Below, piece by piece: positions 1 to 64,000 of a stretch of DNA of 64,000 nucleotides. Positions within the stretch are counted from its first letter, which is position 1. Every line of letters starts with the position of its first letter. The notes beneath the pieces are model-generated. The model was not told where the DNA came from and made no database searches. It saw only the letters and a list, made by a program, of their open reading frames with translations. The stretch is from an uncultured Actinomycetota bacterium. Its GTDB lineage: Bacteria > Actinomycetota > Actinomycetes > Propionibacteriales > Nocardioidaceae. The stretch spans positions 55,915-119,914 of the forward strand of contig CAWEUL010000005.1 in NCBI GenBank assembly GCA_963812265.1. Direction: 5' to 3'. The position numbers were made by a program, and so were the translations under genes.

Positions 1-345
1 GGTTCTTCGCGTTGGCGTCGGGGAGGGGGTGAAGGTATTTCTGGGGGTGGTGATCTGGGCGTGGCCCATCCGGCCCATGACGGACTTGAGGTCGGTGCCG
101 CCTGCCAGTAGCCAGGGGCGTGGGCGTGGCGCAGGTCGTGGACACGGACGTCGAAGTCGACTCCGGAAGCTTCGATGGCGGTTCGCCAGACGCGGGTGCG
201 GAAGGTGTTCCGTGAGGTCGGCGTGCCGTCGCGGGTGGCGAACAGCAGGTCATTGGGACCCAGGCGCCGAGCGTTGATCGAGTCGGCGAGCGTGTCGACC
301 AGGTCGGGTGGGAGGCCCATCGTGCGGGGTTCGTTGTCCAGGTCG
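1..345 (-). pseudogene. Tyrosine recombinase/integrase C-terminal remnant (frameshifted)
   Basis: Manual minus-strand translation gives ...ATRDGTPTSRNTFRTRVWRTAIEASGVDFDVRVHDLRHAHASWLLAGGTDLKSVMGRMGHAQITT / QKYLH. This carries the HxLRH and LGH..T..Y catalytic boxes, with two single-base frameshifts and an upstream TAG near 347. Absent from the ORF track. Confidence 0.8.
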
Positions 346-926
346 AACTAGGCGACCTCTTGGCAGCCGACCCAGAGATCAGCGGGCCTGGCGGAGACGG
401 TTACGCTTGCTGACAGGGGCTGGGGGGAGTGGGGCCTTCCCGAGCCTGGCGCCGTTTTCAGGCAATCGCGTGAGGCAACCCGGGCGTTGAGAGGTGCGTC
501 CTACCGCCCACTGTGGGCGCCGTGCATGGCCCACTCCCGCGCTCGTACGGCGACCGACCCCATGTCCGGGTCGGGGGCACCTCGCCGCACGCTCGCGCGG
601 GAGTGTCACCTCGGCCGACCTGCCACCACTCGGACAGGCGATCAACCAGCCTCGGTCGACGTCACCGCGTGGCGCACCGGCGGGCCGCCCGGGTTGTCTG
701 TCCGACCGGTTGCCTTGTCTTGCACGCGGCCATGTGTGTAGTAGACCGGTGTCGTTCGCCGCGGCAGCTGGGATCACGAGGAAGTTGGCGGGTGCAACGG
801 GGTCCGCGTGGCCGCGCACGGCCCTTCGGGGTATTTGTGCGGATCGGCAACCGGCGGCCGCGCTGCGGCGAAGGAGAGTCATAGGGTCGCCGCGCCGCTG
901 CGACCATCGACGACAGGAGAACCCCC

Positions 927-1583
927 ATGCGCATCCGCACACGACTCGTCGCAACGGCTTCGGCGCTCGCGCTCGCCGCAGCTGGTGCCGCCGCTTCCGC
1001 TCCCGCCGCCATGGCGTCAGGTTCCACCGGGACCACACCCCTGTCGGACGTGCTCCTGGCAGACGGCGACATGTTCGACAACAACAAATGGGACTACGAC
1101 ATCGTGACCCAGGCTGCACTCACGGTGATCGACGCCACCGGTGGCGACACCGATGTGGCACTGCTTACTCAAGGTGACGTTGCGCTCACCGCATTCATCC
1201 CCCGTGACGTGGCCTTCTACCGTCTCGTGAAGGATCTGACAGGTAGTTGGCCGTCAAGCGAGGAAGAGGCCTTCGCAGTGGTGGCCGGTCTCGGCGTGGA
1301 GACCGTAGAGAAGGTCCTGCTCTACCACGTGGTTCCGGGTGGCCCGATCGACTCGGCAGCAGCGCTTGGCGCCGATGGGGCCCGCCTCGCGACCGCAGAT
1401 GGCGGCAACACCTTCAAGGTGAACGTGATCACCAGGCCCAAGGGCAGTTTCGGCATCAAACTGGTGGACAAGGACCCCGACCTGCGCAATCCGTGGGTGG
1501 TCAAGACCCAGTTGGACATCAACGCAGGCAACAAGCAGCTCGCGCACGGGATCAGCAGGGTTCTGATCCCGGTTGACCTGTAG
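927..1583 (+). CDS. Secreted fasciclin (FAS1) domain protein
   Basis: Signal peptide, then LTAFIPRDVAF and VLLYHVVPG FAS1-like motifs; AGGAG RBS. Confidence 0.85.
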   Translation: MRIRTRLVATASALALAAAGAAASAPAAMASGSTGTTPLSDVLLADGDMFDNNKWDYDIVTQAALTVIDATGGDTDVALLTQGDVALTAFIPRDVAFYRLVKDLTGSWPSSEEEAFAVVAGLGVETVEKVLLYHVVPGGPIDSAAALGADGARLATADGGNTFKVNVITRPKGSFGIKLVDKDPDLRNPWVVKTQLDINAGNKQLAHGISRVLIPVDL

Positions 1584-1616
1584 AGCGGGCGCCTGGAAGG
1601 CGCTAGAACACACCGC

Positions 1617-1653
1617 GAAGGTGGGCCGACACGACACGTGTCGGCCCATCTTG
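1617..1653 (+). terminator. Stem-loop downstream of fasciclin gene
   Basis: Perfect 12-bp stem tgggccgacacg/cgtgtcggccca (1622-1648), extendable with one G-T pair. Confidence 0.6.
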
Positions 1654-1715
1654 GTATGCCATGCCCCTTCGGCCTCGGCCGTGGCAGCACCCGAGGCGGG
1701 GCGATTCACTCGCTC

Positions 1716-2252
1716 TCACAAGGCCGTCCGCCGGTCGGTCGAAGAAGGCAACGTCATCACTTGCCTCTGACCTACGACAGTGCGTCCTTGCGCAGCCTGC
1801 CGGCGTGCTCTGGCGACCGGACCTGCCGATGATCGGGCGGGTGATTTCAGGAGCGGAAGCCCTGCATCGCGCGTACCAGAGCCGGTGCGCACGAGAATGT
1901 GAGGGGAAGGACCCATCTCCTCGAGGCTGAACCACCCCAGGTCGTCGTGTTCCTCAGGAGCGACATTGGCCGGCGTTCCCTGCCAGTCATGCACCAGCCA
2001 AGCGCTCAGGACGGCCGGCTCGTCTACAGGTCCCGCGGTCAGCCGGCACAGATGAGACGCCGAGGCCGTCACGATCTGTACTCCGAGCTCTTCCTGCAAT
2101 TCCCGCGCGAGTGCGCCCAACTCCGACTCGCCAGTCTCGATGTGACCACCGGGCGAGTCCCACACGTCCGGGTTGACACGCTTGTTCGGCCTCCGATGTG
2201 CGAGGAGGACTCGACCTTCACGGACCAGCGCGCCCACCACGACCTCGTGCAT
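1716..2252 (-). CDS. NUDIX hydrolase (MutT-like), C-terminus probably extended by a +1 frameshift
   Basis: Nudix box GGHIETGESELGALARELQEELG. Removing one base near 1888 restores ...RTALVRAMQGFRS-stop at 1847. Confidence 0.8.
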   Translation of the reverse strand: MHEVVVGALVREGRVLLAHRRPNKRVNPDVWDSPGGHIETGESELGALARELQEELGVQIVTASASHLCRLTAGPVDEPAVLSAWLVHDWQGTPANVAPEEHDDLGWFSLEEMGPSPHILVRTGSGTRDAGLPLLKSPARSSAGPVARARRQAAQGRTVVGQRQVMTLPSSTDRRTAL

Positions 2253-2445
2253 CCGCCCAGACAAGCACAGCCATCCGACAATCGACGCCCTGATCTAGCA
2301 GCCGCGATCCGTTCGCTAAGGACGTGCGTCATAGCGCCGCCATTGGGCGCCCTTTCACCTGCTCGAACGGCCCATGCTGAATTGGGGGTAGGGCCGCGGC
2401 GGGCGAACCCATCCGCGGGCCGATGGAGTCGTCGCCACTACCCCT

Positions 2446-3237
2446 CTAGGTCATACCCACAGCGAGTAGATGCGCGGTGGCCGCGCACGCCGCCGCATCC
2501 TGCTCGATCGCCCCGAGAACGTCGAGGACCACCTGGCGTTGGTCAGGGTTGGCGAGCCGTCGCTCGATGTCAGGAACCCATTCGAAGACACCTTCAATGG
2601 GCAGCACCGGCCCGGGCCTCAGCCCGGCCTCTGCTACCTCATCAGCAAGGTCACTTGGATGGTGAAAGTAGGCGGTCGTAAACCGCTCCGGCACTCGGCC
2701 AGGGTTGCGGTGCACGCCGGAGCGCAGATCCTCCATCATCATCGGCAGGAAGCCAGATGCATCGACGAAACCGCGGAACAACCCGTCGAAAGCACTGGCG
2801 TACCGGGAGATGCCAGCGGCCAGAACCACCCCACCAGGTCGGCAGACCCGATGGGCCTCCCTCAAGACTCGGACGCGGTCCGCACGCTCGATGAGGTGAT
2901 ACAGCGGGCCAAGCAACAGCACAGAATCCCAGGAGTCGTCAGCCTCATCCAACGCACGGGCATCACCAACGGCCACCGTGAACCCTCCTCGGGCGCGCGC
3001 CTGGTTCACGTGCAGCGGAACCGGGTCGACCAGGTGTACGTGATGGCCCAGATCGATCAGCCAGGACGCGTACACGCCCGCACCGCCGCCGACGTCGAGC
3101 ACATCTGCCGGCGGGCTTGGAAGGAAGCGTTTCAACAGCACCTGTGTCCTGACCAACTCCAACGAGGGCAGCTCGGTCAGGCGTCCCTGCTCCGCGCCAC
3201 GGTCGTAGTACGCCTGAACCTCCGGATCAAGTTCCAC
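2446..3237 (-). CDS. Class I SAM-dependent methyltransferase
   Basis: VLDVGGGAG motif I, GDARAL and LLLGPLYHL motifs; GTG start inferred. Confidence 0.85.
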   Translation of the reverse strand: MELDPEVQAYYDRGAEQGRLTELPSLELVRTQVLLKRFLPSPPADVLDVGGGAGVYASWLIDLGHHVHLVDPVPLHVNQARARGGFTVAVGDARALDEADDSWDSVLLLGPLYHLIERADRVRVLREAHRVCRPGGVVLAAGISRYASAFDGLFRGFVDASGFLPMMMEDLRSGVHRNPGRVPERFTTAYFHHPSDLADEVAEAGLRPGPVLPIEGVFEWVPDIERRLANPDQRQVVLDVLGAIEQDAAACAATAHLLAVGMT

Positions 3238-3399
3238 GCCACGAACGCTAGCCCTCGTTGACGTGGGTGACCGGCCTGGATCGGGCCGGAGAAGCGGTCC
3301 CAGTTTCGAGCGTCGCCGACACCCAGGCAGCAAGAGCAGAAGTAGGCCGAAATGCGGAGCCGGAGGTGTGGTCGCCCAACGTACGTCTTACCGCCGCCT

Positions 3400-3985
3400 G
3401 TCGGCGTCCTTCTTGACGGCCCACAATCCCAGTGAGTGGTACGGGACGAGGAGCCGGTGTGAAGGCCCGCGACGAGGTGAACCCGGCCGGTGGACCCGCC
3501 GGCAGCCGGGCCCTGATGGACGACGCCATCGCGCGCCCCTCCGCTGCGACAGGTCTGGTCTTCGAGAGCGAGGGTTCCACCGAGAGGCGGCCGTTCACCT
3601 ACGACTACGTGCCGGTCGGCACAGACAAGCCGGTCGTGATCGGCTGGGGCCACGCGGCGAGTTCCCCGAGTTCCCCGAGTTCCCCGAGCTCGCCGGCGAC
3701 GTCGCCGGCATCGGCGGCGGTGCTGCCGAGCAGGGAGTGCTGGGTCGCCGCTACTACGTCACCGGCGCGATCGCGCTCGACACCGAAGCTTTCACCGCCG
3801 CCACGATCGAGCAGCGACCCCGCACGATGGAGGCGATCGTGCTGCACGAGATCGCCCACGTCATCGGGCTCGAGCACGGTCCGGAGCCGAGCGAGCTGAT
3901 GGCCGCGAGGAACAACGGCCAGGTCGAGCTGGGGCCCGGGGACAGGCAGGGGCGCGCGACGCTCGGCTCGTTGCCCTTCAGCTGA
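3400..3985 (+). pseudogene. Matrixin-like (M10) zinc metalloprotease, frameshifted and 5'-degraded
   Basis: One frame reads VNPAGGPAG...PVVIGWG; another continues ELAGDVAGIGG...HEIAHVIGLEH...ELM (HExxHxxGxxH plus Met-turn). Confidence 0.7.
3658..3688. repeat. 9-bp tandem repeat (cgagttccc x3.4)
   Basis: Read directly; encodes EFP EFP EFP in the protease frame. Confidence 0.9.
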
Positions 3986-4075
3986 CCCGACCCGGGACCA
4001 TCGATGCAGGGGGTTCCCCTACCCCATCAAGGGTGGCAATGTGACTCCCATCACACTCGCCCGGAGGGTTTTGCC

Positions 4076-7000
4076 ATGCGCCGTCTCCTGTCAGCCGTCG
4101 CCGTCGCCGTCGTTGTCGCCGCCCTGGGGGTCGGTCTCGCGCCGCCCTCCTCGACCTCGCCACCGGCCGCGGCGCCGCGCACCGCTGACCCGCTCGACGC
4201 CTACGTCGCACGCGGCGTGACCAGCGAGCAGCTCGAAGCACTGGCGCGCGCCGGCTACGACCTCGCCGAGGCCCACCCGACGGGCGACACGACCCGGGTC
4301 GACCTGGTGCTCGCCACCGACCAGGCGGAGACGCTGCGCGCCCAGGGCCTGAAGCTCCGCCTCGCACGGGTCAGGGGCGGCAAGACGGTGCGCCAGTTCG
4401 CCGCCGAGCAGGCCGCCAGTGGCTACACCGTGTGGAGGTCCTACGACGAGCCCGGAGGCATCCGCGACCAGTTGGTCGCAGCGTCGCGGACCTACCCCGG
4501 CGTGACCAAGCTGGTGAAGCTCGGGACGACCTACCAGGGTCGCGACATCCTCGCGCTGAAGGTCACCCAGGGTGCCCGCGGCCAGAAGGACGGGTCGCGC
4601 CCGGCGGTGATCTTCAGCGCCACCCAGCACGCGCGCGAGTGGATCGCCACCGAGATCACCCGGCGGCTGATGAACACCTATCTCGAGCGGTGGAAGGCAA
4701 ACGACAAGGAGACCAAGAAGCTGCTGAAGGAGACAGAGCTCTGGTTCGTGCCGGTGATGAACCCCGACGGCTATGAATACACGTTCACCGACGAGCGGCT
4801 GTGGCGCAAGAACCTGCGCGACAACAACGGCGACGGGATCACCCAGGTCGGCGACGGTGTCGACCCCAACCGCAACTACCCCTCGCACTGGGGCTACGAC
4901 AACGAGGGCTCCTCCGACATCGCCTCGAGCGAGACCTACCGCGGGCCGTCGCCGGCGTCCGAGCCGGAGACTCAGGCCGGCATCAAGCTCTTCAACACGG
5001 CCAAGGCCGAGTTCATGGTCAACTACCACTCCAACGGCCGGTGGCTGCTCTACAACGACGGTTGGCAGATCGGCACCCCGACGGCCGACGACCCGATCTA
5101 CTACGCCCTGTCCGGCAACCTCGACCAGCCCGCCATCAAGGACTTCCACCCGGGCCTGTCCTCGGACGTCCTCTACGTCACCAACGGTGAGATCGACGGC
5201 TACGCCCAGGGGGCCACCGGCACCCTGGCCTGGACTCCCGAGCTCTCCCCGGGTTGCCCCGGCTGCGGTTTCGTGTTCCCCGACGACGAGGCGCTGGTCC
5301 AGGAGGAGTTCGAGCGCAACCTCCCCTTCGCGGAGTCGGTGGCCGCCTCCGCGGTCGACCCGGACGACCCGAAGTCGTCGCTCGGCATCAAGACCAAGCC
5401 CTTCTACCTCGACAGCGAGGACGCCTACAAGAGCGGGTTGCCGAGCGTGCGCCTGAGCTTCACAACGTCGTACGGCGACCCCCAGCCCGTCGCCGTGCTG
5501 GCCAAGCGCAGCCTCGGTTCCGTGACCGCGAAGTGGACGGTCAACGGAGGCCCGACCCGGTCCGCGCCCACCAGCGAGTGGACCGGCGGCGAGAAGTACG
5601 GCATGACCTCGACCCACTACCACCAGATGCGCGGCGTGGTGACCGGCACCAGCCCCGGCGACAACGTGGAGGTGTGGTTCGAAGGTGGCGGCAAGCGCAG
5701 CCCGTCCTTCACCTATCGGGCCGTCTCCGAGTCGGGCAACCGGGTCCTGGTCGTGTCGGCCGAGGACTACACCGGAGCCTCTCCTGCCCAGCCCCCGGGC
5801 GGTCCGCACTACCTCGACTACTACCTCGACGCGCTGGACGCCAACGGCGAGGACGTCGACGTCTACGACGTCGACGCCAACAATCGCACCGCGCCCGACG
5901 CCCTTGGCGTGCTGAGCCACTACGACGCTGCGATCTGGTACACCGGGGACGACATCGTGACCCGTACGGCGGGCCGCGGTGCCGGCAACGTGGACCGGCT
6001 CGCGCTGGACGAGATGCTGGAGTTCCGCGCCTTCATGAACGAGGGCGGAAAGGTGATGTACACCGGCAACCAGGCCGGCGCGCAGTACACCGCCAACGTC
6101 GGCACGCAGCGCTACGACCCCCAGGGCACGATCGCCTGCAACCCGCTGCCCGCGGGCATCGACACGCGCCGCTGCCTCGCGCTGCGGGGGTCCGGCGACG
6201 GCACCAACGACGTCCTGCAGTACTGGTTCGGCGGCTACCTCGCCATCGCGGGCGACGGGCTCGACGACGACGGCAACGCCTACGGTGTGGCCGGAATCGA
6301 TGACCCGTTCGAGGGCCTCGCATGGGCGATGAACGGTCCCGAGTCGGGCGACAACCAGAACGCCACCTCGTCCTTCATCTCGACCAGCGGCATCCTGCCG
6401 TCTGCGCAGTTCCCGCAGTTCGAGAGCTGGCCCTCGGCCCGCTGGGACAAGCCTGGCGGTCCGTTCGACCCGCACACGGGTGAGCAGTACGTCTACAGCC
6501 AGATCGCCGATGTGTCCTACAAGCGGCTGACCCGGACGGTTCCCGTCCCGGCCGGAGGCGGCACGCTCGACTTCTGGACGTCCTACGACACCGAAGGCGA
6601 CTGGGACTACGTCTTCGTCGAGGCACGCACCCCCGGCGGCGACGACTGGACGACGCTGCCCGACCTCAACGGACACACCACGCAGCAGACCGGCGCGAGC
6701 TGCGCGGCGGGCTGGCGCGACCTGCACCCGCAGCTGGACCACTACCAGACCTACGACGAAGCCGCCGGGAGCTGTACGCCGACGGGTTCGACGGGCGCAT
6801 GGAACGCCGCGTCCGGCAACTCGGCCGGCTGGCAGGAGTGGAGCCTCGACCTGGGCGGCTGGCAGGGCAGGTCGGTCGAGGTGTCCCTCACCTACGCCAG
6901 CGACTGGGGCACCCAGGGACTCGGCACCTTCGTCGACGACGTCACGCTTCCCGACGGCAGCACCACGTCGTTCGAGAGTGGACTGGAGGGCTGGGCCGTG

Positions 7001-7189
7001 CCCGGCGCCCCGACCGGCAGCGCCGCCAACGGCAACGACTGGGTCGTCGCCGATGCCGGCGGCTTCCCCGTCGGCGCCGGCATCACGACCCCGGACTCGC
7101 TGCTCCTCGGCTTCGGGTTCGAGGGCATCGCGACGCCCGCCGAGCGGAACGCGGTCATGGGTAGGGCGCTGGAGCACCTGCTGGAGTGA
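4076..7189 (+). CDS. Secreted M14 zinc carboxypeptidase (carboxypeptidase T-like) with C-terminal immune-inhibitor-A-like beta domain
   Basis: Signal peptide; QHARE, RKN, NRN, NYHS zinc/substrate motifs and catalytic Glu in WTPEL; C-terminal YDTEGDWDY...SNSAGW-type segment. Confidence 0.9.
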   Translation: MRRLLSAVAVAVVVAALGVGLAPPSSTSPPAAAPRTADPLDAYVARGVTSEQLEALARAGYDLAEAHPTGDTTRVDLVLATDQAETLRAQGLKLRLARVRGGKTVRQFAAEQAASGYTVWRSYDEPGGIRDQLVAASRTYPGVTKLVKLGTTYQGRDILALKVTQGARGQKDGSRPAVIFSATQHAREWIATEITRRLMNTYLERWKANDKETKKLLKETELWFVPVMNPDGYEYTFTDERLWRKNLRDNNGDGITQVGDGVDPNRNYPSHWGYDNEGSSDIASSETYRGPSPASEPETQAGIKLFNTAKAEFMVNYHSNGRWLLYNDGWQIGTPTADDPIYYALSGNLDQPAIKDFHPGLSSDVLYVTNGEIDGYAQGATGTLAWTPELSPGCPGCGFVFPDDEALVQEEFERNLPFAESVAASAVDPDDPKSSLGIKTKPFYLDSEDAYKSGLPSVRLSFTTSYGDPQPVAVLAKRSLGSVTAKWTVNGGPTRSAPTSEWTGGEKYGMTSTHYHQMRGVVTGTSPGDNVEVWFEGGGKRSPSFTYRAVSESGNRVLVVSAEDYTGASPAQPPGGPHYLDYYLDALDANGEDVDVYDVDANNRTAPDALGVLSHYDAAIWYTGDDIVTRTAGRGAGNVDRLALDEMLEFRAFMNEGGKVMYTGNQAGAQYTANVGTQRYDPQGTIACNPLPAGIDTRRCLALRGSGDGTNDVLQYWFGGYLAIAGDGLDDDGNAYGVAGIDDPFEGLAWAMNGPESGDNQNATSSFISTSGILPSAQFPQFESWPSARWDKPGGPFDPHTGEQYVYSQIADVSYKRLTRTVPVPAGGGTLDFWTSYDTEGDWDYVFVEARTPGGDDWTTLPDLNGHTTQQTGASCAAGWRDLHPQLDHYQTYDEAAGSCTPTGSTGAWNAASGNSAGWQEWSLDLGGWQGRSVEVSLTYASDWGTQGLGTFVDDVTLPDGSTTSFESGLEGWAVPGAPTGSAANGNDWVVADAGGFPVGAGITTPDSLLLGFGFEGIATPAERNAVMGRALEHLLE

Positions 7190-7229
7190 GAGGCTGGCCG
7201 AGCGGAGTCGAGCCCCGGCGCCTAGGGTC

Positions 7230-7760
7230 GCGATCGGTGCGCGTGGACCTGGTCGGGAGCATCCTGCCCCTCTGGCGCCGACTCGAGTTGGCCAGCGACC
7301 TGACGCTGGCATAGCTGCTTGAGGTGCTCCAGACCGCGATGGGCTGGAACGACTCGCACCTCCAACAGTTCTTCGTAGGGCCGGAGCACGACCACACCGT
7401 GCAGCCGTTCCTGACGGACTTTGCGAGAAGGAGGGCGACGAGGAAATCAACGAGCGGGAGGTCCGCCTCGACCAGGTGTTGGTGGAGGTCGGGGACCGGC
7501 TCTCCCACGACTCGGACGTCGGCGACGGCTGGGACACACGCTGAGGCTTGAACAGACCCAGGAGTTCGATGCCACGGCGCGGCGAGCGCGCGTTCTGGAC
7601 GGCCGCCGGGCCTATCTGCCCGAGGACTGCGGCGGGCTCCTGGGGTACGACGAGCTACTCGACGCTTTCGCGGCGGGCCGCGGCGCCGAGAGCACCGGCG
7701 CGAGCTGCTGGAGGGCCTCGTCACCGGCGGGGTCGCTACCGGTGAGGTCCGGGGGCGCCG
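7230..7760 (+). pseudogene. Plasmid pRiA4b ORF-3 family protein, disrupted
   Basis: Fragments LQTAMGWNDSHL, EVRLDQVL, DVGDGW and DGRRAYLPEDCGG lie in different frames, with an in-frame TAG near 7312. Confidence 0.75.
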
Positions 7761-7982
7761 GGACCGGGTTCGAAGGCGTCGTCACCCTCGTCTCGGTAGC
7801 GGGCCATGAGCCTGCTGAGGGTGGCCTCCGATGGGCCGCAGGTGCGGGCGGCTTCGGCCTGGGTGAGGCCCTGCTTGGTGATGGCGGTGATGACCAGCCT
7901 GGCTTTCGACACGGGTGAGCATCACGGAGCAGGCCTTGAAGATGTCGTGAGACATGCCTTGCCGATGTCCTGAACCAGCACA
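7740..7982 (-). mobile_element. IS481-family remnant: left end plus N-terminal HTH of transposase
   Basis: Minus strand begins TGTGCTGGTTCAGGACATCGG...TGTCTCACGACATC (TGT end, repeated GACAT units). GTG at 7912 gives SKARLVITAITKQGLTQAEAART...LSRLMARYRDEGDDAFEP. No DDE domain follows. Confidence 0.75.
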
Positions 7983-8316
7983 CTGCCCCCGCTGCAAGAG
8001 AAGTAGCAGGTCGGGTTCGTGGGTTGTCATGGGCCCGGCTTCTGCGTTGCGTGTCAGCAGAATGTCCGCGGACACTGCCTCCACAGAGGCCGAGACGGGC
8101 CCCTTACGCGACGATCAGCGAAGCCTGGCGAAGCTCAGCGGAAGGTCGAGCCGTGCGGTCTCTGGGTCGTTGACCCAGAGGTCGTCACCGCAAGGTGCTC
8201 GCGGTCGCCCTATGGTGGCTGGCTCTCACCTCCGGCGGCATGGGTATCACGGAACCCCCACGCTGGGCTGCGTCGGGTGATTCCAGCCGGTTTCACGTCA
8301 CGGCCGCGCACAGGCC

Positions 8317-8679
8317 GTGACTGATGCGGCTACTCCTGTGGCGTGTCTCTCGATCGCCGACGGGAACCTGGTCCAGTCTGGTCGGATGATCCTCGACCAG
8401 ACTCCGAGAAGGCCGGGCTCGTTGACCCTGGCAGGTCCTGGGGTCGCGTTCGTGTTCGGCGTAGGGAGGCGAATGGGCATGGATGAGCGGGACTCAGCCA
8501 CCCGACGACGTGGGGAGCGGCGTCTTCCGATGGCGCTCTCGTTCAACACCGCCACGGCGTTCGGGCCTACGGATGTGTCCGCGATCCGCCACTGGTCGAA
8601 GTTGTGGCTGATGGCGGAGTCGGCCATCTCCCTGGTTCTCGCCGCTCTTGTCGTCGCCCGCGCCGTCAACGTCCTGTAG
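8317..8679 (+). pseudogene. DUF1345-like membrane protein, C-terminal fragment
   Basis: C-terminus ALSFNTATAFGPTDVSAIRHWSKLWLMAESAISLVLAALVVARAVNVL matches the family's typical end; the upstream part looks degraded. Confidence 0.5.
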
Positions 8680-8696
8680 CCCAGGGAGCCTCCAGT

Positions 8697-9368
8697 ATGG
8701 ATCCCTCACCACCTGCGCTCACCGCGCGCTTCTGGCGGACCCGTCGTTCGGCGGCGGTCGCGGGGATCGTGTTCGGCGTCCTCCTGCTCACCGGTATGAC
8801 GATGATGCGCCTCGCCCTCGGCAACGCCGACCCTCGGACGCTGCAGTTCGACGAGCACCGGCGGGCGCTGATCAGAGTCGGTCTCAATCTCGTGCCGTTC
8901 GCCGGTATCGCCTTTCTGTGGTTCATCGGGGTCGTCCGCGACCAGCTTGGGCCGGTGGAGGACCGACTGTTCTCGACGGTCTTCCTCGGCAGCGGGCTGC
9001 TGTTCCTGGCGATGCTGTTTCAGGGAGCGGTCACCACGACGAGCCTGATGATCATGCTGGCCGGACCCGATGTCGACCCGAACGCGTGGAGCGTTGGCAT
9101 CGGCACCACCCATACGCTGGTCTCGGTGTACGCGATGCGGATGGCGGCTGTCTTCACGCTCTCGGTGAGCACCGTCGGGCTGCGGACCCAGGCCCTCCCC
9201 CGCTGGGTCTCCTACCTCGGGTACGCCGTCGCGCTGGTGCTGCTGGTCGCCGCCGGGGATCACAAGTGGACGCAGCTGGTGTTTCCCTTGTGGGTGCTGC
9301 TGCTCAGTGTGGTCATCCTTCTGACCAGCCCCCCGGTCGTGGACGCCGCCACGTCAGAGACCGAATGA
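8697..9368 (+). CDS. Multi-pass membrane protein of unknown function
   Basis: About 6 hydrophobic helices; normal codon bias. Confidence 0.75.
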   Translation: MDPSPPALTARFWRTRRSAAVAGIVFGVLLLTGMTMMRLALGNADPRTLQFDEHRRALIRVGLNLVPFAGIAFLWFIGVVRDQLGPVEDRLFSTVFLGSGLLFLAMLFQGAVTTTSLMIMLAGPDVDPNAWSVGIGTTHTLVSVYAMRMAAVFTLSVSTVGLRTQALPRWVSYLGYAVALVLLVAAGDHKWTQLVFPLWVLLLSVVILLTSPPVVDAATSETE

Positions 9369-9738
9369 TACGACCCACGCCCGCCCCATCGGCTTGACGA
9401 GAGGGCAGGCGTGGCCGTGGTAGCTATCGGCGTCAGGTGAGTGCCTTGGCCGTGGGGGTGTCGACTCGGCCTGGGTGATGGCGCCGGAGATGACACCTCT
9501 GGACTCGGCGACCAGCATGACGGCAGCCGCCGAGGCCTGGCTCGACAACCTGGAGGACTGGCAGCGAACCGACGGACAGACGCCTTGGCCCTCCCGGGAA
9601 GAACGCGAGCGCTGGTACTACACGCCCACCGATCACGGCGGACTGTCCCTCGGCTCCATCGCTTCATCGAGCCACCCTCACCATCCCAGTGTCATACGTC
9701 AACGCAACAGCGCCGACCTGAGTCCTTCCTATGCTTCG

Positions 9739-10089
9739 TCAAGCAGCTGCGGACCCACTTTCAACTAGGCGGTAGAGGTCGCGTGCGACGTAGCGAGCCA
9801 GGCAGCGTTTGATCTCGCGGCTGGTCTTTCCTTCAGCGGTTCGACCAGCGACGTAGTCGCGGGTGGCGGTTTGGTTCTGGATCCGGATCTGGACCACGGT
9901 GTGCAGTGCCGTGTTGAGGTGCCGGTCGCCGAACCGGTTCAGCCGATACCGCGTGGTGACCTGGCCGCTGTTGGCGGGGATCGGTGCCACACCGGCGAGC
10001 ATCGCGAACGCGGCTTCGGAATGGACGCGGCCTGGATGGGACCACGCGCACAACACCGTTGCGGCGACGATCGGTTCCCCGAGGGTCAT
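9739..10089 (-). mobile_element. IS110-family transposase C-terminal fragment
   Basis: SEAAFAMLAGVAPIPANSG...RLNRFGDRHLNTALH...EGKTSREIKRCLARYVAR; the N-terminal DEDD domain is absent. Confidence 0.9.
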
Positions 10090-10138
10090 GCTGGGGGATG
10101 ATCCGACCGCTCGCTACGTCCAGTGCCGAGGAGCATTC

Positions 10139-11794
10139 ATGGCCCACACTCCCATCCTGCTGACCGGGTACGACGCGAAGCGGTGTGCCCGCCGGGTCCA
10201 CAACGAGTGGGACCCCACGATCGAGCAGGTCGAGTGGGAGGTACCGCCCGACCTGCAGATGAGGTTCCGGGCGGGCATCGAGTTCGAGGCGGCAGTGTTC
10301 GGAGAGCTGGCAGCCGGCCCCGAACCTGCGGCCTACGTCGACCTGTCCGACGTGCGCGGCAAAGAGGCCCTCATCGAGGCGACCGTGTCGGCGCTGGATG
10401 ACGACACCACCGTCATCCTCGGCGGATGGCTCCCGGACGATGTCGAGGGCGGCCGCACGGGACGTCCCGACATCCTTCTGAGAGTGGGACCCGGTGTCTA
10501 CGTGCCCGGGGACGTGAAGTCCCACCAGGTCACTTCGCGACGGAAGCGAGGCCTACTGACCTACTCGCTGATGAGCGAGCCTGGGACGACCCTCGAGGTC
10601 GCGGGTCTGGCCGCGCAGACCACGACGCGTTTCGACGACTACCTCCAGCTGGCCCACTACTGGCGGATACTCGAGGCGATCGGACGGGCACCGGACTGGG
10701 CGCCGACAGGCTTCATCATCGGCACCGATCAGCTGACCGACTTCGCGCTTCCCGACCGGATCCTCACCTGGATGGACCTCAGTGCACCCCTGTTCGCGAC
10801 CTTCTCCCGATCGCGGGGCGCGGCGAGGAGGTCGGCTCTGGAGCGCTACGACCACGAGCAGGGCTTCCGGCTGAAGGTGGCCGCCGCGGCTGCCGAAGGA
10901 GCTGCTGCGCTGGTGCAGCCGATCTTCACCGTCGAGTGCGACTCCTGCCCTTGGTATGAGTTCTGCCGCGACCTGACCGGCGTCGACACGGCGAGCAACC
11001 GAATCAGGGCGGGCAGGCTCAGTGTCCGCGAGTGGCACGCCCTGGCAGCGTTGGGCGTCGTCAGCATCGACGACCTGGCCGACCTCGACCTCGACGATGA
11101 GGCGTTCCGTGCGTCATACCTCCCGGAGGTCGCGCACCTCAAGGACCCGTGGGGTCGCCTGACGGTTGCCGTACGCCGAGCGGGGATGACTCGCGACGGC
11201 GTTCTGCTCGAGCGCGACACCGTCGGACCGATCGCGCTGCCACGGGCAGACGTCGAGATCGACTTCGACATCGAGTGGGACCCCGAGGACCGGGTCTATC
11301 TCTGGGGCGCGCTCGTCAACCGACCCGGTGCCGATCCGGAGTACCACCCCGTGGTCAGCTGGCAGGAGCTCGATGATGCGGAGGCTGTTCGACTGGCTGC
11401 CGAGTTCGCCGACTGGCTTCGCGGCCAGATGGCCGTCGCCGAAGCCGCCGGCCAGACGTTGCTGGTCTACCACTACTCGCACCCCGAGCCGACCTACCTC
11501 AGGCGTCTCCTGGGTGAGGAGGCGGTAGCCGACCTGGTGGAGCGCTTCGTCGACCTGCTCCCGATCGTGCGTGAGCACTTCTTCGGCCTCCACGGCCTCG
11601 GGATCAAGAAGGTGGCGCCCGTATTTGGGTTCGCCTGGCGCGACGAGGACCCTGGGGGACTGCAGTCGCAGCTGTGGCTGGCCGAGGCACGTGCTGCCAC
11701 CGATGAGGCAGTGTCGCAGGCCGGTCGGCAACGCATCCTCGACTACAACGAGGACGACGTCCGGGCCACGAGAGCGATTCGGGAAGGACTCTGA
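10139..11794 (+). CDS. TM0106 family RecB-like putative nuclease
   Basis: GRPDILLR...PGDVK PD-(D/E)xK motif, C-x2-C-x-W-x3-C, HhH-like segment, C-terminal RNase H-like DFDIE...DYNEDDV; GAGGAG RBS before ATG 10139. Confidence 0.85.
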   Translation: MAHTPILLTGYDAKRCARRVHNEWDPTIEQVEWEVPPDLQMRFRAGIEFEAAVFGELAAGPEPAAYVDLSDVRGKEALIEATVSALDDDTTVILGGWLPDDVEGGRTGRPDILLRVGPGVYVPGDVKSHQVTSRRKRGLLTYSLMSEPGTTLEVAGLAAQTTTRFDDYLQLAHYWRILEAIGRAPDWAPTGFIIGTDQLTDFALPDRILTWMDLSAPLFATFSRSRGAARRSALERYDHEQGFRLKVAAAAAEGAAALVQPIFTVECDSCPWYEFCRDLTGVDTASNRIRAGRLSVREWHALAALGVVSIDDLADLDLDDEAFRASYLPEVAHLKDPWGRLTVAVRRAGMTRDGVLLERDTVGPIALPRADVEIDFDIEWDPEDRVYLWGALVNRPGADPEYHPVVSWQELDDAEAVRLAAEFADWLRGQMAVAEAAGQTLLVYHYSHPEPTYLRRLLGEEAVADLVERFVDLLPIVREHFFGLHGLGIKKVAPVFGFAWRDEDPGGLQSQLWLAEARAATDEAVSQAGRQRILDYNEDDVRATRAIREGL

Positions 11795-12017
11795 CGCCGG
11801 CGGTGAGCGTGGCCAGCAAGCGCCAGGGCAACTTCGTGACGATCGGTTTCGGGCCATGACAAGCCCCCGCGGGTCGACCGTGGACGCACTTCTAGCAGAG
11901 TCCGCGTACGCCGCCCGGCAGGCTTGCATGACGGACCACGGTGTAGCGGTACCTGCCGACGGGACGGGCAGCTTGTTGAAGCAACCCGAGAGCTGATGAC
12001 CGACGACGGTGAAAGAG

Positions 12018-13100
12018 TTACCCGGTCGGGTGTCGCCTAGGTGGGTAGCCGCAGTCGAGGGCAGCTGCCCAGTCGAAGTGCACGTGCAGCAGAACCGTCA
12101 GGTCGACCCCTTCGGTCCCACCGAGTCCTATGGCGGCTGCGGGCTGTCCCCGACCGGAGTGCGAGAGCTTCGTTGAAGTACCAGGGGTGATCACCGTCGC
12201 ATGACGGTTCAAGGCGGAGACGTCAGGCGAGATCACACGTTCCACATCCAAGACTGGCTCAACCGTCGCCGCGACGACTATCGATTCGCTGCGATTGGCG
12301 ACGCGTAGGCCGCGCTTCCCGAGCTCGAACTCTGCACCAAGCAGCCACACTGGTGAGTCAACGCGAACGCGCACGGGAAGCCCTGGGGCGGGGTGCGAGT
12401 AGATCGTTTCGTGAGGCCGGGGAATGGCTGGCCAGGATATGGATTCTTCGCCGGTGGAAACCTGGAGTAGCCGGACGGCCTCATACTCGGCCTGCACCTC
12501 CGTGAAACGGTCCGATGCCCTCAAGTCCATCAGTCTGCTGTCGGAACCCAAGATCGCTTCTCTCACCCTGGTGGACGTAGCAGTCCGGCGCCGCTCGTTG
12601 TCGCGGTTATCCCGGCAGGCGAACTGGAAGCTCACCAGCACCTCCCGCTGCAAGATCGAAAGAGCGCGGACGAGAGCAAGCGACAAGTCCCGCGGCGAAC
12701 CACCCGCCAACCACGTCAGGCCGTACATCGCCTCAGCCCGCGCCACCTCCAGGGGTCGTCCGTGGGCTTGCCCGATTGCGTCGGCAAATGCATGCCGGGC
12801 GTTGCTCAGCATCTCCTCGCGGTGCTCCGGTCGGCGGTGCTCCGGAGCGGCGTCCTCGAGCAGGCGCCGGCCTGCGGCCATCGACGCCTCGTGAGGATCG
12901 GTGGCCAAGGAATCCAACCTTGCCTCGATGTCCTTCAGCCCCGCGTCAGCCCGGCGTTGGCCAGCCACGATTGCCTCAAGCAACGCAGTAGCCACCTCAG
13001 CGGCGTCGTCGCGACCCAGTTCGCTGCCCTCAACCGCCGCACGCAGCAACTGCCCGCCGCTCTTAAGGGCGACCGCGGTTAGTACCGACTCAATCATCAT
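12018..13100 (-). CDS. Hypothetical protein (helical N-terminus, beta-rich C-terminus)
   Basis: Long ORF with protein-like composition; start at MMIES inferred; no family recognised. Confidence 0.6.
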   Translation of the reverse strand: MMIESVLTAVALKSGGQLLRAAVEGSELGRDDAAEVATALLEAIVAGQRRADAGLKDIEARLDSLATDPHEASMAAGRRLLEDAAPEHRRPEHREEMLSNARHAFADAIGQAHGRPLEVARAEAMYGLTWLAGGSPRDLSLALVRALSILQREVLVSFQFACRDNRDNERRRTATSTRVREAILGSDSRLMDLRASDRFTEVQAEYEAVRLLQVSTGEESISWPAIPRPHETIYSHPAPGLPVRVRVDSPVWLLGAEFELGKRGLRVANRSESIVVAATVEPVLDVERVISPDVSALNRHATVITPGTSTKLSHSGRGQPAAAIGLGGTEGVDLTVLLHVHFDWAAALDCGYPPRRHPTG

Positions 13101-13204
13101 GCGCCACACCACCTTCGCGGATTTCACCATTATGCAGATCCCTGAGCGGACTATGAAGCGGCGGAGTTCGCCGGAGAAGGCGTTGACATGCGGATGTGTA
13201 GGGC

Positions 13205-13720
13205 ATGGACGAGCAGGATGATGCAGGTTCCGGCGCCGAACGTGATGACCGCCTCCCAACCCCGACCAGCCCACCGCACCACCTGCGAGAAGGTGACGAA
13301 GCCGCGCTGGCCCGTGAGCTCGTCGAGCTCCTGGAGTTGTTCGACGGGGGCAAGCCCGAGGTCGAGCTGGGCACCGGGGACCACCGCCACCTGCTCGAGG
13401 TCATGCACCTCTGGTCACGCTGGCTCGCGGATCACATTCCGCAGGCCGAGCTCCCCTGCCGCGCCGGAGGACACATCAACCGCAAGGCCAGATGGGCAGG
13501 CTCGGCTGTTCGCCTGGCGCGGACGCAGCCACATCCCAGCGGGACCCTGGCTGTGTTGGAGCCGCGCGATCGATCGCCGGATCGCGAGGTCAGCGCGGGT
13601 GTGACTTGCGGGGGTCCCCCGACCTCTTGGCCGCCCGGGCGGCCGCGTTCGGCTTGTTCCGGCCCTCCCACGCGCGCCAGCCAGCGGTCACCAGGACCGC
13701 GCCGGCCAGAGAACCGATGA
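13205..13720 (+). CDS. Possible hypothetical protein or gene remnant
   Basis: Central LARELVELLELFDGGKPEVELGTGDHRHLLEVMHLWSRWLADH looks coding; the 3' end overlaps the opposite-strand gene. Confidence 0.3.
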   Translation: MDEQDDAGSGAERDDRLPTPTSPPHHLREGDEAALARELVELLELFDGGKPEVELGTGDHRHLLEVMHLWSRWLADHIPQAELPCRAGGHINRKARWAGSAVRLARTQPHPSGTLAVLEPRDRSPDREVSAGVTCGGPPTSWPPGRPRSACSGPPTRASQRSPGPRRPENR

Positions 13721-13907
13721 TCCCGCTCGGCTTCAGGTCCAGGCCGTCGCCGGAGAGCAGGCTGATGGCCAGCCCGCCGACGAACGAGCCGACGAGCCCG
13801 GCCACGATCGCCATCGACCAGTCGACCCGGCCACGCGATCGGCCGAGAATGAGCTGGGCGCCTGCGCCGATGACCATGCCGAAGGTGATGATGGCGAGAA
13901 TGAGCAT
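13590..13907 (-). CDS. GlsB/YeaQ/YmgE (transglycosylase-associated) stress membrane protein
   Basis: MLILAIITFGMVIGAGAQLILG...IVAGLVGSFVGG...IIGSLAGAVLV pattern. Confidence 0.85.
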   Translation of the reverse strand: MLILAIITFGMVIGAGAQLILGRSRGRVDWSMAIVAGLVGSFVGGLAISLLSGDGLDLKPSGIIGSLAGAVLVTAGWRAWEGRNKPNAAARAAKRSGDPRKSHPR

Positions 13908-13939
13908 GCGCAGAGGATAGCCACGCCGGATGTCGGGGG

Positions 13940-14104
13940 TCAGACCAGGACCGGTACGGCGCGGCTCGTGGTGGTCGGGACGTCCGCCCGTAGTGCCCGG
14001 TAGCAGGGCCAGACGCTTCCGCAGACCGTGCAGAAGCCCTGCTGTGCGCAGTGTCCGTGGGTGACGAGAACAGGTGTCGTCCGGCTCGAATCGTAAGTGT
14101 TCAT
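13940..14104 (-). CDS. Small 54-aa Cys/His protein (putative metal-binding)
   Basis: GGAG RBS 7 nt upstream; contains HGHC-x4-C-x2-CGSVWPC. Confidence 0.55.
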   Translation of the reverse strand: MNTYDSSRTTPVLVTHGHCAQQGFCTVCGSVWPCYRALRADVPTTTSRAVPVLV

Positions 14105-14415
14105 CGTGATCTCCGTGGGTGGCAGCCGGCGGGGATGCCGGCGTCTCTTGATCGTCGTCCTCGCAGATCGCCCTGTCGGTCGTGTCGACCGCACACCCCA
14201 CACGGGGAGCCGCCCGGCCACGCGGGGCTGCCCGCAGGCTTGGGGGTGGGGTTCGCCGCTCGTGGGGGGTGGGCTGGCCGCACCCGCCGCTGGCCAATGT
14301 CGGCACCGGCCTGTCGCAGTGGAGTCCGCGGTGAGACAGGGCGCTCAGCTTGGTGGCTGCACAGCCGCCCTCGAGCGTGTCGGTCGCGGGCACGGGCCGG
14401 AAGCGACCTCGTGCC

Positions 14416-15624
14416 TCAACCTCGTCCCCGTGCGACCTGCTGCGCGACCCGGGCGGCGGTGGCGGCGACGTGCGAGCGGGCCTCGGCCACGTCCACGGAC
14501 GTGACCGTCCCTTCCGCGACGACCTGACGCCAGCCGACATAGACATCACTCACGTCGCTGCCGGGCGCTGCGAAGGTGAGGTACGACGCGGCGTCGTGCA
14601 ACGGCGTACCGCGGGAGCCGGTCGCGTCGACGACGACGACGTCGGCCCAGCGGCCCGGCTGCAGGCTGCCGACCTCCGGGAACCGGACCGCCTGTGCTCC
14701 CTCACACGTGGCCATGGCCAGCAGATCGTCGCCGCGGACGCTGTTGGGGTCGCGATTGACGCCACGCTGAAGGAGCACACCTGTCTTGATCTCCTCGAAG
14801 AGGTCGAGGCTGTTGTTGCTGACAACCGAATCTGTCCCTAGCCCGAGCGGGACACCTGCTCACGCACGCCGGGACCGGCGCGACCCCCGCCCCCAGCTTG
14901 AGTTTGCTGATGGGGTTGTGCGCGACGGCTACGTCGTGTCGCGCCAAGATCTCGATGTCCTCGTGCGTCGGGTGGACACAGTGTGCGACCAGGACCGGTG
15001 AATCCAGCAGCCCCAGAGCGGCAACGTGAGCGATCGGTGTGAGCCCGAAGCGGCGCTGGGAGTCCTCGACCTCGAACGCGGATTCTGAGAGGTGGAGGAC
15101 TCCGGCAGTTCGAGGGAGCGGGCGCGTGCTGCGACGTCGCGCAGCACCTCCGGTGAACAGGTGTACGGCGCGTGCGGGCCCAGCGCGATGCGGACCTGTG
15201 GGTCCCCGGCGAACTCACTGGCCAACGCCGCCGTGCCGTCGAGCAGCCGGGAATCCCACACGAACATGTCGGCGAACGTGGTCTTACCGGTCCGCAGCAT
15301 CTCGACCATGGCCAACTGCAGGCCCCAGAAGAAGTCGTCGGCGGTGAGCTCGATCTCGAAGGCCCGCACCCGTGCCAACCAGTCCTGCAGGTCCATGTCC
15401 TCGGCATAGCCACGCAGCGGCGTCATCCCCGAGTGCGTGTGCGCATTGGCCAGGCCCGGCATCAGGACTCTCCCGGTGACGTCGACGCCACCGGCCACGC
15501 CACGTCCCGGACCGACGTACGTGATCAGCCCCGTGCCCGTGTCGAATGCCACTTTGCGCACTGGACCGCGAACACCCCGGTTCACACCCCTGAACACGAT
15601 CGAAGGCAGGGGTCTGGGGGTCAA
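14416..15624 (-). pseudogene. Amidohydrolase (MTA/SAH deaminase-like), frameshifted with internal deletion
   Basis: PGLANAHTH, GPHAPYTCS, HLSE, VAHCVH, AHNP and LGTD motifs are spread over several frames; the segment after MFVW is missing. Confidence 0.85.
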
Positions 15625-15705
15625 GGGCTCGGGAGAACCGGCCAGGGACGCGCGACGGCAGGGTCGGCGGCGAGACGCCCAGAGGCATCGACCGCCTCGA
15701 AGAAG

Positions 15706-16470
15706 TCAGGCCGAGAACCGGCGCCGGTAGGTGGCCATGGCGAGGAGGTAGGCGATGGTCAGGACCGCGACGCACCAGGCGAGGGCGGTCCAGATGTCGG
15801 TGCTGACCGGCTGTTGGGCGAAGAGGTCGCGGATCGCGTCGACGATGGAAGTCACCGGCTGGTGTTCGGCGAAGGCGCGGACGGGGCCGGGCATGGTGTC
15901 GGTGGGCACGAAGGCCGAACTGATGAACGGGAGGAAGATGAGCGGGTAGGCCAACGCGCTGGCGCCGTCGACGGTCTTCGCGGTGAGGCCGGCGATGACG
16001 GCGAGCCAGGACAGCGCCAGAGTGAGAAGGACCAGGATGCCGCCGACTGCGAGCCACGCCAGCACTCCCGCTCCTGAGCGGAAGCCCATGAGGTAGGCGA
16101 CGAGCATGATGACCCCGACCGAGACCAGGTTGGCCACCACGGAGGTGAGCACGTGTGCCCACAGCACGGCAGAGCGTGCGATCGGCATCGACTGGAACCG
16201 TTCGAAGATGCCGTTCTTCAGGTCGAGGAAGAGCCGGTAGGCCGTATAGGAGATGCCCGAGGCGATCGTGATCAGCAGGATGCCGGGCAGCAGGTAGTTC
16301 ACATACGAGTCGGTGCCGGTCTCGATTGCGCCGCCGAAGACGTAGACGAACAGCAGCATGAACACGATCGGCATGATCGTGGTCGTGATGATGGTGTCCG
16401 GGCTGCGGGTGATGTGTCGCAGGGATCGCCCCAGCAGGACAGCGGTGTCGCCGAGGAAGCGCCTGGTCAT
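15706..16470 (-). CDS. ABC-2 type transporter permease (DrrB-like)
   Basis: RHITRSPD...PIVFMLLFVYVFGGAI, ERFQSMPI motifs. Confidence 0.9.
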   Translation of the reverse strand: MTRRFLGDTAVLLGRSLRHITRSPDTIITTTIMPIVFMLLFVYVFGGAIETGTDSYVNYLLPGILLITIASGISYTAYRLFLDLKNGIFERFQSMPIARSAVLWAHVLTSVVANLVSVGVIMLVAYLMGFRSGAGVLAWLAVGGILVLLTLALSWLAVIAGLTAKTVDGASALAYPLIFLPFISSAFVPTDTMPGPVRAFAEHQPVTSIVDAIRDLFAQQPVSTDIWTALAWCVAVLTIAYLLAMATYRRRFSA

Positions 16471-17219
16471 CGTGGTTCCCGACCGATGATGGCGAGGAAG
16501 ACGTCCTCGAGGGTCGGCTGCTTCTCGACGTACTCGACCTTGGCAGGTGGGAGCAGCTGCTTGAGCTCGGCCAGGGTGCCGTTCACAATGATCCGACCCT
16601 CGTGGAGGATCGCGATCCGGTCGGCGAGCTGTTCGGCCTCGTCGAGGTTCTGGGTGGTGAGCAGCACCGTCGTGCCGGCCTCGGTGAGCTCCTTGACGAC
16701 CTGCCACACGTCGATGCGCCCCTGGGGGTCGAGCCCCGTGGTCGGCTCGTCGAGGAAGACGACCGGTGGGTTCCCGATCAGGCTCATCGCAATGTCGAGG
16801 CGGCGCCGCATGCCACCGGAGTACGTCGACACCTTTCGTGCGCCCGCATCGGTCAGCGAGAAACGATCGAGCAGGTCGTCCGCGATCGTGCCGGGGTCCT
16901 TGAGGTGACGCAGCCGGGCGACCAGCACGAGGTTCTCCCGCCCGCTGAGGACTTCGTCGACGGCCGCGAACTGCCCGGTCAGGCTGATGGACTCCCGCAC
17001 CTCCGCGGCCTGCGTGGCGACATCGAAGCCACTGACGCTGACCGCCCCCGCGTCGGCCTCGAGAAGCGTGGACAGAGTCCTCACGACCGTGGTCTTGCCC
17101 GCCCCGTTCGAGCCGAGCAGGGCGAAGATGCTGCCGCGGGCCACGTCGAAGTCGACACCGCGCAGCACGTGCAGGTCGCCAAACGACTTCTCCAGCCCAT
17201 GCACGACGATGGCGGCCAT
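16467..17219 (-). CDS. ABC transporter ATP-binding protein (DrrA-like)
   Basis: Walker A GSNGAGKT, signature YSGGMRRR, Walker B VFLDEPT. Confidence 0.95.
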   Translation of the reverse strand: MAAIVVHGLEKSFGDLHVLRGVDFDVARGSIFALLGSNGAGKTTVVRTLSTLLEADAGAVSVSGFDVATQAAEVRESISLTGQFAAVDEVLSGRENLVLVARLRHLKDPGTIADDLLDRFSLTDAGARKVSTYSGGMRRRLDIAMSLIGNPPVVFLDEPTTGLDPQGRIDVWQVVKELTEAGTTVLLTTQNLDEAEQLADRIAILHEGRIIVNGTLAELKQLLPPAKVEYVEKQPTLEDVFLAIIGREPR

Positions 17220-17587
17220 CACGACTCCTCGGCCGCGGCTCGGTCGATGGCCTCGGTCAACCGGGCCCGCTCCTTGTTGATCCACTGGCCCTCGGCATAG
17301 TTGCGGAGGAACGTCTCGGCGAACTCGACAGGGTCCTCCCCGACGATCGCGCGGATCGGGGTGGCGTCGGCCGCACTCTGCTCGAACAGGTCGGCAAGGT
17401 CCTCCAGCATCGACATGAGGACGTCGCCCCTGGTGATCGCGCCGAAGTAGGTCAGGTACCGCTCCAGGGCCTCGATGGCGGCGCGGTAGTTGGCGGGGAG
17501 CTGCTTGGTGCGAGCCTGGTACGCCCGCCAGCGCTTCTTGTCCCCGAAGTCCCCGACAACCTTCTTGATCAGCGTCGAGATGTTCAT
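17219..17587 (-). CDS. DUF1048 domain protein
   Basis: KKRWRAYQARTKQLPANYRAA...GEDPVEFAE pattern; located between padR and ABC genes. Confidence 0.8.
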   Translation of the reverse strand: MNISTLIKKVVGDFGDKKRWRAYQARTKQLPANYRAAIEALERYLTYFGAITRGDVLMSMLEDLADLFEQSAADATPIRAIVGEDPVEFAETFLRNYAEGQWINKERARLTEAIDRAAAEES

Positions 17588-17589
17588 GT

Positions 17590-17919
17590 TCACTTCCCCT
17601 TCTCGTGGAGCTGTGCGAGCTGCTCTGCGAGGAAGCTCCACGTCCTCCAGAACTCTTCGAGATAGTCCTGACCCAGCGCGTTCAGCGCGTAGACCTTGCG
17701 CGGCGGCCCCTTCTCCGACGGGACCTTCTCCACATCCACGAGCCCGCGCTGCTCGATGCGAACGAGCAGGGCGTAGACCGTGCCCTCGGCGATGTCGGCG
17801 AACCCCATCTCGCGCAGCCGCGAGGTGATCTCGTAGCCGTACGCCGGGCGCCCGCCCAGGATGGCCAGGACGATGCCCTCGAGCGTGCCCTTGAGCATCT
17901 CCGTCATCTGCTTGCCCAT
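17590..17919 (-). CDS. PadR family transcriptional regulator
   Basis: LKGTLEGIVL...YGYEI...EGTVYALLVR...GPPRKVYAL. Confidence 0.95.
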   Translation of the reverse strand: MGKQMTEMLKGTLEGIVLAILGGRPAYGYEITSRLREMGFADIAEGTVYALLVRIEQRGLVDVEKVPSEKGPPRKVYALNALGQDYLEEFWRTWSFLAEQLAQLHEKGK

Positions 17920-17935
17920 CGGGCGCCCCTCCCAC

Positions 17936-17977
17936 TACTCAGCGTTACTGACTACCACTACATAGTATCACTGAGTA
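17936..17977. promoter_or_regulatory. AT-rich inverted repeat, probable PadR operator
   Basis: tactcagcgttact (17936-17949) and agtatcactgagta (17964-17977) are 12/14 complementary and lie between divergent padR and MDR genes. Confidence 0.6.
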
Positions 17978-17998
17978 GCACGCGTACAATCCCCGTTC

Positions 17999-19135
17999 AT
18001 GCCCCAGATCCCCGACACCATGCGTCAGCTCCGCAGCCTCGTCACGAGCGAAGGCCAGTTGCAGCTGTCCATCGCGACGGTGGACACGCCGCTGCCGCGA
18101 GAGCGCGAGGTGCTGGTGCGGGTCGAGGCGGCCCCGATCAACCCCTCCGACCTGGCGCTGCTGCTGGCCATGGCCGATGTGTCCCAGGCTGTGGCCGGGG
18201 GGTCGCCGACGGACCCGTCGGTGGTCGCGCCGGTCGCGGAACCGGTGATGCGCGCCCTGGCAGCGCGGGTCGGGGACTCCATGCCGGTGGGCAGCGAGGG
18301 TGCCGGGGTCGTCGTGGCCGCGGGTGACTCACCCGAGGCTCGGGCCCTGCTCGGGCGAACTGTCGGGTTCCTCGGTGAAGGGACCTACGGGGAGTACTCC
18401 CTGGCCTCGCCGCGCAATTGCCTCGCGCTGCCCGAGGGTGCCACGGCCGTCGAGGGCGCGTCGTCGTTCGTGAACCCCCTGACCGCGCTGGGCATGGTCG
18501 AGACCATGCGGCGGGAGGGTCATCGGGGGCTCGTCCACACGGCGGCGGCCTCGAACCTGGGACAGATGCTGAACCGGATCTGCCTGGCCGACGGCGTTCC
18601 GCTGGTCAACATCGTCCGGCGACCCGAACAGGCCGCGCTGTTGCGGGAGCAGGGCGCGCTGCACGTGTGCGACTCCAGTGCGGCGACGTTCGAGAGCGAT
18701 CTCGTGACGGCACTGACCGCGACGGAGGCCACCTTGGCGTTCGATGCCGTGGGTGGGGGCCGGTTGGCGGGGCAGATCCTCAACAGCATGGAGGCGGCCA
18801 TCGTCGCCCCGGGTGCGCCGTACAGCCGCTACGGCAGCGAGGTGCACAAGCAGGTCTACATCTATGGCGGCCTCGACCCGAGGCCGATCGAGCTGCGCCG
18901 CAGGTTCGGCTTCGCCTGGGGGGTGGGCGGTTGGCTGCTGCTGCCGTTCCTCGCGAGGACGAGTCGCGAGGATCTGGCCCGGCTGCGACAGCGGGTCGCC
19001 GACGAGCTCACCACGACGTTCGCCAGTCGCTACACCGACGAGCTCTCCCTCGCCGGTGCGCTCGACCTGGAGACGCTACGCACCTACTCACGTCAGGCCA
19101 CTGGTCAGAAGTTCCTGGTCAGGCCCCAGCGCTGA
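17999..19135 (+). CDS. MDR-family (zinc-binding dehydrogenase fold) NAD(P)H oxidoreductase
   Basis: AAPINPSD, GSEGAG, VNPLTA and HTAAASNLG motifs. Confidence 0.85.
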   Translation: MPQIPDTMRQLRSLVTSEGQLQLSIATVDTPLPREREVLVRVEAAPINPSDLALLLAMADVSQAVAGGSPTDPSVVAPVAEPVMRALAARVGDSMPVGSEGAGVVVAAGDSPEARALLGRTVGFLGEGTYGEYSLASPRNCLALPEGATAVEGASSFVNPLTALGMVETMRREGHRGLVHTAAASNLGQMLNRICLADGVPLVNIVRRPEQAALLREQGALHVCDSSAATFESDLVTALTATEATLAFDAVGGGRLAGQILNSMEAAIVAPGAPYSRYGSEVHKQVYIYGGLDPRPIELRRRFGFAWGVGGWLLLPFLARTSREDLARLRQRVADELTTTFASRYTDELSLAGALDLETLRTYSRQATGQKFLVRPQR

Positions 19136-19142
19136 GCGATCC

Positions 19143-20504
19143 TCACCCCACGTCTCGAAGGCTGACCTTGGCCAGGCGTTGGTCCAGGGCCTCGGCGACG
19201 GCCAGCGACTCGAGCAGCTTGGCGGCCCAGTCCGGAGGAGGGTCGGGGATCGGGTGCTTGGTGACCAGCTTGTCGATCGCCCGGTAGCGCTTGAGGATCT
19301 CGCTGAGGATCTCGGCGAGGGTGGGCGGCTTGGTGAGGTAGATCAAGGAGCCGCACCCGGCCGGCACGTCGCCGTACTGCGGGTCGTCGTAGGAGTTCGC
19401 ATACTCATAGGCGTCAGAGTAGTTGAACGCCTCGCGCACACTGACCCGCCCGTCGCTGTTGGCGTCCGGTTGGTGCCCGAGGCTCGCGCCGTACGCCGTA
19501 GCCGCGTTGACGGCCTCGAACCAGGTGCGCGCCCACTGGTCGAAGTGCGCGTCGCCGGCGCTCGGCTTGGTGGCGGGCACCGCGCTTGCGAACGAGGTCC
19601 GGCTCGCCGAGCTGTGGTCGAGGGTGGGTTGCAGGAACGCCCCCGAGTAGCACTGCTCCATGGTCACGACGAGCGTGCCGAACGGATCCATCCCGTCGAG
19701 CATCGTCGACCACTCCGCGGGGGTCAGCACCGATGAGTTGTCGACGCACAGTCCCGTCGTGGAGCCGTGGTTGTTGGTGTGGACGAACAGCAGGCTGTTC
19801 TCGTCCATGCGGGCGCTGATCTGGTCGATCGTCGTCTGGAGGTTCGCCTTGGTGGCCGAGGCGGTGACCTGCATCTGGTACGCCGTGTTGTCGCCGACCC
19901 AGGTGGCCATGTCGGCACCCGAGTAGTCGGTCGATCCGATGGTCCCGTCGTAGCAGAGCACATAGATGTTGGCGGCGGGGAACCCGAATCTGTGACGAAG
20001 GATGCGGTAGGCGAACTCGATGTCCTCCACGTGGCGACGATTGCTGATCTGGCTCGTCCACAGCAGCGCGAAGCGGTTGTCGTCCACCAGCCACGGGAAG
20101 TGGGCAACGGCATCCCAGTCAACCCGGTCATAGAGCGTCGGCAGCGTGGCGGACTGCTTGAGCGGCTCGTGGAAGTAGTCGGGCCTCAGCGCCCGGTCGG
20201 AGACCTCGGGAGGGAACTGCGCGAGCGCCGTGCCGAGCAGGGCGCCGTCGCGGATCGAGTGGAACAGGTAGCGGCACGGGTGGCCGAAGTTGGCACCGGG
20301 CAGCTGGTCCTCGAACACGACGATCGCGTCGTCCGGCACCTCGATCTCGCGGTCGACCAGCCGGAGCACGTGACCCCGGCGCAGGGCGCGCGGCACCACT
20401 CCCAGGTGATGAGCGGCGGCCCGGTCGGGGGTGAGCACCGCGAACGCCTCCGCCCGAGCACGCTCGACGATCTCTTTCCTGGGCTTCCTCAGATACTCGG
20501 CCAT
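19143..20504 (-). CDS. Clan CD cysteine peptidase (legumain C13/caspase-like) with N-terminal accessory domain and EF-hand-like loop
   Basis: HTNNHG...MEQCYSGAF His-Cys dyad in caspase/legumain spacing; ATKANL and YVLCYDG segments; DANSDGRVSVRE loop; AAGGAGG RBS; no signal peptide. Confidence 0.75.
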   Translation of the reverse strand: MAEYLRKPRKEIVERARAEAFAVLTPDRAAAHHLGVVPRALRRGHVLRLVDREIEVPDDAIVVFEDQLPGANFGHPCRYLFHSIRDGALLGTALAQFPPEVSDRALRPDYFHEPLKQSATLPTLYDRVDWDAVAHFPWLVDDNRFALLWTSQISNRRHVEDIEFAYRILRHRFGFPAANIYVLCYDGTIGSTDYSGADMATWVGDNTAYQMQVTASATKANLQTTIDQISARMDENSLLFVHTNNHGSTTGLCVDNSSVLTPAEWSTMLDGMDPFGTLVVTMEQCYSGAFLQPTLDHSSASRTSFASAVPATKPSAGDAHFDQWARTWFEAVNAATAYGASLGHQPDANSDGRVSVREAFNYSDAYEYANSYDDPQYGDVPAGCGSLIYLTKPPTLAEILSEILKRYRAIDKLVTKHPIPDPPPDWAAKLLESLAVAEALDQRLAKVSLRDVG

Positions 20505-20523
20505 GATTTCCCTCCTTGGTGTG

Positions 20524-20865
20524 TCACGGCGGTACGAGGTCAGCGATCCCGTCCGGGTCCGCAGCCACGACCCACGTTTCCGGGAGACGGCCGTAGGCCG
20601 GCGGCCGGTCGCTGTCGACGGTGAGCAGCAGCTCGCCCGAGTCCAGGTCGAGGAGCGCGTAGGTGCAGGGGTGCATCCAGTTCGCCTGCGGCATCTGGTC
20701 GCGGAAGACCAGGAGCGACCGGCCCCGGATCTGGTGGGACTCGCTGCCGAGACTGACGGCTCCCGCTTCCCGAACGGCGCGGTCGACGTAGACAACGACA
20801 CCTTCTGCTGCGCCGAAGGCGCGAACTGCCGCCTCGACTGCAACCTCGCTGTCGACCAGCGTCAT
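20524..20865 (-). CDS. 113-aa stand-alone paralogue of the peptidase N-terminal domain
   Basis: LVFRDQMPQANWMHPCTY versus VVFEDQLPGANFGHPCRY in the adjacent peptidase. Confidence 0.75.
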   Translation of the reverse strand: MTLVDSEVAVEAAVRAFGAAEGVVVYVDRAVREAGAVSLGSESHQIRGRSLLVFRDQMPQANWMHPCTYALLDLDSGELLLTVDSDRPPAYGRLPETWVVAADPDGIADLVPP

Positions 20866-21072
20866 CTGGGTCTCACCTGGATCTCGGTCCGGATGAAGGG
20901 AGCCGTGGAGTTCACCGCAGATACAGGACTTTCGCAGAGTACGGCTGATCGGACCGCGGGCACCACCGTCTCCCGGATCGTGCCCGGTCTCCCGTTGCCG
21001 TGTGCGCACGATGGTGGTTCACTGACGAGACCGGGGTTCGGGCCCTGTGGCCCGCTCCGGCGGGAGACGTCC

Positions 21073-24000
21073 ATGCGACGGAACACACGTACCCCTCAGC
21101 CAGGTCGCCGCTCGCGCCGAGCACCTGACCCGGGCAAGATCCTGCCGGAACCGCTCACCGCGATTCCGCCCGATGTGCTGGCGGCGATGCCGCGTCGGCC
21201 CTCACACCACTTCCGGGTGCTGCGCCCCGGTGACCTGGTCGTGCTCGACGTGCTCGGCTTCGGCCTCCAGTCGGCGGCTGACGACGGACAGCTGCATCTG
21301 GAACCCGCCGAGGACGACGCCTACCTCGAGGTGCGCTACACCTTCCAACACCTCCACGAAGCCGCGGAACCGGAGCCGAACGGACCCTCGCCGTTCCCGC
21401 CGACGCCCATCCCGGTGCCGGTTCGCGCCGCGAACGGCAGTCGCCTCGTGTACGACGTTCCCGACGGTGAGCAGATCCCCTACAACGTGAAGGGGGTGCT
21501 CGCCGCGATGTCGCGACTCCCGTTGCGGGTCGTGCCCCTGGCCACCCCGCGGCCCGGCCGCCGCCGGTTCACGCCCGGCGCGTTCGCCGACGCGCACACC
21601 AGCGTCGTCCTGCCAGGCGGGCTGCGCCTGCTCAACTCCGCCGAGGGGCTGGTCCTGGCTCCGCCGGCTCGGGGTGCGGTGTCGACGCCGGGCCGCCCCC
21701 GTGAGCTCCTGACGAACGCGCTCGCCCTGCGGACCGCCAGGCATCTGCTGGTCAGCCAGCGCGCGGTCGACCTGAGCGGGATCGCCCGGCCCGGCACCGC
21801 TCTCGGGCCAGGCGGGTTGACCTTCGAGCCGCCCGTGGTCCGACCTCGGCGGCAGCGCCCGCGAGCCCCGAAGCCCGATGAGACCGCCATCGAGGCGCCG
21901 TTCCGGCTGATCCTGTCGCCCAGCGTCCTGGGCGGGTTCACGCACGCGGTGAAACCTCGGCGGGTCGCGCCCGATCCCGCCCGAGCGCACGACCCTGAGC
22001 GGGTCGAGCTGTGGCACAGCCGGCTCGGGGTCCGCCGTGTCGACGAGGACGGCGTCGTGTCGGTCGACGAGACGACGGACCAGCAGAAGATCGTGAGAGC
22101 CGTCTGGACCCGCGACCTGGACAACCCGCCACCTGACCTGATCACGTTCCTGGCCTCGCTCACCGCCGAGGACCGTGAGGCGCTGGTGCGCGAGTCGGCA
22201 GACCCGGCGTACGCCACGCCGCAGCCGGTGTCCGCAGAGAAGCTGAGCCTGTCCTCGCTCGGGGCCTGGTTGGAGCTGCACGGCCGTTGGGACGACGGCC
22301 CCTACATCGACACCCCCCACATCGTCACCCGGTGGGACCACCAGGCGGCCAGCGGGCGGGACTTCTACGTGCGGGTGGACCAGCCGTACTACGTCTATCC
22401 GACCGGACACCAGGCCGTGCTCGTCACGATCACCGAGCGCAAGATCAAGGAGGTCATGAACCCGCAGGCCCGGCTCTACCAACGCAAGTTCCTGCTGTTC
22501 AAGGACCCGTTGCGCACCTACACGAGCCGCACCTGGCCGTTCACGCAGATCCGGATCCGGCCCCTCGCGACCCCCAACCTCGACTTCAAGCTGCCCCCGC
22601 CCACGCCGCCCGACGTCGCCGGCTCGGTGGGCTCCTGGGGGGACGATCTGTTCTGGCCGATGGTCGACGGCGCGCGCTACAAGTTCCTGCTCGACTGCCT
22701 CGACCACGAGGGCCGACGGGTGATCCTGAGGACACCTCTGCTTGCGGTGTCCGCGACGATGAACACCGGCGACGAGCGGGCGGCCGTCGAGAAGGCGTAC
22801 CGCGACGACGGCGACCACGTGGTGCCCGGCGACGGACAGAGTGTTGCCATGGGCCCGATCACGGTGCCCGGAGACACGGCCTACGAGACCGTGAACCTCG
22901 GCTTCGACGGGGCGGCCGAGCAAGGGACCTCCACACCCACGCTGGCCGATGCCGACATCGTGGTGCCGGCGATGCAGCACCTGGCGCCCAACGCCGACCA
23001 GGTGACGGTCTCCTACGCCGATGCCTACGCCGCATCGGGTTTCGCGGGAGCCAACGCCACCGCTCAGGTGCTGCTCAAGCTCACTACCCAGGCGAAGATC
23101 GAGTTCGGCAACGGCACCGACCGAGCCGGCGGGTTCGTCCAGCCGGACCTCCCCGTCGACGGGCTCTCTCGGGTCCTCGGCATCGTCGGCGACGTCGACT
23201 CCGTGGTCTCCCCGACGACTCCGGGGCTGGACTTCGACCCCGACAAGTTCCTGGCCAACGTGACCCCGATGCTTTTCGGGCTCTTCGAGCTCACCGACAT
23301 CCTGGCCGCCGCGGGACTGGACAAGGCCCCGCGGTTCGTGACCGAGCAGCTGGACAAGATCGCCGCCCTGTTGGCCGACGTCGACGACCTGGTCCCTGCC
23401 GTGGACCGGGCGGTCACCCGCCTACAAGACGACGCGGCGAACGCCGCCACCTCTGCCTTGAAGACGCAGGCCGAGCAGGCCCGCGCGGCGATCGCGGCTC
23501 TGCAGTCCGACCTGGACTCCACCGTCGCCGACCTGACGGCGGCACTCGACGCGCTGATGGCGCTGGACGCACCGAGCGACCTGCCGTCGGTCACCGCCGC
23601 GGTCGGGGGCCTGCTCGGTGACCTGTCGGGCTTCGTCGCCTCGCTCGACCAGTCGGTACGCCAGCTGCCGATGCCGGCCGCCGCGAAGGCCGACCTGGAA
23701 CGACTGACCGGTGCGCTGGGCCCGCTCCTGGACGTGGCCGCGGTCGCGGACACCCTCGAGGCGGTCGCGGACTTCGTCAACGGCATCGACCCGGCGAGCA
23801 TGACCATCCGGGCCCGCTATGACTGGCGCCCGACGATGAAGAACTTCCCCGACGTCATCGACCCTGCCCAGGCCCTGTTCTTCATGCCCAAGGACGGCTT
23901 CCAGCTGTCGGTCGAGGCCCGCGCCTCCGGCGCCACGGGAGTCGGCGTCGACGTGCTCGCGGAGCTGCGCGACTTCGGCCTCAACCTCTTCCTCGACCAG

Positions 24001-24831
24001 ACGCTGCTGACGATCCGGTTCGATCGGCTGGCGTTCCGCGCCGCCTCGGGTCGCAAACCCGAGGTCGACGTGGTCTTCGCCGGGATGGAGTGGAAAGGCG
24101 TTCTGGGGTTCATCGAGACCCTGCAACGGCTTATCCCGTTCGACGGCTTCTCCGACCCGCCGTACGTCGACGTCAGCACCGATGGCGTCACTGCCGGATT
24201 CGACCTTGCCCTCCCGAACGTCGCTGTCGGGGTGTTCAGCCTCGAGAACATCAGCCTCGGTGCCGACATCCGGGTCCCGTTCCTGGGCGACGCACTGACG
24301 GTCGGGTTCAACTTCTGCACCCGGGAGAAGCCGTTCAGGTTGACCGTCATGGCCATCGGCGGGGGTGGCTTCGTCGGGCTGCGGCTCTCGCCCAAGGGCC
24401 TGGTCATGCTCGAGATGGCACTCGAGGCGGGCTGTTCGCTGTCCCTCGACTTCGGGGTGGCGTCGGGCTCGGTGTCGGTCATGGTCGGCATCTACATGAA
24501 GTTGGAGGACGACAAGGGCAGCCTCACCGGCTACTTCCGGATCCGTGGCGAAGTGGACGTCCTCGGCCTCATCTCCGCCTCGATCACGCTCGAGCTGGCG
24601 CTGACCTACGACATGGACACCGGCAAGATGGTCGGTCGGGCCTCGATCACCGTCGAGGTCGAGGTGCTGTTCTTCTCGACCTCGGTCAAGATCAGCTGCG
24701 AACGCCGGCTCGCCGGCTCGAAGGGGGATCCCACCCTGGCCCAGATCCTCGGGGTGCCCGAGGACGGTACGCCACTCGGCGCCGTGCCGGCCGCCTGGAC
24801 CGACTACTGCGCCGCCTTCGCGGGAGCCTGA
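21073..24831 (+). CDS. Giant hypothetical protein A (1252 aa): beta-rich N-part, helical middle, Gly-rich beta C-terminus
   Basis: Uninterrupted ORF with strong GC3 bias; GGGAG RBS before ATG 21073; no family recognised. Confidence 0.8.
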   Translation: MRRNTRTPQPGRRSRRAPDPGKILPEPLTAIPPDVLAAMPRRPSHHFRVLRPGDLVVLDVLGFGLQSAADDGQLHLEPAEDDAYLEVRYTFQHLHEAAEPEPNGPSPFPPTPIPVPVRAANGSRLVYDVPDGEQIPYNVKGVLAAMSRLPLRVVPLATPRPGRRRFTPGAFADAHTSVVLPGGLRLLNSAEGLVLAPPARGAVSTPGRPRELLTNALALRTARHLLVSQRAVDLSGIARPGTALGPGGLTFEPPVVRPRRQRPRAPKPDETAIEAPFRLILSPSVLGGFTHAVKPRRVAPDPARAHDPERVELWHSRLGVRRVDEDGVVSVDETTDQQKIVRAVWTRDLDNPPPDLITFLASLTAEDREALVRESADPAYATPQPVSAEKLSLSSLGAWLELHGRWDDGPYIDTPHIVTRWDHQAASGRDFYVRVDQPYYVYPTGHQAVLVTITERKIKEVMNPQARLYQRKFLLFKDPLRTYTSRTWPFTQIRIRPLATPNLDFKLPPPTPPDVAGSVGSWGDDLFWPMVDGARYKFLLDCLDHEGRRVILRTPLLAVSATMNTGDERAAVEKAYRDDGDHVVPGDGQSVAMGPITVPGDTAYETVNLGFDGAAEQGTSTPTLADADIVVPAMQHLAPNADQVTVSYADAYAASGFAGANATAQVLLKLTTQAKIEFGNGTDRAGGFVQPDLPVDGLSRVLGIVGDVDSVVSPTTPGLDFDPDKFLANVTPMLFGLFELTDILAAAGLDKAPRFVTEQLDKIAALLADVDDLVPAVDRAVTRLQDDAANAATSALKTQAEQARAAIAALQSDLDSTVADLTAALDALMALDAPSDLPSVTAAVGGLLGDLSGFVASLDQSVRQLPMPAAAKADLERLTGALGPLLDVAAVADTLEAVADFVNGIDPASMTIRARYDWRPTMKNFPDVIDPAQALFFMPKDGFQLSVEARASGATGVGVDVLAELRDFGLNLFLDQTLLTIRFDRLAFRAASGRKPEVDVVFAGMEWKGVLGFIETLQRLIPFDGFSDPPYVDVSTDGVTAGFDLALPNVAVGVFSLENISLGADIRVPFLGDALTVGFNFCTREKPFRLTVMAIGGGGFVGLRLSPKGLVMLEMALEAGCSLSLDFGVASGSVSVMVGIYMKLEDDKGSLTGYFRIRGEVDVLGLISASITLELALTYDMDTGKMVGRASITVEVEVLFFSTSVKISCERRLAGSKGDPTLAQILGVPEDGTPLGAVPAAWTDYCAAFAGA

Positions 24832-24832
24832 C

Positions 24833-27800
24833 ATGGTCATCGAGTCCTTCCTGGTCACCGCTCTTCCCCGCACCGCGGATCCCGCTCGCGGCCAGCACGT
24901 GTCGCTGTTCGTCACTCACCGGCTCACCCCGGACGGGGGAGTGGGCGTGGTCGGAGACTTCCCCCACGTCGCGGAGTGGACCGCCGCGTTGGGGAGCGCC
25001 CGGATCGAGCTGCGCGGTCACGTCGGCGGCGTCGAGCACACGATCCCGACGACCGCCCGGCTGGGACGGTTGATCCCCACCCTGTGGCCGCAGGTGTTCC
25101 CGCCGAAGCTCAGTGTCCGGCCCTGGGTCACCGCGGATCCCGCCGCGGAGGAATGGCGCTCGTTCCCGGCCCACCGGATGCAGGCGCATGCGCTGCTGAC
25201 CCACGCCGCGGCAGTCTTCTCCTCGCCCGTCGGCTCGCCGGGAGTCAGCGGCAACGTGCTCACCGGACTCCTGCTCGACGCTCTCGGGCTCCGGCAGTTC
25301 GAGGGCCGGATCTCGATGGACCTGCTCTTCGACGAGGACTTCGGCCTCGACCGGCGGGTCACCGACCTGCTCAACGAGGTCACCGAGGGTGGCCGAACCT
25401 CGCCGAGTGGCGGCCAAGACCCGCTGCTGGCGCTCGCAGCGGACGTCCACCGAGCCCGGCTCTACTACGAGCGGCCGGCCGAGCAGCGCACGTACCGTGA
25501 CCAGCCCGACCCGCAGGCCAGTCCGCCCCCGGTCGTCACACCGGACCCCGACTTCCACGAACGGGCCTCGATGCTCGGCGACCTCTCCCCGCTGCTGCGG
25601 CGGCTGGGTCTGGTGGTCGACCTGCACATCGACGACCTCGGCGCGCTCGCCGGCGTCACGGAGATCAGCGCCTCGATCGTCGTCGCGGGGCTCGACAACC
25701 CGATCAAGAACCAGCCCAGGACCGCCTGCGTGGTGGACGGCCACGGATTCTGGGTGGCCTCGGCGAGCGGTGACCACCATCGTGGCCTGCTGCGCCTGGG
25801 CGATGAGGAGCGGTTCCGGGTGCTGGACCTCGACCCGGACGCCTCCGGCCTCAAGCTCGAGCAGTATGTGCGCAACCTGCCCCGGATGTCGGCCACCGAG
25901 GAGAACGGCGATCCCGCCAGCTCGGCCCCCGCGTCGCTGCGGGCAGCCGGGTTCGCGGTCGCCCGCGTGGATCGCGCCGACCAGCTGCACGCGCAGCTCG
26001 CCGGAGCGCCGGCCCAGGACCAGGCTCTGATCTCGGGAACCGCCGCGCCGTTGACGATCGAGAGCCTCGCCCGCGGTCTCCGCCTCGAGGTCTGGGACGA
26101 CGTCTCGACGCAGTGGCACTCCCTGCACCGTCGCCGGATCGACGTCGAGGTCGACGGCGCCGGCGCCGTGCTGTCCGACACCCCGGACACCGGTTTCCTC
26201 CAGGGTGCGGCGCTCACCCGGTCGGAGGATCCCGACGGGAACACGGTCGCCGCGCCGTACTACTCCCACGAGGTGCTCGCCGGCTGGGAGGGCTGGTCGC
26301 TGTCGGTGCCCAAGCCGGGCAAGGTGGTCATCGCGGATGGAGACGACCCGGTCGACGAGCCCGACCCGGACCCCGACCCGGTCCACCCAGTGGCCACCAC
26401 CAGCCATATCGAACAGCTCACACTGCCGTGGCTGCGCTACGGACGCAGCTACGCCTTCCGTGCCTGGACCGTCGATCTGGCCGGCAACAGCGCCCCCCAC
26501 CGGGTGGCCGGCCCCGACCCGGCGGACCCGGAGGGGCCCGAGACCCCGACGGCGGCACCCCGCCGCACGCCCCGGCGCACCGGACCCGACCCGCTGGACC
26601 TGGCACAGCGTGCCGCGGGTGGCCGGTTGGCGCAGCTTCCGCACGACGCCACCTCCACCGCCGCCGGGCCGGTGCGCGACGCCGTACGCGCGCGGCATCC
26701 GGTCGAGGAGCCCGGCCCCCGCCGCGGGTCCGGGGCCCGCGGGCTCGACCTGACCGAGGTCACCCCGACCGGCATCGCCGCGGTCGACGTGGTGGTCCGT
26801 GCCCGGACGTCCGAGCGGGCCGCGCGGGACGGCGTGCCGGGACCCACCAGGCGGGCCCGCATCGAGACGGCGTTCCACCAGGCGGCCGCCGAGGTGCCGC
26901 ACCTGATGGAGCGGACCGATGTCCACCTGGACCCGGCCCTCCTCGGGTCCGCGCTGGCCTCCGCGGCCCAGACCCAGGCAGACCTGCCGGCGCTCACCCT
27001 GCCGGTCCTCAGCGAGCTCCTGGACCTGGTCACGACACCGCGGCCCTTCCTGCGGTGGGACCCGGTCGTCGAGCCGGTCGTCGTGCCTCGGCACCCTTAC
27101 ACCGAAGCCGAGTCCCAGCTGACGCTCGTCATCCGGTCTGGTGTCGAGCATCCGGACGGCGACGATCCGTATGCCGTCAGCATCGTGGACCCCGGGGCCT
27201 ACAGCGCTCAGGCCAAGGCGGCGCACCCGGAGCTGGACCTGGAGTGGCGGGCCAGGTCCCAGAGGCATCTCGCTCCACCGAAGACCAGCCAGTACGAGGC
27301 GGAGCTGCACGGTCGCTTCGACGCCGCGTTCGGCAGCGCCGACCCGGCTGTGGTCCGCGCTGCGCTCGGGGTCGCCCTGCGTGAGTCGGGCACGCTCTTC
27401 GACCCGACGGTCGCCGACCTCGACCACCCGGGTGAGCGGCTCCCGCAACCTGGGATCGCGTTCCACTCGAGCCCGACGGCCGAGGTGCCGGACGTGACCG
27501 ATCCGGCCGACCTGGAGCGGGGCGCGGGCCTGACTCCGGGTCAGTACGTCGTGCACGGCACCGACGAGCTGACCCTTCCCTATCTGCCGGATCCGCTCGC
27601 GAGCCGGTTCTCGATGACCTTCCCGGACGCGGGCCAGGGTCACCATCTGTTCGGGCTGTGGGCGATCGAGGGGGTGACGCTGCCCTACGCCGGAAGCTGG
27701 CCGCAGTGGCAGCCCTATCGCATGGTGCTGGAGTCCGGACCCACTCTCGAAGCGCGCTCGACCAGCCAGGTGGTGCGGTTCCGAGTACCTCCGGGCGAGC

Positions 27801-29416
27801 AGCTGAGGATGAACCTGTCCTCGGCGATGCGGCGCCAGGACCTCGACCTGCTCGGACTCTGGCGCTCGCTGCCGGAGGCGATCCGCTCGCTCGACGTAGT
27901 GGCCGACGCCGCCGCCGACGGCTGGCTGTGGTGGCTTACGCCCGCCACTCCGGTGCGGCTCGTCCACGCGGTGCCCAAGCCCGTCGAGGTGCCCCGCACG
28001 ACCGTCCTGGTGCCGGTGCGCGTCGCCGACGGGACCGACGTACGGCTGTTCGGCGGCGTCGACCTGCACGGCCCGAGCACCGAACGACTCGACGTCGAGG
28101 CCGAGTGGACCGAGTGGGTGGACGACGTCAGCAAGCCGGCCGGGCCGGAGCAGGTCACGGTGAGCGCGAGGGCCGCCGCCACCTCCGTGGGCTACGACGA
28201 GGACCTCGTGGTGCTCGGAGGTGAGGAGGACTCCTCGATCCCGCTGCCCGACGGAACCACGCTGGCGGTGCACGCCGCCGTGCATCAGCTCGGCGACACC
28301 CGGCACCGGATGATCGACTACCGGATGCGGGCGACCACGCGGTACCGCGAGTACTTCGACCCGCGGGTGTTGCCGACCGTCGACGACGTCTCGGTTGTCG
28401 GCCCGGCGGCCCGGCTCGACGTCCCGAACACGGCCCGGCCGAACAAGCCGATCGTGCACGACGTGCTCCCGCTGTTCAGATGGAACGAGCTCACCGAGCC
28501 GGCGCAGCCGTTCGGCTTGCGACGGACCCGGCGCTCGGGCCTGCGGGTCTACCTGGAGCGGCCCTGGTTCTCCTCGGGGGACGGCGAGCTGCTGGGGCTG
28601 GCCCTGGCGCTCGGCAAGGACACCGCGACCGAGAACCATGTCTGCTTGTGGGGTGGCGACCCGGCCTACCTCCAGGCGGGGCCGGCGCACCGCTCGATCC
28701 TGCCGCTGAGCGACCTCACCCACCTCGCCGGGCTCGACGACCGCCCCGAGGGGGGCCGACCCGTGGGCACCCCGGCCGTGCAGACCCTGGTGGACGTTCC
28801 GGGCGAGCCTCCCGTGTGGGTGCTCGGCTATGAGCCCGTGTTCTCGCCGGAGCGTGGACTGTGGTTCGCCGACATCGCCCTCGATCCTGGGACCGCCATC
28901 TGGCCGTTCGTCCGGCTCGCGCTCACCAGGTTCCAGCCGAGCTCGGTTCCGGAGAAGCACCTGTCTCCGGTGGTGCTGACAGACTTCGTGCCCCTGCCTC
29001 CCGAGCGCACGGCCACCCTCACTCGGCCGGATCGTCGACACGCGCGGGTGATCGTCACTGGGCCGATCGGGGTGCCCGACATGGGCATCGAGGGGATGGG
29101 CTTCGTCGAGTCGCTCCTGGCGTCGCGCACGATGCGGGCCAGGCTGGAGCGTCGCGTGCCCGAGATCCCGTCGGACCTCGGCTGGGAGACCATCGCGTCG
29201 CTCGACCTGCCCATCCTGGGCCTCGAGGGCACGGTCGTGTCGTGGTCGGGCGAGCTGGAGCTGCCGAGTGCCGTGCCCCCGCGTCGGCCCGGCTCGAGCC
29301 AGACCTGGCGGATCGTCCTCGAGGAGTGGGAGACCCTTCCGTCGGACGCGACGGGCAGTGCACGTGGGCTCAGCACCCAGTCGCGCGTCGTCTACGCCGA
29401 CCACCTGCCGCTGTAG
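24833..29416 (+). CDS. Giant hypothetical protein B (1527 aa), likely tandem Ig/FN3-like beta domains
   Basis: Starts 1 nt after the stop of A; YAFRAWTVDLAGN and YRMRATTRY FN3-like strands; Pro/Arg-rich internal linker. Confidence 0.8.
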   Translation: MVIESFLVTALPRTADPARGQHVSLFVTHRLTPDGGVGVVGDFPHVAEWTAALGSARIELRGHVGGVEHTIPTTARLGRLIPTLWPQVFPPKLSVRPWVTADPAAEEWRSFPAHRMQAHALLTHAAAVFSSPVGSPGVSGNVLTGLLLDALGLRQFEGRISMDLLFDEDFGLDRRVTDLLNEVTEGGRTSPSGGQDPLLALAADVHRARLYYERPAEQRTYRDQPDPQASPPPVVTPDPDFHERASMLGDLSPLLRRLGLVVDLHIDDLGALAGVTEISASIVVAGLDNPIKNQPRTACVVDGHGFWVASASGDHHRGLLRLGDEERFRVLDLDPDASGLKLEQYVRNLPRMSATEENGDPASSAPASLRAAGFAVARVDRADQLHAQLAGAPAQDQALISGTAAPLTIESLARGLRLEVWDDVSTQWHSLHRRRIDVEVDGAGAVLSDTPDTGFLQGAALTRSEDPDGNTVAAPYYSHEVLAGWEGWSLSVPKPGKVVIADGDDPVDEPDPDPDPVHPVATTSHIEQLTLPWLRYGRSYAFRAWTVDLAGNSAPHRVAGPDPADPEGPETPTAAPRRTPRRTGPDPLDLAQRAAGGRLAQLPHDATSTAAGPVRDAVRARHPVEEPGPRRGSGARGLDLTEVTPTGIAAVDVVVRARTSERAARDGVPGPTRRARIETAFHQAAAEVPHLMERTDVHLDPALLGSALASAAQTQADLPALTLPVLSELLDLVTTPRPFLRWDPVVEPVVVPRHPYTEAESQLTLVIRSGVEHPDGDDPYAVSIVDPGAYSAQAKAAHPELDLEWRARSQRHLAPPKTSQYEAELHGRFDAAFGSADPAVVRAALGVALRESGTLFDPTVADLDHPGERLPQPGIAFHSSPTAEVPDVTDPADLERGAGLTPGQYVVHGTDELTLPYLPDPLASRFSMTFPDAGQGHHLFGLWAIEGVTLPYAGSWPQWQPYRMVLESGPTLEARSTSQVVRFRVPPGEQLRMNLSSAMRRQDLDLLGLWRSLPEAIRSLDVVADAAADGWLWWLTPATPVRLVHAVPKPVEVPRTTVLVPVRVADGTDVRLFGGVDLHGPSTERLDVEAEWTEWVDDVSKPAGPEQVTVSARAAATSVGYDEDLVVLGGEEDSSIPLPDGTTLAVHAAVHQLGDTRHRMIDYRMRATTRYREYFDPRVLPTVDDVSVVGPAARLDVPNTARPNKPIVHDVLPLFRWNELTEPAQPFGLRRTRRSGLRVYLERPWFSSGDGELLGLALALGKDTATENHVCLWGGDPAYLQAGPAHRSILPLSDLTHLAGLDDRPEGGRPVGTPAVQTLVDVPGEPPVWVLGYEPVFSPERGLWFADIALDPGTAIWPFVRLALTRFQPSSVPEKHLSPVVLTDFVPLPPERTATLTRPDRRHARVIVTGPIGVPDMGIEGMGFVESLLASRTMRARLERRVPEIPSDLGWETIASLDLPILGLEGTVVSWSGELELPSAVPPRRPGSSQTWRIVLEEWETLPSDATGSARGLSTQSRVVYADHLPL

Positions 29417-29441
29417 GGAAAGGCACCGCACCGTCGGCGGG

Positions 29442-30245
29442 TCAGCCTGCCGGGGCCACGCCGAGCCGGATCGCGGCCACCCCGCGGACTCCGGACGGGC
29501 CGACCACCGTCCGGGACCGACCGTCCGCGGCGACGGCGAGCGCCGCCGCGGCGACGCGCGAGGCACCCGCCGCCGCGCCGAAGCGGTCGGCGGCATCGGC
29601 CGCCCAGGAGGAGCGAACCTCCTCAGGCAGCTGGTCGAGGCTCGCTGCCGTCCAGCACCCCGTGATCGCCGCGAGGCTGCCGCCGCCCTCCGGGGCCGCG
29701 GACAGCCGGACCGCGGCCGCCCCCTCAGCAGCGTCGGGGTGGCCGGCCAGCACCGTCGGCTCCGCAGCGTCGGCCGCGATCGCGAGCACCCGGTCGGCGC
29801 GGCCGGCGCTCAGCAGCCCGCACGCCTCCACCACCGCCTCGAGTCCCGCGTGCTCCCCGCACAGGGTCAGCGCTGGACCGGTGCAGCCGAGCAGGGTGGC
29901 GACATAGCCCACGTGCACGCTGACCACCGTGTTGGGGAAGGCCATCGGGAAGACCCGGTCGGCACCGTGCTCGGCCGCCACCTGCACGAAGTCCGCGAGC
30001 GGGGCGACGCTGGAGCGCGCCGAGCCGAGGACGAGGGCGTCGCGAGGCCCGGTCTCCGTGCCTGGGGGCAGCACCCTGGCCGCCACGCTCATCGCCAGGC
30101 GGGCGGTCCGGGAGAGCGGTCGAAGGCCGCGCAGCACCAGCGCGTCGGCGAGCAGCTCGTCGGTGACCAGCCCCGGCCGCTCGAGCTCGGTGTCGACGAA
30201 ACCCTCCGGACCGAACACGGCCGCGGCGCTGACGTACGCCGTCAC
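29442..30245 (-). CDS. Ketosynthase N-terminal-like, non-catalytic partner (chain-length-factor-like)
   Basis: RVFPMAFPNTV and GPALTL..GLEAV thiolase-fold motifs; catalytic Cys and both His motifs absent; GTGA overlap with upstream KS. Confidence 0.75.
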   Translation of the reverse strand: MTAYVSAAAVFGPEGFVDTELERPGLVTDELLADALVLRGLRPLSRTARLAMSVAARVLPPGTETGPRDALVLGSARSSVAPLADFVQVAAEHGADRVFPMAFPNTVVSVHVGYVATLLGCTGPALTLCGEHAGLEAVVEACGLLSAGRADRVLAIAADAAEPTVLAGHPDAAEGAAAVRLSAAPEGGGSLAAITGCWTAASLDQLPEEVRSSWAADAADRFGAAAGASRVAAAALAVAADGRSRTVVGPSGVRGVAAIRLGVAPAG

Positions 30246-31426
30246 GAGAGCCTCCGGAAGATGGTGACGGCGTTGCAGCCGCCGAAGGCGTAGGCCTGGT
30301 TGACCACGACATCGCCATCCCATGCACGAGGCCCGTCGGTGATGACGTCCCAGTCGCAGTCGGGGTCCTGCTCACCGACGTGCCAGGTCGGGGGCAGCGT
30401 CCGCTCGCGCAGCGAGACCACCGCGAGCACCGCTTCGAGGGCGCTCGCCGCGCCCAGGCCGTGGCCGGTCAGCGACTTCACCGACGACGCCGGTGGCCGG
30501 TGGCCGGTGTACACCGCCCGCAGCGCGAGCACCTCGGCTCGGTCGTTGGCCGGCGTGCCGGTGCCGTGGGCGCTCACCCAGCCCACGTCGTCCGGCCGGA
30601 CCCGGGAGTCCTCGAGGGCGGCCAGCACCGCCCGAGCCGCGCCGGCCCCTTCGGGGTGCGGGCTGGTCGGATGGTGGGCGTCGCACGACAGGCCGGCGCC
30701 GGCGAGTTCCGCGAGAGGCTCGGCCCCGCGTGCCTCGGCGGCCGCCCGCTCCTCGATGAGCAGGAACGCCGCGCCCTCACCCAGAACCAGACCCTGCCGG
30801 TCGAGCCCGAACGGCCGGCACCCGTCCTCGGCCAGTGCCCCGAGCCGGGCGAAGCCGATCAGCGCCGTCCGGCTGAACGCGTCGACCCCACCGGCGAGCA
30901 CCCGGTCACTGCGGCCGGCTCGGACGTCGTCCAGCGCCCGGGTCAGGGCGAAGTTGCCGGCCGCACAGGCACCACCGACCGCGGAGACCCGACCCCCGAC
31001 GCCGAGCTCGTCGGCCACCGCGGCCGCCAGGTCCTCCGGGGTGCCGCCGAGCAGCTCGCGTGCCCGGCCCGGCGGCGGTGGCGCCTGAGCCGCCTCCGCG
31101 TCCGGCCAGGTGTCGATCCAGCTCGGCTCGCCCATGGTCGTCCCCACCACGAGATCGAGCCGGGCCGGGTCGAGGGCGGCTCCGGACAGCGCATCCGAGG
31201 CCGCGACCAACCCGAGCGCCGTCGCTCGACCCCGCAGCGGCCGGCCGTCGGGGTCGCGGACCGGGCCCGGCGCGTCCGGTCCCACCACCCGCGCGACCAG
31301 CCGGCCGTCGTCGTCGCGGGTGACCCCGGAACGACCGGTGAGCGCTGCCTGCCAGGTGTGGTCCGGGCCGCGACCCAGCGGGGAGATCACCCCGAGGGCG
31401 GTGACGACCGCGACCCGGTCGGACAC
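30242..31426 (-). CDS. Beta-ketoacyl-ACP synthase (FabF/KAS II-like)
   Basis: GACAAG (Cys), SAHGTGTPAND and GHGLGA (His, His), AYAFGGCNA. Confidence 0.9.
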   Translation of the reverse strand: MSDRVAVVTALGVISPLGRGPDHTWQAALTGRSGVTRDDDGRLVARVVGPDAPGPVRDPDGRPLRGRATALGLVAASDALSGAALDPARLDLVVGTTMGEPSWIDTWPDAEAAQAPPPPGRARELLGGTPEDLAAAVADELGVGGRVSAVGGACAAGNFALTRALDDVRAGRSDRVLAGGVDAFSRTALIGFARLGALAEDGCRPFGLDRQGLVLGEGAAFLLIEERAAAEARGAEPLAELAGAGLSCDAHHPTSPHPEGAGAARAVLAALEDSRVRPDDVGWVSAHGTGTPANDRAEVLALRAVYTGHRPPASSVKSLTGHGLGAASALEAVLAVVSLRERTLPPTWHVGEQDPDCDWDVITDGPRAWDGDVVVNQAYAFGGCNAVTIFRRLS

Positions 31427-31427
31427 C

Positions 31428-31667
31428 TCAGGCCTGCTTGTGACGCACGAGCTCGGCGAGCTGGCGGACGCTGTGAACCGTCTTCAGGTCGGTGTCGTCG
31501 AAGCGCACCCCGCACCGACGCTCCACGTGGACGGCGATCTCCATCGCGAGCAGCGAGTCGATGCCGGCATCCACGAAGGGCGTGTCGAGCCCGACCTCGT
31601 CCGGTGACAGCTCGGCGAGGTCGGCGACCAGTTCGCGGAGGTCGGCGTCCAGCTCGGTCTCGGTCAC
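31428..31667 (-). CDS. Acyl carrier protein
   Basis: GIDSLLAMEI phosphopantetheine site; acidic 79-aa protein. Confidence 0.9.
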   Translation of the reverse strand: MTETELDADLRELVADLAELSPDEVGLDTPFVDAGIDSLLAMEIAVHVERRCGVRFDDTDLKTVHSVRQLAELVRHKQA

Positions 31668-32653
31668 GGGACACCTTCCAGGTCGCGGATCGGGTCAGGG
31701 AGCCCATCGGGCAGGTGGTCGGGTGGCGGGGCGAAGACCGCGCGGGCGCGAACCAACGCGTCCTCGGCCCCGAGCAGGCTCGCCAGCGGATCTCCCACGA
31801 GACGGTACGCCGAGGCCTCCGGACTCGGCGTACCGTCGCTGAGCAGCATCCTGCTCAGCAGGTTTCCGACGTCCGGCGCAGGCCCGCGTAGGGCCGTGGC
31901 GAGGGCGAGCACGATCCGGGTGTTGTCGAGATGCAGCACCGGTCTCACCGCGCCGACGGCCGCCGCGGCCGACCCCTGGAGCACGACCTGCTCGGAGAAG
32001 CTGGTGGCGACCCCACGTCGACTCGCCGTCCAGCAGGTCAACGACAGCAGCAGGCCCAGCGGCTCGGACAGCCCCTCGGGACCGGGCGCCAGGTGTGCCG
32101 CTCGGAGCCCGCGGTAGGCCGCCCACCCGCTGGGTCGTCCGTGACCGAGGTAGACCGCGGCGCCGAGGCCGAGTCCCAGCGCCGTGACCAGGTCCTCCCG
32201 GGTGATCCGCTCGGCACCCCACCGCACGCTCGGCAGGTCGCCCAGGTGGTGCACGAGACGGTCCGAGAGCCGCTGGTAGCGCGGGCTGCGCTGGCCCAGG
32301 ACCGCCACCGGCGACACCTCGTGCCGGGTGGCCACCGCGGTGGCGGCCCGGACGAAGGGCGTGAGATCGCGAGCCGCCGGCAGCCAGCCCGCCGGAATCC
32401 AGCCGTGGTCCGCGGAGCGCACGAACGGCTGGCCGGTGACCGTTCCGGGCTTCCGGCGCCGGTCGCCCACGACCAGCACCCCGGCCGCCCCGCCGGGCAC
32501 CAGCCGCGGCCACTCGTCGTCGGCCGGCAGGTCGTCCCGGGCGATCACCCGCACCGACCGGGAGGCGGAGCGCAGCACGACGAGCGGCTCGAGCTGGGGC
32601 AGCCGCGAGCGCGGGGCGACCAGCACCCAGCACCCGTCCTCCTTGGTCGGCAT
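31664..32653 (-). CDS. Gingipain (peptidase C25)-like clan CD protein
   Basis: VYLGHG His motif, LSLTCWT Cys motif, SFSEQVV...AAAAVGA and terminal YRLVGDP, the order seen in C25 catalytic domains; no signal peptide. Confidence 0.65.
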   Translation of the reverse strand: MPTKEDGCWVLVAPRSRLPQLEPLVVLRSASRSVRVIARDDLPADDEWPRLVPGGAAGVLVVGDRRRKPGTVTGQPFVRSADHGWIPAGWLPAARDLTPFVRAATAVATRHEVSPVAVLGQRSPRYQRLSDRLVHHLGDLPSVRWGAERITREDLVTALGLGLGAAVYLGHGRPSGWAAYRGLRAAHLAPGPEGLSEPLGLLLSLTCWTASRRGVATSFSEQVVLQGSAAAAVGAVRPVLHLDNTRIVLALATALRGPAPDVGNLLSRMLLSDGTPSPEASAYRLVGDPLASLLGAEDALVRARAVFAPPPDHLPDGLPDPIRDLEGVP

Positions 32654-35445
32654 CAGGCCGCCCGCACCTCCACGATGTAGGGATCGAAGTGCACCGTGGA
32701 CTGGCCGGCCTTGTTGGTCGCGTAGAAGTCCTGGACGAGCTGGGCCTGCTGCTCGGGGTTGAACGCGTCGAGCCCGTCATCCTTGTGCGCGTCGAGACCG
32801 GCGTCGCCGCCGTAGTCGTAGCCGTCGGTGGCCTGGCCGATCAGCGCGTGGGCCATGTACGCCGGGCCGGTCTGCTCGCCCTGCCACACGTGCATCAGTT
32901 CGTGGATCAGCCACGACTCCTGAGCGGGGTCGGTGTCGCTGTAGCTGTCGGGGAAGTGGATGATCCGCATCGTGGTGACCCCGGTGTCGCCTCCGGTGTT
33001 GTTCGCAGCAGCCCACGACACGAACGAGCCGACGAACAGCCGGATGTCGTCCATCGGCAGCGTGTCCTCGTAGACGAGCGTGGCCCGCTGGCGCTCGCCT
33101 GTGGTCAGCGGGCGGAACACGCCGAAGACCTCGAGCAGCACCGCCACCACCGTGAAGATCGCGCCGCCCACGATCTCGATCAGCCCGTCGAGGCACTCCT
33201 GGAGGCCGGCGCCGGCATCCTTGAGCGACTGCACCAGGTACCTCTTGTCGGCGTCGTTGAGCGTGAACGCCGGCTCGAGGATGTCCTTGACGGTCTTCCC
33301 GAGGTCGCGCATCGCCTGCACGAACAGGGCTCCGGCGTTCTGCGGTTGCTGGGCGATCGCGACCAGCAGCTGGGCCAGGCTGACTCCGAACGCGAGCGCG
33401 GCCTGCAGGACCGCCACGACGGCGCTCAGTGCCTTCCCCACCGCCCAGAGGATGATCTGGACGACGGCCAGGCCCGCTCTCAGCAGGCCGGTGACGACGC
33501 TGATGAGCCCGGGGATCAGGTCCTTGGCGACCCAGGTCAGCAGATAGCTCACCGAGTTCTTCAGCCGCACCCACACCTCACCGAGCAGGTCGAGCGCCTT
33601 CGCGCCCACGGCCTTGGCCCAGTCGATGACGTCGCGCAGCCTGCTGCCGATGTCCTCGGCGATCCGCACGATCATCTCGAGCAGGTCGGCGCCCTTCTTC
33701 AGCGCCCAGTCCAGTGCCTCGTCGAGCGCCTTGCGGACGAACCGGATCGCCAGCACGGCTTCGCGCATCAACGCGTCGATGGCGTTCCCGGCCTGGGTGA
33801 GAACCCAGTCCAGGACCTCGCCGACCTTGCGTCCGGCGTCGAGGATGCCGGTGATCATCCTGCGCAACAGGTAGTAGGTGCCCTTGGCGGCCTCCTCGAG
33901 GAGCTGGGCGAGCTTGATGCCCGCGGCGAGCGCCGCCTCGACGAACCGACGCGCGGTCCTGTACGTGAACGCGACGACCGCCTGCACGATCTCGACCAGT
34001 GCCTTCCCTGCGGCGATCAGGGCCTTGATGACGTCCCGGATCGCGGAGGTCACCAGCTTGGCCACCTCCTTGACGATCCGTAGGACGGCGTACCCGAGCT
34101 CGAGCGCCGCCTCCACGATGCGTTTGATCGCTCTCAGCCCGGCCTGGGCGAGCTCGTGGACGAGTTCCCCGAGCGTCCGGCCGATCTGCAGGAGCGCCTT
34201 GGCCACGGCCTTCGCGACGGCCACCGCGGCGTTCGCGATGAGGTGGCACAGCTCGACGAAGCCGCTCGCGATCTCGGCGATCGCCCGGACCACCTCGCTG
34301 AGAAGGTGCGCGGCCGCGCTCAGGGTGGCGTTGACGATGTCCGCGATCGCCCGGCCGAGCGCGATCAGCGCCTTCACGGTGTCGCGCAGCAGCGTGAGGG
34401 TGTACTGCGCGGCGGCGGCCAGCAGGTCGCCGATCTGACGACCGAGGGAGAGTAGTGCGCCGACCACGGACTGAAGCACACCAAGGGCGGCGCGGGCGGC
34501 CTGCTGGAGCAGGTTGCCGACGGACTTGCCGATCGCGATCAGCGCCTCGACAACTCGTCGTACGGTGTCGGCGACCTGGGTGGCGAGCCAGGAGAGCAGC
34601 TCGCTGAGCTGGTGTCCCAGGTTGTCGATGGCCCGCAGCAGGTCGACCAGCGCCTGCCCGACGAACCGTGCCGCCTGCTCGAGGATCTGGAACATCGCCT
34701 TCCCGACGTTGCGGATCGCCGAGATCATGTTGCGCACGAAGTCGTAGCCGTAGGCGACAGCGGCCTCGAGGAGGTCGAAGATCGTCTGGCCGGCGTTGAG
34801 CAGTGCCTGGGCGAGGTTGGTGAGCTTGTCGACGGTCCAGTTGACGACGGCGGAGATCGCGTCGACGAGGTCCTCGAACGCGTGGACGACCGCGTCGACC
34901 ACGTTCTCGATCACCTCCTTGATCTCGTCGACCACGTCCTCGATGAACTCGACGACCGCATCGTCGTGGTCGGGCTCGCCCTCGTCGTCGAGCGGCGGCG
35001 CCGCGCTCGTGCGGATCTGGGCGCCCATGGTGGCGACGTAGGTCCACACCTCCTCGAGGGCCGCCTTGTCCTTGCGGCCGGCCGGAGTGAGGACGTAGTC
35101 CTTCATCAGCGCGCGCCCGTGCGCCGCCGGCAGCTCACCGATGGCGTGCACGATCCACTGGTCGTGATGGGCGTCGCGGTAGCCCTTGATCAGGGTGCGT
35201 CGCTCGTCGGCGTCCCGCGAGAGCGCCACCGCCTGGAACACCTGGCGATGCTGGTCGATCGACGGCAGGGTCGTGGCGTACGCCGTCGCGAGTCTCCGGG
35301 CCGCAGGCCTCGAGGTCTTGTACATCTGGCGGTAGACCGGGCCGACCTCGCTCGGCGTCGGCTTGATCTCTGCCACCCGAGCGTTGACCACACCCATATC
35401 GGTCGGCAACGTGCCCAAGGCGTCTAGTACGCGCTGTCCAGCCAT
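32653..35445 (-). CDS. 930-aa helical-repeat protein with C-terminal HExxH (DUF4157-like) metallopeptidase domain
   Basis: RPLTTGERQRA...WLIHELMHVWQ...FNPEQQAQLV; long amphipathic repeat region; GGGAGG RBS before ATG 35445. Confidence 0.75.
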   Translation of the reverse strand: MAGQRVLDALGTLPTDMGVVNARVAEIKPTPSEVGPVYRQMYKTSRPAARRLATAYATTLPSIDQHRQVFQAVALSRDADERRTLIKGYRDAHHDQWIVHAIGELPAAHGRALMKDYVLTPAGRKDKAALEEVWTYVATMGAQIRTSAAPPLDDEGEPDHDDAVVEFIEDVVDEIKEVIENVVDAVVHAFEDLVDAISAVVNWTVDKLTNLAQALLNAGQTIFDLLEAAVAYGYDFVRNMISAIRNVGKAMFQILEQAARFVGQALVDLLRAIDNLGHQLSELLSWLATQVADTVRRVVEALIAIGKSVGNLLQQAARAALGVLQSVVGALLSLGRQIGDLLAAAAQYTLTLLRDTVKALIALGRAIADIVNATLSAAAHLLSEVVRAIAEIASGFVELCHLIANAAVAVAKAVAKALLQIGRTLGELVHELAQAGLRAIKRIVEAALELGYAVLRIVKEVAKLVTSAIRDVIKALIAAGKALVEIVQAVVAFTYRTARRFVEAALAAGIKLAQLLEEAAKGTYYLLRRMITGILDAGRKVGEVLDWVLTQAGNAIDALMREAVLAIRFVRKALDEALDWALKKGADLLEMIVRIAEDIGSRLRDVIDWAKAVGAKALDLLGEVWVRLKNSVSYLLTWVAKDLIPGLISVVTGLLRAGLAVVQIILWAVGKALSAVVAVLQAALAFGVSLAQLLVAIAQQPQNAGALFVQAMRDLGKTVKDILEPAFTLNDADKRYLVQSLKDAGAGLQECLDGLIEIVGGAIFTVVAVLLEVFGVFRPLTTGERQRATLVYEDTLPMDDIRLFVGSFVSWAAANNTGGDTGVTTMRIIHFPDSYSDTDPAQESWLIHELMHVWQGEQTGPAYMAHALIGQATDGYDYGGDAGLDAHKDDGLDAFNPEQQAQLVQDFYATNKAGQSTVHFDPYIVEVRAA
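33140..34815 (-). repeat. Protein-level tandem repeat, about 19 units of 29 aa
   Basis: VEALIAIGKSVGNLLQQAARAALGVLQSV / VGALLSLGRQIGDLLAAAAQYTLTLLRDT / VKALIALGRAIADIVNATLSAAAHLLSEV and further units; Gly usually at position 8. Confidence 0.8.
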
Positions 35446-35649
35446 GTTGATCGCCCTCCCGCGGGCGAACCGATCCCCCACCGGTTCACCGGCTGGCTCG
35501 TGTCGTGCTGCCGCCGCACAGCGGCTAACTGCTCACTGTGGCGGAACAGGCGCCGGACGGCAATAAGCCCGGTGCTCTGGCGCTCGCACGGCGGCCGACC
35601 TGGGCACCTCCGACTTACCAACGACGGAATTTCTGCCCACAATGTCGGC

Positions 35650-36051
35650 ATGCCGACCCACAGCCCAGGGACATCCCAGCGCCGCACGATCGATGAGCTG
35701 CTGAGCGAGGCGCGTGCGGGGCTCGTGCGACTCAGTCCGCACGACGGCTACGCGGCCCAGCAGGCGGGGGCGGTGCTTGTCGACATCCGGCCACAGGCCT
35801 CGCGTGATGCCGAGGGTGTCCTGCCCGGGGCGGTGGAGATCGAGCGGACGGTCCTGGAGTGGCGGCTGGACCCGGCGTCTGATGCCCGGCTGACCTGGGC
35901 GGCGTACGACGTGCACGTCGTCGTGGTCTGCAACGAGGGCTATTCCTCGAGTCTCGCCGCGGCCACACTCCAGCAGCTCGGCATCGACAGAGCGACGGAC
36001 CTGGTGGGCGGCTTCCGCGCCTGGAAGGCGGCCGGCCTCCCTACGGCATGA
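35650..36051 (+). CDS. Rhodanese-like domain protein
   Basis: LVDIRP...EWRLDP...VVCNEGYSSSLAA...DLVGGFRAW. Confidence 0.9.
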   Translation: MPTHSPGTSQRRTIDELLSEARAGLVRLSPHDGYAAQQAGAVLVDIRPQASRDAEGVLPGAVEIERTVLEWRLDPASDARLTWAAYDVHVVVVCNEGYSSSLAAATLQQLGIDRATDLVGGFRAWKAAGLPTA

Positions 36052-36080
36052 GAGCCGGCCGGCCACCGGCGGCACACAGC

Positions 36081-36117
36081 AAAGCCCCGACCCGCGCGGC
36101 GGCGCGCGAGTCGGGGC
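36081..36117 (-). terminator. Rho-independent terminator-like hairpin
   Basis: gccccgac...gtcggggc stem with inner cgcgcg pair; followed by TTT on the minus strand, downstream of the 36136 gene. Confidence 0.6.
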
Positions 36118-36135
36118 CGGCGTGGTGCTGCGGCG

Positions 36136-36690
36136 TCAGTTCTGGCGCCAGGTCTCCACGACCGGGATGTCGGCGTGGGGCACGCACAGCGCCCAGACTT
36201 GGACCTTCTCGGGTGCCTTGTCGGAGGTCGTGCCGGCGTTGCCGCCGAACTGCACGATCCAGCCGTCGAGACGGTTGTCCCGGGGGGTGTTGGTGGTCCA
36301 GTCCATACGACCGGGGAACGACGACGAGACGGGGGTGTTGCGCGAGTTCGCGCCGGCGTCCAGCCCCAGCACCTGCACGCCGCCGGAGACGGCGACGTCG
36401 GTCTCAGCACTGCACGCGACCGTCGCGATCGCACCCGCGTTGGTGTCGCCGGCGTTGTAGTTCGCCACCGAGTAGTAGGCGCCCTTGAAGGGGCTCTTCG
36501 CCAGCTTGCGGTTGACGCCCTTGCCCAGGTCGACCTTGTGGACCGCCCCGTCGCGCACGTCGATGCTGCGGATGGTGTTGTCCTGGATGGTCCGGCTGGT
36601 CACGAGGTTGCCCGCGACCGCGCCGCTGGTCCCTGCCACGACGAGCGCGGCAGCGATGCCGAGGCCCATCAGAATGGTGCGCTTCTGCAT
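36136..36690 (-). CDS. Secreted hypothetical protein
   Basis: Signal peptide MQKRTILMGLGIAAALVVAG...; AAGGAAG RBS; paired Cys. Confidence 0.75.
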   Translation of the reverse strand: MQKRTILMGLGIAAALVVAGTSGAVAGNLVTSRTIQDNTIRSIDVRDGAVHKVDLGKGVNRKLAKSPFKGAYYSVANYNAGDTNAGAIATVACSAETDVAVSGGVQVLGLDAGANSRNTPVSSSFPGRMDWTTNTPRDNRLDGWIVQFGGNAGTTSDKAPEKVQVWALCVPHADIPVVETWRQN

Positions 36691-36868
36691 GTGCACTTCC
36701 TTCTTTGTTGATCCGTCTGTTGCGACCATGAGACGTGGTCGTGGTCTAGTCATGACGGGAAGGTCTTGGAGACGCCCGTCACATCGCCGTATGCGCCCTG
36801 CCCGAGAGCGAGTGCGAGGCCGAGCCCATTAACCTCGGGGCAGCGACCGGCGAAGGAAGGCGAACTCG

Positions 36869-37387
36869 ATGGCAATCGTCGTCATGGGCGTCTCGGGGTC
36901 CGGCAAGTCAACCGTCGGCGACCTGCTCGCCCAGCGGCTCGGCGTTCGGTTCCTCGAAGGAGACGACCTGCATCCCGAGTCCAACATCGCCCGGATGGCG
37001 AACCGGGAGCCGTTGACCGACCAGGATCGTGAGCCCTGGCTCGATGCGATCGGGGAATGGCTCGACAGGCACGAATGTGAGGGCGTCGTCGCCTGCTCCG
37101 CTCTCCGTCGGGCCTACCGAGACAGGCTCCGCGCGCACTGCCCACGACTTCAGGTCCTTCAGCTCGACGGCTCTGCGGACGTCGTCCGGAGGCGCATGGC
37201 GGCTCGTGAGCACTTCATGCCGGTCGCGCTGTTGGAGTCACAGTTCGCGACCCTCGAGCCGCTGGAGCCCGACGAGGTGGGAATGGTCGTCAGTCTCGAC
37301 CTGTCGCCCCACGACATCGTGGAGCGGTTCTTGGCCGGCAGCGGGTCTCCTGATCGAGGTCGGGAACGCCGACCGGGGTCCTCGTAG
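36869..37387 (+). CDS. gntK: Gluconokinase
   Basis: MGVSGSGKST P-loop, EGDDLHP, ACSALRRAYR, HFMP..LLESQF. Confidence 0.92.
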   Translation: MAIVVMGVSGSGKSTVGDLLAQRLGVRFLEGDDLHPESNIARMANREPLTDQDREPWLDAIGEWLDRHECEGVVACSALRRAYRDRLRAHCPRLQVLQLDGSADVVRRRMAAREHFMPVALLESQFATLEPLEPDEVGMVVSLDLSPHDIVERFLAGSGSPDRGRERRPGSS

Positions 37388-37396
37388 GCTCAGAAC

Positions 37397-37729
37397 ATGC
37401 AGACCACCTCGTTGACCACGCTCGCTGACCAGCAGCTCGAGCTTGCCCGTGCCGCATCGGCGGGGCGATCGGCTCTGACCGTGTACGGCGGGCACCAGCA
37501 CGACCTTCGGCAGACCATGATCGCCCTGACCACCGGCACGGTCCTGGGCGAGCACTCGTCCCCTGGCGAAGCGACCCTCCAGGTCCTCTCGGGCAGGGTC
37601 GCCGTGCGCGCCGGCGCAGAGGTGAGCGAGGGTGCTGCGGGGGACCACATGGTCATCCCGCCTGAGCGCCACGACCTCGTCGCGCTCGCCGACGCGGTCG
37701 TGCTGCTCACGGTGGCCACCCGCGCCTGA
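37397..37729 (+). CDS. Cupin domain protein
   Basis: LRQTMIAL...LGEHSSPGEATLQVLSG...RHDLVA. Confidence 0.85.
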   Translation: MQTTSLTTLADQQLELARAASAGRSALTVYGGHQHDLRQTMIALTTGTVLGEHSSPGEATLQVLSGRVAVRAGAEVSEGAAGDHMVIPPERHDLVALADAVVLLTVATRA

Positions 37730-37795
37730 CCTGGAGAAACACGCAGCCTCGACCCAGTAGGGTGAGCCACCGCACACCATCGGTCAGGGGCGCCC

Positions 37796-38134
37796 ATGCC
37801 AGATCCAGTTGAGACCAATCCCGAGCTGTACTCGGTCGTGTTCGAGAACGACCGGGTTCGCGTGCTCCGCTACTACGACCGGCCGGGGGAACAGACCCAG
37901 CCGCATGGCCATCCGGACAGCGTCATGGTCACACTCTCGGCCTTCGAGCGCCGCCTGGAGTACGACGGCCAGCACGTCGAGGTGTCGATCCCGGCCGGGG
38001 AGATCCGCTGGCTCGACGCCCAGGAGCACTGCGGCAGCAACATCGGCCAGACCGACACCGAGACCGTCTTCATCGAGCTCAAGGAGCCCGCGCCCGCACC
38101 GGCGCGGGAGAGCCGGCTGGGTCCCCAGGACTGA
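37796..38134 (+). CDS. Small cupin-fold protein
   Basis: FENDRVRVL...HGHPD...H..NIG..T....IELK. Confidence 0.8.
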   Translation: MPDPVETNPELYSVVFENDRVRVLRYYDRPGEQTQPHGHPDSVMVTLSAFERRLEYDGQHVEVSIPAGEIRWLDAQEHCGSNIGQTDTETVFIELKEPAPAPARESRLGPQD

Positions 38135-38136
38135 CC

Positions 38137-38406
38137 TCAGGTCGGCAGCACGAGCCGCACCGCGGCCGCCTGGTCCGGCCTGAGGTCGATCGTCAACCCC
38201 ACCATGCCGGAGTCGCCGTACGCCTCGACCCGGTAGCGGCCGGCCCGGGGGACGCCGAAGGCGAAGCTGCCGTCGTCGCCGGTGAGTGCGGCGACGTCGG
38301 CCAGCGCGACCGGCCCCGCCACCAGCGCCACTCGGGCGCCGGCGACGGGCCGGTTCGAGGAGTCGGTGACGGTTCCGCGCACGACCAGCGCAGCCTCCTC
38401 GACCAT
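38137..38406 (-). CDS. Carboxypeptidase-regulatory-like (beta-sandwich) domain protein
   Basis: VRGTVTDSSNRPVAGARV...TGDDGSFAF...GRYRVEA; GGAGGAGG RBS. Confidence 0.8.
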   Translation of the reverse strand: MVEEAALVVRGTVTDSSNRPVAGARVALVAGPVALADVAALTGDDGSFAFGVPRAGRYRVEAYGDSGMVGLTIDLRPDQAAAVRLVLPT

Positions 38407-38434
38407 CAGGAACCGCCTCCTCCGGCGTCGGCGC

Positions 38435-39394
38435 TCAGGCCCGCCAGGTCACGAAGTTGTTGAAGACCGGCGTCGTGATCCGGGTGCCGCTGTTGGTGAC
38501 CGCCCCACCATAGGCGTGCACCGCAACGCCGTACCGGGCCCCGTCGACGATGCGGTAGACCCCGCTGCCGCTCTGGCCGCCGAAGGTGTCGATGTCGTAG
38601 GACACCCGGCGCGCGCTGACCGAGGCCACCCGGTTCCAGCCGTACCACTGGGTCCCGGGCGGCTTGTCGCCCGGGTAGCCGGAGATGTTGACCGTCGAGG
38701 ACGTCAGCGTCGAGTCCGAGAACGCACCGAAGCCCAGCCAGCCGGTGGTGGAGCCCAGGTCGCTGCCAAGAATGATCGCCCCGTAGTCGTAGTCGGGATT
38801 GCCACTGTTGGCCCACCCGGTCACCGTGCGCAGGTTCGACGTGGTGACCGAGCCGTAGGGCAGGGCGCTGCCGTTGCGACCGGGCATCACCTGGATGCTG
38901 CGAACCCAGCCGTCACGTCCAGGGACGCCGCTGTTCTTGATGTAGACCACGTGGCCGGCGGTCGCCAGCGTGTGCGGGCCGATGAACCAGCCGGTCCCGA
39001 TCCACCGCGAGCCGTCGCGCGCGGTGATCAGCAGCGACGCGTGCACCCGCCAGGGGTAGACCGAGGTGTTCGAGATCTGGATCCGGTTGTCCGGCCCGTG
39101 CACGACCTCGGCCGACGGCCCCGTCTCGACCGGGCCGTACGACGCCTCGCCGATCGGCCGCAGCCCGCTCAGATCGGGAACGACCTCGCCGAGCCCGAAC
39201 GACTCGGCCGCCACGACGGCGACGTCCTCGACCTCGTGCCCTGCGACGACCTGGGACTCCCCACCTTCCCCGCTGCTCGGTGCGTCGGAGACCATCTCGG
39301 TCTCCAGCTCCTCGCGCGCGGTGTCGACCTGGTTGGACACCGACAAGTGCGGGTCGGTGGCGGTCTCGTCCGTGGTGTCGACGTGTTCGCTCAT
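38435..39394 (-). CDS. V8/glutamyl-endopeptidase-like (trypsin fold) serine protease with acidic pro-region, no signal peptide
   Basis: TAGHV (His), DYGAI (Asp), GGQSGSG (Ser); NISGYPGDK. Confidence 0.88.
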   Translation of the reverse strand: MSEHVDTTDETATDPHLSVSNQVDTAREELETEMVSDAPSSGEGGESQVVAGHEVEDVAVVAAESFGLGEVVPDLSGLRPIGEASYGPVETGPSAEVVHGPDNRIQISNTSVYPWRVHASLLITARDGSRWIGTGWFIGPHTLATAGHVVYIKNSGVPGRDGWVRSIQVMPGRNGSALPYGSVTTSNLRTVTGWANSGNPDYDYGAIILGSDLGSTTGWLGFGAFSDSTLTSSTVNISGYPGDKPPGTQWYGWNRVASVSARRVSYDIDTFGGQSGSGVYRIVDGARYGVAVHAYGGAVTNSGTRITTPVFNNFVTWRA

Positions 39395-39551
39395 GATGTG
39401 TTTCTCCCCCGTGAAATGCGCGGCCCCCGCGGCCACGCGGCCCCAGGAGGAGGTCAGGGGAGCGGCTGGTGATACACGGCGAAGCCCCGGTCGGTCGGCC
39501 CGTGACGGTCGCCGCGCCAGGAACAACCGGAACGGCTGAGACGATGGGGCC

Positions 39552-40793
39552 ATGGCGCTGAGCGAAGCTGCGGGGTCGTCCACGACCGCGGCGGACCAGA
39601 TGGCGAACCGCGCCTGGGCCTGGGGACGGATCGTCGGCCTCGACATGGCCCGGTGGCTTGCTCTGATCGGCATGATCGCCACTCACGCGCTCGTCGCAGT
39701 GACGCCCGAAGGTGCGGTGACTCTGCCTCAGTCCATCGCCGGTGGCCGCGCTTCAGCACTCTTCGCGGTGCTCGCGGGGGTCTCGATGGCACTCATGAGC
39801 GGGCGGAGGCGGCCGCTGGCCGGCCGCGAGCTCCGAGGGGTCGCCGCCGGTCTGCTCGTCCGGGCCGCACTGATCGCCGCGATCGGCTTGGTCCTGCGCG
39901 AGTTCGGGAGCTCCATCGCGATCATCCTCACCTACTACGGTGCGTTGTTCGCCCTCGGCGTCCTGTTCCTGCGGCTCCGCGCGCGGACGCTGGCCCTGCT
40001 CGCGGCCTGTTGGGTGGTCCTGGCGCCCCTGATCTCGTTCTGGCTCCGGCCGATGCTCCCGGAGCGTGAGTACGGCAGCCCGTCAGCCTCCGACCTGGTG
40101 CATCCGGTCCAGCTGGCCACGGAGCTGCTGTTCACCGGGTACTACCCGGCCTTCACCTGGCTCGCCTACCTCCTCGTCGGCATGGCCGTGGGTCGCTCGG
40201 CGCTGGACCGGTCGCGCACCGGTGTCGTTCTCCTCGTCGTGGGGTCGGCCGTCGCTGCCGGCGCCTCCCTGGTCTCGGGGGCGCTGCTCGGGCGCCCCGG
40301 GGTGATGGGGGAGCTCGAGGCGACGCTCAGCTCACCACCGGGCCGGGGCGGCCTCGAGCTCACGCTCGAGCACGGGCTCTTCGGCACCATCCCGACGGGC
40401 AGCGGGTGGTGGCTCGCGGTCGCGACGCCGCACAGCGGCACCACGTTCGACCTGGCCCGGACGGGCGGGTCGGCTCTGGCGGTGATCGGGGCCTGCCTGC
40501 TGGTCTCACGGGTCGCACCGCGCACGCTCGCGGTCGTCTTCGGAGCCGGGGCGATGCCGCTGACGCTCTACAGCCTGCATGTGATCCTTCGCTCGCCGGA
40601 CCTGTTGCCCGGGGACGACCCGGCCACGTTCGGGACCCACGTCCTCCTGGTGACCATGATCGGCGCGGCCTATCGGCTGATGCGGCGCAGTGGTCCACTG
40701 GAGCGGATGGTGGCCGCCGCGGCAGCCGTCGTACGACGTCGGGTTGAGGACCGGCTCACACCGAGTCCGGACTCGCCGGCTGCCAGACCGTAG
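39552..40793 (+). CDS. DUF418/HGSNAT-like membrane protein
   Basis: RIVGLDMARWLALIGM, GRASALFAVLAGVS, IILTYYG, GAMPLTLYSLH; start uncertain. Confidence 0.8.
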   Translation: MALSEAAGSSTTAADQMANRAWAWGRIVGLDMARWLALIGMIATHALVAVTPEGAVTLPQSIAGGRASALFAVLAGVSMALMSGRRRPLAGRELRGVAAGLLVRAALIAAIGLVLREFGSSIAIILTYYGALFALGVLFLRLRARTLALLAACWVVLAPLISFWLRPMLPEREYGSPSASDLVHPVQLATELLFTGYYPAFTWLAYLLVGMAVGRSALDRSRTGVVLLVVGSAVAAGASLVSGALLGRPGVMGELEATLSSPPGRGGLELTLEHGLFGTIPTGSGWWLAVATPHSGTTFDLARTGGSALAVIGACLLVSRVAPRTLAVVFGAGAMPLTLYSLHVILRSPDLLPGDDPATFGTHVLLVTMIGAAYRLMRRSGPLERMVAAAAAVVRRRVEDRLTPSPDSPAARP

Positions 40794-40866
40794 TCGGGCG
40801 GGGCGGATCAGAGTTGGACTGCGCCAAGTGCAGGACGTGGTTGGGTCGATCTGACAGCATCGTCGA

Positions 40867-42225
40867 GTGACCCGCCACCGGCTCAACCCCGTCGATGCGA
40901 TCTGGCTCAACACCGATCGTGCCGAGAATCGGATGGTGATCGAAGCACTGGTGATGTTGGACGGCCCGCTCGACCGGACCCGGCTGCACCAGCTGCTGCA
41001 GGAGCGCGTGGTGGACGTCTTCCCCGTGTTCAGTCTCCGAACCCAGCGGTCCCGGGTGCCCGGGCGGCTGCCGCGCTGGGTGCGGACGCCCGGCTTCGAC
41101 GTCGCTGACCACGTCCGCGATGGGGTCGTGGACGCGCCCGGTGACGACGCTGCGGTCCAGGCCTACGTCGAGCGATTTCTGGATGCACCCCTGCCGGAGC
41201 ACCGCCCGCTGTGGGAGGTCCATGTGCTCAGCGGCCTTCGCGAGGGGACCGCCTTGTTCGTCCGTCTGCACCACGCGTTGGCGGACGGCATCGCACTCAC
41301 TCGCGTCCTGCTGTCGATCACCGATGCGGACGCGAAGGCAACTCCTGCCCGCCGCGAGCCCCTGCCGATGGGTGAGTCGTTGATCGATGGGATCCGCCCC
41401 GGTGTAGCGATCACCCGGGCCCGGCCCTCGACCCGTGGGCGGTCCGGGGTCCGGTTCGCCCTCCACTCCCCGCGGGTGATCCTGAAGCTGTTGGCGACGC
41501 GCAACCCGCGGACGGCGACGTCGGGCGCCGCGGGCCCGGCCAAACGCGTTGTGTGGTCCACGCCGATCTCGCTGGCGCGTGTCAAGGAGCTGGCTGCCGC
41601 GACCGACACCACGGTCAACGACGTCCTGGTCGCTGCGCTGGCCGGCGCGCTCCACCGCTACCAGACCCACCATGACGGGGTCGCGATCGACGTCCACACG
41701 ATGATCCCGGTCAATCTACGACCGCTCGACCTGCCGCTCCCCACTCGCCTGGGCAACAGGTTCGCCGTGGTTCTGATGGCGTTGCCGTCCGGACGTCTCG
41801 GTGCCCTCCCGCGGTTGGCCGAGACGAAGCGTCGGATGGACATCATCAAGGGATCCCCCGAGCCCTTGCTCACCTTCGGGTTGATCTACACCCTGGGCTG
41901 GGTCGGGACCTGGATGAGCCGGCTCGGGGTGCGCTTCTTCTCCGCCAAGGCCGATGCTGTGACCACCAACGTGCCAGGGCCCCCGGAGCACCGCTATCTG
42001 GCTGGCACCAGGATTCGAGGTCTGCTGGGGTGGGTGCCGGGTTCGAGTCATCAGACTCTGGGTACCTGCATCTTCACCTACGCCGGAGTCGTTCAGATCG
42101 GGTTCAAGGCCGATGCCGGCGCGATCCCGGACCCGGAGCGGATCCTGGCCGACTTCGAGGCCGAGCTGGCTGAGCTCCAGCTGGTGCTGTCGCCCGCCGA
42201 CGAGGCGCTGCGCGCGACGGCGTAG
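40867..42225 (+). CDS. Wax ester/triacylglycerol synthase (WS/DGAT) O-acyltransferase
   Basis: HHALADG catalytic motif, TVNDV, PVNLR, TNVPGP. Confidence 0.92.
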   Translation: MTRHRLNPVDAIWLNTDRAENRMVIEALVMLDGPLDRTRLHQLLQERVVDVFPVFSLRTQRSRVPGRLPRWVRTPGFDVADHVRDGVVDAPGDDAAVQAYVERFLDAPLPEHRPLWEVHVLSGLREGTALFVRLHHALADGIALTRVLLSITDADAKATPARREPLPMGESLIDGIRPGVAITRARPSTRGRSGVRFALHSPRVILKLLATRNPRTATSGAAGPAKRVVWSTPISLARVKELAAATDTTVNDVLVAALAGALHRYQTHHDGVAIDVHTMIPVNLRPLDLPLPTRLGNRFAVVLMALPSGRLGALPRLAETKRRMDIIKGSPEPLLTFGLIYTLGWVGTWMSRLGVRFFSAKADAVTTNVPGPPEHRYLAGTRIRGLLGWVPGSSHQTLGTCIFTYAGVVQIGFKADAGAIPDPERILADFEAELAELQLVLSPADEALRATA

Positions 42226-42320
42226 CGCCGCACTCGCTCGGGTCGCCCCGCCTCGGCCTGCCGGTGCCGGGCGTACTGTGGCCCCACGGAGCCATCCAGG
42301 CTTCCGACCAGGGAGCCACC

Positions 42321-42452
42321 ATGAGCGACAAGTCGCCGCGGCAAGGCATGTCCAAGAAGTCCGGCAAGTCAATCAAGGAGAAGCGCGCCGAGAAGCGTGC
42401 CAAGGGTCAGGAGGACCCGACCTCCCTGAACCTCCACACCAAGAAGCGGTGA
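42321..42452 (+). CDS. Small basic 43-aa protein
   Basis: GGGAG RBS; Lys/Arg-rich; its stop overlaps the GTG of the next gene. Confidence 0.6.
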   Translation: MSDKSPRQGMSKKSGKSIKEKRAEKRAKGQEDPTSLNLHTKKR

Positions 42453-43591
42453 CGCTCCTGGGTCTCGGGGTGATCGGCACCTCGGCCATGGAGAACGAGC
42501 GACGGCTTCCGCTCCATCCCGACCACCTCGCCGGCCTCGACGCGGAGTTGCGTGCCCGGATCACCCTCGAGCGCGGGTACGGCGCCAGGTTCGGCGTCAC
42601 GGACGACGACCTCGCTCCCGTGGTTGCTGGTTTCGCCTCGCGTGAGCAGATCCTGACGGCCTCCGACATCGTGCTGTTGTCCAAACCCCAGCACTCGGAC
42701 GTGGCGCTGATGCGTCCCGGCCAGGTGCTCTGGGGCTGGCCCCACTGCGTCCAGGACGCGACGATGACCCAGATGGCGATCGACCAGGAGCTCACGCTGA
42801 TCGCCTTCGAGGCGATGAACCACTGGACCTCCGACGGCGCGGTCGGACTTCACGTCTTCCACAAGAACAACGAGCTGGCCGGCTACTCCTCGGTGCTGCA
42901 CGCCCTCGAGCTGATCGGCACCACCGGCGACTACGGGCGCCGGCTCACGGCGATCGTGATCGGCTTCGGGGCCACGGCCCGTGGCGCGGTGACCGCGCTG
43001 AACGCGCACGGAGTGCACGAGGTCGCCGTGCTGACCAACCGCGCGGTGACGGCGGTCGGTGCGCCCATCCACTCGGTGCGGATCCGGCAGCTCGACCGGG
43101 ACCCTGCCGACCCGACGATGTGCCAGGTGATCACCGAGATGGGACGGATGCCGCTGGCGGCGTACCTCGCCGAGAACGACATCATCGTCAACTGCACGTT
43201 CCAGGACACCGCAGCGCCGCTGGTGTATCTCCAGACCGAGGACCTCGACGCGTTCCGCCGCGGCAGCCTGGTGGTCGATGTGTCCTGCGACGAGGGGATG
43301 GGGTTCAGCTGGGCCCGACCGACGACGTTCGACGAGCCGATGTTCGAGGTCGGTCATGGCGTGCAGTACTACGCGGTCGACCACAGCCCGTCGTACCTCT
43401 GGGCCTCGGCGACCTGGGAGAACAGCGCCGCCCTGATCCCGTTCCTCAGGCCCATGATGGAGGGGCGGTCCGCCTGGGCCGCTGACGAGACGCTCAGCCG
43501 AGCCATCGAGATCTGGGACGGCCGGATCATGAACCCATCCATCCTGGGCTTCCAGAACCGCGCCGAGACGCATCCTCACCCGGTTGGCTGA
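42449..43591 (+). CDS. ceo: N(5)-(carboxyethyl)ornithine synthase-like (AlaDH/PNT family)
   Basis: ENERRLPLHP, LWGWPHCVQ, LIAFEAMN, KNNELAGY, IGFGATARG, YAVDHSPS. Confidence 0.8.
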   Translation: MTLLGLGVIGTSAMENERRLPLHPDHLAGLDAELRARITLERGYGARFGVTDDDLAPVVAGFASREQILTASDIVLLSKPQHSDVALMRPGQVLWGWPHCVQDATMTQMAIDQELTLIAFEAMNHWTSDGAVGLHVFHKNNELAGYSSVLHALELIGTTGDYGRRLTAIVIGFGATARGAVTALNAHGVHEVAVLTNRAVTAVGAPIHSVRIRQLDRDPADPTMCQVITEMGRMPLAAYLAENDIIVNCTFQDTAAPLVYLQTEDLDAFRRGSLVVDVSCDEGMGFSWARPTTFDEPMFEVGHGVQYYAVDHSPSYLWASATWENSAALIPFLRPMMEGRSAWAADETLSRAIEIWDGRIMNPSILGFQNRAETHPHPVG

Positions 43592-43955
43592 ACCCGTGAA
43601 GTCCGGGCTGCCGTCGCGGGTGCCCGGGTCAGGCCGTCGGAACCTCGACGGTGACGGTGGTGCCGCCGTACCGTTCTCGAGGTCCCGGCCCTCGACGGTC
43701 ACCCGGTCCACGTCGTCGGGGATGGCGACCCCTGCCTGGGTGCGCGTGAAGGGCTGCTCTCCTGCGTGATCGTGACGTCGTAGGTCCCCGTCCCCGGCGG
43801 CCGAGACGTCAGCGCCCACGATGTCGGGGAACCGCTGGTCGGCAGGTCAGCCACCCCCGGGTGCCGGTGACCCGCAGCCGAGGAGCGTGACGACAGTCGC
43901 GAGCGCGAGCAACGCACGCAGCCGTCGGTCAGATGACCGCGGCATCCGTCGAGTC
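43584..43955 (-). pseudogene. Remnant of a conserved small lipoprotein-type gene (HDHxxEQPFTR motif)
   Basis: GTYDVTI in one frame joins HDHAGEQPFTRTQAGVAIPDDVDRVTVEGRDLENG in another, suggesting an internal deletion. Confidence 0.4.
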
Positions 43956-43981
43956 ATCTGGCGAGCGTCCGGTCAGCCCGT

Positions 43982-45139
43982 TCAGAACGGTGTGGTCTTG
44001 ACCATGGCCAGCGCCCGCGTCTTGCTGAAGGCGCCGTGCTTGTCCACCAGCCAGGGTCGGCAGATCCACAGGTAGCCGTCGACGTGCTTGGCAGCGGCCG
44101 AACGCAGCTTGCTGGGAAGCCCCCAGGCGGCCTTGGCGACATCGGTCGTGGGCCGGATGCCGAGGGTCACACAGTGGGTCTGCCCGACGCGCTGGCACGC
44201 GGGAGCGGTGTCCATCTTTCGGTCACCGTGGTGCTTGTGCCACCACTCGCCGGTGAAGGGGCGGCCGTTGTCCGAGGTGTCGATCACGAAGTGTCGGTTG
44301 GGCACCCCGTGGTTGGCAAGGCGCTTGACGATGCGGCGACCGAAGACGATCTGGCGGCGCACCGAGTCGTTGTGCGAGCTGTCCAGCGCGAAGCCCCGGG
44401 TCTTGGCCACCCCGCCGTCGAGCAGCATGCGCACCGCGTCGCGGGGCTTGTCGCGGAACCAGTCCGCCGAGCCCATCTCGATGTAGACCGAGGTGTTCGG
44501 CTGGGACGAGAGCCTGCCGGCCGCGTAGCTGATGAGCTTCGAGGGGAGCTTCGACCCCCGCGGGGCGCAGCGGGCGAACGGGCCGTCGGGCTGCAGCACG
44601 ATGGCTGCCCGGGTCTTGCCGACCGCGCGCGCGAAGCGGTTGATGAAGTCCTTGTACGACGCCTGCTCCTTCTTGGTCGGGAGCCGTCGGCAGGCCTCCT
44701 GCTCCCAGGGGACCATCCGGAAGATCGTCATCTGGACCAGGACCGAGGGGTTGCCGCCCGTGGCGCTCCTGATGTACTCGTGCACCTTGCGGGCGATGTC
44801 CCTGTTGGGGATCCACTTGCCGAAGAACTTGGCCTTCGGGGTGAGTGCGATCTTGGCCAGCTTCTTCTTGGTGCTGCCGCTCGCCGCGACGTACGGGCCC
44901 CACGACGGTTCGGCCGACCCCTTGTAGACACCCCATCGTCGGCCCGCCAGCGGATTGTTGGGGTTGGCGGGGTTCGCTGGACCCATGACGAACTCCCCGG
45001 CTGCTGCCGCCGCCGGCAGGGGGACCGGAGCCGGAGACGCCGCGCTCGTCGAGGGCGAGGCCAGGGGGCCCGCGAGCGCCACGCCGAGGGCGAGCGAGCC
45101 GAGCAGGACAGACGTGTGACGTATGGGGGGGAAAATCAC
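43982..45139 (-). CDS. Secreted glycoside hydrolase family 6-like protein, divergent
   Basis: Signal peptide; NPLAG, IVLQPD, VYIEMG...W, RGFALD, FVIDTSDNG, DGYLWI motifs in GH6 order. Confidence 0.75.
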   Translation of the reverse strand: MIFPPIRHTSVLLGSLALGVALAGPLASPSTSAASPAPVPLPAAAAAGEFVMGPANPANPNNPLAGRRWGVYKGSAEPSWGPYVAASGSTKKKLAKIALTPKAKFFGKWIPNRDIARKVHEYIRSATGGNPSVLVQMTIFRMVPWEQEACRRLPTKKEQASYKDFINRFARAVGKTRAAIVLQPDGPFARCAPRGSKLPSKLISYAAGRLSSQPNTSVYIEMGSADWFRDKPRDAVRMLLDGGVAKTRGFALDSSHNDSVRRQIVFGRRIVKRLANHGVPNRHFVIDTSDNGRPFTGEWWHKHHGDRKMDTAPACQRVGQTHCVTLGIRPTTDVAKAAWGLPSKLRSAAAKHVDGYLWICRPWLVDKHGAFSKTRALAMVKTTPF

Positions 45140-45287
45140 CCGTGGGACGATAGCGGAGTTACCCGCCTGTCATTCGCTGGTGTCCGGGAAATCTGATCTG
45201 CCCGCGGCGGGGTGGTCACACAGGACGTGACCGGTCTCACGGGCCGATCCATCGAGATGCCCAGTGCCCGGGTCGAACGCAGCGGGG

Positions 45288-47015
45288 TCAGCTCGGGGCT
45301 TGCTTTGCCAGGTGGAACTCCACGGCGTGCGCGATGTCGGAGTGGACGTGGTCGTCGCCGACCTCATGGATCGCCCCGGCGCGTTCCAGGACGGCGAGCA
45401 CCTGCGGCTTGACCCGCGCCAGGTGGAAGTCGATGCGCCGGCCCCGGCCCGCCTGGGCGATCTTGCGGATCATCTCGGCTCCCTCGGCGTCGATGTAGTC
45501 CACTCCCTCCATGCTGAGAATCACCCCGGTGAGCTGGTGCTCCAACCTGACCCGAGTCTGGCGAAGGTGATCGGCCAGTGCACCGGCGTTGGCGAAGAAG
45601 AGTCCACCATCGAAACGCATGATGGCCAGGCCGGGATACGTCTGTCCGTCGGGATGTTGATCGAGGTCGTAGAAGGTGTCGCTATCGGGTCTGCGGCCGA
45701 GTTCCGCGATGGAGGGGAGTGCGGAGACGGCCACGAGCCAGATCATCGAGATGCCGACGCCGATGAAGACCCCTTGGATGATTCCGAACGTGAGCACACC
45801 CAGGAGCGCCGCGAGTGCCGCCAGGAACTCGAACCGTTTGACGTCCCAGATGCGCTTCATCTCCGGGACATTCATCATCCCCATCACGACCGCTTGGATG
45901 ATGATCGCGCCGAGTACCGCGTCAGGGAGCTGGGAGAACAGGGGCGCGAGCACCAGCAGCGTCAGGATGATCAAGACGGCCTGGGCCAGATTGGACATCT
46001 GTGACTTCGCGCCGGCGGCGTCGTTGACCGGACTCTTCGACAGGCTGCCGTTGTCGAACACTCCCTGGACGATGCCCGAGGACAGGTTCGCCACCCCCTG
46101 GGCCAGAAGCTCCTGGTTGATGTCGACCTCGTAGTTGTACTTGGACGCGTACTCGCGTACGGCTGCCGTGGTCACGGAGAAGCCGACCAGCAGCAGCCCG
46201 ACGGCGCCGGAGATGACGGTCTCCAGGTTGTCCGCGATCAGGTTGAGGTCCGGTAGAACGAGGTGCGGCAGGCCACTGGGAACTGTCCCGATCAGTGCGA
46301 CGCCCTGGTCGGCGAGACCGAACACCTCCGCGGCGGTGATTCCCAGGATGACGGCAACCAGGGCGCCGGGGACCTTGGGCGCGAGGATCGCGACTCCGAA
46401 GACGAGGGCGAGCGACAACCCGCCCACGAGCACGGTCGACCCGTTGGTCTCGGAAAGGCTGGCAAGCCAGTTCCCCGCCTTCTGCCAGGTGTTGTCCCCA
46501 GACTTCTCCGTGCCGGTGATCTTGAAGAGCTCTCCCACGGCCACGTTGATGCCCACTCCGAACGTGAACCCGGTGAGGACGGCCGCGGAGAGGAAGTTCG
46601 ACACCCAACCCATCCGAAACAGCCACATCACGATGAACAGCAACCCTGCGACGAAGACGATCGCGGCCGCCATCGTGATCGCCTCGTCCGAACCTGCCGA
46701 GGCGAACGACAGTACGGCGGCGCCGAGCACCGCCGCCGTCGAGGAGCTCGGGCCTTCGGTCACATGCTTCGACGTCGTGAAGATCGCAAAGGCGATGAGG
46801 CCGAACGCCGCGGCGTACAGGCCGTACTGCACCGGGACTCCGCTGATGGTGGCGTACCCCAAGGAGGTGGGGACCATCAGCGCCCAGACCGACAGCCCGG
46901 CGATCAGGTCAGACTTCAGCCACGACCTTTGGTAGTTGGGCAGCCAGTGGACGATCGGAAGGAACCGCGCGACACCAGTGAGCGTTCTGGGGGCGGAGGT
47001 GCTGTGGTCGGCCAT
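45288..47015 (-). CDS. SulP family anion transporter with STAS domain
   Basis: DLIAGLSV...VP..LGYA, GLYAA, NQELLA.G.AN, C-terminal FDGGLFFANA STAS. Confidence 0.95.
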   Translation of the reverse strand: MADHSTSAPRTLTGVARFLPIVHWLPNYQRSWLKSDLIAGLSVWALMVPTSLGYATISGVPVQYGLYAAAFGLIAFAIFTTSKHVTEGPSSSTAAVLGAAVLSFASAGSDEAITMAAAIVFVAGLLFIVMWLFRMGWVSNFLSAAVLTGFTFGVGINVAVGELFKITGTEKSGDNTWQKAGNWLASLSETNGSTVLVGGLSLALVFGVAILAPKVPGALVAVILGITAAEVFGLADQGVALIGTVPSGLPHLVLPDLNLIADNLETVISGAVGLLLVGFSVTTAAVREYASKYNYEVDINQELLAQGVANLSSGIVQGVFDNGSLSKSPVNDAAGAKSQMSNLAQAVLIILTLLVLAPLFSQLPDAVLGAIIIQAVVMGMMNVPEMKRIWDVKRFEFLAALAALLGVLTFGIIQGVFIGVGISMIWLVAVSALPSIAELGRRPDSDTFYDLDQHPDGQTYPGLAIMRFDGGLFFANAGALADHLRQTRVRLEHQLTGVILSMEGVDYIDAEGAEMIRKIAQAGRGRRIDFHLARVKPQVLAVLERAGAIHEVGDDHVHSDIAHAVEFHLAKQAPS

Positions 47016-47087
47016 GGCGACTCCTCTTCGTCTGTGGAAAGGCAGCGACCTGGGACTCCCACGTGGCCGGGGTGCCTACCCATGTGG

Positions 47088-48353
47088 TCATGCCTGGACC
47101 GCTGGCAGCTGGGCTCGGGTGCGGATGAGCCGGATGATGACGCTGGTCAACAGGTGCGCCGTCACGACCGCGACGGCGACCGGGGCCAGGGTCACGGGGC
47201 CAAGTCCGACCGACAGGCCAGCGATCGCCGTGAGCCCGATGGGGGCCCTGATGGCCGCGCCGGGTACGGCGGAGAGCATGCAGCCCACCGCGATCGCGTA
47301 GGGCATGCTGGGGAAGAGCTGGTGCGCGACGACGCCCGCGGTGCCTCCGACGAACAGCATCGGCAGGACGTTGCCACCGATGAACCCGGTGGCCAGGCTC
47401 AACGCCATCGCCACCATCTTTCCCACCAGCACCGCCACGAGCAGCCAGGTGCTCAACGTCGCAGCATTGTCGATGACCTCGGCCAGCTGGGCGTTGCCCG
47501 CCCCCACCGTCAGCGGCAACGCGACGGCGATGAGCCCCACCAGGGCGCCTCCGACCAGGCCGCGCACATAGGAGTTGGTGAGTCGTTCTGCCGCAGCGTT
47601 CACGATCTTCACGATCACCGCGAAGATCACCATGACCAGGCTGGACGCAGCGCCGAGCAGGCCGCCGATGAGCAGGTGCGAGGGCGCGAAGTCGTCCGCA
47701 GGGATCGCGAAACTGTTCAAGAAGGTGGTTCCGACCACCCCGAAGAAGAGCGCGAACGCGACGGTGGCCGCGATCAACTGCGGCAGGATCGCCTCGACAT
47801 ACCTCGCGCGTGGTGTGGGAGCCAGCTCGCTGACCACGATGGTCCCCAGCAGTGGCGAGGTGAAGGCGCCGCCGAAGCCGCCCGCGATCCCGGCCGCGGT
47901 CGCCTCCGACCTGGCTGGCTCGTTGCCGGGCCAGCGCCGTGACGCGATCCACGAGGCCAGTCCGCCGCCCATCATCACGAGTGCGAAGGATGGACCCAGG
48001 CTCGCTCCGGCCACGGCCGAGACGAGGGCAAGTCCGACCCAGGAGGGTGCCACCCGGTGATTCACCTCACCGGACTCGATGACGGCAACGCCACCCGGGA
48101 CGTGCTCCTGGACGTTCCACCAACGGCGTAGCCACGCCACAGTGATCCCGCCCGCGGCGGTGAAGGCCACCCACCACCATTCTCCTGACCACGCCTGGCT
48201 GCGCGGCGCACCGAATGCGAGGTCCGACATCGCTCCCGTGAGGCCGAGGTAGACCAGTCCCAGAACCCCGATGACCGCGCCCACGACGGCGGCGACCACC
48301 AGCAGCTCCCGGTACCAGGATCGGTCGAGGGGAAGCAGCGATGCGGTGGACAT
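47088..48353 (-). CDS. ClC family chloride channel/H+ antiporter
   Basis: GASLGPS (GxxGPE-like, Glu replaced), AGIAGGFGGAF.SP, GFIGGNVLP, PIG motifs. Confidence 0.8.
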   Translation of the reverse strand: MSTASLLPLDRSWYRELLVVAAVVGAVIGVLGLVYLGLTGAMSDLAFGAPRSQAWSGEWWWVAFTAAGGITVAWLRRWWNVQEHVPGGVAVIESGEVNHRVAPSWVGLALVSAVAGASLGPSFALVMMGGGLASWIASRRWPGNEPARSEATAAGIAGGFGGAFTSPLLGTIVVSELAPTPRARYVEAILPQLIAATVAFALFFGVVGTTFLNSFAIPADDFAPSHLLIGGLLGAASSLVMVIFAVIVKIVNAAAERLTNSYVRGLVGGALVGLIAVALPLTVGAGNAQLAEVIDNAATLSTWLLVAVLVGKMVAMALSLATGFIGGNVLPMLFVGGTAGVVAHQLFPSMPYAIAVGCMLSAVPGAAIRAPIGLTAIAGLSVGLGPVTLAPVAVAVVTAHLLTSVIIRLIRTRAQLPAVQA

Positions 48354-48461
48354 CAGTTACCTGCCTCCGGCCGGGGACTCACGACGAACAGCTCCTCAGG
48401 CATGGCTGACCTTCCACGGGATCCGAGGAGCGTGAACAGGTCACCACATCCGTAACACTCA

Positions 48462-48700
48462 GGGTATTCGGATTTCTTTGAAGTTACTTGAAGCGGCTCG
48501 ACCCTGTCCATGCCGTGGAGCCCCGCGTTCTGGTGGCGCGGGTCACAACTTCCCTCTGCGGGATCGCCCGCCCTCGCGCGAGTCGGCGGCGTTCGCCACC
48601 GGCCTGACTCATGGGGGGTGACGATCGCCACGGGTTCGAAGCAGGTGGGGTGTCGACTTTGTCAACACGAGAAGGTAAGTTCAAAGCAAGCGGATTACCC
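48462..48700. promoter_or_regulatory. Pair of 28-bp inverted motifs in divergent intergenic region
   Basis: 48462-48489 gggtattcggatttctttgaagttactt and 48673-48700 aggtaagttcaaagcaagcggattaccc are 22/28 reverse-complementary. Confidence 0.55.
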
Positions 48701-48758
48701 GAAATATTACCTTAGGCGATCTGGGTGAAGCCGCCCGCGAGGAAGTGAGGGGAGAGCC

Positions 48759-49931
48759 ATGGCTGACGTGGCGACGAAGCACAGCACGACAGTTCCGCTG
48801 GACTGGAACGAGGTCTGGTTCACGAACTGCCCGATGGTGTCGGCGAACAACGTCGACCAGGAGCTGGGCTGGTGCCGTGAGGAGTTCAAGAAGATCGGCG
48901 TCGAGTACGCCTACTTCCGCCACGCCCCCGAGAACAACTGGTACCCGCACTACATCCACAACCTCGACAACCTGATCCGCTTCGGTGGCCTGTACCCGCC
49001 GATCCACGTCAACGCTGACCTCCGTCGAACGGTGCTGCTGGGGGCTACCTGGGTCCACGAGGGCGGCTGCATGGCCGTGCGCGCCCGCGACCCGCTGTTC
49101 CGGATGAAGGACCTGAAGGGCAAGAAGGTCGGCATCTCCAAGAGCCTGAACACCATCAAGAACGACTGGTGGCGAGTCCAGGAGCATATGGGCATCGAGA
49201 ACATGTTGAAGCTCAACGACATGACCATGGACGACATCGAGCTGGTCGAGTTCCCGTACCCGGACGACTGGTACGACAAGCCCGAGATGCTCGTGCCGCC
49301 GATGAATAATCCCTCCGAGCTGTGGATGCGCCGCGACCACAAGCACGACCTGGCCTTCCGTCCGCTGGAGACGGCGCTGCTCGACGGCACGGTCGACGCG
49401 ATCTACACCCAGAGCAAGGTCTTCCAGCACCTGCAGGAGGCGACCGGGAAGATCAAGATGATCGAGGACCTGTCGAGGTATCCGGACTGGACGATTCAGG
49501 TGGCTAACACTCCGGCAGTCATCACCTGCACCGAGGTGATGGCCCGCGAGCACCCCGAGCTGGTGGTCGCCTACTTGAAGGCCATGGTCAAGGTCGGTCA
49601 TTGGGCCAACGATCACAAGCGAGCGGCGGGGGCGATCCTGAACCGGCAGACGTTCTACCTGGACGCGGAGGACACCTACCAGGGCATCAAGGACGTCGAC
49701 ATGGTGCCGAGCCTGAACGCCACGAACATGGCGTGCATCAAGATCGGCAAGGACTTCATGCTCAGCCACGGCTACATCAAGAACGACTTTGATGTGGACG
49801 AGTGGGCGGCGCCGGAGTTCCTCGAGCAGGCCGTGAGGGAATGGGTCGAGGAGTATTGGGAGACCAAGAGTTGGAGCAGGCTTGCCGAGGGAAGCGACCT
49901 TGAGCACGCCATGGGGCTGCGCCTCGGCTGA
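48759..49931 (+). CDS. DszB-like aryl-sulfinate desulfinase / SsuA-fold protein
   Basis: TNCP (Cys27 equivalent), PHY (His60), RFGG..PP (Arg70), DLKGKKVGIS, as in Rhodococcus DszB. Confidence 0.75.
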   Translation: MADVATKHSTTVPLDWNEVWFTNCPMVSANNVDQELGWCREEFKKIGVEYAYFRHAPENNWYPHYIHNLDNLIRFGGLYPPIHVNADLRRTVLLGATWVHEGGCMAVRARDPLFRMKDLKGKKVGISKSLNTIKNDWWRVQEHMGIENMLKLNDMTMDDIELVEFPYPDDWYDKPEMLVPPMNNPSELWMRRDHKHDLAFRPLETALLDGTVDAIYTQSKVFQHLQEATGKIKMIEDLSRYPDWTIQVANTPAVITCTEVMAREHPELVVAYLKAMVKVGHWANDHKRAAGAILNRQTFYLDAEDTYQGIKDVDMVPSLNATNMACIKIGKDFMLSHGYIKNDFDVDEWAAPEFLEQAVREWVEEYWETKSWSRLAEGSDLEHAMGLRLG

Positions 49932-50031
49932 GCCGCGAGGGCCTGCGGAGCAACCACATGACCGCGGCGTGCGATCCGACGCCGCAGCGAATCCACGACA
50001 AGGGAGACGCACAAGCACAGGAGGTGCCGTG

Positions 50032-50418
50032 GTGAAGAGCGCACGTGACCTGGTCGCGGAAGCGAACGCCCAGATCGAGACCGTGTCGGTGCAGGAGGCG
50101 GCGACCGATCTCTCCGGCGAGACTGCTGTCTTCCTCGACGTTCGCGAGCCGACCGAATGGGAGACGCACATCGAAGGCGCGCTGCAGATCCCACGGGGGA
50201 TCCTGGAGGCGGCTGCTGACCCGTCGAGCCCTCGACATGAGCCGGTATTGGACCCCGAGCGTCGAGTCATCGTGTACTGCCGGTCCGGGGCACGCTCAGC
50301 GATGGCGACCGCGACTCTGAAGATCATGGGGTTCTCCCACGCGGTCAATCTCGGTGGTGGCTTCACCGCGTGGCGAGAGGCCGGCCTTCCGGTCGCCGAG
50401 CATCACGCCGGCATCTGA
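50032..50418 (+). CDS. Rhodanese-like sulfurtransferase
   Basis: FLDVREPTEW, IPRGILE, YCRSGARS, LGGGFTAW; AGGAGG RBS. Confidence 0.9.
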   Translation: MKSARDLVAEANAQIETVSVQEAATDLSGETAVFLDVREPTEWETHIEGALQIPRGILEAAADPSSPRHEPVLDPERRVIVYCRSGARSAMATATLKIMGFSHAVNLGGGFTAWREAGLPVAEHHAGI

Positions 50419-50612
50419 TACAGCAGCACCCGAACGGGCAGCTCGAGCGAGACTCCGGGCGCGAGCATGACGTTCGCCACGTCGGCTGGTCTCACCCCCG
50501 CCGGGTGTTGCGATCCCGAGACACCCGCGGTACCCAGGATCTGGGGGCGCTCGAGCGGATGCGCGTAGTTCGAGGAAGCGCCCGAGAGGGCCACTCAGGA
50601 GGGGTGAACAGT

Positions 50613-52460
50613 ATGGGCGACTACCCGCTGATTGCAGACCACGGGCTCATCGGCGATCTTCAGACGGCTGCGCTGGTCGCCACGGACGGTTCGATCGACT
50701 GGTTCTGCGCGCCTCGCTTCGACTCACCCAGCGTGTTCGGTGCACTGCTCGACCACACCGGAGGCGGTCACTTCCGGATACGCCCGACCGAGGACGTGTT
50801 CACGACCAAGCAGCTGTACTTCCCCGACACCGCGATCCTCATCACACGGTTCCTCGCCGAGACCGGGGTCGGGGAACTCGTTGACTTCATGCCCATCACC
50901 GGCAGCGACGAAACGATCCGGCACCGGATTGTCCGGCTGGTGAGGTGCGTCCGGGGCGAGATGACCTTCACAGTCGATCTGGCGCCACGATTCGACTACG
51001 GTCGTGAGACCCACGAGGTGCACCTGACTGAAGCTGGGGCGGTCTTCCGAGGCAGCCAGACCTCGATGACGGTTCATGCGGTCCGCGAACCTGACGATGA
51101 ACGGCTGGCTGAGGCGCGGGTGACCGCGGAGGGCGATTTCCGTCTCCTGGTCCCGCTGCGGGCCGGGCAGATGCGAGGACTGGTTCTCGACACGGACTCG
51201 ACGGACCCGCCGAGGCAGGTGCGTGTTGCCGAAGTCCAGCAGCTCTTCGAAGAGACAGCCGCGTTCTGGCGTTCATGGGTCGCCCAGTCGACCTACGTCG
51301 GACGATGGCGTGAAGTGCTCCACCGCTCAGCCATCACGTTGAAGTTGATGACGTACGCCCCCAGCGGAGGGTTGATCGCGGCACCAACGGCAGGTCTCCC
51401 CGAGCAGGTCGGCGGCGAACGGAACTGGGACTACCGCTACACCTGGATACGGGACGCCTCGTTCTCGGTCTATGCGCTGCTCGGTCTGGGCTTCACCGAA
51501 GAAGCAGCGGCCTTGGGGCGCTGGCTCCAGGACAGGCTCCGAGAGCAGGCCGAGGCCGGTCGACCCAGGCCGCTGAACATCATGTACCGGGTCGACGGGT
51601 CGACCGATCTGACCGAGGAGGTGCTCGACCACTGGGAGGGCTATCGGGGGTCGCGCCCGGTCCGGATCGGAAACGGTGCCGCGGACCAGCTCCAGTTGGA
51701 CATCTACGGGGAGGCGATGGACAGCATCTACTTCGCGGACCGGCGCGGGCTCCATGCCGGCCATGAGGCGTGGATGACGATCGTCCGGTTGTTGGACTGG
51801 GTCTGCGACAACTGGGACCAGACTGACGCGGGCATCTGGGAGACCCGAGGCGGGCCGCAGAACTTCACCTACGGCCGGTTGATGAACTGGGTGGCGCTGG
51901 ACCGCGGTATCCGGCTTGCGACCAGCCACGGGAGGCCGGCGCCGCTGGACCGGTGGCGCCGCGAACGCGACGCGATCTACGAGCAGATCATGGACCGAGG
52001 GTGGAGCTCGAAGCGCCGGGCGTTCGTACAGCACTACGACACGGAGGTTCTCGACTCGTCCCTGCTACGCATGTCGACGGTCGGGTTCATCACCCCGCGC
52101 GACCCGAGGTGGCTCTCGACGCTCGAGGCCATGGACGACGAGCTTGTCACTGACAGCCTGGTGTACCGCTACGACCCAGCCGCGTCACCCGACGGCCTAC
52201 GCGGCTCCGAGGGGACGTTCTCGTTGTGCACTTTCGCCTACGTCGACTCCCTGGCCCGAGCGGGGCAGCTGGACAAGGCACGCATGGTCTTCGAGAAGAT
52301 GCTCACCTACGCCAACCATCTCGGGCTCTTCTCCGAGGAGGTCGCCCTCACCGGCGAGCAGATCGGCAACTTCCCCCAGGCATTCACCCACCTGGCCCTC
52401 ATCGATGCTGCGATCACCCTGGACCGCGAGCTCGACAAGCGGAACGGGGCCAGGCCGTGA
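50613..52460 (+). CDS. Glycoside hydrolase family 15 (trehalase/glucoamylase-like)
   Basis: IGDLQTAALV, RNWDYRYTWIRD, QLDIYGE, GIWE.RG, GLFSEE, GNFPQAFTH. Confidence 0.93.
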   Translation: MGDYPLIADHGLIGDLQTAALVATDGSIDWFCAPRFDSPSVFGALLDHTGGGHFRIRPTEDVFTTKQLYFPDTAILITRFLAETGVGELVDFMPITGSDETIRHRIVRLVRCVRGEMTFTVDLAPRFDYGRETHEVHLTEAGAVFRGSQTSMTVHAVREPDDERLAEARVTAEGDFRLLVPLRAGQMRGLVLDTDSTDPPRQVRVAEVQQLFEETAAFWRSWVAQSTYVGRWREVLHRSAITLKLMTYAPSGGLIAAPTAGLPEQVGGERNWDYRYTWIRDASFSVYALLGLGFTEEAAALGRWLQDRLREQAEAGRPRPLNIMYRVDGSTDLTEEVLDHWEGYRGSRPVRIGNGAADQLQLDIYGEAMDSIYFADRRGLHAGHEAWMTIVRLLDWVCDNWDQTDAGIWETRGGPQNFTYGRLMNWVALDRGIRLATSHGRPAPLDRWRRERDAIYEQIMDRGWSSKRRAFVQHYDTEVLDSSLLRMSTVGFITPRDPRWLSTLEAMDDELVTDSLVYRYDPAASPDGLRGSEGTFSLCTFAYVDSLARAGQLDKARMVFEKMLTYANHLGLFSEEVALTGEQIGNFPQAFTHLALIDAAITLDRELDKRNGARP

Positions 52461-52595
52461 GGGCCCCGAGCCCGACCGGTCTCGGCACGTCGCCACCCGG
52501 GCGCGTCACCAGAGTGACGTCGAGGTCGCCGGGCTCCACGAGGCAGTACATCAGTTCACTCCGGACGGCGGCCGCGAGGCGCGGTCGGGCGGAGC

Positions 52596-53933
52596 GTGGC
52601 AGAGGAGCGTGAGAAAGTGAACGTCGACAGCAAGAGCATGACAGTCAGGCAGGCTGCCTTCATCGGCGTGGGGGCCATGGTCGGCGCGGGGATCTTCGCC
52701 CTGCTTGGTCCCGCGGGAAGTGTCGCTGGAGCAGCCGTGTGGATCTCGTTCCTGATGGCTGGGGTGATTGCCGCGCTCCAGGGGTACTCCTTCGGACGAC
52801 TGGGAGCCAAGTTCCCCTCCGGCTCGGGGATGATCGAGTACGTGTCCCGGGGATTCGGTGACGGGCACGTCGCTGGGATCACCGCGTGGCTCGCGTTCGG
52901 GTCACAGTTCATCGTCACGGCGATGGTCGCCGTGTCGTTCGGCGGCTACGCCAGTGCGATGTTCGCCGGCGGCGAAGCCGGCTGGGCCAAGACCTTCACA
53001 GCGCTGCTCCTGTTGGTCATGGCGGCGCTGAACGTGGTGGGCGCCAAGGCCGTGGCCAAGGCCCAAGGACTCATCGTCCGGGTGGTGATCACCATCCTCG
53101 TGTTCTTCGCCGTCGTCACGATGGCCACGGCCGATTGGTCGTTGCTCGCCCCTTCGGGGTACCCGAGCCTGCGCGTGATCTTCTCGAGTGTCGCGCTGAC
53201 CTTCTTCGCCTTCCTCGGGTTCGGCGTCATCACCTTCACCGCGAACGACTTGGCGGAACCCACCCGCGAGCTCCCACGGGCGATGTATCTCGCGCTGGGG
53301 ATCGCAACGGTCGTGTACGTCGCGATCTCGCTCGGGGTCTACGGCACGTTGACCGTCGATGAGGCCATCGCCGCCGGCGACACGGCCGTGGCCGAAGCGG
53401 CAAAGCCAGCTCTCGGTGACATCGGCTATGTGCTGATGGCCGTGACGGCTCTGTTCGCCACGGCGGGTGCGACCAACTCCGGTCTCTACCCGGCGGCTGG
53501 GCTGTCGAGGGACCTGGCAGACAAAGGCCAGTTCCCACCGGTGCTCGGCAAGAACCTAGGACGTCTCCCGGTGGGTCTCCTGGTCATGGTCTTGGCTACC
53601 CTGGCGATGGCTCTGTTCCTGGACCTGACCGCGATCGCATCGATCGGCAGCGCCGTGGCCCTGTTGATCTTCACCTTGGTGACCATCGCCCATGTGCGTG
53701 TTCGCGAGACCACCGGCGCGCGCCTGTGGGTCCTGATGCTCGCCTTGCTGACGACGGTCGCGACCCTGGTCGCGTTCGCGACAACCACCCTCGCGGAGGA
53801 GCCTGCGACAGCCAGCACGCTGGTGGCACTGCTCGTCCTCGCGGTCGCGCTGGACCTGGTGTGGAAGCACCTTCGGGCTGGACGCGAGTCGCGCTCAGAC
53901 GCGGCGGAACCGCACCAGGTCGCTGGCGGATGA
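52596..53933 (+). CDS. APC family amino acid permease
   Basis: GVGAMVGAGIF, FFAFLGF; about 12 TM helices. Confidence 0.9.
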   Translation: MAEEREKVNVDSKSMTVRQAAFIGVGAMVGAGIFALLGPAGSVAGAAVWISFLMAGVIAALQGYSFGRLGAKFPSGSGMIEYVSRGFGDGHVAGITAWLAFGSQFIVTAMVAVSFGGYASAMFAGGEAGWAKTFTALLLLVMAALNVVGAKAVAKAQGLIVRVVITILVFFAVVTMATADWSLLAPSGYPSLRVIFSSVALTFFAFLGFGVITFTANDLAEPTRELPRAMYLALGIATVVYVAISLGVYGTLTVDEAIAAGDTAVAEAAKPALGDIGYVLMAVTALFATAGATNSGLYPAAGLSRDLADKGQFPPVLGKNLGRLPVGLLVMVLATLAMALFLDLTAIASIGSAVALLIFTLVTIAHVRVRETTGARLWVLMLALLTTVATLVAFATTTLAEEPATASTLVALLVLAVALDLVWKHLRAGRESRSDAAEPHQVAGG

Positions 53934-53978
53934 GATTCAGCTGACTGAGATCGGTCGACACGGCAACAGGAGGACAAC

Positions 53979-56681
53979 ATGAGCGCCGAGTCCGCGCGCA
54001 TCGCCACGTTCGGCCATCTCGAGGACGGTCTCCGCCAAGGAGGCGACTGGTACCGCTGGGGCCCGTACCTGAGCGAGCGCCAGTGGGGCACCGTCCGCGA
54101 GGACTACAGCCCCGGCGGCACCGCATGGGAGTACCTGCCGCACGATCATGCCCGTTCTCGCGCCTACCGGTGGGGGGAGGACGGCCTCGCCGGGTTCAGC
54201 GACGTCGAGCAGCGACTGTGTCTCTCGCTCGCCCTGTGGAACGGGGCAGACCCGATCTTGAAGGAGCGCATCTTCGGACTGACCGGCAACGAGGGCAACC
54301 ACGGCGAGGACGCCAAGGAGTACTGGTGGTTCACCGACGCCGTGCCCAGCCACGCTTGGAACCGGTGGCGCTACCACTACCCGCAGCGGGAGTTCCCCTA
54401 TGGTGACCTGGTTGCGGAGAACGCCCGGCGCGGGAAGGGCGACCCTGAGTTCGAGCTTCTCGACACGGGCGCGTTCGACGACGACCGCTATTGGATCGTC
54501 GAGGTCGATTACGCCAAGGCCGAGCCCGACGACCTGGTGATGGTCGTGCGGGCCACGAACGCCGCCGCCGAGGCCGCCACCTTGCATGTCCTCCCGACCG
54601 TGTGGTTCCGCAACACGTGGTCGTGGGACGAGGGAGCCGAGCGTCCGGAGCTGCGCGCCGGGAAGCATGCCGACCTCGACATCGACCATCCGTTCCTCGG
54701 CCCGCTGGAGGTGCTGGCAGGGGCCGGGCCGGACGGCAGCGCTCCGGCGGCATTGTTCTGCGACAACGAGACCAATACTGATCGGTTGTACGGGGTGCCG
54801 GGTCCGGCCTACCCCAAGGACGGGATCAACGACCATGTGGTGACCGGGGCACCCACCGTGAACCCCGAGCGCCGCGGCACCAAAGCAGCGCTGTGGTACC
54901 AGCTGGAGGTCGACGGCGGGTCGACCGTCGAGCTGCGCCTGCGGATGCGCCCGCGGGGCTCGACGCCCCCGCGCGAGAGGGCTCTCGGTGCAGCCTTCAC
55001 CGAGGTGCTGGAGCAGCGAGTGGTGGAGGCCGACACGTTCTACGCGGACCTCACACCGCCCGGCACCACCTCGGATGAGGCGCTTGTGATGCGCCAGGCG
55101 TTCGCTGGCATGCTCTGGAGCAAGCAGCTCTACGCCTACGACGTCTCCCGCTGGCTGGACGGGGACCCGACCCAACCTGCGCCGCCGGATTCCCGCAGTT
55201 CCGGACGCAACGCCCACTGGAGGTCGTTCAACGCCTTCGACCTGATGTCGATGCCCGACACGTGGGAGTACCCGTGGTTCGCGGCATGGGACCTGGCCTT
55301 CCACTGCGTGGCACTCGCGCACGTCGACCCCGCCTTCGCCAAGTATCAGCTTCTGCTGCTGTGCCGCGAATGGTTCCAGCACCCCAATGGGGCGCTGCCG
55401 GCCTACGAGTGGTCCTTCGACGACGTGAACCCACCGGTCCAGGCCTGGGCGGCGCTCGAGGTCTTCGCCATCGACGGGGCCCAGGATCTCGACTTCCTGG
55501 AGAGGGTCTTCACCAAGCTCCTGGTCAACTTCACCTGGTGGGTCAACCGCCTCGATGCCGACGGCACCAACCTCTTCGAGGGCGGCTTCCTCGGTCTGGA
55601 CAACATCGGGCCTCTGGACCGCTCCCACCTTCCGGTGAAGGGCCGGCTCGAGCAGGCCGACGCCACCGCCTGGATGGCCTTCTACGCCATCGACCTGGCG
55701 ACGATGGCGTCCCTACTCAGGAATTCCGGCCGCCCGACCGGGGATCTGGTGGTGAAGTTCCTCGAACACTTCGCCCAGATCCGGGATGCGATGGATGGCC
55801 GGGAGCTGTGGGACGACGTCGACGGGTTCTTCTACGACCGGCTCGTCGGTGAGGACGGGTCGACCACGATCGTCCGGGCGCGCTCCATGGTCGGTGCCCT
55901 TCCGCTGCTGGCCAGCACGGTCATGGGTGAAGCGGCCGTGGAGCGACTGCTGGCACTCGGCAAGTCGGCCGCGGGCCGCTTCGGTCAGCGCGTCATCGAG
56001 GACGAGCGGCTGCGGTCACAGGGGATGCTGAGGGGTGCGCCCGGCGACCGCAGGATGATGATGGGTGTCGTCGAGATCGACCGAGTCCGGCGCGTGCTCC
56101 AGCGGCTCCTGGACCCCGCCGAGTTCCTTTCTCCCCATGGCCTGCGGGCCCTCTCCCGCTGGCACCTCGACCATCCATGCGAGCTGGACGTCCAAGGCGT
56201 TCGAGCCACGGTCGACTACGAGCCGGGCGAGTCGACGACGTCGATGTTCGGCGGCAACTCGAATTGGCGTGGACCTGTGTGGTTCCCGCTGAACCACCTG
56301 CTTGTCAGCGCGCTCGACCGCTACGGCTGGTTCTTCGGAGACGAGCAGACCATCGAGTACCCGACCGGCTCCGGGACGCAGTGGACCTTCCACGAGGTGG
56401 CCGACGACCTCCGGGATCGGCTCATCTCCACCTTTCTCCTGGACGACCGGGGCCGTCGACCGTGCTACGGGTGGGTGGATCGATTCCGCGACGACCCGAG
56501 GTGGCGCGACCAGCTGATGTTCCATGAGTACTTCCACGGCGACAACGGCGCGGGGCTCGGCGCCTCGCACCAGACGGGCTGGACAGGGCTCGTCGCCGAC
56601 CTCATCATTCGACGCCGCGGAGCGGCCGTCCCCACCATCTCCGAGATCCTCGACCGCGCGATCCGGGCGTACGACTCGTGA
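53979..56681 (+). CDS. MGH1-like / GH63 glucosidase
   Basis: WGPYLSERQWGTVREDYS, SMPDTWEYPWFAAWD, NWRGPVW, FHEYFHGDNGAGLGASHQTGWT. Confidence 0.92.
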   Translation: MSAESARIATFGHLEDGLRQGGDWYRWGPYLSERQWGTVREDYSPGGTAWEYLPHDHARSRAYRWGEDGLAGFSDVEQRLCLSLALWNGADPILKERIFGLTGNEGNHGEDAKEYWWFTDAVPSHAWNRWRYHYPQREFPYGDLVAENARRGKGDPEFELLDTGAFDDDRYWIVEVDYAKAEPDDLVMVVRATNAAAEAATLHVLPTVWFRNTWSWDEGAERPELRAGKHADLDIDHPFLGPLEVLAGAGPDGSAPAALFCDNETNTDRLYGVPGPAYPKDGINDHVVTGAPTVNPERRGTKAALWYQLEVDGGSTVELRLRMRPRGSTPPRERALGAAFTEVLEQRVVEADTFYADLTPPGTTSDEALVMRQAFAGMLWSKQLYAYDVSRWLDGDPTQPAPPDSRSSGRNAHWRSFNAFDLMSMPDTWEYPWFAAWDLAFHCVALAHVDPAFAKYQLLLLCREWFQHPNGALPAYEWSFDDVNPPVQAWAALEVFAIDGAQDLDFLERVFTKLLVNFTWWVNRLDADGTNLFEGGFLGLDNIGPLDRSHLPVKGRLEQADATAWMAFYAIDLATMASLLRNSGRPTGDLVVKFLEHFAQIRDAMDGRELWDDVDGFFYDRLVGEDGSTTIVRARSMVGALPLLASTVMGEAAVERLLALGKSAAGRFGQRVIEDERLRSQGMLRGAPGDRRMMMGVVEIDRVRRVLQRLLDPAEFLSPHGLRALSRWHLDHPCELDVQGVRATVDYEPGESTTSMFGGNSNWRGPVWFPLNHLLVSALDRYGWFFGDEQTIEYPTGSGTQWTFHEVADDLRDRLISTFLLDDRGRRPCYGWVDRFRDDPRWRDQLMFHEYFHGDNGAGLGASHQTGWTGLVADLIIRRRGAAVPTISEILDRAIRAYDS

Positions 56682-58612
56682 GCCTGCGATTCGGAGCTGC
56701 GACCGTCGGCGACCTCGCGGCCGGCGCGTCACGCGAGTGGTTGGCCACCGACGGTCTGGGCGGCTACGCCATGGGGACTGTCTCCGGCCTTCGGACTCGG
56801 AGGTACCACGGGCTGCTCGTCGCTGCGGTCGGCGGGCCTTCCCAGCGGATGCTCGGGCTGGTCACCCTGGACCCTGTCCTGGTGGTCGGGGATCGGCGGA
56901 TCCGGTTGGCCAGCCATGAGTGGCGCGGTGGCGTGGTGGATCCCGCCGGGCATAGCCTGTTGGCGACCTTCGACCTTGAGGACGGGCTCCCGCGGTGGCG
57001 CTGGCAGGTCGGCGACGTGGTGGTCGAGCGGGAGTTGGCGATGTCCCGTGGACGCGCCGCGGTCGGTGTGGTGCACCGGCTGGTCCGCTCAAACGGGTCG
57101 GTCCGGGTCGAGCTCACGCCGCTGTGTACCTGGCGGTCGGTGCATGCCGAACGCTCGGCATCGGGGACTCCCAAGGTTGCTCGGGTCGCCGACGGGTTCG
57201 TGTTCGAAGACGCCTACCGAGTGGTCGGACCCGGCTGGGAGCCCGGTGGCGAGTGGTACTTCGGGGTCCGCACCCGGGAGGAGGCGGCCCGAGGCCTGAG
57301 CGACCTCGAGGACCTCTGGGCCGCCGGACGCTTCGCCGCGGAGCTCGAGCCCGGCGCCGCACTCGAGGTGTCGGCCTCGACCGCGCCGTTCGACGAGGCG
57401 CTGCCCTCGCCCGCGGCCATGGTGGCGGGGGCTCGGGCGCGAGCTCGGGCATTGGTCACACAGGCGGGTGCGGAGACGGCCGCCCGCCGGCAGCTGGTGG
57501 CAGCCGCGGACGCTTTCGTCATCGACTCGCCGACGGGCTCGGGTGCTGTCGCTGGATACCCTTGGTTCGGTGAGTGGTCCCGCGACACCATGACGTCGTA
57601 CGAGGGGCTCTTCCTCACCAGTGGGCGCTACGACGAGGGACGGTCGGCGCTGCTCCGTGCTGGTGCCACCGTGTCGGATGGGATGCTCGCCAACACTGCT
57701 GACACCGGAACCCTTCAGTACAACACGGTGGACGCGGCCTTGTGGTTCGTGCACGCTGTCGGCCGGCACGTCGCCGTCACGGGGGACGATTCCCTCGCCG
57801 CCGAACTGGCCGCGCCGGTCGGCGCGATCATCGACCACCACATCGCGGGCACCCGCTTCGGTATCGGGACAGACGCCGACGGACTCCTCCGGCAGGGAGC
57901 CGACGGTCTTGCTCTCACGTGGATGGATGCCCGGGTCGATGGACGCCCCGTGACCCAGCGGGCCGGCAAGCCGGTGGAGATCAACGCCCTGTGGGTACAG
58001 GCCGTGCGCCTCGAGGGCATCCTGGCCTCCAGAGCCGGGAGATCTGTGCCGGACCGTGTCGGCTTGGCGGAGGCCGCCCGGGCCTCCTTCCTGCGGCGCT
58101 TCCCCCGGCCCGACCGCCGCGGCCTCTTCGACGTGGTCGACGGTCCGTCCGGGGACGACGCATCGATCCGGCCCAACCAGCTCATCGCGGTGGGCCTGCC
58201 TGAGGGTCCGTTCTCCAACTCCGACCGGAGTGCCTCCACCGATGCTGCCGCGCAGAGGGTCGTCGAGACGTGCGGCGCAGCGCTGCTCACCCCCATCGGC
58301 TTGCGCACCCTCGACCCGGCCGACCCTCGATTCGTGGGAGCACACCGCGGCGGGCCGGCCCAGCGGGATGCCGCCTACCACCAAGGAACGGTCTGGCCCT
58401 GGCTCCTCGGGCCCTACGCCGATGCCGCGAGGCGGACGGGCACCCCCATCGACCACCTGTGGGAGCCGCTCGCCGCGCACCTGGGTGAGTACGGCGTCGG
58501 GTCCGTCTCAGAGACGGCTGACGGGGCAGCACCCCACGCCGGAACCGGAGCCCCCTTCCAGGCCTGGTCCGTCGCGGAGGTTCTCCGCGCGCTCGCCTCC
58601 TGGGACCGGTGA
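56678..58612 (+). CDS. Amylo-alpha-1,6-glucosidase (glycogen debranching, GDE N+C)
   Basis: EWLATDGLGGYA, RRYHGLL, AGYPWFGEWSRD, LTWMDA, GKPVEINALW, YHQGTVWPW, FQAWSVAE. Confidence 0.92.
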   Translation: MSLRFGAATVGDLAAGASREWLATDGLGGYAMGTVSGLRTRRYHGLLVAAVGGPSQRMLGLVTLDPVLVVGDRRIRLASHEWRGGVVDPAGHSLLATFDLEDGLPRWRWQVGDVVVERELAMSRGRAAVGVVHRLVRSNGSVRVELTPLCTWRSVHAERSASGTPKVARVADGFVFEDAYRVVGPGWEPGGEWYFGVRTREEAARGLSDLEDLWAAGRFAAELEPGAALEVSASTAPFDEALPSPAAMVAGARARARALVTQAGAETAARRQLVAAADAFVIDSPTGSGAVAGYPWFGEWSRDTMTSYEGLFLTSGRYDEGRSALLRAGATVSDGMLANTADTGTLQYNTVDAALWFVHAVGRHVAVTGDDSLAAELAAPVGAIIDHHIAGTRFGIGTDADGLLRQGADGLALTWMDARVDGRPVTQRAGKPVEINALWVQAVRLEGILASRAGRSVPDRVGLAEAARASFLRRFPRPDRRGLFDVVDGPSGDDASIRPNQLIAVGLPEGPFSNSDRSASTDAAAQRVVETCGAALLTPIGLRTLDPADPRFVGAHRGGPAQRDAAYHQGTVWPWLLGPYADAARRTGTPIDHLWEPLAAHLGEYGVGSVSETADGAAPHAGTGAPFQAWSVAEVLRALASWDR

Positions 58613-58885
58613 CGGATGAGGCCGACGGCTTGAGCCACACCACGCACACCTCGTGGGCCAGAAGTCGTTCGAAGAGCTCGCGCTCAACATCGTGCAGGGC
58701 ATCGAGGCCGAACTACGTCTCGCCAGTGCCGCGGTCCTCCCGGTCAGCCTCTCTGGGCGGTCATCGTTGCCGGGCACGGCAGGTCGAGTGAGGAACCCAC
58801 CAGCCGCACGGCGGCGGTGCTGCCGGCGCCCATGTGGCCCAGGACGACCGCGTGGTGAGGAGTCCTTCGTTCGGGGAGCGGCGAT

Positions 58886-59821
58886 TCAGCCACGGGTCAC
58901 CGCGGTCCACCACGCCCGATCAGGGTCGAAGGCCACCGCCGGACGTCCGGTGGCGAGGGTGTCGTAGCGGTAGACGAGCCCCGCCGTGGGCTCGGCCAGA
59001 CGTTCATCCTCGCTCCAACCTTCGGTTGCGGTGGTGACGTACAGCCGGTTCAAGTTGGGTCCGGCGAACCCGCAACAGGTGGCCTGTGCCGCCGGGACGG
59101 CGAGGACCTGGCGCAACTCGCCACCAGACGTGAAGCGGAGCACGCACCCGCCGCCATAGACGGCCACCCACAGGTCTCCAGTCGTGTCGACGGTCATCCC
59201 GTCCGGCGCCCCTTCGTGCTCGCCGAGCTCGACGATGATCCGTTGTCCGGAGATGGTGCCGCTGTCCGGGTCGAAGTCGAAGGCGTAGACCACCCGGGGT
59301 CCACTGTCGACGAGGTACATCGTGCGGCCGTCCGGGCTCCATCCAAGCCCGTTGGAGATCGTCAGCCCCTCGAGCACCGTTTCGCATCGGCCCATTGCGT
59401 CGAGTCGGTAGAGAGCGCCGCCACCTGGGCGGTGGTCGTCGGCCAGGGTCCCAGCCCACATGCGGCCGGCGGGATCGCAGGCCGCGTCGTTCATTCGCGT
59501 TCCTTCGGGGGCAACCTCAAACACCATGCGGGACGAGCCGTCGGGGCGTAGGTGGGCGAAACCTCTGTTGGTGGCGAGCAGCCAGCCATGATCCCCGACC
59601 ACAGGGGCGATAGCGCCAACAGTCCCGGGGAGGTCGTATGTGCAGACAGGCACGAGATCGCCGTCCGCGGCGATCCGCTCCCGGATCACCCGTCCCGCGA
59701 GGATGTCCACTCGGAGCAGTTCCTCTCGGTGCGCGTCCCAGCGCACGCCCTCCCCGAGCAGTGTCTGCTGCGTCGTGCAGGCAATAGCCTGGGGAGCGTT
59801 TCCCGTCTCGGGTCCTCCCAT
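58886..59821 (-). CDS. SMP-30/gluconolactonase/LRE family protein
   Basis: LGEGVRWD, RMNDAACDPAGR, TISNGLGWSPD, PDGMTVD, FAGPNL..LYVTTA. Confidence 0.92.
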   Translation of the reverse strand: MGGPETGNAPQAIACTTQQTLLGEGVRWDAHREELLRVDILAGRVIRERIAADGDLVPVCTYDLPGTVGAIAPVVGDHGWLLATNRGFAHLRPDGSSRMVFEVAPEGTRMNDAACDPAGRMWAGTLADDHRPGGGALYRLDAMGRCETVLEGLTISNGLGWSPDGRTMYLVDSGPRVVYAFDFDPDSGTISGQRIIVELGEHEGAPDGMTVDTTGDLWVAVYGGGCVLRFTSGGELRQVLAVPAAQATCCGFAGPNLNRLYVTTATEGWSEDERLAEPTAGLVYRYDTLATGRPAVAFDPDRAWWTAVTRG

Positions 59822-59828
59822 GCCGCAA

Positions 59829-61532
59829 TCAGTCCGCGGCTTGTTGCGGGGCGAGAATCGCGTGGGAGAGCATCCCACCGGATCGGAGCCTGGCGTCGAA
59901 GCCGTGCTGCAGAAGGATTCGCGTCGCGTAGTAGGCACGCTGGCCGGAGCGGCACACGACGTGGATCGTCCGGTCCCCAGGCAGCTCGTCGAGTCGCGCG
60001 CGGAGCTGACCGAGCGGAATGTTGACCGCGCCGGCGACTCCCTCCACTCGAAGTTCTGGGCCCTCGCGCACATCCAGGACGAACTCGTCGGGGTCCTGGT
60101 CGCTCCAGTGGCTCACCGGCATATCACCGCGCAGGACGCCGGCGGCGACCATGCCGGCGAAGTTGACCGGGTCCTTGGCGCTCCCGAACGGGGGTGCGTA
60201 GCAGAGCTCGGCCTCCTCGAGGTCGTAGACCGTCGCACCCAGCTGAATCGCGAGAGCGATCTCGCTGATGCGCTTGTCGACGCCATCCTCTCCGACAGCC
60301 TGGGCGCCGAGCACGCGTCCGTCGGACGTATGGAACAGGAGCTTCATGGCGATCGGCTTGGCGCCCGGGTAGTAGCCGGCGTGGGAGTTGGGGTAGAGGT
60401 AGACCTTCTCGTAGTCGGTTTCGCCGCGTTTCTGCAGGCTCTTCTCGTTGCTGCCGGTCCAGGCGACCGTGGCGCCGAAGAGACCAACGACGGCGGTCCC
60501 CTGGGTTCCCCGGAACCGCGAGTCTCGGCCGGTGATGACCTCGGCGGCGATCCGGCCCTGTCGGTTCGCAGGTCCGGCGAGTGCCATCAGGTTCCACTCG
60601 CCCGTACCGACGTCACGAACCTCCACCACGTCGCCGACGGCGAAGATGTGGGGATCACTGGTGCGCATGTGGTCGTCGACCCGGATTCCGCCGAGGTCGC
60701 CGATCTCCAATCCGGCCGCCCTGGCGAGCGTGGTGTCGGGTCGGACGCCGAGGGCGAGGATGACGATGTCTGCAGGATGCTTGGCGCCGGAGGTCGTCGT
60801 GACCAGCAGGGAGTCGCCGTCGTCCTGGTCGAACCTGGCGACGCCGTCGCCCAGCACCACGCGGACGTTGTGGAGGCCGAGGAAGTCAGAGACCAGCTGC
60901 CCGTACTCGTGATCGAGCGGGGCAAGCACCTGGTCGGCCATCTCGATGACCGTGACGTCGAAGCCCCGGTGGACGAGGTTCTCGGCGGTCTCGAGCCCGA
61001 TGAAGCCGCCGCCCACGATGACCGCACGCTTCGGGGGTCGCACTGTCTGGAACCCGGAGTAGTGATCCATGCCCGTGAGGAAGGAGGTCCCGCGGTCGAC
61101 CCACTCGCGGATCTGGCGTGCATCGGGCACGGTTCGAACCTCGAAGACCCCTGGGAGGTCGATGCCGGGAAGAGGTGGTCGGATCGACGAGGCGCCCGGG
61201 GAGAGGACCAGCGCGTCATAGGACTCTGTGGTCACCTCTCCCGTGGCGACGTCGCGCAACTGCACGGTCCGGTCAGCAGGGGAGATGTCGACGACCTCAC
61301 AGCGGGTCCGACAGTCCACGGCGAACTGCTCCCGAAAGACCCGCTCGTTGGCGACCAGCAGGCTCGCCTCGTGCTCGATGACGCCCCCGATGTGGTACGG
61401 CAAGCCACAGTTCGCGTATGAGACATACGCGCCCCGCTCCACCATGAGGATCTCGGCCTCCTCGTCCAACCGTCGCAGCCGCGCCGCGCACGACGCACCA
61501 CCAGCCACCCCACCGACGATGATCACCTTCAT
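59829..61532 (-). CDS. cdr: CoA-disulfide/persulfide reductase with C-terminal rhodanese domain
   Basis: GGVAGGAS, SYANCGLPY redox Cys, GGGFIGLE, YAPPFGSAKDPVN, C-terminal LDVRE...CRSGQR. Confidence 0.88.
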   Translation of the reverse strand: MKVIIVGGVAGGASCAARLRRLDEEAEILMVERGAYVSYANCGLPYHIGGVIEHEASLLVANERVFREQFAVDCRTRCEVVDISPADRTVQLRDVATGEVTTESYDALVLSPGASSIRPPLPGIDLPGVFEVRTVPDARQIREWVDRGTSFLTGMDHYSGFQTVRPPKRAVIVGGGFIGLETAENLVHRGFDVTVIEMADQVLAPLDHEYGQLVSDFLGLHNVRVVLGDGVARFDQDDGDSLLVTTTSGAKHPADIVILALGVRPDTTLARAAGLEIGDLGGIRVDDHMRTSDPHIFAVGDVVEVRDVGTGEWNLMALAGPANRQGRIAAEVITGRDSRFRGTQGTAVVGLFGATVAWTGSNEKSLQKRGETDYEKVYLYPNSHAGYYPGAKPIAMKLLFHTSDGRVLGAQAVGEDGVDKRISEIALAIQLGATVYDLEEAELCYAPPFGSAKDPVNFAGMVAAGVLRGDMPVSHWSDQDPDEFVLDVREGPELRVEGVAGAVNIPLGQLRARLDELPGDRTIHVVCRSGQRAYYATRILLQHGFDARLRSGGMLSHAILAPQQAAD

Positions 61533-61586
61533 GCCGTTCCTCCTCTTCGTAGGCGCGACGACCGTGTCTCCTGTGACTGGTGTCGC

Positions 61587-62990
61587 TCAGATCCAGGGAC
61601 CGCGCCACCCACCCACGTCGGCAACGAGCTCGTCCGCGGCCGCCGGGCCCCACGACCCCGGGGCGTAGGTCTGGACGGGTGGCGGGTTGTCGATCAGTGG
61701 TTGCATCACCCGCCAGGCCTCCTCGACGGTGTCCTGCCGGGAGAACCTGATGTTGCGGCCGAGCATGGCCGCGTGCAACAGCACCTCGTACGGGGTCGGT
61801 CCCTCTCCGCCAGCCTGCGCGAAGGTCATGTCGAGCTCGATCGCCTTGGGCAGGGCCACGTCGGCGGGCTGCGCCATCAGGACGAGTTGCACCCCGGTAG
61901 TCGGATCGAGCCTCACGACGAACTGGTCCGGTTGGCTGTCGGGTTGGCGCAGGCCGAAGCCCAACTTGGGCGAGTCCTTGAACACGAGCCGGATCTCGGT
62001 CTGGCGCACCGGCAGGAGCTTGCCGGTGCGGATGATGATGGGAACCCCGGACCACCGCCAGTTCTCGATCTCGAGCCGGACGGCGCTGTAGGTCTCGGTC
62101 TCGGAGCCGGGCGCGACACCCTCGATCGACCGGTAGCCCTCGTGTTGCCCCCGCACGCAGAGGCTCGGGTCGGCCGCGACCGTGGCGCGGAGCACTGCCG
62201 TCTGGGCATCTCGGATCGTCTCGACGTCCCCGCGCGCGGGTGCCTCCATCGTCGCGGCAGCCATGAGTTGGAGCAGGTGGTTCACCACGACGTCGCGCAT
62301 CGCCCCGACCGGGTCGTAGAAATGCCCGCGGGTCTCGACACCGAAGTTCTCCGCCAGTGTGATCTGGATGCATTCCACGAAGTTCCGGTTCCAGATCGGC
62401 TCCAGCATCGTGTTCCCGAAGCGCAGGTAGCCGATCTGCTCGAGACCCATCTTCCCGAGGTAGTGGTCGATCCTGTAGATCTGCGACTCGTCGACATACT
62501 CATGCAGCTCGTCGGCCAGCGCCTGGGCTGAGGGGAGATCGTGTCCGAACGGCTTCTCCACCACCACGCGACCTGTCCGGGTCAGCCCGGCCCCGGCGAG
62601 CCCCTTCACCACGGTGCCGAAGAGGAAGGGGGGGATCTCCAGGTAGAACACCGGGCAGGTGACTTCCGCCAAGACCCGGGCCAGCTGTTCGTAGGTCGCA
62701 TCGTCGTTGAAGTCGCCCTGTACGTAGGACATGCGGGCGGCGAGGCGCGCGAACACGGCCTCGTCGAGGTCCTCGCCGGTGCCGATGATCGAGGTGCGGG
62801 CACGGTCCAGGAGCTGGTCCTGGGTCCAGTCGTCGACGGCAACGCCGATGATCGGGCACTCGATGAGGCCCCGCTGCTCGAGCCGGTACAGCGACCGGAA
62901 GGTCATCACCTTCGCCAGGTCACCCGTGATGCCGAAGACAACGAGAGCGTCGCCCCGTTGCTCAGCAGGAGTCTGCCTGCTCCTGATCAT
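61587..62990 (-). CDS. zwf: Glucose-6-phosphate 1-dehydrogenase
   Basis: GITGDLA, VVEKPFG, RIDHYLGK, RDVVVNHLLQ, RWSGVP. Confidence 0.95.
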   Translation of the reverse strand: MIRSRQTPAEQRGDALVVFGITGDLAKVMTFRSLYRLEQRGLIECPIIGVAVDDWTQDQLLDRARTSIIGTGEDLDEAVFARLAARMSYVQGDFNDDATYEQLARVLAEVTCPVFYLEIPPFLFGTVVKGLAGAGLTRTGRVVVEKPFGHDLPSAQALADELHEYVDESQIYRIDHYLGKMGLEQIGYLRFGNTMLEPIWNRNFVECIQITLAENFGVETRGHFYDPVGAMRDVVVNHLLQLMAAATMEAPARGDVETIRDAQTAVLRATVAADPSLCVRGQHEGYRSIEGVAPGSETETYSAVRLEIENWRWSGVPIIIRTGKLLPVRQTEIRLVFKDSPKLGFGLRQPDSQPDQFVVRLDPTTGVQLVLMAQPADVALPKAIELDMTFAQAGGEGPTPYEVLLHAAMLGRNIRFSRQDTVEEAWRVMQPLIDNPPPVQTYAPGSWGPAAADELVADVGGWRGPWI

Positions 62991-63111
62991 GTGGTCTCCT
63001 GGATCGAGTCGGAGGTACCGCACGCGCTGGCGCACGGGTGGTCGAACCCACGACCCTGAGCCTTCCACGACCCCAGGCACTGCACATCACTCGCGACGGG
63101 TGAGTCCCCAT

Positions 63112-63186
63112 GGACGTGGGTGGGTGGCCCCGTCAGATCCAGGGACCGCGCCACCCACCCACGTCCGCTACGAGCTCGTCCGCGGC
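63112..63186. repeat. 54-bp copy of the zwf 3' end plus 17-bp inverted repeat
   Basis: 63133-63186 matches 61587-61640 at 52/54; 63112-63128 is the perfect reverse complement of 63150-63166. Confidence 0.85.
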
Positions 63187-63199
63187 GTGGCCCCCAGTC

Positions 63200-63847
63200 T
63201 CACCGAGCCCCTGACTCCAGGAAGGTCACGACGGCGAGCACCCGTCGATGCGTCGTTCCGTCATCGTGAAGCCCCAGCTTGGTGAACACCGAGCGCATGT
63301 GTGCCTCGACGGTCCGCTCGGACAGCCCCAACACCGTGGCGACCGACGTGTTGGAGTGGCCCTGGGCGACCAGCCCCAGCACCTCGCTCTCCCGGCCGGA
63401 GAGCTCGTCGATGCTCGACGGCACGGTGCGCGAGCGGACCAGCGCCCTGACGACGTCGGGATCCAGTGCGGTGCCGCCCTCGGCGACCCGGCGCAGGGAG
63501 GAGTCGAACTCGGCCAGGTCCAGGACACGGTCCTTGAGAAGGTAGCCGAAGCCGGGGGTGCCGATCAGGGTGTGACAGGGCCGCAGCTCGAGGTGTTGGG
63601 AGAGCAGGAGCAGGCCCAGCTCCGGATACCGCTGACGCAGCAGCACGGCGGCGTCGGCTCCGTCTGACTTCAGCCCGGGGGGCATCCGCACATCTGCGAT
63701 CACGAGGTCCGGCAGCTCGGCGTCTACGGCGTCGACCAGCGCGGGTGCGTCAGCCACGGCGGCGACCACGCCGTGGCCCTGCTCCCCGAGCAACCGCACC
63801 AGTCCTTCGCGGAACAGCACCGAGTCCTCGGCCACCACGATGCGCAT
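63200..63847 (-). CDS. NarL/LuxR family response regulator
   Basis: VVAEDSVLFREG, DVRMPP, YLLKD, LSGRESEVL...GHSN...TVEAH. Confidence 0.95.
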   Translation of the reverse strand: MRIVVAEDSVLFREGLVRLLGEQGHGVVAAVADAPALVDAVDAELPDLVIADVRMPPGLKSDGADAAVLLRQRYPELGLLLLSQHLELRPCHTLIGTPGFGYLLKDRVLDLAEFDSSLRRVAEGGTALDPDVVRALVRSRTVPSSIDELSGRESEVLGLVAQGHSNTSVATVLGLSERTVEAHMRSVFTKLGLHDDGTTHRRVLAVVTFLESGAR

Positions 63848-64000
63848 CACAGGATCGCCCGGATCGTCGTGCCTCGACCGGCTGGGCTCGAGACCCTGAG
63901 TCGACCACCGACGGAGAGAACCCGGTCCCGGAGTGCTGTCATCGGCTCGTTCGCGTCGACACCACCGATGCCGTCGTCGGCCACCTCGACCGCAAGCCGA
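63847..64000 (-). CDS. Sensor histidine kinase C-terminus (partial, runs off window)
   Basis: Manual translation RLAVEVADDGIGG...LRDRVLSVGGRLRVSSPAGRGTTIRAIL-stop, overlapping the regulator start. Confidence 0.8.
   Translation of the reverse strand, partial: RLAVEVADDGIGGVDANEPMTALRDRVLSVGGRLRVSSPAGRGTTIRAIL

Follow-up and report, generated by a model that had tools for sequence, protein, structure and literature searches.

Do the nine genes at positions 19143-35445 of an actinobacterial contig form a single system, or are they separate units that adjoin? We addressed this question in a window of 64,000 nucleotides (the whole stretch of DNA that was analyzed, from an uncultured member of the Actinomycetota), for which a preliminary description had proposed that three transcription units make up one nine-gene system. 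GC3 frame analysis and the open reading frame listing gave nine genes over 16.3 kb, matching that description exactly in gene number and spacing, including 207 bp between the divergent g2 and giant A (20866-21072) and 25 bp between the convergent giant B and ketosynthase (KS)-like partner (29417-29441). The features are as follows:

19143-20504, reverse strand: g1, C13 (legumain-like, clan CD) cysteine peptidase, 453 aa (Pfam PF01650)
20524-20865, reverse strand: g2, 113-aa protein, paralog of the g1 N-terminal domain (BLASTP against g1)
20866-21072, no strand: divergent intergenic region between cassettes 1 and 2, 207 bp (from gene coordinates)
21073-24831, forward strand: giant A, 1252 aa (open reading frame; start backed by the ortholog at locus L003)
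24833-29416, forward strand: giant B, 1527 aa (open reading frame; start 1 nt after the giant A stop)
29442-30245, reverse strand: KS-beta (chain-length-factor-like) partner, 267 aa, GTG start at 30245 (Pfam PF13723)
30242-31426, reverse strand: FabF-like ketosynthase KS, 394 aa (Pfam PF00109, PF02801)
31428-31667, reverse strand: ACP, 79 aa, with a DSL phosphopantetheine attachment site (Pfam PF00550)
31664-32653, reverse strand: g8, C25-like (clan CD) cysteine peptidase, 329 aa (Pfam PF01364)
32653-35445, reverse strand: g9, repeat/HExxH protein, 930 aa (autocorrelation, Pfam)

Pfam matches bore out the claimed proteases, which are two clan-CD cysteine peptidases (C13 and C25) and one HExxH protein, as well as the trio of KS, KS-like protein and ACP. 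None of the nine proteins has a signal peptide, as had been noted previously, to which we add that the HExxH protein g9 has hydrophobic helices at residues ~655-710 and ~763-790. The genes that flank the stretch are ordinary (ADH-like, rhodanese, PadR and ABC ATPase). Contigs from independent soil metagenomes span each of the junctions ADH/g1, g2/giant A and g9/rhodanese, and therefore the arrangement is not an assembly chimera; no clear spanning contig was found in soil metagenomes for the junction between giant B and the KS partner. A search of the 207-bp divergent region for a sigma-70-like consensus site found none.

The proposal of one nine-gene system did not survive comparison of gene neighborhoods, the test that the preliminary description itself had put forward. 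We sampled 76 loci of the giant pair, 68 of the C25 operon (67 with the C25 gene) and five of the C13 pair, with flanks of up to 10 kb, and genes of another unit occurred in 0/76, 0/68 and 0/5 of these, respectively. Searches by tblastn with all nine proteins found the other seven genes in none of the 76 giant-pair loci, and giants A and B, g1 and g2 were absent from all 68 further cassette 3 loci. For each unit, the nearest relatives (88%, 86% and 78-80% identity) likewise lie in different contexts. Since none of the sampled loci holds genes of another unit and the contexts of the nearest relatives differ, the units are three autonomous cassettes, which, judged from the loci sampled with flanks of up to 10 kb, appear to adjoin only in the source lineage. 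An integrated system, in which the clan-CD peptidases and the zincin would process the giants and the ACP/KS would lipidate them, is extremely improbable. The genes are indeed tightly packed (gaps of 207 and 25 bp) and none of the nine has a characterized function, but co-occurrence is nil even at the nearest relatives of each unit, and each cassette is complete and conserved alone in unrelated contexts. We consider it very likely that the 16.3-kb stretch is instead a place in a variable region of an actinobacterial chromosome where cassettes that are autonomous and inherited separately lie side by side, a reading that includes the mechanisms proposed below for each cassette, although our confidence in every biochemical step of those mechanisms, which draw on weak similarities of fold and sequence, is low. 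The earlier statement that the locus matches no named system holds for each cassette in profile, sequence and structure comparisons.

Cassette 1 encodes a peptidase, g1, that matches Peptidase_C13 (PF01650) at 38.2 bits against a cut-off of 22.8, and whose H246 (HG) and C285 (EQCYSG) are invariant in 107 homologs. The g1 family comprises 160 homologous clusters, under the NCBI name "C13 family peptidase". At the N-terminus of g1 is a ~100-aa domain with a conserved HPC motif. The product of g2 aligns to g1 with 35% identity over 63 aa (BLASTP, E 3e-10), and Pfam, NCBIfam and PHROG searches with it gave no match. The g2-g1 pair recurs in five further loci with unrelated flanks: in Actinotalea, Nocardia, a Burkholderiaceae MAG and two soil contigs, a g2 homolog directly precedes the C13 gene. 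Cassette 1 pairs a legumain-like cysteine peptidase with a separately encoded copy of the peptidase's N-terminal domain; most likely these are an enzyme and its cognate regulator or pro-domain-like partner.

Giants A and B form a two-protein module whose genes are translationally coupled and which moves between phyla. Giant A lies directly upstream of giant B in every locus with room among the 76 examined by tblastn. All-versus-all ORF clustering identified no conserved neighbor of the two genes other than each other, and a Pfam census of 107 flanking ORFs found no family in more than three loci. The closest locus, L003 (88% amino acid identity), has nothing but the ADH gene, A and B in common with the window, and its giant A is also 1252 aa, confirming the start. 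The giant A family has 4061 50%-identity clusters (E<=1e-3); for giant B there are at least 264 homologous clusters, and species-level genomes from many phyla hold at least 296 loci. The window's giant B is 55-58% identical to Acidobacteriota proteins, whereas its identity to the proteins of Arthrobacter, Kribbella, Mycobacterium and Nocardia is only 34-37%, which indicates transfer between phyla, and homologous pairs are present on Bacillus cereus-group megaplasmids.

Neither giant has a Pfam, NCBIfam, PADLOC or PDB relative. Giant A has beta-rich N-terminal domains and a helical bundle (~760-905); at its C-terminus, long antiparallel beta-strands form a meander that contains a GGGG motif and is highly conserved. 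Its AF2 model (pLDDT 79.6) gave only weak Foldseek matches (MTP, ApoB, vitellogenin and porins, TM<=0.11). In giant B, a conserved N-terminal part is followed by a variable low-complexity linker (~560-735), a helical region and a series of beta-sandwich domains, and its model (pLDDT 75.5) gave only generic multi-beta-sandwich matches. No signal peptide was found in the actinobacterial or Bacillus copies of the pair, and the window's own copies have none. Some giant A relatives carry Tat-like signals or LysM, lectin-like or propeller extensions, and at locus L149 an A with a Tat signal is followed by a signal-less B. Because some A relatives have a twin-arginine signal, LysM or lectin-like parts while the adjacent B is signal-less, we infer that A and B may form a pre-assembled complex that would work at the cell envelope or outside it, with a role in binding, in forming pores or in handling lipids. 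A more specific possibility, which we regard as quite unlikely, is a secreted binary toxin or pore-former in which A would be the membrane-inserting beta-barrel and B the receptor-binding beta-sandwich array. The match of the long amphipathic C-terminal beta-strands of A to porin-like barrels, the Ig-like array of B, the lectin-like and LysM fusions of relatives and the megaplasmid-borne pairs are consistent with a toxin, but similarity to known toxin families is nil, no structural match exceeds a TM of 0.12, and the actinobacterial and Bacillus copies carry no signal peptide.

Cassette 3 is a translationally coupled operon, in which the C25 stop and ACP start overlap in GTGA, the ACP and KS are separated by 1 nt, and the KS stop and KS-beta start overlap in GTGA with GGAGG ahead. 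A g9 homolog is upstream of the C25 gene in all 37 C25 loci with room, and a KS is <=3 kb away in 33 of 41; the remaining eight have no adjacent KS, which suggests that the ACP/KS acyl module may be an accessory and not an integral part of the cassette. The link between repeat/HExxH protein, clan-CD peptidase and ACP/KS is real and conserved across phyla. The peptidase g8 matches Peptidase_C25 (PF01364) at 30.8 bits (cut-off 23), with H171 (GHG) and C207 (TC) invariant in 56 homologs. Among solved structures, only gingipain R (E 0.002) and PorU (E 0.011) are related to it in sequence. Its partner g9 is composed of an N-terminal domain of ~165 aa, a tandem array of 21 helical repeats, each of 29 residues and all in perfect register (autocorrelation peaks at 29, 58, 87 and 116 residues and beyond), the hydrophobic helices and a C-terminal zincin-like, DUF4157-like HExxH domain. 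Both HExxH and the 29-aa period are kept in 34/34 full-length homologs. In Pfam g9 matches Phasin_2 (31.9 bits) and, marginally, eCIS_core/DUF4157 (23.1 bits, cut-off 22), and it matches tape-measure PHROGs down to 1.5e-19. The KS has ketoacyl-synt N and C domains and an intact Cys154-His287-His322 triad, kept in 15-16 of 16 homologs, and its best NCBIfam scores are below cut-off (fabF 265 bits versus 494, AmcF 211 versus 325). KS-beta matches Ketoacyl-synt_2 (PF13723) at 29.5 bits (cut-off 25) and has no Cys-His-His triad, these positions not being conserved in 20 homologs. The ACP matches PP-binding (PF00550) at 64.8 bits, and 38/38 homologs have the DS[LMIVA] motif.

The earlier idea that a large protein is processed by proteolysis and perhaps acyl-modified stays viable as a hypothesis for this operon only. 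The active KS, its inactive partner and the dedicated ACP would build an ACP-bound acyl or beta-ketoacyl chain, with loading and reduction supplied by housekeeping FAS enzymes, and the C25-like Cys/His peptidase would process the co-expressed 930-aa zincin protein with its amphipathic 29-residue repeats, by either plain maturation or sortase-like transfer. Alternatively, cassette 3 could be a small natural-product cluster, in which a minimal type II PKS- or FAS-like KS/CLF/ACP makes a free lipid or polyene, and the peptidase and repeat protein serve export, scaffolding or self-protection rather than being substrates. We consider this unlikely: the triad-intact KS, the dedicated ACP, a CLF-like partner whose family (PF13723) occurs in clusters of the aryl-polyene type, and a partial resemblance to the AmcF and AmcB models of cispentacin are in its favor, but the NCBIfam scores all fall below cut-offs, no acyltransferase, ketoreductase, dehydratase, cyclase, thioesterase or transporter is in the cassette or conserved beside it, and the invariant core is g9-g8, which lacks a KS in 8/41 loci.

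It is unusual for three orphan cassettes, each laterally mobile, to lie end to end with hardly any DNA between them, and the site could be a hotspot whose cassettes share some biology. A conflict- or defense-type hotspot, with three functionally independent, analogous anti-phage or inter-bacterial cassettes at one variable site as in defense islands, is quite improbable. Such a site would fit the different gene that occupies the g1/g2 position between ADH and giant A at L003, the transfer of A-B between phyla and onto megaplasmids, the TIR, WD40 or DUF4157 proteins near a few A-B loci, and the clan-CD peptidases, which are common in conflict systems. However, PADLOC matched nothing in the stretch except coiled-coil matches to ZorA, no integrase, transposase, tRNA or flanking repeat was found around it, ATPase and nuclease domains are absent from all nine proteins, and elsewhere all three cassettes have mostly housekeeping neighbors. 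With three autonomous cassettes as the preferred reading, interest rests on cassettes 2 and 3, both of which are widespread, and not on the proposed super-system.

We also compared the cassettes with the closest known systems. Like family C13 (legumain, GPI8 transamidase), g1 has a PF01650 match and the His-Gly ... Cys dyad, but PDB legumains are matched only at E 0.28, and g1 differs in having no signal peptide and in its additional N-terminal domain with the HPC motif, a duplicate of which is encoded separately as the 113-aa g2. The top Foldseek matches to the giant A model are MTP (E 3.6e-5), ApoB, vitellogenin and outer-membrane porins (E 1e-3 to 1e-2), but with TM 0.08-0.11 and no sequence signal; the resemblance is one of large beta-sheets only.

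In cassette 3, one operon holds an active FabF-like KS, a truncated inactive PF13723 partner and a dedicated DSL ACP, as in minimal KS/chain-length-factor/ACP units (FabF/AcpP, KasA/AcpM, aryl-polyene ApeO/ApeC-type, cispentacin AmcF/AmcG/AmcB), whereas NCBIfam equivalog scores are far below cut-offs, AT, KR, DH, cyclase, TE and exporter are neither inside nor beside it, and the KS and ACP have a peptidase and a repeat protein as partners instead. The HExxH of g9 lies in a ~80-aa domain that marginally passes the Pfam cut-off for the zincin-like DUF4157/eCIS_core domain, which is found in eCIS-associated proteins and polymorphic toxins, but the g9 domain is C-terminal rather than N-terminal, was not recovered by jackhmmer seeded with a bona fide DUF4157 domain, and has no sheath, tube or baseplate genes within 15 kb. 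The repeat region resembles phasins, apolipophorin-III and phage tape-measure proteins in scoring above the Phasin_2 cut-off and matching tape-measure PHROGs; none of these families shows so strict an array of 21 x 29 residues, neither a PHA synthase nor a phage tail context accompanies it, and the matches probably reflect composition and periodicity. Finally, g8 resembles the C25 family (gingipain R/K and PorU of the type IX secretion system) in its above-cut-off PF01364 match and clan-CD His/Cys dyad, but is only 329 aa, has no signal peptide, Ig-like or C-terminal T9SS domain, occurs in Actinomycetota without a T9SS, and is always accompanied by the 930-aa repeat/HExxH protein and usually by ACP/KS. 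PorU itself sets the precedent of a C25 enzyme that cleaves proteins and transfers them onto a lipid-linked acceptor.

Our analyses refute the nine-gene unit proposed for positions 19143–35445 of the window, which instead holds three autonomous, uncharacterised cassettes. The window has a G+C content of ~69%, and its genes were therefore chosen by their third-position GC content, after which the translations were read. This reproduced the genes, strands and spacings of the preliminary description, as follows:

Cassette 1
19143–20504, minus strand: g1, C13 (legumain-like) peptidase, 453 aa
20524–20865, minus strand: g2, 113 aa
207-bp divergent gap between g2 and giant A

Cassette 2
21073–24831, plus strand: giant A, 1252 aa
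24833–29416, plus strand: giant B, 1527 aa
25-bp convergent gap between giant B and the KS partner

Cassette 3
29442–30245, minus strand: KS partner (KS-beta)
30242–31426, minus strand: KS
31428–31667, minus strand: ACP
31664–32653, minus strand: g8, C25-like peptidase
32653–35445, minus strand: g9, repeat/HExxH protein, 930 aa

The start of giant A was confirmed by its orthologue in L003, the closest A–B locus, which is also 1252 aa long. Pfam backs the assignments Peptidase_C13, Peptidase_C25, ketoacyl-synt N and C, Ketoacyl-synt_2 and PP-binding, and the match to eCIS_core/DUF4157 is marginal. The flanking genes are ordinary (ADH-like, PadR, ABC ATPase, rhodanese, a shikimate-kinase-like protein and a cupin), and contigs of independent soil metagenomes bridge the ADH/g1, g2/A and g9/rhodanese junctions. 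Searches around the cassettes for signs of mobile elements (tRNA genes, flanking direct or inverted repeats, and promoter and terminator consensus) gave nothing above chance. A search for RNA data turned up DNA metagenomes only. Elsewhere in the window, two minus-strand ORFs (14929–15624 and 14416–14778) correspond to the two ends of the Amidohydro_1 profile (N-terminal and C-terminal, respectively). The stretch 14416–15624 thus looks like a single amidohydrolase gene that a frameshift has broken in two, in a pseudogene or through an error of long-read assembly. At 38137–39682 on the minus strand, 3 kb past the nine genes, lies a further protease pair, a trypsin-like peptidase (415 aa, PF13365) and then an 89-aa CarboxypepD_reg/Big_1 protein.

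The preliminary description had named as its own refutation the finding that the three units never co-occur in other genomes. Within up to 10 kb around each locus, genes of the other units were found in 0 of 76 A–B loci, 0 of 68 C25-operon loci and 0 of 5 C13-pair loci, and on its own terms the single system is therefore refuted. With the nine window proteins as tblastn queries, the other seven window genes were absent from all 76 A–B loci, and the C25-bearing loci contained neither giant genes nor C13 genes. The closest relatives of each unit sit in differing contexts. L003, from an Actinomycetota metagenome-assembled genome (MAG; 88% amino acid identity), has nothing in common with the window but the ADH gene, A and B; its g1/g2 slot is filled by an unrelated gene, and downstream of B it has no similarity to the window. 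The position between the ADH gene and giant A is a variable insertion site, L003 having a different gene there (5280–6000, minus strand) where the window has g1/g2. The adjacency of the three units is peculiar to the lineage of the window.

Cassette 2 is widespread: scanning a single genome of each species yielded 296 A–B loci, and 76 of these were retrieved with flanks of up to 10 kb per side. Those 76 come from Actinomycetota, Acidobacteriota, Gemmatimonadota, Myxococcota, Alpha-, Beta- and Gammaproteobacteria, Methylomirabilota and a cyanobacterial MAG. Giant A lies directly upstream of B in every locus with sequence available, its end within a few bases of the B start in nearly all of them and its stop 1 nt from the B start in the window. 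The giant A family comprises 4061 cluster representatives (50% identity) at E ≤ 1e-3, 1845 of them at E ≤ 1e-30, and the giant B family at least 264 clusters of constant length. Distant pairs occur on plasmids of the Bacillus cereus group, Streptomyces and Rhizobium and on the chromid of Cupriavidus metallidurans CH34. Window B is 55–58% identical to Acidobacteriota proteins, whereas its identity to those of Arthrobacter, Kribbella, Mycobacterium and Nocardia is 34–37%. Identity does not follow taxonomy, and the pair behaves as a mobile two-gene unit. No further conserved neighbour of A–B emerged from all-versus-all ORF clustering, and among 107 flanking ORFs no Pfam family turned up in more than three loci. 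One candidate neighbour, a DUF4157 protein, was rejected as systematic since it is present in L001 and L041 only; in L001 it is a 1030-aa protein (2839–5928, plus strand), encoded directly upstream of A, that has a Tectonin domain besides its N-terminal DUF4157/eCIS_core domain (E 5e-25). In L088, the conjugative megaplasmid pBwiPL1-1 of Bacillus wiedmannii (3896–11199 and 13461–20196), the pair has three more large genes nearby, all labelled "hypothetical", and its A-like protein (1003 aa) is without the long helical bundle of actinobacterial A.

Where checked or named, the source annotation of A–B proteins is "hypothetical protein", and A and B had no matches in Pfam, NCBIfam or PADLOC. The absence of phage structural genes from the region, asserted from the sequence, was upheld for the giants: in PHROG, A had one weak match (E 0.004) and B none, and a tblastn search of 50,697 phage records with the C-terminal 793 residues of B returned nothing. 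Profile–profile comparison ruled out that A and B are paralogues. AlphaFold2 models of A residues 54–1252 (pLDDT 79.6; built with homologues from the representative search) and B residues 328–1527 (pLDDT 75.5) are of usable quality. The modelled A has beta-rich N-terminal domains, a five-helix bundle and a C-terminal meander whose strands are mostly 12–18 residues long, and the modelled B a helical region followed by a beta-sandwich chain. In Foldseek searches against the PDB, A generically resembled MTP, ApoB, vitellogenin and porin barrels, and B resembled complement, alpha-2-macroglobulin and FnIII arrays, with TM-scores of at most 0.12 in both cases. The top match of A was MTP, a large lipid transfer protein (LLTP), at E 3.6e-5 and with TM-scores of 0.08–0.11 over 1133 columns. 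We do not read these resemblances, which are generically beta-sandwich, beta-barrel or LLTP-like at TM-scores of 0.12 or below, as homology. Searched against BFVD, the A model reached TM-scores of at most 0.09, and PDB profile searches gave no match with the B alignment and coiled-coil noise only with that of A.

As the preliminary description had it, A and B of the window have no signal peptide; they also have no transmembrane segment. One A subfamily (P0362, P0366, P0377, P0401, P0408, P0425, P0427 and P0452) carries a ~500-aa N-terminal extension that opens with a twin-arginine (Tat)-like signal. In the homologous locus L149 (8558–21835), an A with such a signal adjoins a B without one of its own, which suggests that a folded A–B complex is exported in those lineages. 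The pair in L149 is flanked by two more unannotated signal-peptide proteins (405 and 668 aa), an arrangement that may be a four-gene variant of A–B. Among other A relatives, P0332 has a LysM domain, and P0416 has N-terminal repeats with recurring "KLFMAWKG...DxxIW.S.YDG..W" motifs that match no Pfam family and look like a lectin-type beta-propeller. Our best guess, held with low confidence, is that A–B is a pre-assembled complex with a binding, pore-forming or lipid-handling role in the envelope or outside the cell.

The cassette 1 peptidase, g1, scores 38.2 bits against Pfam PF01650 (gathering score 22.8), and its legumain dyad, H246 (in H246-G) and C285 (in EQCYSG), is invariant or nearly so among 107 homologues; by score and His-Gly/Cys dyad, g1 is a member of clan CD, family C13. 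The N-terminal domain of g1 has a conserved HPC motif, and g2 is a separate protein paralogous to that domain (35% identity over 63 residues, E 3e-10) with no match in Pfam, NCBIfam, PADLOC or PHROGs. The pair recurs in Actinotalea, Nocardia, a Burkholderiaceae MAG and two soil contigs (86% identity), with unrelated neighbours in each of these five loci, and distant relatives of g1 have the peptidase fused to FG-GAP/VCBS repeats or a roadblock/LC7 domain. From this we infer that cassette 1 probably encodes a peptidase and a cognate regulatory or pro-domain-like partner.

Translational coupling joins the five genes of cassette 3, which overlap at GTGA or are separated by 1 nt, and the KS-partner start is preceded by GGAGG. 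The C25-like gene has 64 homologous clusters, and its neighbourhoods were examined in Nocardioides caldifontis, a Jatrophihabitans MAG, a Myxococcales MAG and several metagenome contigs, together with 60 loci from a metagenome-contig scan. The 930-aa protein is encoded upstream of the C25 gene in all 37 loci with room for it. A KS follows the C25 gene within 3 kb in 33 of 41 loci, in 28 on the same strand, and is missing there in the other eight, mostly distant Gram-negative members; in the Myxococcales-type arrangement ACP and KS are convergent, not co-directional. The invariant core of the cassette is the repeat protein and the C25-like peptidase. Two unannotated genes directly downstream of the cassette in L082 (13514–19774, plus strand; 428 and 1657 aa) encode Ala/Gln-rich, helical proteins, which we rejected as relatives of A or B, finding them unrelated. 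In the ENA long-read contigs L080 (9789–10981) and L153 (5533–10001), cassette 3 genes are spread over several ORFs or falsely fused (C25+ACP), most likely through assembly frameshift errors and not biology; the apparent C25+ACP fusion protein P0133 is such an artefact and splits into two tblastn frames in L080.

The repeat protein g9 has an N-terminal domain of ~165 aa followed by a perfectly registered array of 21 repeats, each exactly 29 residues long, hydrophobic helices near residues 655–710 and 763–790, and a C-terminal HExxH domain; the 29-residue period and the HExxH domain are each kept in 34 of 34 homologues. Its repeats exceed the Phasin_2 cut-off and match tape-measure PHROGs, which we read as a probable effect of helical-repeat composition. 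Wax-ester synthase/DGAT genes lie a few kb from cassette 3 in the window (40867–42225, plus strand) and in L083 (4640–5539), and from the C13 pair in L085 (12089–13486). Their nearness is worth recording because the g9 repeats are phasin-like, and it may be due to chance because actinobacteria carry many such genes. The peptidase g8 scores 30.8 bits against PF01364 (gathering score 23), covering profile positions 219–373 only; H171 and C207 do not vary across 56 homologues, and gingipain R and PorU are its only PDB relatives. Score and His/Cys dyad together make g8 a member of clan CD, family C25 (gingipain/PorU). The KS has the triad Cys154/His287/His322, the truncated KS partner lacks all three residues, and the DSL site of the ACP is present in 38 of 38 homologues; by triad, Cys-less partner and DSL Ser, the three genes have the features of a type II FAS/PKS KS–CLF–ACP unit.

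Most likely, the KS, KS-beta and ACP would build an ACP-bound acyl chain, helped by housekeeping FAS enzymes, and the C25-like enzyme would process the g9 repeat protein. PorU performs sortase-like acyl or lipid attachment in the type IX secretion system, and the two activities might meet in a similar step. Cassette 3 would then be a new protein-lipidation machine, in which g8, acting as a sortase-type transpeptidase like its relative PorU, cleaves g9 and couples it to a dedicated chain, acyl or polyketide, that KS/KS-beta assemble on the ACP of the cassette; this would give a covalently lipid-anchored amphipathic scaffold with a zincin domain. We regard this analogy-based proposal as improbable; if it were true, with the ACP product passed to protein, it would represent a new lipidation route.

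The nine-gene super-system is not worth pursuing, and checking it revealed two conserved modules that are undescribed in the libraries searched, each of which merits follow-up alone. One is A–B, a widespread pair and a large piece of protein dark matter carried by at least 296 species-level genomes, from Actinomycetota through Bacillus, Cupriavidus and Myxococcota. The other is cassette 3, an unusual protease/repeat-protein/acyl-carrier operon; we know of no counterpart in fatty-acid, polyketide or protease biology to its combination of a clan-CD peptidase, a strict 29-residue-repeat zincin protein and a private KS/CLF/ACP. Both are testable because cultured carriers exist, including Nocardioides caldifontis, Kribbella lupini, Arthrobacter spp., Cupriavidus metallidurans CH34 and Bacillus wiedmannii.

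The earlier statement that the region matches no named system held for the cassettes in Pfam, NCBIfam, PADLOC, PHROGs and the PDB. In PADLOC-DB v2, the nine proteins gave matches to ZorA only, through the helical repeat region of g9 (E 4e-8); ZorB, ZorC and ZorD were absent, and literature queries on DUF4157/ACP, C25/KS/ACP, bacterial C13 and the CH34 pair, one of them poorly chosen, returned nothing relevant to the cassettes. An eCIS locus or cargo would combine a DUF4157 domain with sheath, tube, baseplate and ATPase genes. The DUF4157 match in the window is marginal, and, in agreement with the initial reading, a search of the 29 proteins spanning 13–50 kb of the window turned up no eCIS structural family. 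Unlike type II PKS, aryl-polyene and cispentacin clusters, cassette 3 lacks tailoring and loading enzymes and equivalog-level scores: the nearest NCBIfam models to the KS are fabF (265 bits, cut-off 494) and cispentacin AmcF (211, cut-off 325), AmcB reaches 26 against 80, and no AT, KR, DH, cyclase, TE, adenylating enzyme or exporter is found in the cassette or conserved beside it in seven annotated loci. In contrast to gingipain and PorU, g8 shows no secretion signal and no type IX secretion C-terminal domain or context: it has no N-terminal hydrophobic segment and no further Pfam domain, and its host belongs to the Actinomycetota. The nine-gene unit is not real, and we do not file the cassettes as a categorically new system; every enzyme belongs to a known family, namely C13, C25, FabF-like KS, CLF-like partner, ACP and DUF4157-like zincin.

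What the first reader, a model, noticed from the sequence alone, without database searches (positions are those of the whole stretch)
20524..20865. Stand-alone paralogue of the protease's own N-terminal domain encoded directly upstream
Seen: the 113-aa protein aligns with residues of about 20-105 of the adjacent clan CD protease. The matching segments are GSESHQIRGRSLLVFRDQMPQANWMHPCTYALLDLDSG...DRPP versus VDREIEVPDDAIVVFEDQLPGANFGHPCRYLFHSIRDG...QFPP. The genes are 19 bp apart on the same strand. Inference: a free pro-domain acting in trans as inhibitor, decoy or homotypic adaptor, analogous in logic to CARD-only proteins that regulate caspases.
Basis: partly seen in the sequence, partly recalled or inferred. 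Interest (0 to 1): 0.72.

Follow-up and report, generated by a model that had tools for sequence, protein, structure and literature searches.

The report
Legumain-like protease with free N-domain partner
A small, well-conserved gene encodes a free-standing copy of the N-terminal domain of the legumain-like cysteine protease encoded 19 bases downstream. The pair recurs as a tight two-gene unit in about 100 loci from at least four bacterial phyla, so the small protein is very probably a dedicated partner of that protease, most likely a brake on it, though this has never been studied.

Summary
On the minus strand, a 113-aa ORF (20524-20865) lies 19 nt upstream of a 453-aa Peptidase_C13 (legumain-like) gene (19143-20504). 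It is homologous to residues ~37-101 of that protease (BLASTP E 3e-10; hhalign 98.7%, E 4e-16).

It is not a decayed duplicate:
- dN/dS is 0.2-0.3.
- AlphaFold2 gives pLDDT 93.
- The small gene and a protease that carries its own N-domain are adjacent on the same strand in 21 genome or look-up loci and in about 67 of 69 testable metagenome loci. Spacers run from -4 to about 30 nt.
- The loci come from Actinomycetota, Burkholderiales, Acidobacteriota and Armatimonadota, and the flanking genes differ every time.

The small proteins and the N-domains form two separate orthologous groups, which points to one ancient duplication. The domain has no Pfam family and no significant PDB or BFVD fold match. 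In long proteins it occurs only with C13 peptidases. Both copies keep a hairpin loop, F-x-D-x-x-P-x-A-N-W-x-H-P-C-x-Y.

The proteases keep the catalytic His and Cys and the legumain S1 residues (R-H, E-x-C). Both proteins lack signal peptides.

Best reading (inferred, about 0.4): a co-translated, propeptide-like regulator that holds a cytoplasmic Asn/Asp-specific protease latent. An activating or structural heterodimer partner is nearly as likely. The CARD analogy fails the adaptor criteria I tested.

The parts
20524..20865 (-). Small gene, 113 aa: a stand-alone copy of the C13-associated N-terminal domain. Predicted structure is helix 6-17 followed by 7 strands.
   Evidence: The ORF and ATG start match the homologues' MTLVD start. 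Codon-position GC is 0.77/0.47/0.83. dN/dS is 0.20-0.30. AlphaFold2 gives pLDDT 93.3 and pTM 0.86. The search returned 90 homologues, all 83-151 aa.
20659..20706 (-). Conserved hairpin-loop motif of the small protein, F54-R-D-Q-M-P-Q-A-N62-W-M-H65-P-C67-T-Y69. C67 is the only Cys in the protein.
   Evidence: These columns are invariant in A1. Across 102 stand-alone representatives the frequencies are F 95%, D 95%, P 94%, N 92%, H 93%, C 76%. The motif forms the loop between strands 50-56 and 67-73.
20505..20523 (-). 19-nt spacer between the two genes, with Shine-Dalgarno AAGGAGGG (20510-20517) five nt before the protease ATG.
   Evidence: Read directly from the sequence. Spacers in 76 related pairs run from -4 (overlapping ATGA/GTGA) to about 30 nt.
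19143..20504 (-). Legumain-like cysteine peptidase (family C13, clan CD), 453 aa, with no signal peptide.
   Evidence: Pfam PF01650 at E 1.5e-9. Sequence search finds PDB legumain and vacuolar-processing-enzyme (VPE) chains. Foldseek matches legumain at E 5e-10. AlphaFold2 gives pLDDT 84.6. Maximum Kyte-Doolittle 19-residue hydropathy is 0.84.
20205..20477 (-). N-terminal domain of the protease (aa ~10-100), the paralogue of the small protein. It carries the same loop motif at aa 64-79 (nt 20268-20315).
   Evidence: Invariant columns in A2 are F64 D66 P69 A71 N72 H75 C77 Y79 F97 P98 P99.
20076..20204 (-). Low-confidence linker (aa 101-143). It holds the conserved motifs PPEV(A/S)D103 and F111-H112-x-P-L, and D141-D142-N143 directly before the first strand of the catalytic domain.
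   Evidence: pLDDT is 53-65 over aa 105-135.
19335..20075 (-). Catalytic caspase/legumain-fold domain (aa 144-390). Catalytic His246 lies in HTNNHG (nt 19767-19769) and Cys285 in MEQCYSG (nt 19650-19652). S1-type residues are R157-H158 and E283.
   Evidence: Alignment to VPE-gamma 5obt pairs NRRH with NYRH, NNHG with SNHG and EQC with EAC. These columns are invariant in A2 and canonical in about 80 paired proteases.
19167..19319 (-). C-terminal pair of long helices (aa 396-446) joined by the conserved HPIPDPPPDW turn.
   Evidence: In the roughly 800-aa acidobacterial relatives, FG-GAP repeats follow the peptidase domain instead.

Best explanation
The small gene and the protease gene form a self-contained, translationally coupled two-gene module.

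Shown:
- The 113-aa protein is an ancient paralogue of the N-terminal alpha+beta domain of the adjacent legumain-like (C13) cysteine peptidase, and it is maintained by selection.
- Both copies keep one hairpin loop, F-x-D-x-x-P-x-A-N-W/F-x-H-P-C-x-Y.
- The peptidase keeps its catalytic His/Cys and the legumain-type S1 residues.
- Neither protein has a signal peptide or membrane segment.

Inferred:
- The small protein is made together with the peptidase and binds it.
- It holds the cytoplasmic enzyme latent by imitating the enzyme's own N-terminal domain, in the way a propeptide-like inhibitor does.
- The loop's invariant Asn, preceded by Ala at the P2 position (the residue just before the cleavage site), would be offered as a substrate-like P1 bait to an Asn/Asp-specific S1 pocket, with the rest of the domain acting as an exosite.
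- Release or destruction of the small protein, and possibly cleavage in the Asx-containing linker before the catalytic core, would switch the enzyme on.

I put about 0.8 on 'dedicated physical partner/regulator of this peptidase' and about 0.4 on 'inhibitor acting through the Asn loop'. The confidence value given is for the inhibitor mechanism.
For: Homology: BLASTP E 3e-10; hhalign 98.7%, E 4e-16; same secondary-structure order.

Real gene: dN/dS 0.20-0.30; pLDDT 93; 90 homologues, all stand-alone at 83-151 aa.

Obligate pairing:
- 21 non-redundant genome or look-up loci all have the small gene directly upstream of a C13 gene that carries the N-domain.
- 5 of 5 look-ups that started from the protease side found the small gene.
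- In the metagenome scan, 55 loci have the protease directly downstream, 9 more have an N-domain ORF cut by the contig end, and 3 have the reversed order. Only one clear exception was seen.
- Flanking genes differ even at 85% identity.
- Spacers run from -4 to about 30 nt.

One ancient duplication: small proteins score 66-188 bits on the small-protein HMM against 23-53 on the N-domain HMM, and the reverse holds for N-domains. A neighbour-joining tree gives a separate clade for all paired small proteins.

Domain specificity: every listed long protein with the domain is a C13 fusion, apart from a few secreted two-copy proteins.

Active, Asx-type enzyme: NRRH, NNHG and EQC align to legumain/VPE and are canonical in about 80 partner proteases.

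Shared loop: conserved in 102 stand-alone and 38 fused representatives.

Precedents:
- Structurally characterised protein inhibitors of legumain, the mycocypins and cystatin E, use a strictly conserved P1-Asn reactive-centre loop plus exosites (PMC9579014).
- Spi is a propeptide analogue encoded next to speB and co-transcribed with it; staphostatins are arranged likewise (PMC2873492).
- Propeptide-like inhibitors are also known for cathepsins (PMC4089206) and for SUB1 (PMC6993865).

Weak covariation: the three fused representatives that lost the loop Asn all lost E283 of the S1 pocket.
Against: - There is no direct evidence of binding, inhibition or cleavage.
- It is not shown that the N-domain is a prodomain.
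- If the cis domain already masks the active site, a second trans copy seems redundant.
- Strict 1:1 co-occurrence fits an obligate subunit at least as well as an inhibitor.
- The invariant His and near-invariant Cys/Asp of the loop are not explained by a P1-Asn model. They look more like a ligand or metal site.
- Cys67 is lost in 24% of stand-alone representatives but in only 5% of fused copies, so the two copies are not functionally identical.
- The Asn/S1 covariation is only marginal (about 0.05 on representatives) and is confounded by overall divergence.
- Expression was not verified.
- No promoter or terminator matches were found.
Confidence: 0.4

Rival explanations
1. Non-inhibitory partner. 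The small protein pairs homotypically with the cis N-domain, or otherwise docks on the enzyme, as a structural, activating or chaperone subunit. The working enzyme would then have two copies of the domain per catalytic domain.
For: Near-universal 1:1 coupling and translational coupling are typical of obligate subunits. Other lineages independently carry two tandem copies in front of the C13 domain: P0224, with two near-identical copies, and P0318 and P0358. This suggests that two copies per protease is a favoured state. The same loop is conserved in both copies, as expected for a symmetric interface.
Against: No evidence of dimerisation. The conserved loop is polar (D, N, H, C, R), which is unusual for a pure dimer interface. 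The tandem copies in other lineages are recent internal duplications, not fusions of the small and N-domain lineages. Secreted two-copy proteins without any protease domain exist (P0265, P0315).
Confidence: 0.3
2. Dedicated substrate or precursor. The peptidase cleaves, or as a transpeptidase ligates, the small protein at the invariant Asn62 or near its conserved C-terminal Asp109. It processes its own N-domain in the same way.
For: The S1 residues are legumain-like. Asn is invariant with Ala at P2, as in the standard Ala-Ala-Asn substrate cited in PMC9579014. The conserved ...G-R-A-D-L is followed by tails of variable length. Legumains can ligate as well as cleave (PMC9579014).
Against: Asn62 sits in a confidently folded hairpin (pLDDT about 90), so it does not look like a flexible processing site. 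In the wider family the position equivalent to Asp109 is not consistently Asx. A 113-aa folded domain conserved over its whole length does not resemble a precursor peptide.
Confidence: 0.1
3. Shared ligand- or metal-binding module. The D-N-H-C loop binds a small molecule or metal. The cis copy would make the peptidase ligand-responsive, and the free copy would buffer, deliver or sense the same ligand.
For: The invariant residues are Asp, Asn, His and Cys, clustered at the base and tip of one hairpin in both copies. His is the most conserved (93-100%).
Against: Cys is replaced by Ala, Ser or Val in 24% of stand-alone representatives. There is no match to any known metal- or ligand-binding family or fold. 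No transporter or metabolic gene is consistently linked.
Confidence: 0.1
4. CARD-like or EAD-like homotypic adaptor, or a decoy, that couples the protease to another signalling machine.
For: The same domain is present in fused and free form in adjacent genes. That is the architectural signature of adaptor coupling (PMC7159879).
Against: There is no third conserved gene. The free copy is never fused to an NTPase or sensor. Among the listed long proteins the domain occurs only with C13 peptidases. Adjacent copies are not each other's nearest relatives, contrary to the EAD pattern. PADLOC finds nothing.
Confidence: 0.05
5. Decayed partial duplication or a spurious ORF.
For: The protease reading frame stays open across most of the small ORF (the 566-aa TTG ORF), so the region could be misread.
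Against: dN/dS is 0.2-0.3. The family is conserved across four phyla, with 23 columns invariant among the 30 aligned members. AlphaFold2 gives pLDDT 93. About 100 syntenic loci were found.
Confidence: 0.01

Closest known systems
Spi-SpeB of Streptococcus pyogenes (a propeptide-analogue inhibitor encoded beside its cysteine protease); the staphostatin-staphopain and Bfi-Bfp pairs follow the same logic
   Same: A small protein encoded directly beside a cysteine protease gene and co-transcribed with it. In Spi the small protein is an analogue of the protease's own N-terminal prosegment. The proposed role is to protect the producer cell from its own enzyme (PMC2873492).
   Different: Those proteases are clan CA (C10, C47) and secreted. 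Here the enzyme is clan CD, family C13, and apparently cytoplasmic. There is no sequence or fold relation. Inhibition and prodomain status are not demonstrated here. The pairing here is conserved across phyla rather than within one genus.
Propeptide-like inhibitor families: I29 (CTLA-2alpha, crammer, BCPI) and subtilisin-propeptide-like inhibitors (e.g. the Plasmodium SUB1 inhibitor)
   Same: Free-standing proteins homologous to a protease's pro-region that inhibit the mature enzyme (PMC4089206, PMC6993865). CTLA-2alpha depends on a single Cys, and the small protein here has a single, conserved Cys.
   Different: Different protease clans and different folds. Those genes are not operon partners of their targets. 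The function here is only inferred.
Protein inhibitors of legumain: cystatin E/C/F and fungal mycocypins
   Same: The target is a C13 legumain-type enzyme. These inhibitors present a strictly conserved Asn on a surface loop as P1 in a substrate-like manner and add exosite contacts (PMC9579014). The domain here has a near-invariant Asn on a hairpin loop.
   Different: No fold or sequence similarity: Foldseek's best E-value is 0.6 and the only recurring weak match is to the N-terminal domains of copper amine oxidase at TM about 0.4. Those inhibitors are not paralogues of any legumain domain. Legumain's own prodomain is C-terminal, whereas the extra domain here is N-terminal.
PepSY domain (PF03413), found in M4 peptidase propeptides and in stand-alone or tandem secreted proteins
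   Same: A small domain seen both as an N-terminal propeptide element of a peptidase family and as free or tandem copies, proposed to regulate the peptidase (my own knowledge of Yeats et al. 2004; not tested here).
   Different: There is no significant Pfam match; 1 of 28 members hit PepSY at E 0.033. The associated peptidase is a cysteine C13 enzyme, not a metallopeptidase, and the module studied here is cytoplasmic.

Membership tests
Peptidase family C13 (legumain), clan CD - the downstream gene | Sequence match to the family model above the curated threshold | tested here: met
   PF01650 scores 38.2 bits against a cut-off of 22.8, E 1.5e-9, over residues 152-325. Profile search finds VPE and legumain chains in the PDB.
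Peptidase family C13 (legumain), clan CD - the downstream gene | Catalytic His-Gly followed by a later x-Cys dyad, in the clan CD order | tested here: met
   H246-G247 (NNHG) and C285 (EQC) align to SNHG and EAC of VPE-gamma. Both are invariant in 42 homologues and in about 80 paired proteases.
Peptidase family C13 (legumain), clan CD - the downstream gene | Caspase/legumain alpha-beta-alpha fold | tested here: met
   The AlphaFold2 model (pLDDT 84.6) matches legumain 4n6o_A at E 5.4e-10, TM 0.68 normalised to the target.
Peptidase family C13 (legumain), clan CD - the downstream gene | Cleavage after Asn/Asp | not testable with these tools
   R157-H158 and E283 align to the legumain S1 residues. 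S315 and D322 are invariant candidates for the remaining pocket residues. Enzymatic activity is unknown.
Propeptide-like protease inhibitors (Spi, I29, I9 type) | Homology to an N-terminal region of the cognate protease | tested here: met
Propeptide-like protease inhibitors (Spi, I29, I9 type) | That N-terminal region is a pro-region, meaning inhibitory and/or removed on activation | not testable with these tools
   The evidence is only indirect: a flexible linker with conserved D103 and D141-D142-N143 ahead of the catalytic core.
Propeptide-like protease inhibitors (Spi, I29, I9 type) | The free protein inhibits the cognate protease | not testable with these tools
   No assay or multimer prediction was available.
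Propeptide-like protease inhibitors (Spi, I29, I9 type) | Encoded next to the protease and co-transcribed with it (the Spi and staphostatin pattern) | tested here: inconclusive
   Adjacency with -4 to about 30 nt spacers on the same strand holds in about 100 loci. Transcription could not be checked because no RNA runs hold the locus.
Homotypic adaptor domains (CARD / death-like / bacterial EADs) | One copy fused to a core sensor or NTPase component, the other to an effector | tested here: not met
   The free copy is never fused to anything else. All listed long proteins are C13 fusions or secreted two-copy proteins. The criterion is taken from PMC7159879.
Homotypic adaptor domains (CARD / death-like / bacterial EADs) | Copies in adjacent genes are each other's closest relatives | tested here: not met
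   Small proteins and N-domains form separate clades across phyla.
Homotypic adaptor domains (CARD / death-like / bacterial EADs) | No enzyme-like conserved polar residues; a death-like or simple fold | tested here: not met
   D, N, H and C are invariant in one loop. The fold is alpha+beta with no death-fold match.
PepSY (PF03413) | Match to the family model | tested here: not met
   No hit for the window proteins. 1 of 28 diverse members hit at E 0.033.
Cystatin / mycocypin legumain inhibitors | Cystatin or beta-trefoil fold | tested here: not met
   Foldseek against the PDB finds no match with E below 0.6. Profile search of PDB sequences finds no hit.
Cystatin / mycocypin legumain inhibitors | Conserved P1-Asn on an exposed reactive-centre loop | tested here: inconclusive
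   Asn62 is conserved at 92% (stand-alone) and 89% (fused) on a predicted hairpin loop. Its exposure and docking could not be examined.
Known anti-phage defence or toxin-antitoxin systems | Match to a catalogued defence or TA component, or carriage on plasmids or phages | tested here: not met
   PADLOC finds no hit for either protein. tblastn against the plasmid and phage collections finds nothing.

The most novel reading that the evidence does not exclude
The module is a previously undescribed kind of intracellular proteolytic switch. A cytoplasmic bacterial legumain would be kept latent by two copies of a family-specific domain with a new fold, one in cis and one supplied in trans by an upstream, translationally coupled gene. 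In operon layout this resembles a toxin-antitoxin pair. Loss or turnover of the free copy would unleash Asn/Asp-specific cleavage, or ligation, inside the cell. The free domain would also be the first bacterial legumain inhibitor and a new inhibitor fold.
Probability: 0.15. Interest if true: 0.78.

Novelty: new variant of a known kind. Interest (0 to 1): 0.55.

Why it matters
Two full-text literature searches found no study of bacterial C13 (legumain-like) peptidases. This analysis defines a widespread subfamily: 291 clusters at 50% identity carry the N-domain, and the two-gene module was found in at least four phyla. The subfamily has an undescribed N-terminal domain and an obligate paralogous partner gene.

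If the partner is an inhibitor, it would be a new fold for controlling legumain-type enzymes. That is relevant to asparaginyl endopeptidase and ligase biotechnology and to inhibitor design. It would also extend the 'propeptide-like inhibitor next to its protease' principle from secreted clan CA enzymes to cytoplasmic clan CD enzymes.

There is a practical annotation point too. The protease frame is open across the small gene, so gene callers can swallow the small gene.

Tried and rejected
1. Stop-codon read-through or frameshift fusing the small protein to the protease. The two genes are in frame in 33 of 76 pairs (43%, close to chance once relatedness is considered), and spacer lengths vary among close relatives. 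Rejected.
2. Rosetta-stone argument from tandem-copy proteins. The two copies in P0224 are near-identical recent duplicates, not fusions of the small-protein and N-domain lineages, so this is only weak support for 'two copies are favoured'.
3. Linkage to the giant neighbouring ORFs. They are absent from every other locus, including an 85%-identical relative.
4. Known domain or fold. Pfam, NCBIfam, PADLOC, PDB sequence search and Foldseek against PDB and BFVD gave nothing significant for the small protein.
5. Mobile-element carriage. No hits in the plasmid or phage collections.
6. RNA evidence. No RNA runs hold the locus; only soil-metagenome DNA runs do.
7. Promoter, terminator and Rfam scans of the locus found nothing.
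8. C-terminal Asp109 as a processing or ligation site. The equivalent position is not consistently Asx in the wider family.
9. Literature on bacterial C13 enzymes or this domain. Nothing was found.
10. Covariation between the loop Asn and the S1 pocket. It is suggestive (3 of 3 against 8 of 25) but marginal and confounded by divergence.
11. A first metagenome scan with the 28-sequence alignment A3 failed because no stretch was conserved enough. It was repeated with alignment A4.
Full report
**What is there.** Both genes lie on the minus strand. The small ORF runs from ATG at 20865 to a TGA stop at 20526-20524 and encodes 113 aa. A 19-nt spacer (20505-20523) follows, containing AAGGAGGG five nt before the next ATG. 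The second gene runs 20504-19143 and encodes 453 aa.

The small ORF has coding-type codon-position GC (0.77/0.47/0.83). The protease reading frame happens to stay open upstream across most of the small ORF, giving a 566-aa TTG ORF. A gene caller could therefore over-extend the protease and lose the small gene.

BLASTP of the small protein against the 453-aa protein gives 35% identity over 63 residues (27-89 vs 37-99), E 3e-10. Profile-profile comparison of the two families (A1 with 30 sequences, A2 with 42) gives 98.7% probability and E 4e-16 over 65 columns.

AlphaFold2 models agree on topology:
- Small protein: pLDDT 93.3, helix 6-17 followed by strands 24-32, 35-39, 42-46, 50-56, a loop, 67-73, 79-85 and 98-102.
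- Protease residues 10-95: the same order of elements.

**The downstream protein is a bona fide clan CD, family C13 enzyme.**
- Pfam PF01650 scores above its threshold.
- Profile search finds plant vacuolar processing enzymes and legumains in the PDB. NRRH aligns to NYRH, NNHG to SNHG (catalytic His) and EQC to EAC (catalytic Cys with the preceding S1 Glu).
- The model matches human legumain 4n6o_A at Foldseek E 5e-10, TM 0.68.
- These residues are invariant across the family.
- Neither protein has a hydrophobic N-terminus or membrane segment, so both are probably cytoplasmic.

**It is a conserved gene, not debris.**
- The small protein has 90 homologues at E no higher than 2e-21, all stand-alone at 83-151 aa. 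They come from Nocardioides, Actinotalea, Gaiellaceae, Burkholderiaceae and Caldimonas.
- 23 alignment columns are invariant.
- dN/dS against relatives at 85%, 78%, 61% and 50% identity is 0.20-0.30, similar to the protease at 0.24-0.33.

**It is one half of a two-gene module.**
- In Nocardioides, a Burkholderiaceae MAG and Actinotalea, the small gene sits directly upstream of a 455-477-aa C13 gene, and the flanks are completely different.
- A scan of 185,579 species genomes returned 17 loci. My HMM searches of their ORFs showed that every complete locus with a stand-alone small gene has, immediately downstream on the same strand, a C13 gene that itself carries the N-domain. This includes the roughly 800-aa FG-GAP-bearing proteases of Acidobacteriota and a Capsulimonadaceae (Armatimonadota) genome. 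A Bacteroides locus has only fused forms.
- Starting from the protease side instead, 5 of 5 look-ups found the small gene upstream. These were Nocardia sp. CA-129566, two long metagenome-assembly contigs, a 683-aa variant and a 45%-identical variant.
- A metagenome scan seeded with more distant stand-alone members gave 80 loci. In 55 the protease is directly downstream. In 9 an N-domain ORF is cut by the contig end. In 3 the order is reversed, with the protease first and the small gene directly after. 8 are untestable, 3 are fused-only, and one contig shows no protease.
- Over 76 pairs the spacer runs from -4 (overlapping ATGA/GTGA) to about 30 nt.
- A relative at 85% identity carries the pair between quite different neighbours. 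The giant ORFs next door in this window are therefore not part of the unit.

**Evolution of the domain.**
- Every paired small protein scores 66-188 bits on the small-protein HMM and 23-53 on the N-domain HMM. Every paired N-domain scores 108-164 on the N-domain HMM and 30-44 on the small-protein HMM.
- A neighbour-joining tree puts all 22 paired small proteins in one clade, apart from the N-domains. The duplication is therefore ancient and the two copies have co-existed since.
- An exhaustive profile search of 1.84 billion representatives found 291 clusters at E no higher than 1e-3.
- Among the 150 listed, most are stand-alone proteins of about 100-160 aa, though some are N-terminal fragments of proteases on short contigs.
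- Every listed long protein has the domain N-terminal to a C13 domain. The exceptions are secreted Bacteroidota-type proteins with two copies and a type IX secretion sorting domain, and a two-copy lipoprotein-like protein.
- Some secreted proteases have two tandem copies before the C13 domain.
- No Pfam, NCBIfam or PADLOC model covers the domain.
- Foldseek finds nothing significant in the PDB (best E 0.6) or in BFVD.

**The shared site.** Across 102 stand-alone and 38 fused representatives the conserved residues are concentrated in one hairpin and a following Pro-Pro. The percentages below are stand-alone / fused.

| Residue (small-protein numbering) | Conservation |
|---|---|
| F54 | 95 / 95% |
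| D56 | 95 / 97% |
| P59 | 94 / 97% |
| A61 | 69 / 58% |
| N62 | 92 / 89% |
| W63 (or F) | 93 / 94% |
| H65 | 93 / 100% |
| C67 | 76 / 95% |
| Y69 | 87 / 89% |
| P88-P89 | 86-100% |

The linker that follows the cis domain has low pLDDT (53-65). It nevertheless carries conserved motifs: PPEV(A/S)D103, invariant F111-H112, and D141-D142-N143 immediately before the first catalytic strand.

**Mechanism.** What is shown:
- The two domains are paralogous.
- The two genes are an obligate pair with tight, translational-coupling-type spacing.
- The small gene is under purifying selection.
- The enzyme is catalytically competent with legumain-type S1 residues.
- Both proteins appear cytoplasmic.
- The domain associates only with C13 peptidases.

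What I infer:
- The small protein binds the peptidase and regulates it.
- The most probable mode is inhibition that imitates the enzyme's own N-terminal domain.

The inhibitor reading rests on precedent. Spi is a propeptide analogue encoded beside speB and co-transcribed with it, and staphostatins play the same part for staphopains; a protective role for the producer cell has been proposed (PMC2873492). Propeptide-like inhibitors also exist for cathepsins and for SUB1. The structurally characterised protein inhibitors of legumain, mycocypins and cystatin E, present a strictly conserved P1 Asn on a loop in a substrate-like manner and are stabilised by exosites (PMC9579014). The domain here has a near-invariant Asn preceded by Ala on a hairpin loop.

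A weak hint of coupling exists. The three fused representatives that lost this Asn all also lost the S1 Glu, against 8 of 25 that keep the Asn. This is marginal and confounded by divergence.

Several points count against the inhibitor reading:
- A trans copy looks redundant if the cis copy already inhibits.
- The invariant His, Cys and Asp are unexplained.
- Strict 1:1 co-occurrence suits an obligate subunit equally well.

I therefore give about 0.8 to 'dedicated binding partner/regulator', about 0.4 to 'inhibitor', about 0.3 to 'non-inhibitory heterodimer, activator or chaperone', about 0.1 to 'dedicated substrate' and about 0.1 to 'shared ligand or metal site'.

The 'free pro-domain acting in trans' idea remains the leading hypothesis but is unproven. 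The CARD-only analogy does not survive the adaptor criteria (PMC7159879):
- No sensor or core protein carries the domain.
- The domain is not promiscuous.
- Adjacent copies are not nearest relatives.
- The domain has enzyme-like invariant polar residues.

**Verdict.** The finding is real and conserved, and I found no description of it in domain, structure or defence-system libraries or in the literature searched: a bacterial legumain-like peptidase with an obligate paralogous N-domain partner. It is a new variant of a known principle, the propeptide-like regulator encoded beside its protease, in a protease clan and cellular compartment where that principle has not been described, and it is built on a domain with no known relatives. 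Interest is moderate to good (0.55). It would rise if the latent-switch or new-inhibitor reading is confirmed experimentally.

Noticed in passing
window 20505-20861 (minus strand): The protease reading frame has no stop for about 113 codons upstream of its ATG (566-aa TTG ORF 19143-20843). It overlaps the small ORF in another frame, so automatic gene callers could extend the protease and drop the small gene. The same open frame is seen in several related loci, for example L026, L003 and L007.
   Followed up: partly
window 21073-24831 and 24833-29416 (plus strand): Two back-to-back giant ORFs (1252 and 1527 aa) are transcribed divergently from the small gene. Neither has a significant Pfam match (only a below-threshold Baculo_PEP_C hit for the first), and a PDB sequence search of the first found nothing. 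They are not linked to the cassette in any other locus.
   Followed up: partly
window 31664-32653 and 32653-35481 (minus strand): A second clan CD peptidase (Peptidase_C25, gingipain family, E 2.4e-7; 329 aa) lies directly downstream of a 942-aa protein; the stop codon of the 942-aa gene shares one base with the peptidase's ATG. The 942-aa protein has an eCIS_core (PF13699) domain near its C-terminus and phasin/apolipophorin-like helical regions. This may be a separate toxin or effector locus.
   Followed up: no
window 29442-30323 and 30242-31426 (minus strand): A pair of ketoacyl-synthase-like genes, one KS-type and one truncated Ketoacyl-synt_2-like, sits between the giant ORFs and the C25 peptidase.
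   Followed up: no
L099, L100, L106 (metagenome contigs): In three distant loci the gene order is reversed: the protease comes first and the stand-alone domain gene directly follows on the same strand. P0234 (508 aa) looks like such a pair fused, with an N-domain, a C13 domain and a C-terminal copy. Adjacency is kept but not order.
   Followed up: partly
P0265, P0269, P0307, P0333, P0315; P0224, P0318, P0358: Secreted, Bacteroidota-type proteins carry two tandem copies of the domain. Some have a C13 domain and a type IX secretion C-terminal sorting domain. Others have no protease domain at all, and one is a two-copy lipoprotein-like protein. These could be extracellular counterparts of the free domain.
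   Followed up: partly
L074, L089, L090 (metagenome contigs): The same protease is split into two overlapping ORFs (N-domain plus the start of the catalytic domain, then the rest) in three contigs from related samples. This is either a shared frameshift or pseudogene, or a recurrent assembly error.
   Followed up: no
P0253, P0275, P0330 (fused representatives): The only three fused representatives in which the loop Asn is replaced (by D, G and G) also have the S1 Glu of E-x-C replaced (by S, Q and A). Two of them have also lost the S1 Arg. P0328 (SQS) and P0331 (NNGG) appear catalytically dead but keep the loop.
   Followed up: partly
L003, L007, L008 vs the window: The Burkholderiales proteases are 72-74% identical to the actinobacterial one, and the small proteins are 50-60% identical. 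This is far closer than expected for these phyla and suggests horizontal transfer of the cassette, although no plasmid or phage copy was found.
   Followed up: partly
L093 (1228-nt metagenome contig): This is the only locus with at least 450 nt of sequence after the small gene and no recognisable protease. The downstream sequence has no convincing ORF. It may be an assembly chimera or a true orphan.
   Followed up: partly

Follow-up and report, generated by a model that had tools for sequence, protein, structure and literature searches.

Gene organization and distribution of the A-B pair

The window, a 64,000-nucleotide stretch of DNA with matches only in soil and sediment DNA metagenomes, carries on its forward strand two consecutive genes for very large proteins, here called A and B. 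The elements that define the pair are listed below.

21062-21067, forward strand: Shine-Dalgarno sequence GGGAGA of gene A, read from the sequence, 6 nt 5' of the ATG at 21073
21073-24831, forward strand: gene A, encoding the 1252-aa A subunit of the A-B cassette (GC3 of 0.88, translation, homologues, AlphaFold2)
24822-24826, forward strand: Shine-Dalgarno sequence GGGAG of gene B, within the last codons of A, read from the sequence
24833-29416, forward strand: gene B, encoding 1527 aa, the obligate partner of A (translation, homologues, loci, AlphaFold2, Foldseek)

Gene A is a real gene. The open frame from 20413 to 24831 (forward strand) shows the coding signature of high-GC DNA, with a GC content by codon position of 0.71/0.49/0.88; the DNA 5' of the ATG at 21073 is antisense to a divergent gene (19143-20843), and full-length homologues of 1215-1348 aa share the same start position. 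The ATG of B begins 1 nt beyond the TGA of A (24829-24831), and the two genes are translationally coupled. At least 408 full-length homologues of A were collected (90% clustering) and at least 264 of B. That A and B are paralogues was ruled out, given an hhalign probability of 0.2.

Across 85 loci drawn from many phyla, B adjoins A in 78, and these two genes alone are conserved together, such that the pair constitutes a self-contained cassette. No conserved third gene emerged from all-against-all ORF clustering of the 85 loci or from a Pfam census of 127 upstream neighbors; the flanking genes are random in orientation and content, and the 127 upstream genes are of ordinary housekeeping or metabolic type. 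The neighbors in the window itself (a Peptidase_C13-like protein, a C25-like protein, a KS pair and a DUF4157 protein) are not conserved beside A-B at other loci and were rejected as cassette parts. The A-B unit is found in thousands of bacterial lineages, mostly from soil, and recurs in Bacillus, Streptomyces, Diaphorobacter, Polyangiaceae and Ca. Saccharicenans, with monoderm carriers of the A family represented by Streptomyces, Bacillus and many Actinomycetota. Bearers of the C-terminal domain of A are also plasmid-encoded in Rhizobium, Agrobacterium, Sinorhizobium, Cupriavidus, Streptomyces and the Bacillus cereus group. The alphaproteobacterial versions of the two proteins reach 3000 and 1800 aa.

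Genes for RHS, PAN and holin proteins occur occasionally near A-B, and an RHS gene near one relative is not conserved. On a Bacillus plasmid the pair adjoins HNH, helicase and HD genes, and on an Agrobacterium plasmid it adjoins dpdE/dpdF.

A stand-alone two-gene cassette, sporadic across phyla, borne on plasmids and placed in these two cases beside HNH, helicase and HD genes or dpdE/dpdF, could be an anti-phage or other conflict system that responds to a trigger by damaging the membrane of its own host or by preventing entry. We regard this as very unlikely, since the pair matches no PADLOC defense model, its 127 upstream genes show neither defense enrichment nor residence in defense islands, and a sensor, an NTPase and a nuclease domain are all absent.

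Architecture of protein A

The AlphaFold2 model of A has a mean pLDDT of 82 and a pTM of 0.70, and, together with conservation among homologues, it outlines the following regions.

21073-21210, forward strand: polybasic, Pro-rich and poorly conserved N-terminal tail, aa 1-46 (conservation profile, homologue N-termini)
21211-23355, forward strand: beta-rich N-terminal domains, aa 47-761 (AlphaFold2, mostly pLDDT > 85)
23356-23778, forward strand: five-helix amphipathic bundle between two beta-strands, aa 762-902 (AlphaFold2, hydrophobic moment)
23800-24711, forward strand: C-terminal beta domain, the superfamily signature, aa ~910-1213 (conservation profile, cluster search)
24355-24711, forward strand: seven-strand, long-hairpin amphipathic meander, aa 1095-1213 (AlphaFold2, conservation, beta-periodic moment)
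24358-24369, forward strand: invariant GGGG at the start of the meander, aa 1096-1099 (homologue alignment)
24790-24828, forward strand: conserved C-terminal helix and tail W..YC.AFA, the protein end in all clades (AlphaFold2, clade comparison)

The N-terminal domains comprise several predicted sheets with strands of 11-14 residues. A helical block had originally been predicted at about 23290-23790, and AlphaFold2 places five helices inside that range, at nt 23356-23778; their 100-degree (alpha-periodic) hydrophobic moment lies 3.5 sd above shuffles. In profile and PDB sequence searches the bundle gave only sub-threshold matches to Baculo_PEP_C, apolipoprotein and FAT-domain helices, the first being the sole match in a Pfam scan of A at E <= 0.1. 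The absence of a signal peptide, also part of the original prediction, is borne out by an N-terminus that is not hydrophobic, the best 19-aa Kyte-Doolittle window reaching only 1.5 and lying in the interior. A hydropathy scan found no transmembrane helix in A, and both A and B are devoid of a hydrophobic segment.

The C-terminus is all-beta, as had been proposed from the letters alone, spanning aa ~910-1213 and ending in seven strands of 12-18 residues with Gly turns in the AlphaFold2 model. Rather than ordinary small beta-sandwiches, the model and the hydrophobic moment point to a long-strand, amphipathic antiparallel meander, whose 170-degree (beta-periodic) moment is 5.2 sd above shuffles. 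One face is lined by I, L and V, while the other bears invariant Glu, Arg and Tyr residues (E1114, E1118, Y1141, E1145, Y1154, R1156, Y1179), and R1158 and K1185 are kept in 114 of 115 sequences. The features first noticed in A are thus confirmed and stand far above chance expectation; the C-terminal 300 aa are, by conservation profile, the best-conserved part of the whole family.

The C-terminal domain is conserved in all clades and nearly always occupies the extreme C-terminus of the protein. At E <= 1e-3 its superfamily comprises 3,573 clusters at 50% identity, nearly all of them proteins of 1000-3300 aa from soil and rhizosphere bacteria of many phyla. Although it is the most conserved region, its pLDDT is only 55-80, in line with a segment that depends on a partner or on different surroundings. 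Mean-field co-variation, applied to 296 sequences (Meff 208) for the sheet topology, yielded indel artefacts and no usable contacts, because the strands of the meander are too conserved.

In the model, the strands are amphipathic and long enough to span a bilayer, which is a nonspecific feature, and the hydrophobic face may instead be a buried one, packed within a two-layer sandwich or onto the helices. The polar face is conserved at least as strongly as the hydrophobic one, which is just as compatible with a protein interface or with the lumen of a pore.

Another possibility is a binary beta-pore-forming toxin directed at other organisms, in which B would bind the target and the hairpins of A would insert after release by lysis or, in relatives, after Tat export. 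The long, Gly- and Ser-rich amphipathic hairpins, the helical bundle as a potential cover for them, the patchy spread across phyla and plasmids, including those of the Bacillus cereus group, and the occasional RHS, PAN and holin neighbors are all compatible with such a toxin. However, no pore-forming toxin family was matched by sequence (Pfam) or fold (Foldseek), an immunity gene or other conserved third gene was not found, and both faces of the sheet are nearly invariant, whereas the stems of pore-forming toxins are usually poorly conserved. In addition, many of the exported relatives are predicted lipoproteins, described below, which would stay on the producer. We therefore consider a toxin improbable.

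Comparison with known protein families

A and B have no match in Pfam, NCBIfam, PADLOC or PDB sequences. Together with their relatives they gave nothing usable against the Pfam, NCBIfam, PADLOC and PHROGs profile libraries, and single sequences and profiles of both proteins retrieved only compositional helix matches from the PDB. Neither contains a recognizable enzyme, NTPase, known domain or catalytic motif, and no description of the family was found in the literature on DUF6603, bacterial large lipid transfer proteins, Tat hitchhiking of giant proteins and dedicated TatA.

It had been suggested that the C-terminus of A could form a hydrophobic beta-groove like that of AsmA/TamB/VPS13 lipid bridges or a membrane-inserting sheet as in pore-forming toxins, with MACPF, Tc toxins and DUF6603-type proteins also named for comparison. 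The amphipathic long-strand C-terminus stands; the affiliation with every one of these families does not. For AsmA/TamB/VPS13 (models AsmA, AsmA_2, TamB/DUF490 and VPS13) there is no Pfam or NCBIfam match to A and none to the relatives scanned, no representative among the top 50 Foldseek PDB matches and no N-terminal anchor, the idea in common being that of a very large protein bearing an amphipathic, extended beta surface. MACPF is likewise missing from the Pfam and NCBIfam matches and from the top 50 Foldseek PDB matches, no VRP1, TcA, RHS or YD-shell domain or cocoon fold was detected (Pfam, top 50 Foldseek), and A, B and eight relatives lack a Pfam match to DUF6603 at thresholds from E <= 0.01 to E <= 1.

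The AlphaFold2 and Foldseek comparison, which had been proposed as a check, returned lipid-binding sheets and membrane beta-barrels as the nearest solved structures, all of them weak (TM <= 0.31). The sheets of MTP (6i7s, 8eoj) and ApoB100 (9e9r) were among the top matches by E-value (MTP 2e-5), with a probability of 0.18-0.35 and a TM of ~0.08. Like MTP, ApoB100 and vitellogenin, A is very large and is predicted to combine beta and helical domains with big open amphipathic antiparallel sheets, which in those proteins hold lipid. In contrast, it has a five-helix bundle in place of their 17-helix horseshoe, and its family is bacterial, comes with an obligate partner gene and lacks a significant sequence match to them. 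The Pfam profiles Vitellogenin_N, DUF1943 and Vit_b-sht_shell do not match A; one relative shows a faint Vit_b-sht_shell match (E 0.19, 12 bits against a cut-off of 27), and two homologues show weak apolipoprotein-type helix matches. By these profiles, A falls outside the large lipid transfer proteins.

Outer-membrane beta-barrels (porins, PelB, BcsC, LptD) were matched with probabilities up to 0.99, at TM <= 0.31 and an rmsd of 18-20 A; long beta-meanders draw porin matches generically. The likeness lies in long strands arranged as an antiparallel meander whose two faces are hydrophobic and polar, but A has no Sec signal, ends in ..AFAGA without the C-terminal aromatic beta-signal, and occurs in monoderms. 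A phage-tail origin was also discarded: Foldseek against viral structures matched the A model only weakly to tail-fibre, gpJ and porin-like proteins, the long matches having TM <= 0.1, a tblastn search of 50,697 phage records came back empty, and phage genes are absent beside the pair.

AlphaFold2 models B as a helical region and arrays of beta-sandwich domains (pLDDT 83 and pTM 0.77 for aa 328-1527). Its best Foldseek matches are E. coli and Salmonella alpha2-macroglobulin and the arrays of complement C5/C3, all weak at TM <= 0.17, and at the level of predicted structure we take them to be generic beta-sandwich arrays. B resembles alpha2-macroglobulin, C3 and C5 in its length of ~1500 aa and its many beta-sandwich domains, but differs from them in this low TM and in lacking the thioester CxEQ (motif check) and A2M Pfam domains (Pfam scan). 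Bacterial alpha2-macroglobulins are membrane-anchored lipoproteins encoded beside a partner gene.

Considered together, A and B are best read as partner subunits in a protein complex that is self-contained and had not been described before. Such a complex could be soluble, a binding or scaffold assembly without a membrane role, in which the C-terminal sheet docks B or oligomerizes and the arrays of B bind a macromolecule (e.g., a protease, a cell-wall polymer or a foreign particle), acting in the cytoplasm, or in the periplasm or at the wall where relatives bear a Tat signal. Invariant E, R and Y residues on the polar face are typical of an interface, the very end of A and the very start of B, whose genes are coupled, are each conserved from clade to clade, neither protein has a hydrophobic segment, and the best fold matches of B are to alpha2-macroglobulin and complement arrays. 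Nevertheless, we find this explanation rather unlikely, as those matches come without the thioester motif or an A2M Pfam match and at TM <= 0.17, and as it leaves unexplained both the strong amphipathicity of a sheet with 12-18-residue strands and the frequent predicted lipid anchor among exported relatives.

Tat signals and predicted export of relatives

The Tat motif S/T-R-R-x-F-L followed by a hydrophobic region is absent from the window A and its 120 closest homologues, and a cytoplasmic role unrelated to membranes is therefore possible. More distant members carry it: Tat signals were found in 37 of 80 relatives of the Streptomyces homologue of A and in ~22 of 106 full-length A representatives, most of these ~22 also having a lipobox Cys. 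Canonical signals occur on A from S. meliloti, A. vitis, Ruegeria and Streptomyces, and they are confined to A, with B lacking a signal in the homologues checked. Judged by their N-termini, many A relatives are thus predicted Tat-exported lipoproteins located at the membrane surface. In two loci a tatA gene adjoins the pair and was read as dedicated; a further tatA near A-B in a Sphingomonadales MAG was not counted, as it belongs to the housekeeping scpAB-tatA cluster.

With its signal on A only, the pair in these relatives resembles Tat hitchhiker complexes such as the small and large subunits of hydrogenases and DmsAB, although A-B has no cofactor-binding domain and the window A has no Tat signal. 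It is also far larger than known Tat cargo, at ~300 kDa and, for the 3000- plus 1800-aa alphaproteobacterial versions, > 500 kDa. To our knowledge, Tat hitchhiking of cargo of ~300 kDa or more is without precedent. In the window clade, the position of the signal (aa 1-46) is occupied by the polybasic tail, which might just as well contact nucleic acid, or be a relic, as hold the complex at a membrane.

Proposed mechanism and significance

Relatives with a predicted membrane anchor and a two-faced sheet are hints, not proof, of a membrane or lipid role. That A-B is a membrane-surface complex whose conserved amphipathic sheet engages lipid is the explanation we tentatively favor, with somewhat less than an even chance of being right. 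According to this proposal, A and B would assemble in the cytoplasm, and in signal-bearing relatives the folded pair would be exported by Tat, with B as a hitchhiker, often ending up tethered by a lipid to the outside of the cytoplasmic membrane. In the window clade, the Tat signal would have been replaced by the disordered polybasic tail, from which we infer that the complex remains intracellular and is plausibly retained at the anionic inner side of this membrane. The working end would be the C-terminal sheet with the adjacent amphipathic five-helix bundle, the sheet engaging the bilayer or a bound lipid in one of two ways, by offering a surface to which lipid binds or by inserting once the helices move aside, while the beta-sandwich arrays of B could provide binding or scaffolding.

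We think it unlikely, if conceivable, that A-B is in full a new membrane or lipid machine, built from an amphipathic sheet and a macroglobulin-like partner, acting on either face of the cytoplasmic membrane and often exported through Tat as a folded heterodimer of 300 to over 500 kDa, with the signal on A only and sometimes its own TatA.

Were the membrane reading true, the family would represent a new class of lipid- or membrane-acting protein, and, were it a lipid machine, a bacterial counterpart of the eukaryotic lipid-carrying sheets. The Tat-bearing relatives would probe how large a folded protein can be exported and what additional TatA copies contribute, and a folded heterodimer of 300 to over 500 kDa, if indeed exported, would be by far the largest Tat cargo known. 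The ~3,570 C-domain clusters are all unnamed and lack both a Pfam model and a relative of solved structure, and each carrier cell devotes ~8 kb of coding sequence to the pair. Carriers that can be cultivated, including C. metallidurans CH34, Streptomyces, B. cereus-group strains and S. meliloti, make these questions directly testable.

Gene limits and translational coupling

The window has a GC content of about 69%, which accounts for its many shadow ORFs. The plus-strand frame 20413-24831 carries the GC distribution by codon position that marks coding sequence (0.71/0.49/0.88), a GGGAGA Shine-Dalgarno sequence precedes the ATG at 21073, the DNA upstream of this ATG is antisense to the divergent gene at 19143-20843, and homologues of 1215-1348 aa align from the 21073 start across 95-100% of length. 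Together, these features delimit gene A, encoding the giant protein A, exactly as originally predicted:

21073-24831, plus strand, gene A, 1252 aa
24833-29416, plus strand, gene B, encoding the partner protein B, 1527 aa; begins one base past the TGA of gene A
24692-29596, minus strand, shadow ORF antisense to gene B, 1634 aa, ATG start

The GGGAG ribosome-binding site of gene B falls within the final codons of gene A (GCG GGA GCC; window 24820-24835), so that the conserved ..AFA(GA) tail of A physically overlaps the translation start of B. The ORF at 24692-29596 was rejected as a gene, being a high-GC shadow with the coding signal and every homologue on the plus strand; comparable shadow ORFs lie over gene A at 21202-22980 and 23422-24915.

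Conservation and distribution of the A-B pair

A collection clustered at 90% holds at least 408 homologues of A and at least 264 of B, all labelled hypothetical, and gene A was present in at least 559 species when one genome was scanned for each. Most carriers are Actinomycetota, the others including Acidobacteriota, Gemmatimonadota, Methylomirabilota, Myxococcota, Sphingomonas, Rhodanobacter, and Burkholderiales. The organism of the window is known from soil and sediment metagenomes only, and the pair also occurs in plasmid- or chromid-borne form in Cupriavidus metallidurans CH34, Rhizobium, Diaphorobacter, Streptomyces, and Bacillus cereus-group strains, with the Bacillus B sharing 27% identity with the B of the window across 870 aa (E 7e-73).

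When every ORF of 85 loci was clustered, only A (85/85) and B (78/85, its absences falling mainly at contig ends) recurred, the remaining recurrent clusters being antisense shadows of either gene or limited to a few related loci. The strands of nearest neighbours are evenly split (35/35 upstream, 31/30 downstream), and no Pfam family occurs in more than four loci among 127 upstream neighbours. This analysis shows that the two genes are coupled and conserved together, without a third component.

Pfam, NCBIfam, and PADLOC scans of A and B returned no significant match. The ordinary neighbourhoods and the lack of a PADLOC match make it highly improbable that A-B is an anti-phage system. The sole Pfam match of A was the helical Baculo_PEP_C, below threshold (24 bits; the cut-off is 38), PHROGs gave one marginal match to its helical block (E 0.004), and eight relatives from other phyla likewise had no significant Pfam match. 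Searches of the PDB by sequence, with single sequences and profiles, returned compositional helix matches only for A and none for B. No enzyme signature was found in the pair, and Walker, HExxH, GxSxG, and thioester motifs are absent from both proteins; kinship between A and B was rejected, as they are not related to each other. Our literature search found no description of this family, which we rate as lying outside every described kind, although an experimental structure could still link it to one already known.

Predicted architecture of A and B

The AlphaFold2 model of A, covering aa 53-1252 with 113 homologues as input (mean pLDDT 82, pTM 0.70), has beta-rich domains as far as aa ~761, turns helical at aa 762-902 (five helices), continues with an all-beta C-domain at aa ~910-1213, and finishes with a short C-terminal helix. 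The last seven strands, here termed the meander (aa 1095-1213), are 12-18 residues long and joined by turns of 2-4 residues. Alpha-periodic amphipathicity of the helical block exceeds that of shuffled sequence by 3.5 sd, beta-periodic amphipathicity of the meander exceeds shuffles by 5.2 sd, and neither A nor B has a hydrophobic N-terminus or a transmembrane helix. The original prediction had described a helical insert between beta regions, an all-beta C-terminus with alternating hydrophobic residues, and no signal peptide, an observation confirmed in every respect.

The C-terminal 300 aa are the best-conserved part of A, with mean column identity of 0.8-0.9. One face of the meander consists of I/L/V/F residues that vary while keeping their character; the other carries the invariant or near-invariant E1114, E1118, Y1141, E1145, Y1154, R1156, R1158, Y1179, and K1185, and the GGGG at 1096-1099 is invariant. 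AlphaFold confidence is lowest in this conserved part (pLDDT 55-80), a combination that often marks segments requiring a partner, oligomerisation, or a different environment, as may be the case here. The invariant polar face could be an A-B or A-A interface within a purely soluble binding complex, a reading that we regard as rather unlikely.

Among PDB folds, the best matches of A include microsomal triglyceride transfer protein (E 2e-5, probability 0.35) and ApoB100, each at a TM of ~0.08, while outer-membrane barrels (PelB, Omp32, OmpT) reach probabilities up to 0.99 but a TM of at most 0.31 and an rmsd of ~18-20 Å; viral structures gave nothing convincing. The model of B (aa 328-1527; pLDDT 83, pTM 0.77) matches beta-sandwich domain arrays, including E. 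coli and Salmonella alpha2-macroglobulin, complement C5/C3, integrins, arrestins, and FN3 chains, and no TM exceeds 0.22. From these models, we read A as probably built in part of large antiparallel, amphipathic sheets like those of lipid carriers and membrane barrels, and B as a putative multi-sandwich scaffold, neither being, as modeled, a recognisable member of the matched families.

No test of profile, signal or anchor, fold, or signature motif gave membership in a known system, and the proposed AsmA/TamB/VPS13, MACPF, Tc toxin, and DUF6603 assignments of A are all rejected as memberships. The nearest analogues are in working principle: the lipid-binding sheets of large lipid transfer proteins and membrane beta-barrels for A, alpha2-macroglobulin-type scaffolds for B, and Tat hitchhiker pairs for the export of relatives. 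As a functional idea, a lipid-facing or membrane-inserting sheet in A is modestly strengthened.

The C-domain superfamily and its export signals

A single-sequence search with the last 348 aa of A against 1.84 billion cluster representatives retrieved 3,573 proteins at E ≤1e-3, of which 1,528 reach E ≤1e-30. The C-domain lies nearly always at the extreme C-terminus (complete proteins among 150 matches listed), and the alignment yields the cross-clade motif ..PF.L....GGGGF...E...EFG...G..SG.....GIY...L.GY...G.v.vLG...G.A......FS......E....G...W..YC.AFA-end. On alphaproteobacterial plasmids, the C-domain closes Tat-signal-bearing proteins of 3039-3311 aa, encoded at three loci:

L087, 2135-11254, giant C-domain gene
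L088, 1082-11017, giant C-domain gene
L091 (S. meliloti pC), 1063-10221, giant C-domain gene

Each giant is followed by a partner of 1262-1899 aa with the N-terminal pattern of the window's B, and the Ruegeria partner also shares short conserved motifs with it. In Agrobacterium vitis, the giant pair adjoins dpdE/dpdF.

Canonical twin-arginine signals open the alphaproteobacterial giants and Streptomyces homologues, as in VITRRDFLGAAAAAPIMTATANLALA (S. meliloti) and VSRRLFLRYSGAAGIAAAAAVS (Streptomyces). A test combining motif and hydrophobicity at the N-terminus was positive for 37/80 relatives of the Streptomyces protein and for 24/106 full-length representatives nearest the window's C-domain; visual inspection upheld about 22 of the latter. 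A Cys at the lipobox position (LTGC, LPGC, LVGC, LAGC, and similar) is present in most of these 22, which are therefore predicted Tat lipoproteins. B-type proteins are essentially without signal (0/120 by a strict test, 2/120 by a relaxed one). Two loci have their own tatA-family gene directly beside a Tat-bearing pair, an arrangement that may supply the cargo with a translocase subunit of its own:

L091 (S. meliloti pC), 15587-15751, tatA-family gene
L096 (metagenome contig), 342-491, tatA-family gene

A third nearby tatA was discounted as a dedicated gene, belonging to a housekeeping scpAB-tatA cluster.

The 120 homologues nearest to the window's A were all negative in the N-terminal signal test. 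In the window's clade, the place of the signal is occupied by a disordered tail, 20-100 aa long and rich in Arg, Lys, and Pro, and a loosely conserved F-D-P-D-P motif comes after it. The tail is strongly polybasic in the window (21073-21210) and in the homologues P0023, P0025, and P0067, and histone-H1-like (AKK repeats) in some homologues; its ligand could be nucleic acid or anionic lipid.

Proposed mechanism

The conserved terminal amphipathic sheet of A adjoins an amphipathic helical bundle, and Tat and lipobox signals are frequent in the superfamily, on A only. We propose that A and B would form a complex in the cytoplasm, that signal-bearing versions would be exported folded with B as hitchhiker, and that many of these would stay lipid-anchored on the outside of the cytoplasmic membrane. 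The A-B of the window would stay intracellular, its polybasic tail possibly drawing the complex to the anionic inner face. The cytoplasmic membrane is thus common to both versions, which favours lipid binding or bilayer insertion as the putative role of the C-terminal sheet, perhaps once movement of the helical bundle has bared it, with B as a binding or scaffold subunit; we hold this reading tentatively. A released binary pore-forming toxin would also employ a membrane-inserting sheet, but appears improbable given that relatives have predicted lipid anchors, that no immunity gene was found, and that both sheet faces are nearly invariant.

Genomic surroundings of the cassette

The cassette is surrounded in the window by the following genes:

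19143-20843, minus strand, Peptidase_C13-like (caspase-fold peptidase-like) gene, divergent from gene A
29442-31426, minus strand, ketosynthase gene and adjoining ketosynthase-like (Ketoacyl-synt_2) gene, convergent with gene B
31664-32653, minus strand, Peptidase_C25-like (caspase-fold peptidase-like) gene, on the other flank of the cassette
32653-35481, minus strand, DUF4157/eCIS_core protein, 942 aa, with the domain at aa 824-871, near the C-terminus
40867-42225, plus strand, wax-ester synthase/DGAT gene
50370-58612, plus strand, run of GH15, GH63-like, and glycogen-debranching genes

The two peptidase-like genes are not conserved beside A-B in other genomes, and near the ketosynthase genes we noticed neither carrier-protein genes nor other polyketide genes. 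The DUF4157/eCIS_core protein, which could be polymorphic-toxin-like or eCIS-cargo-like, has a long Ala-rich helical region matching phasin, ZorA-tail, and tape-measure-like proteins; no contractile-injection genes were seen among the window ORFs scanned. The wax-ester synthase/DGAT gene and the GH15, GH63-like, and debranching genes place the cassette in a normal chromosome region rather than an obvious mobile element.
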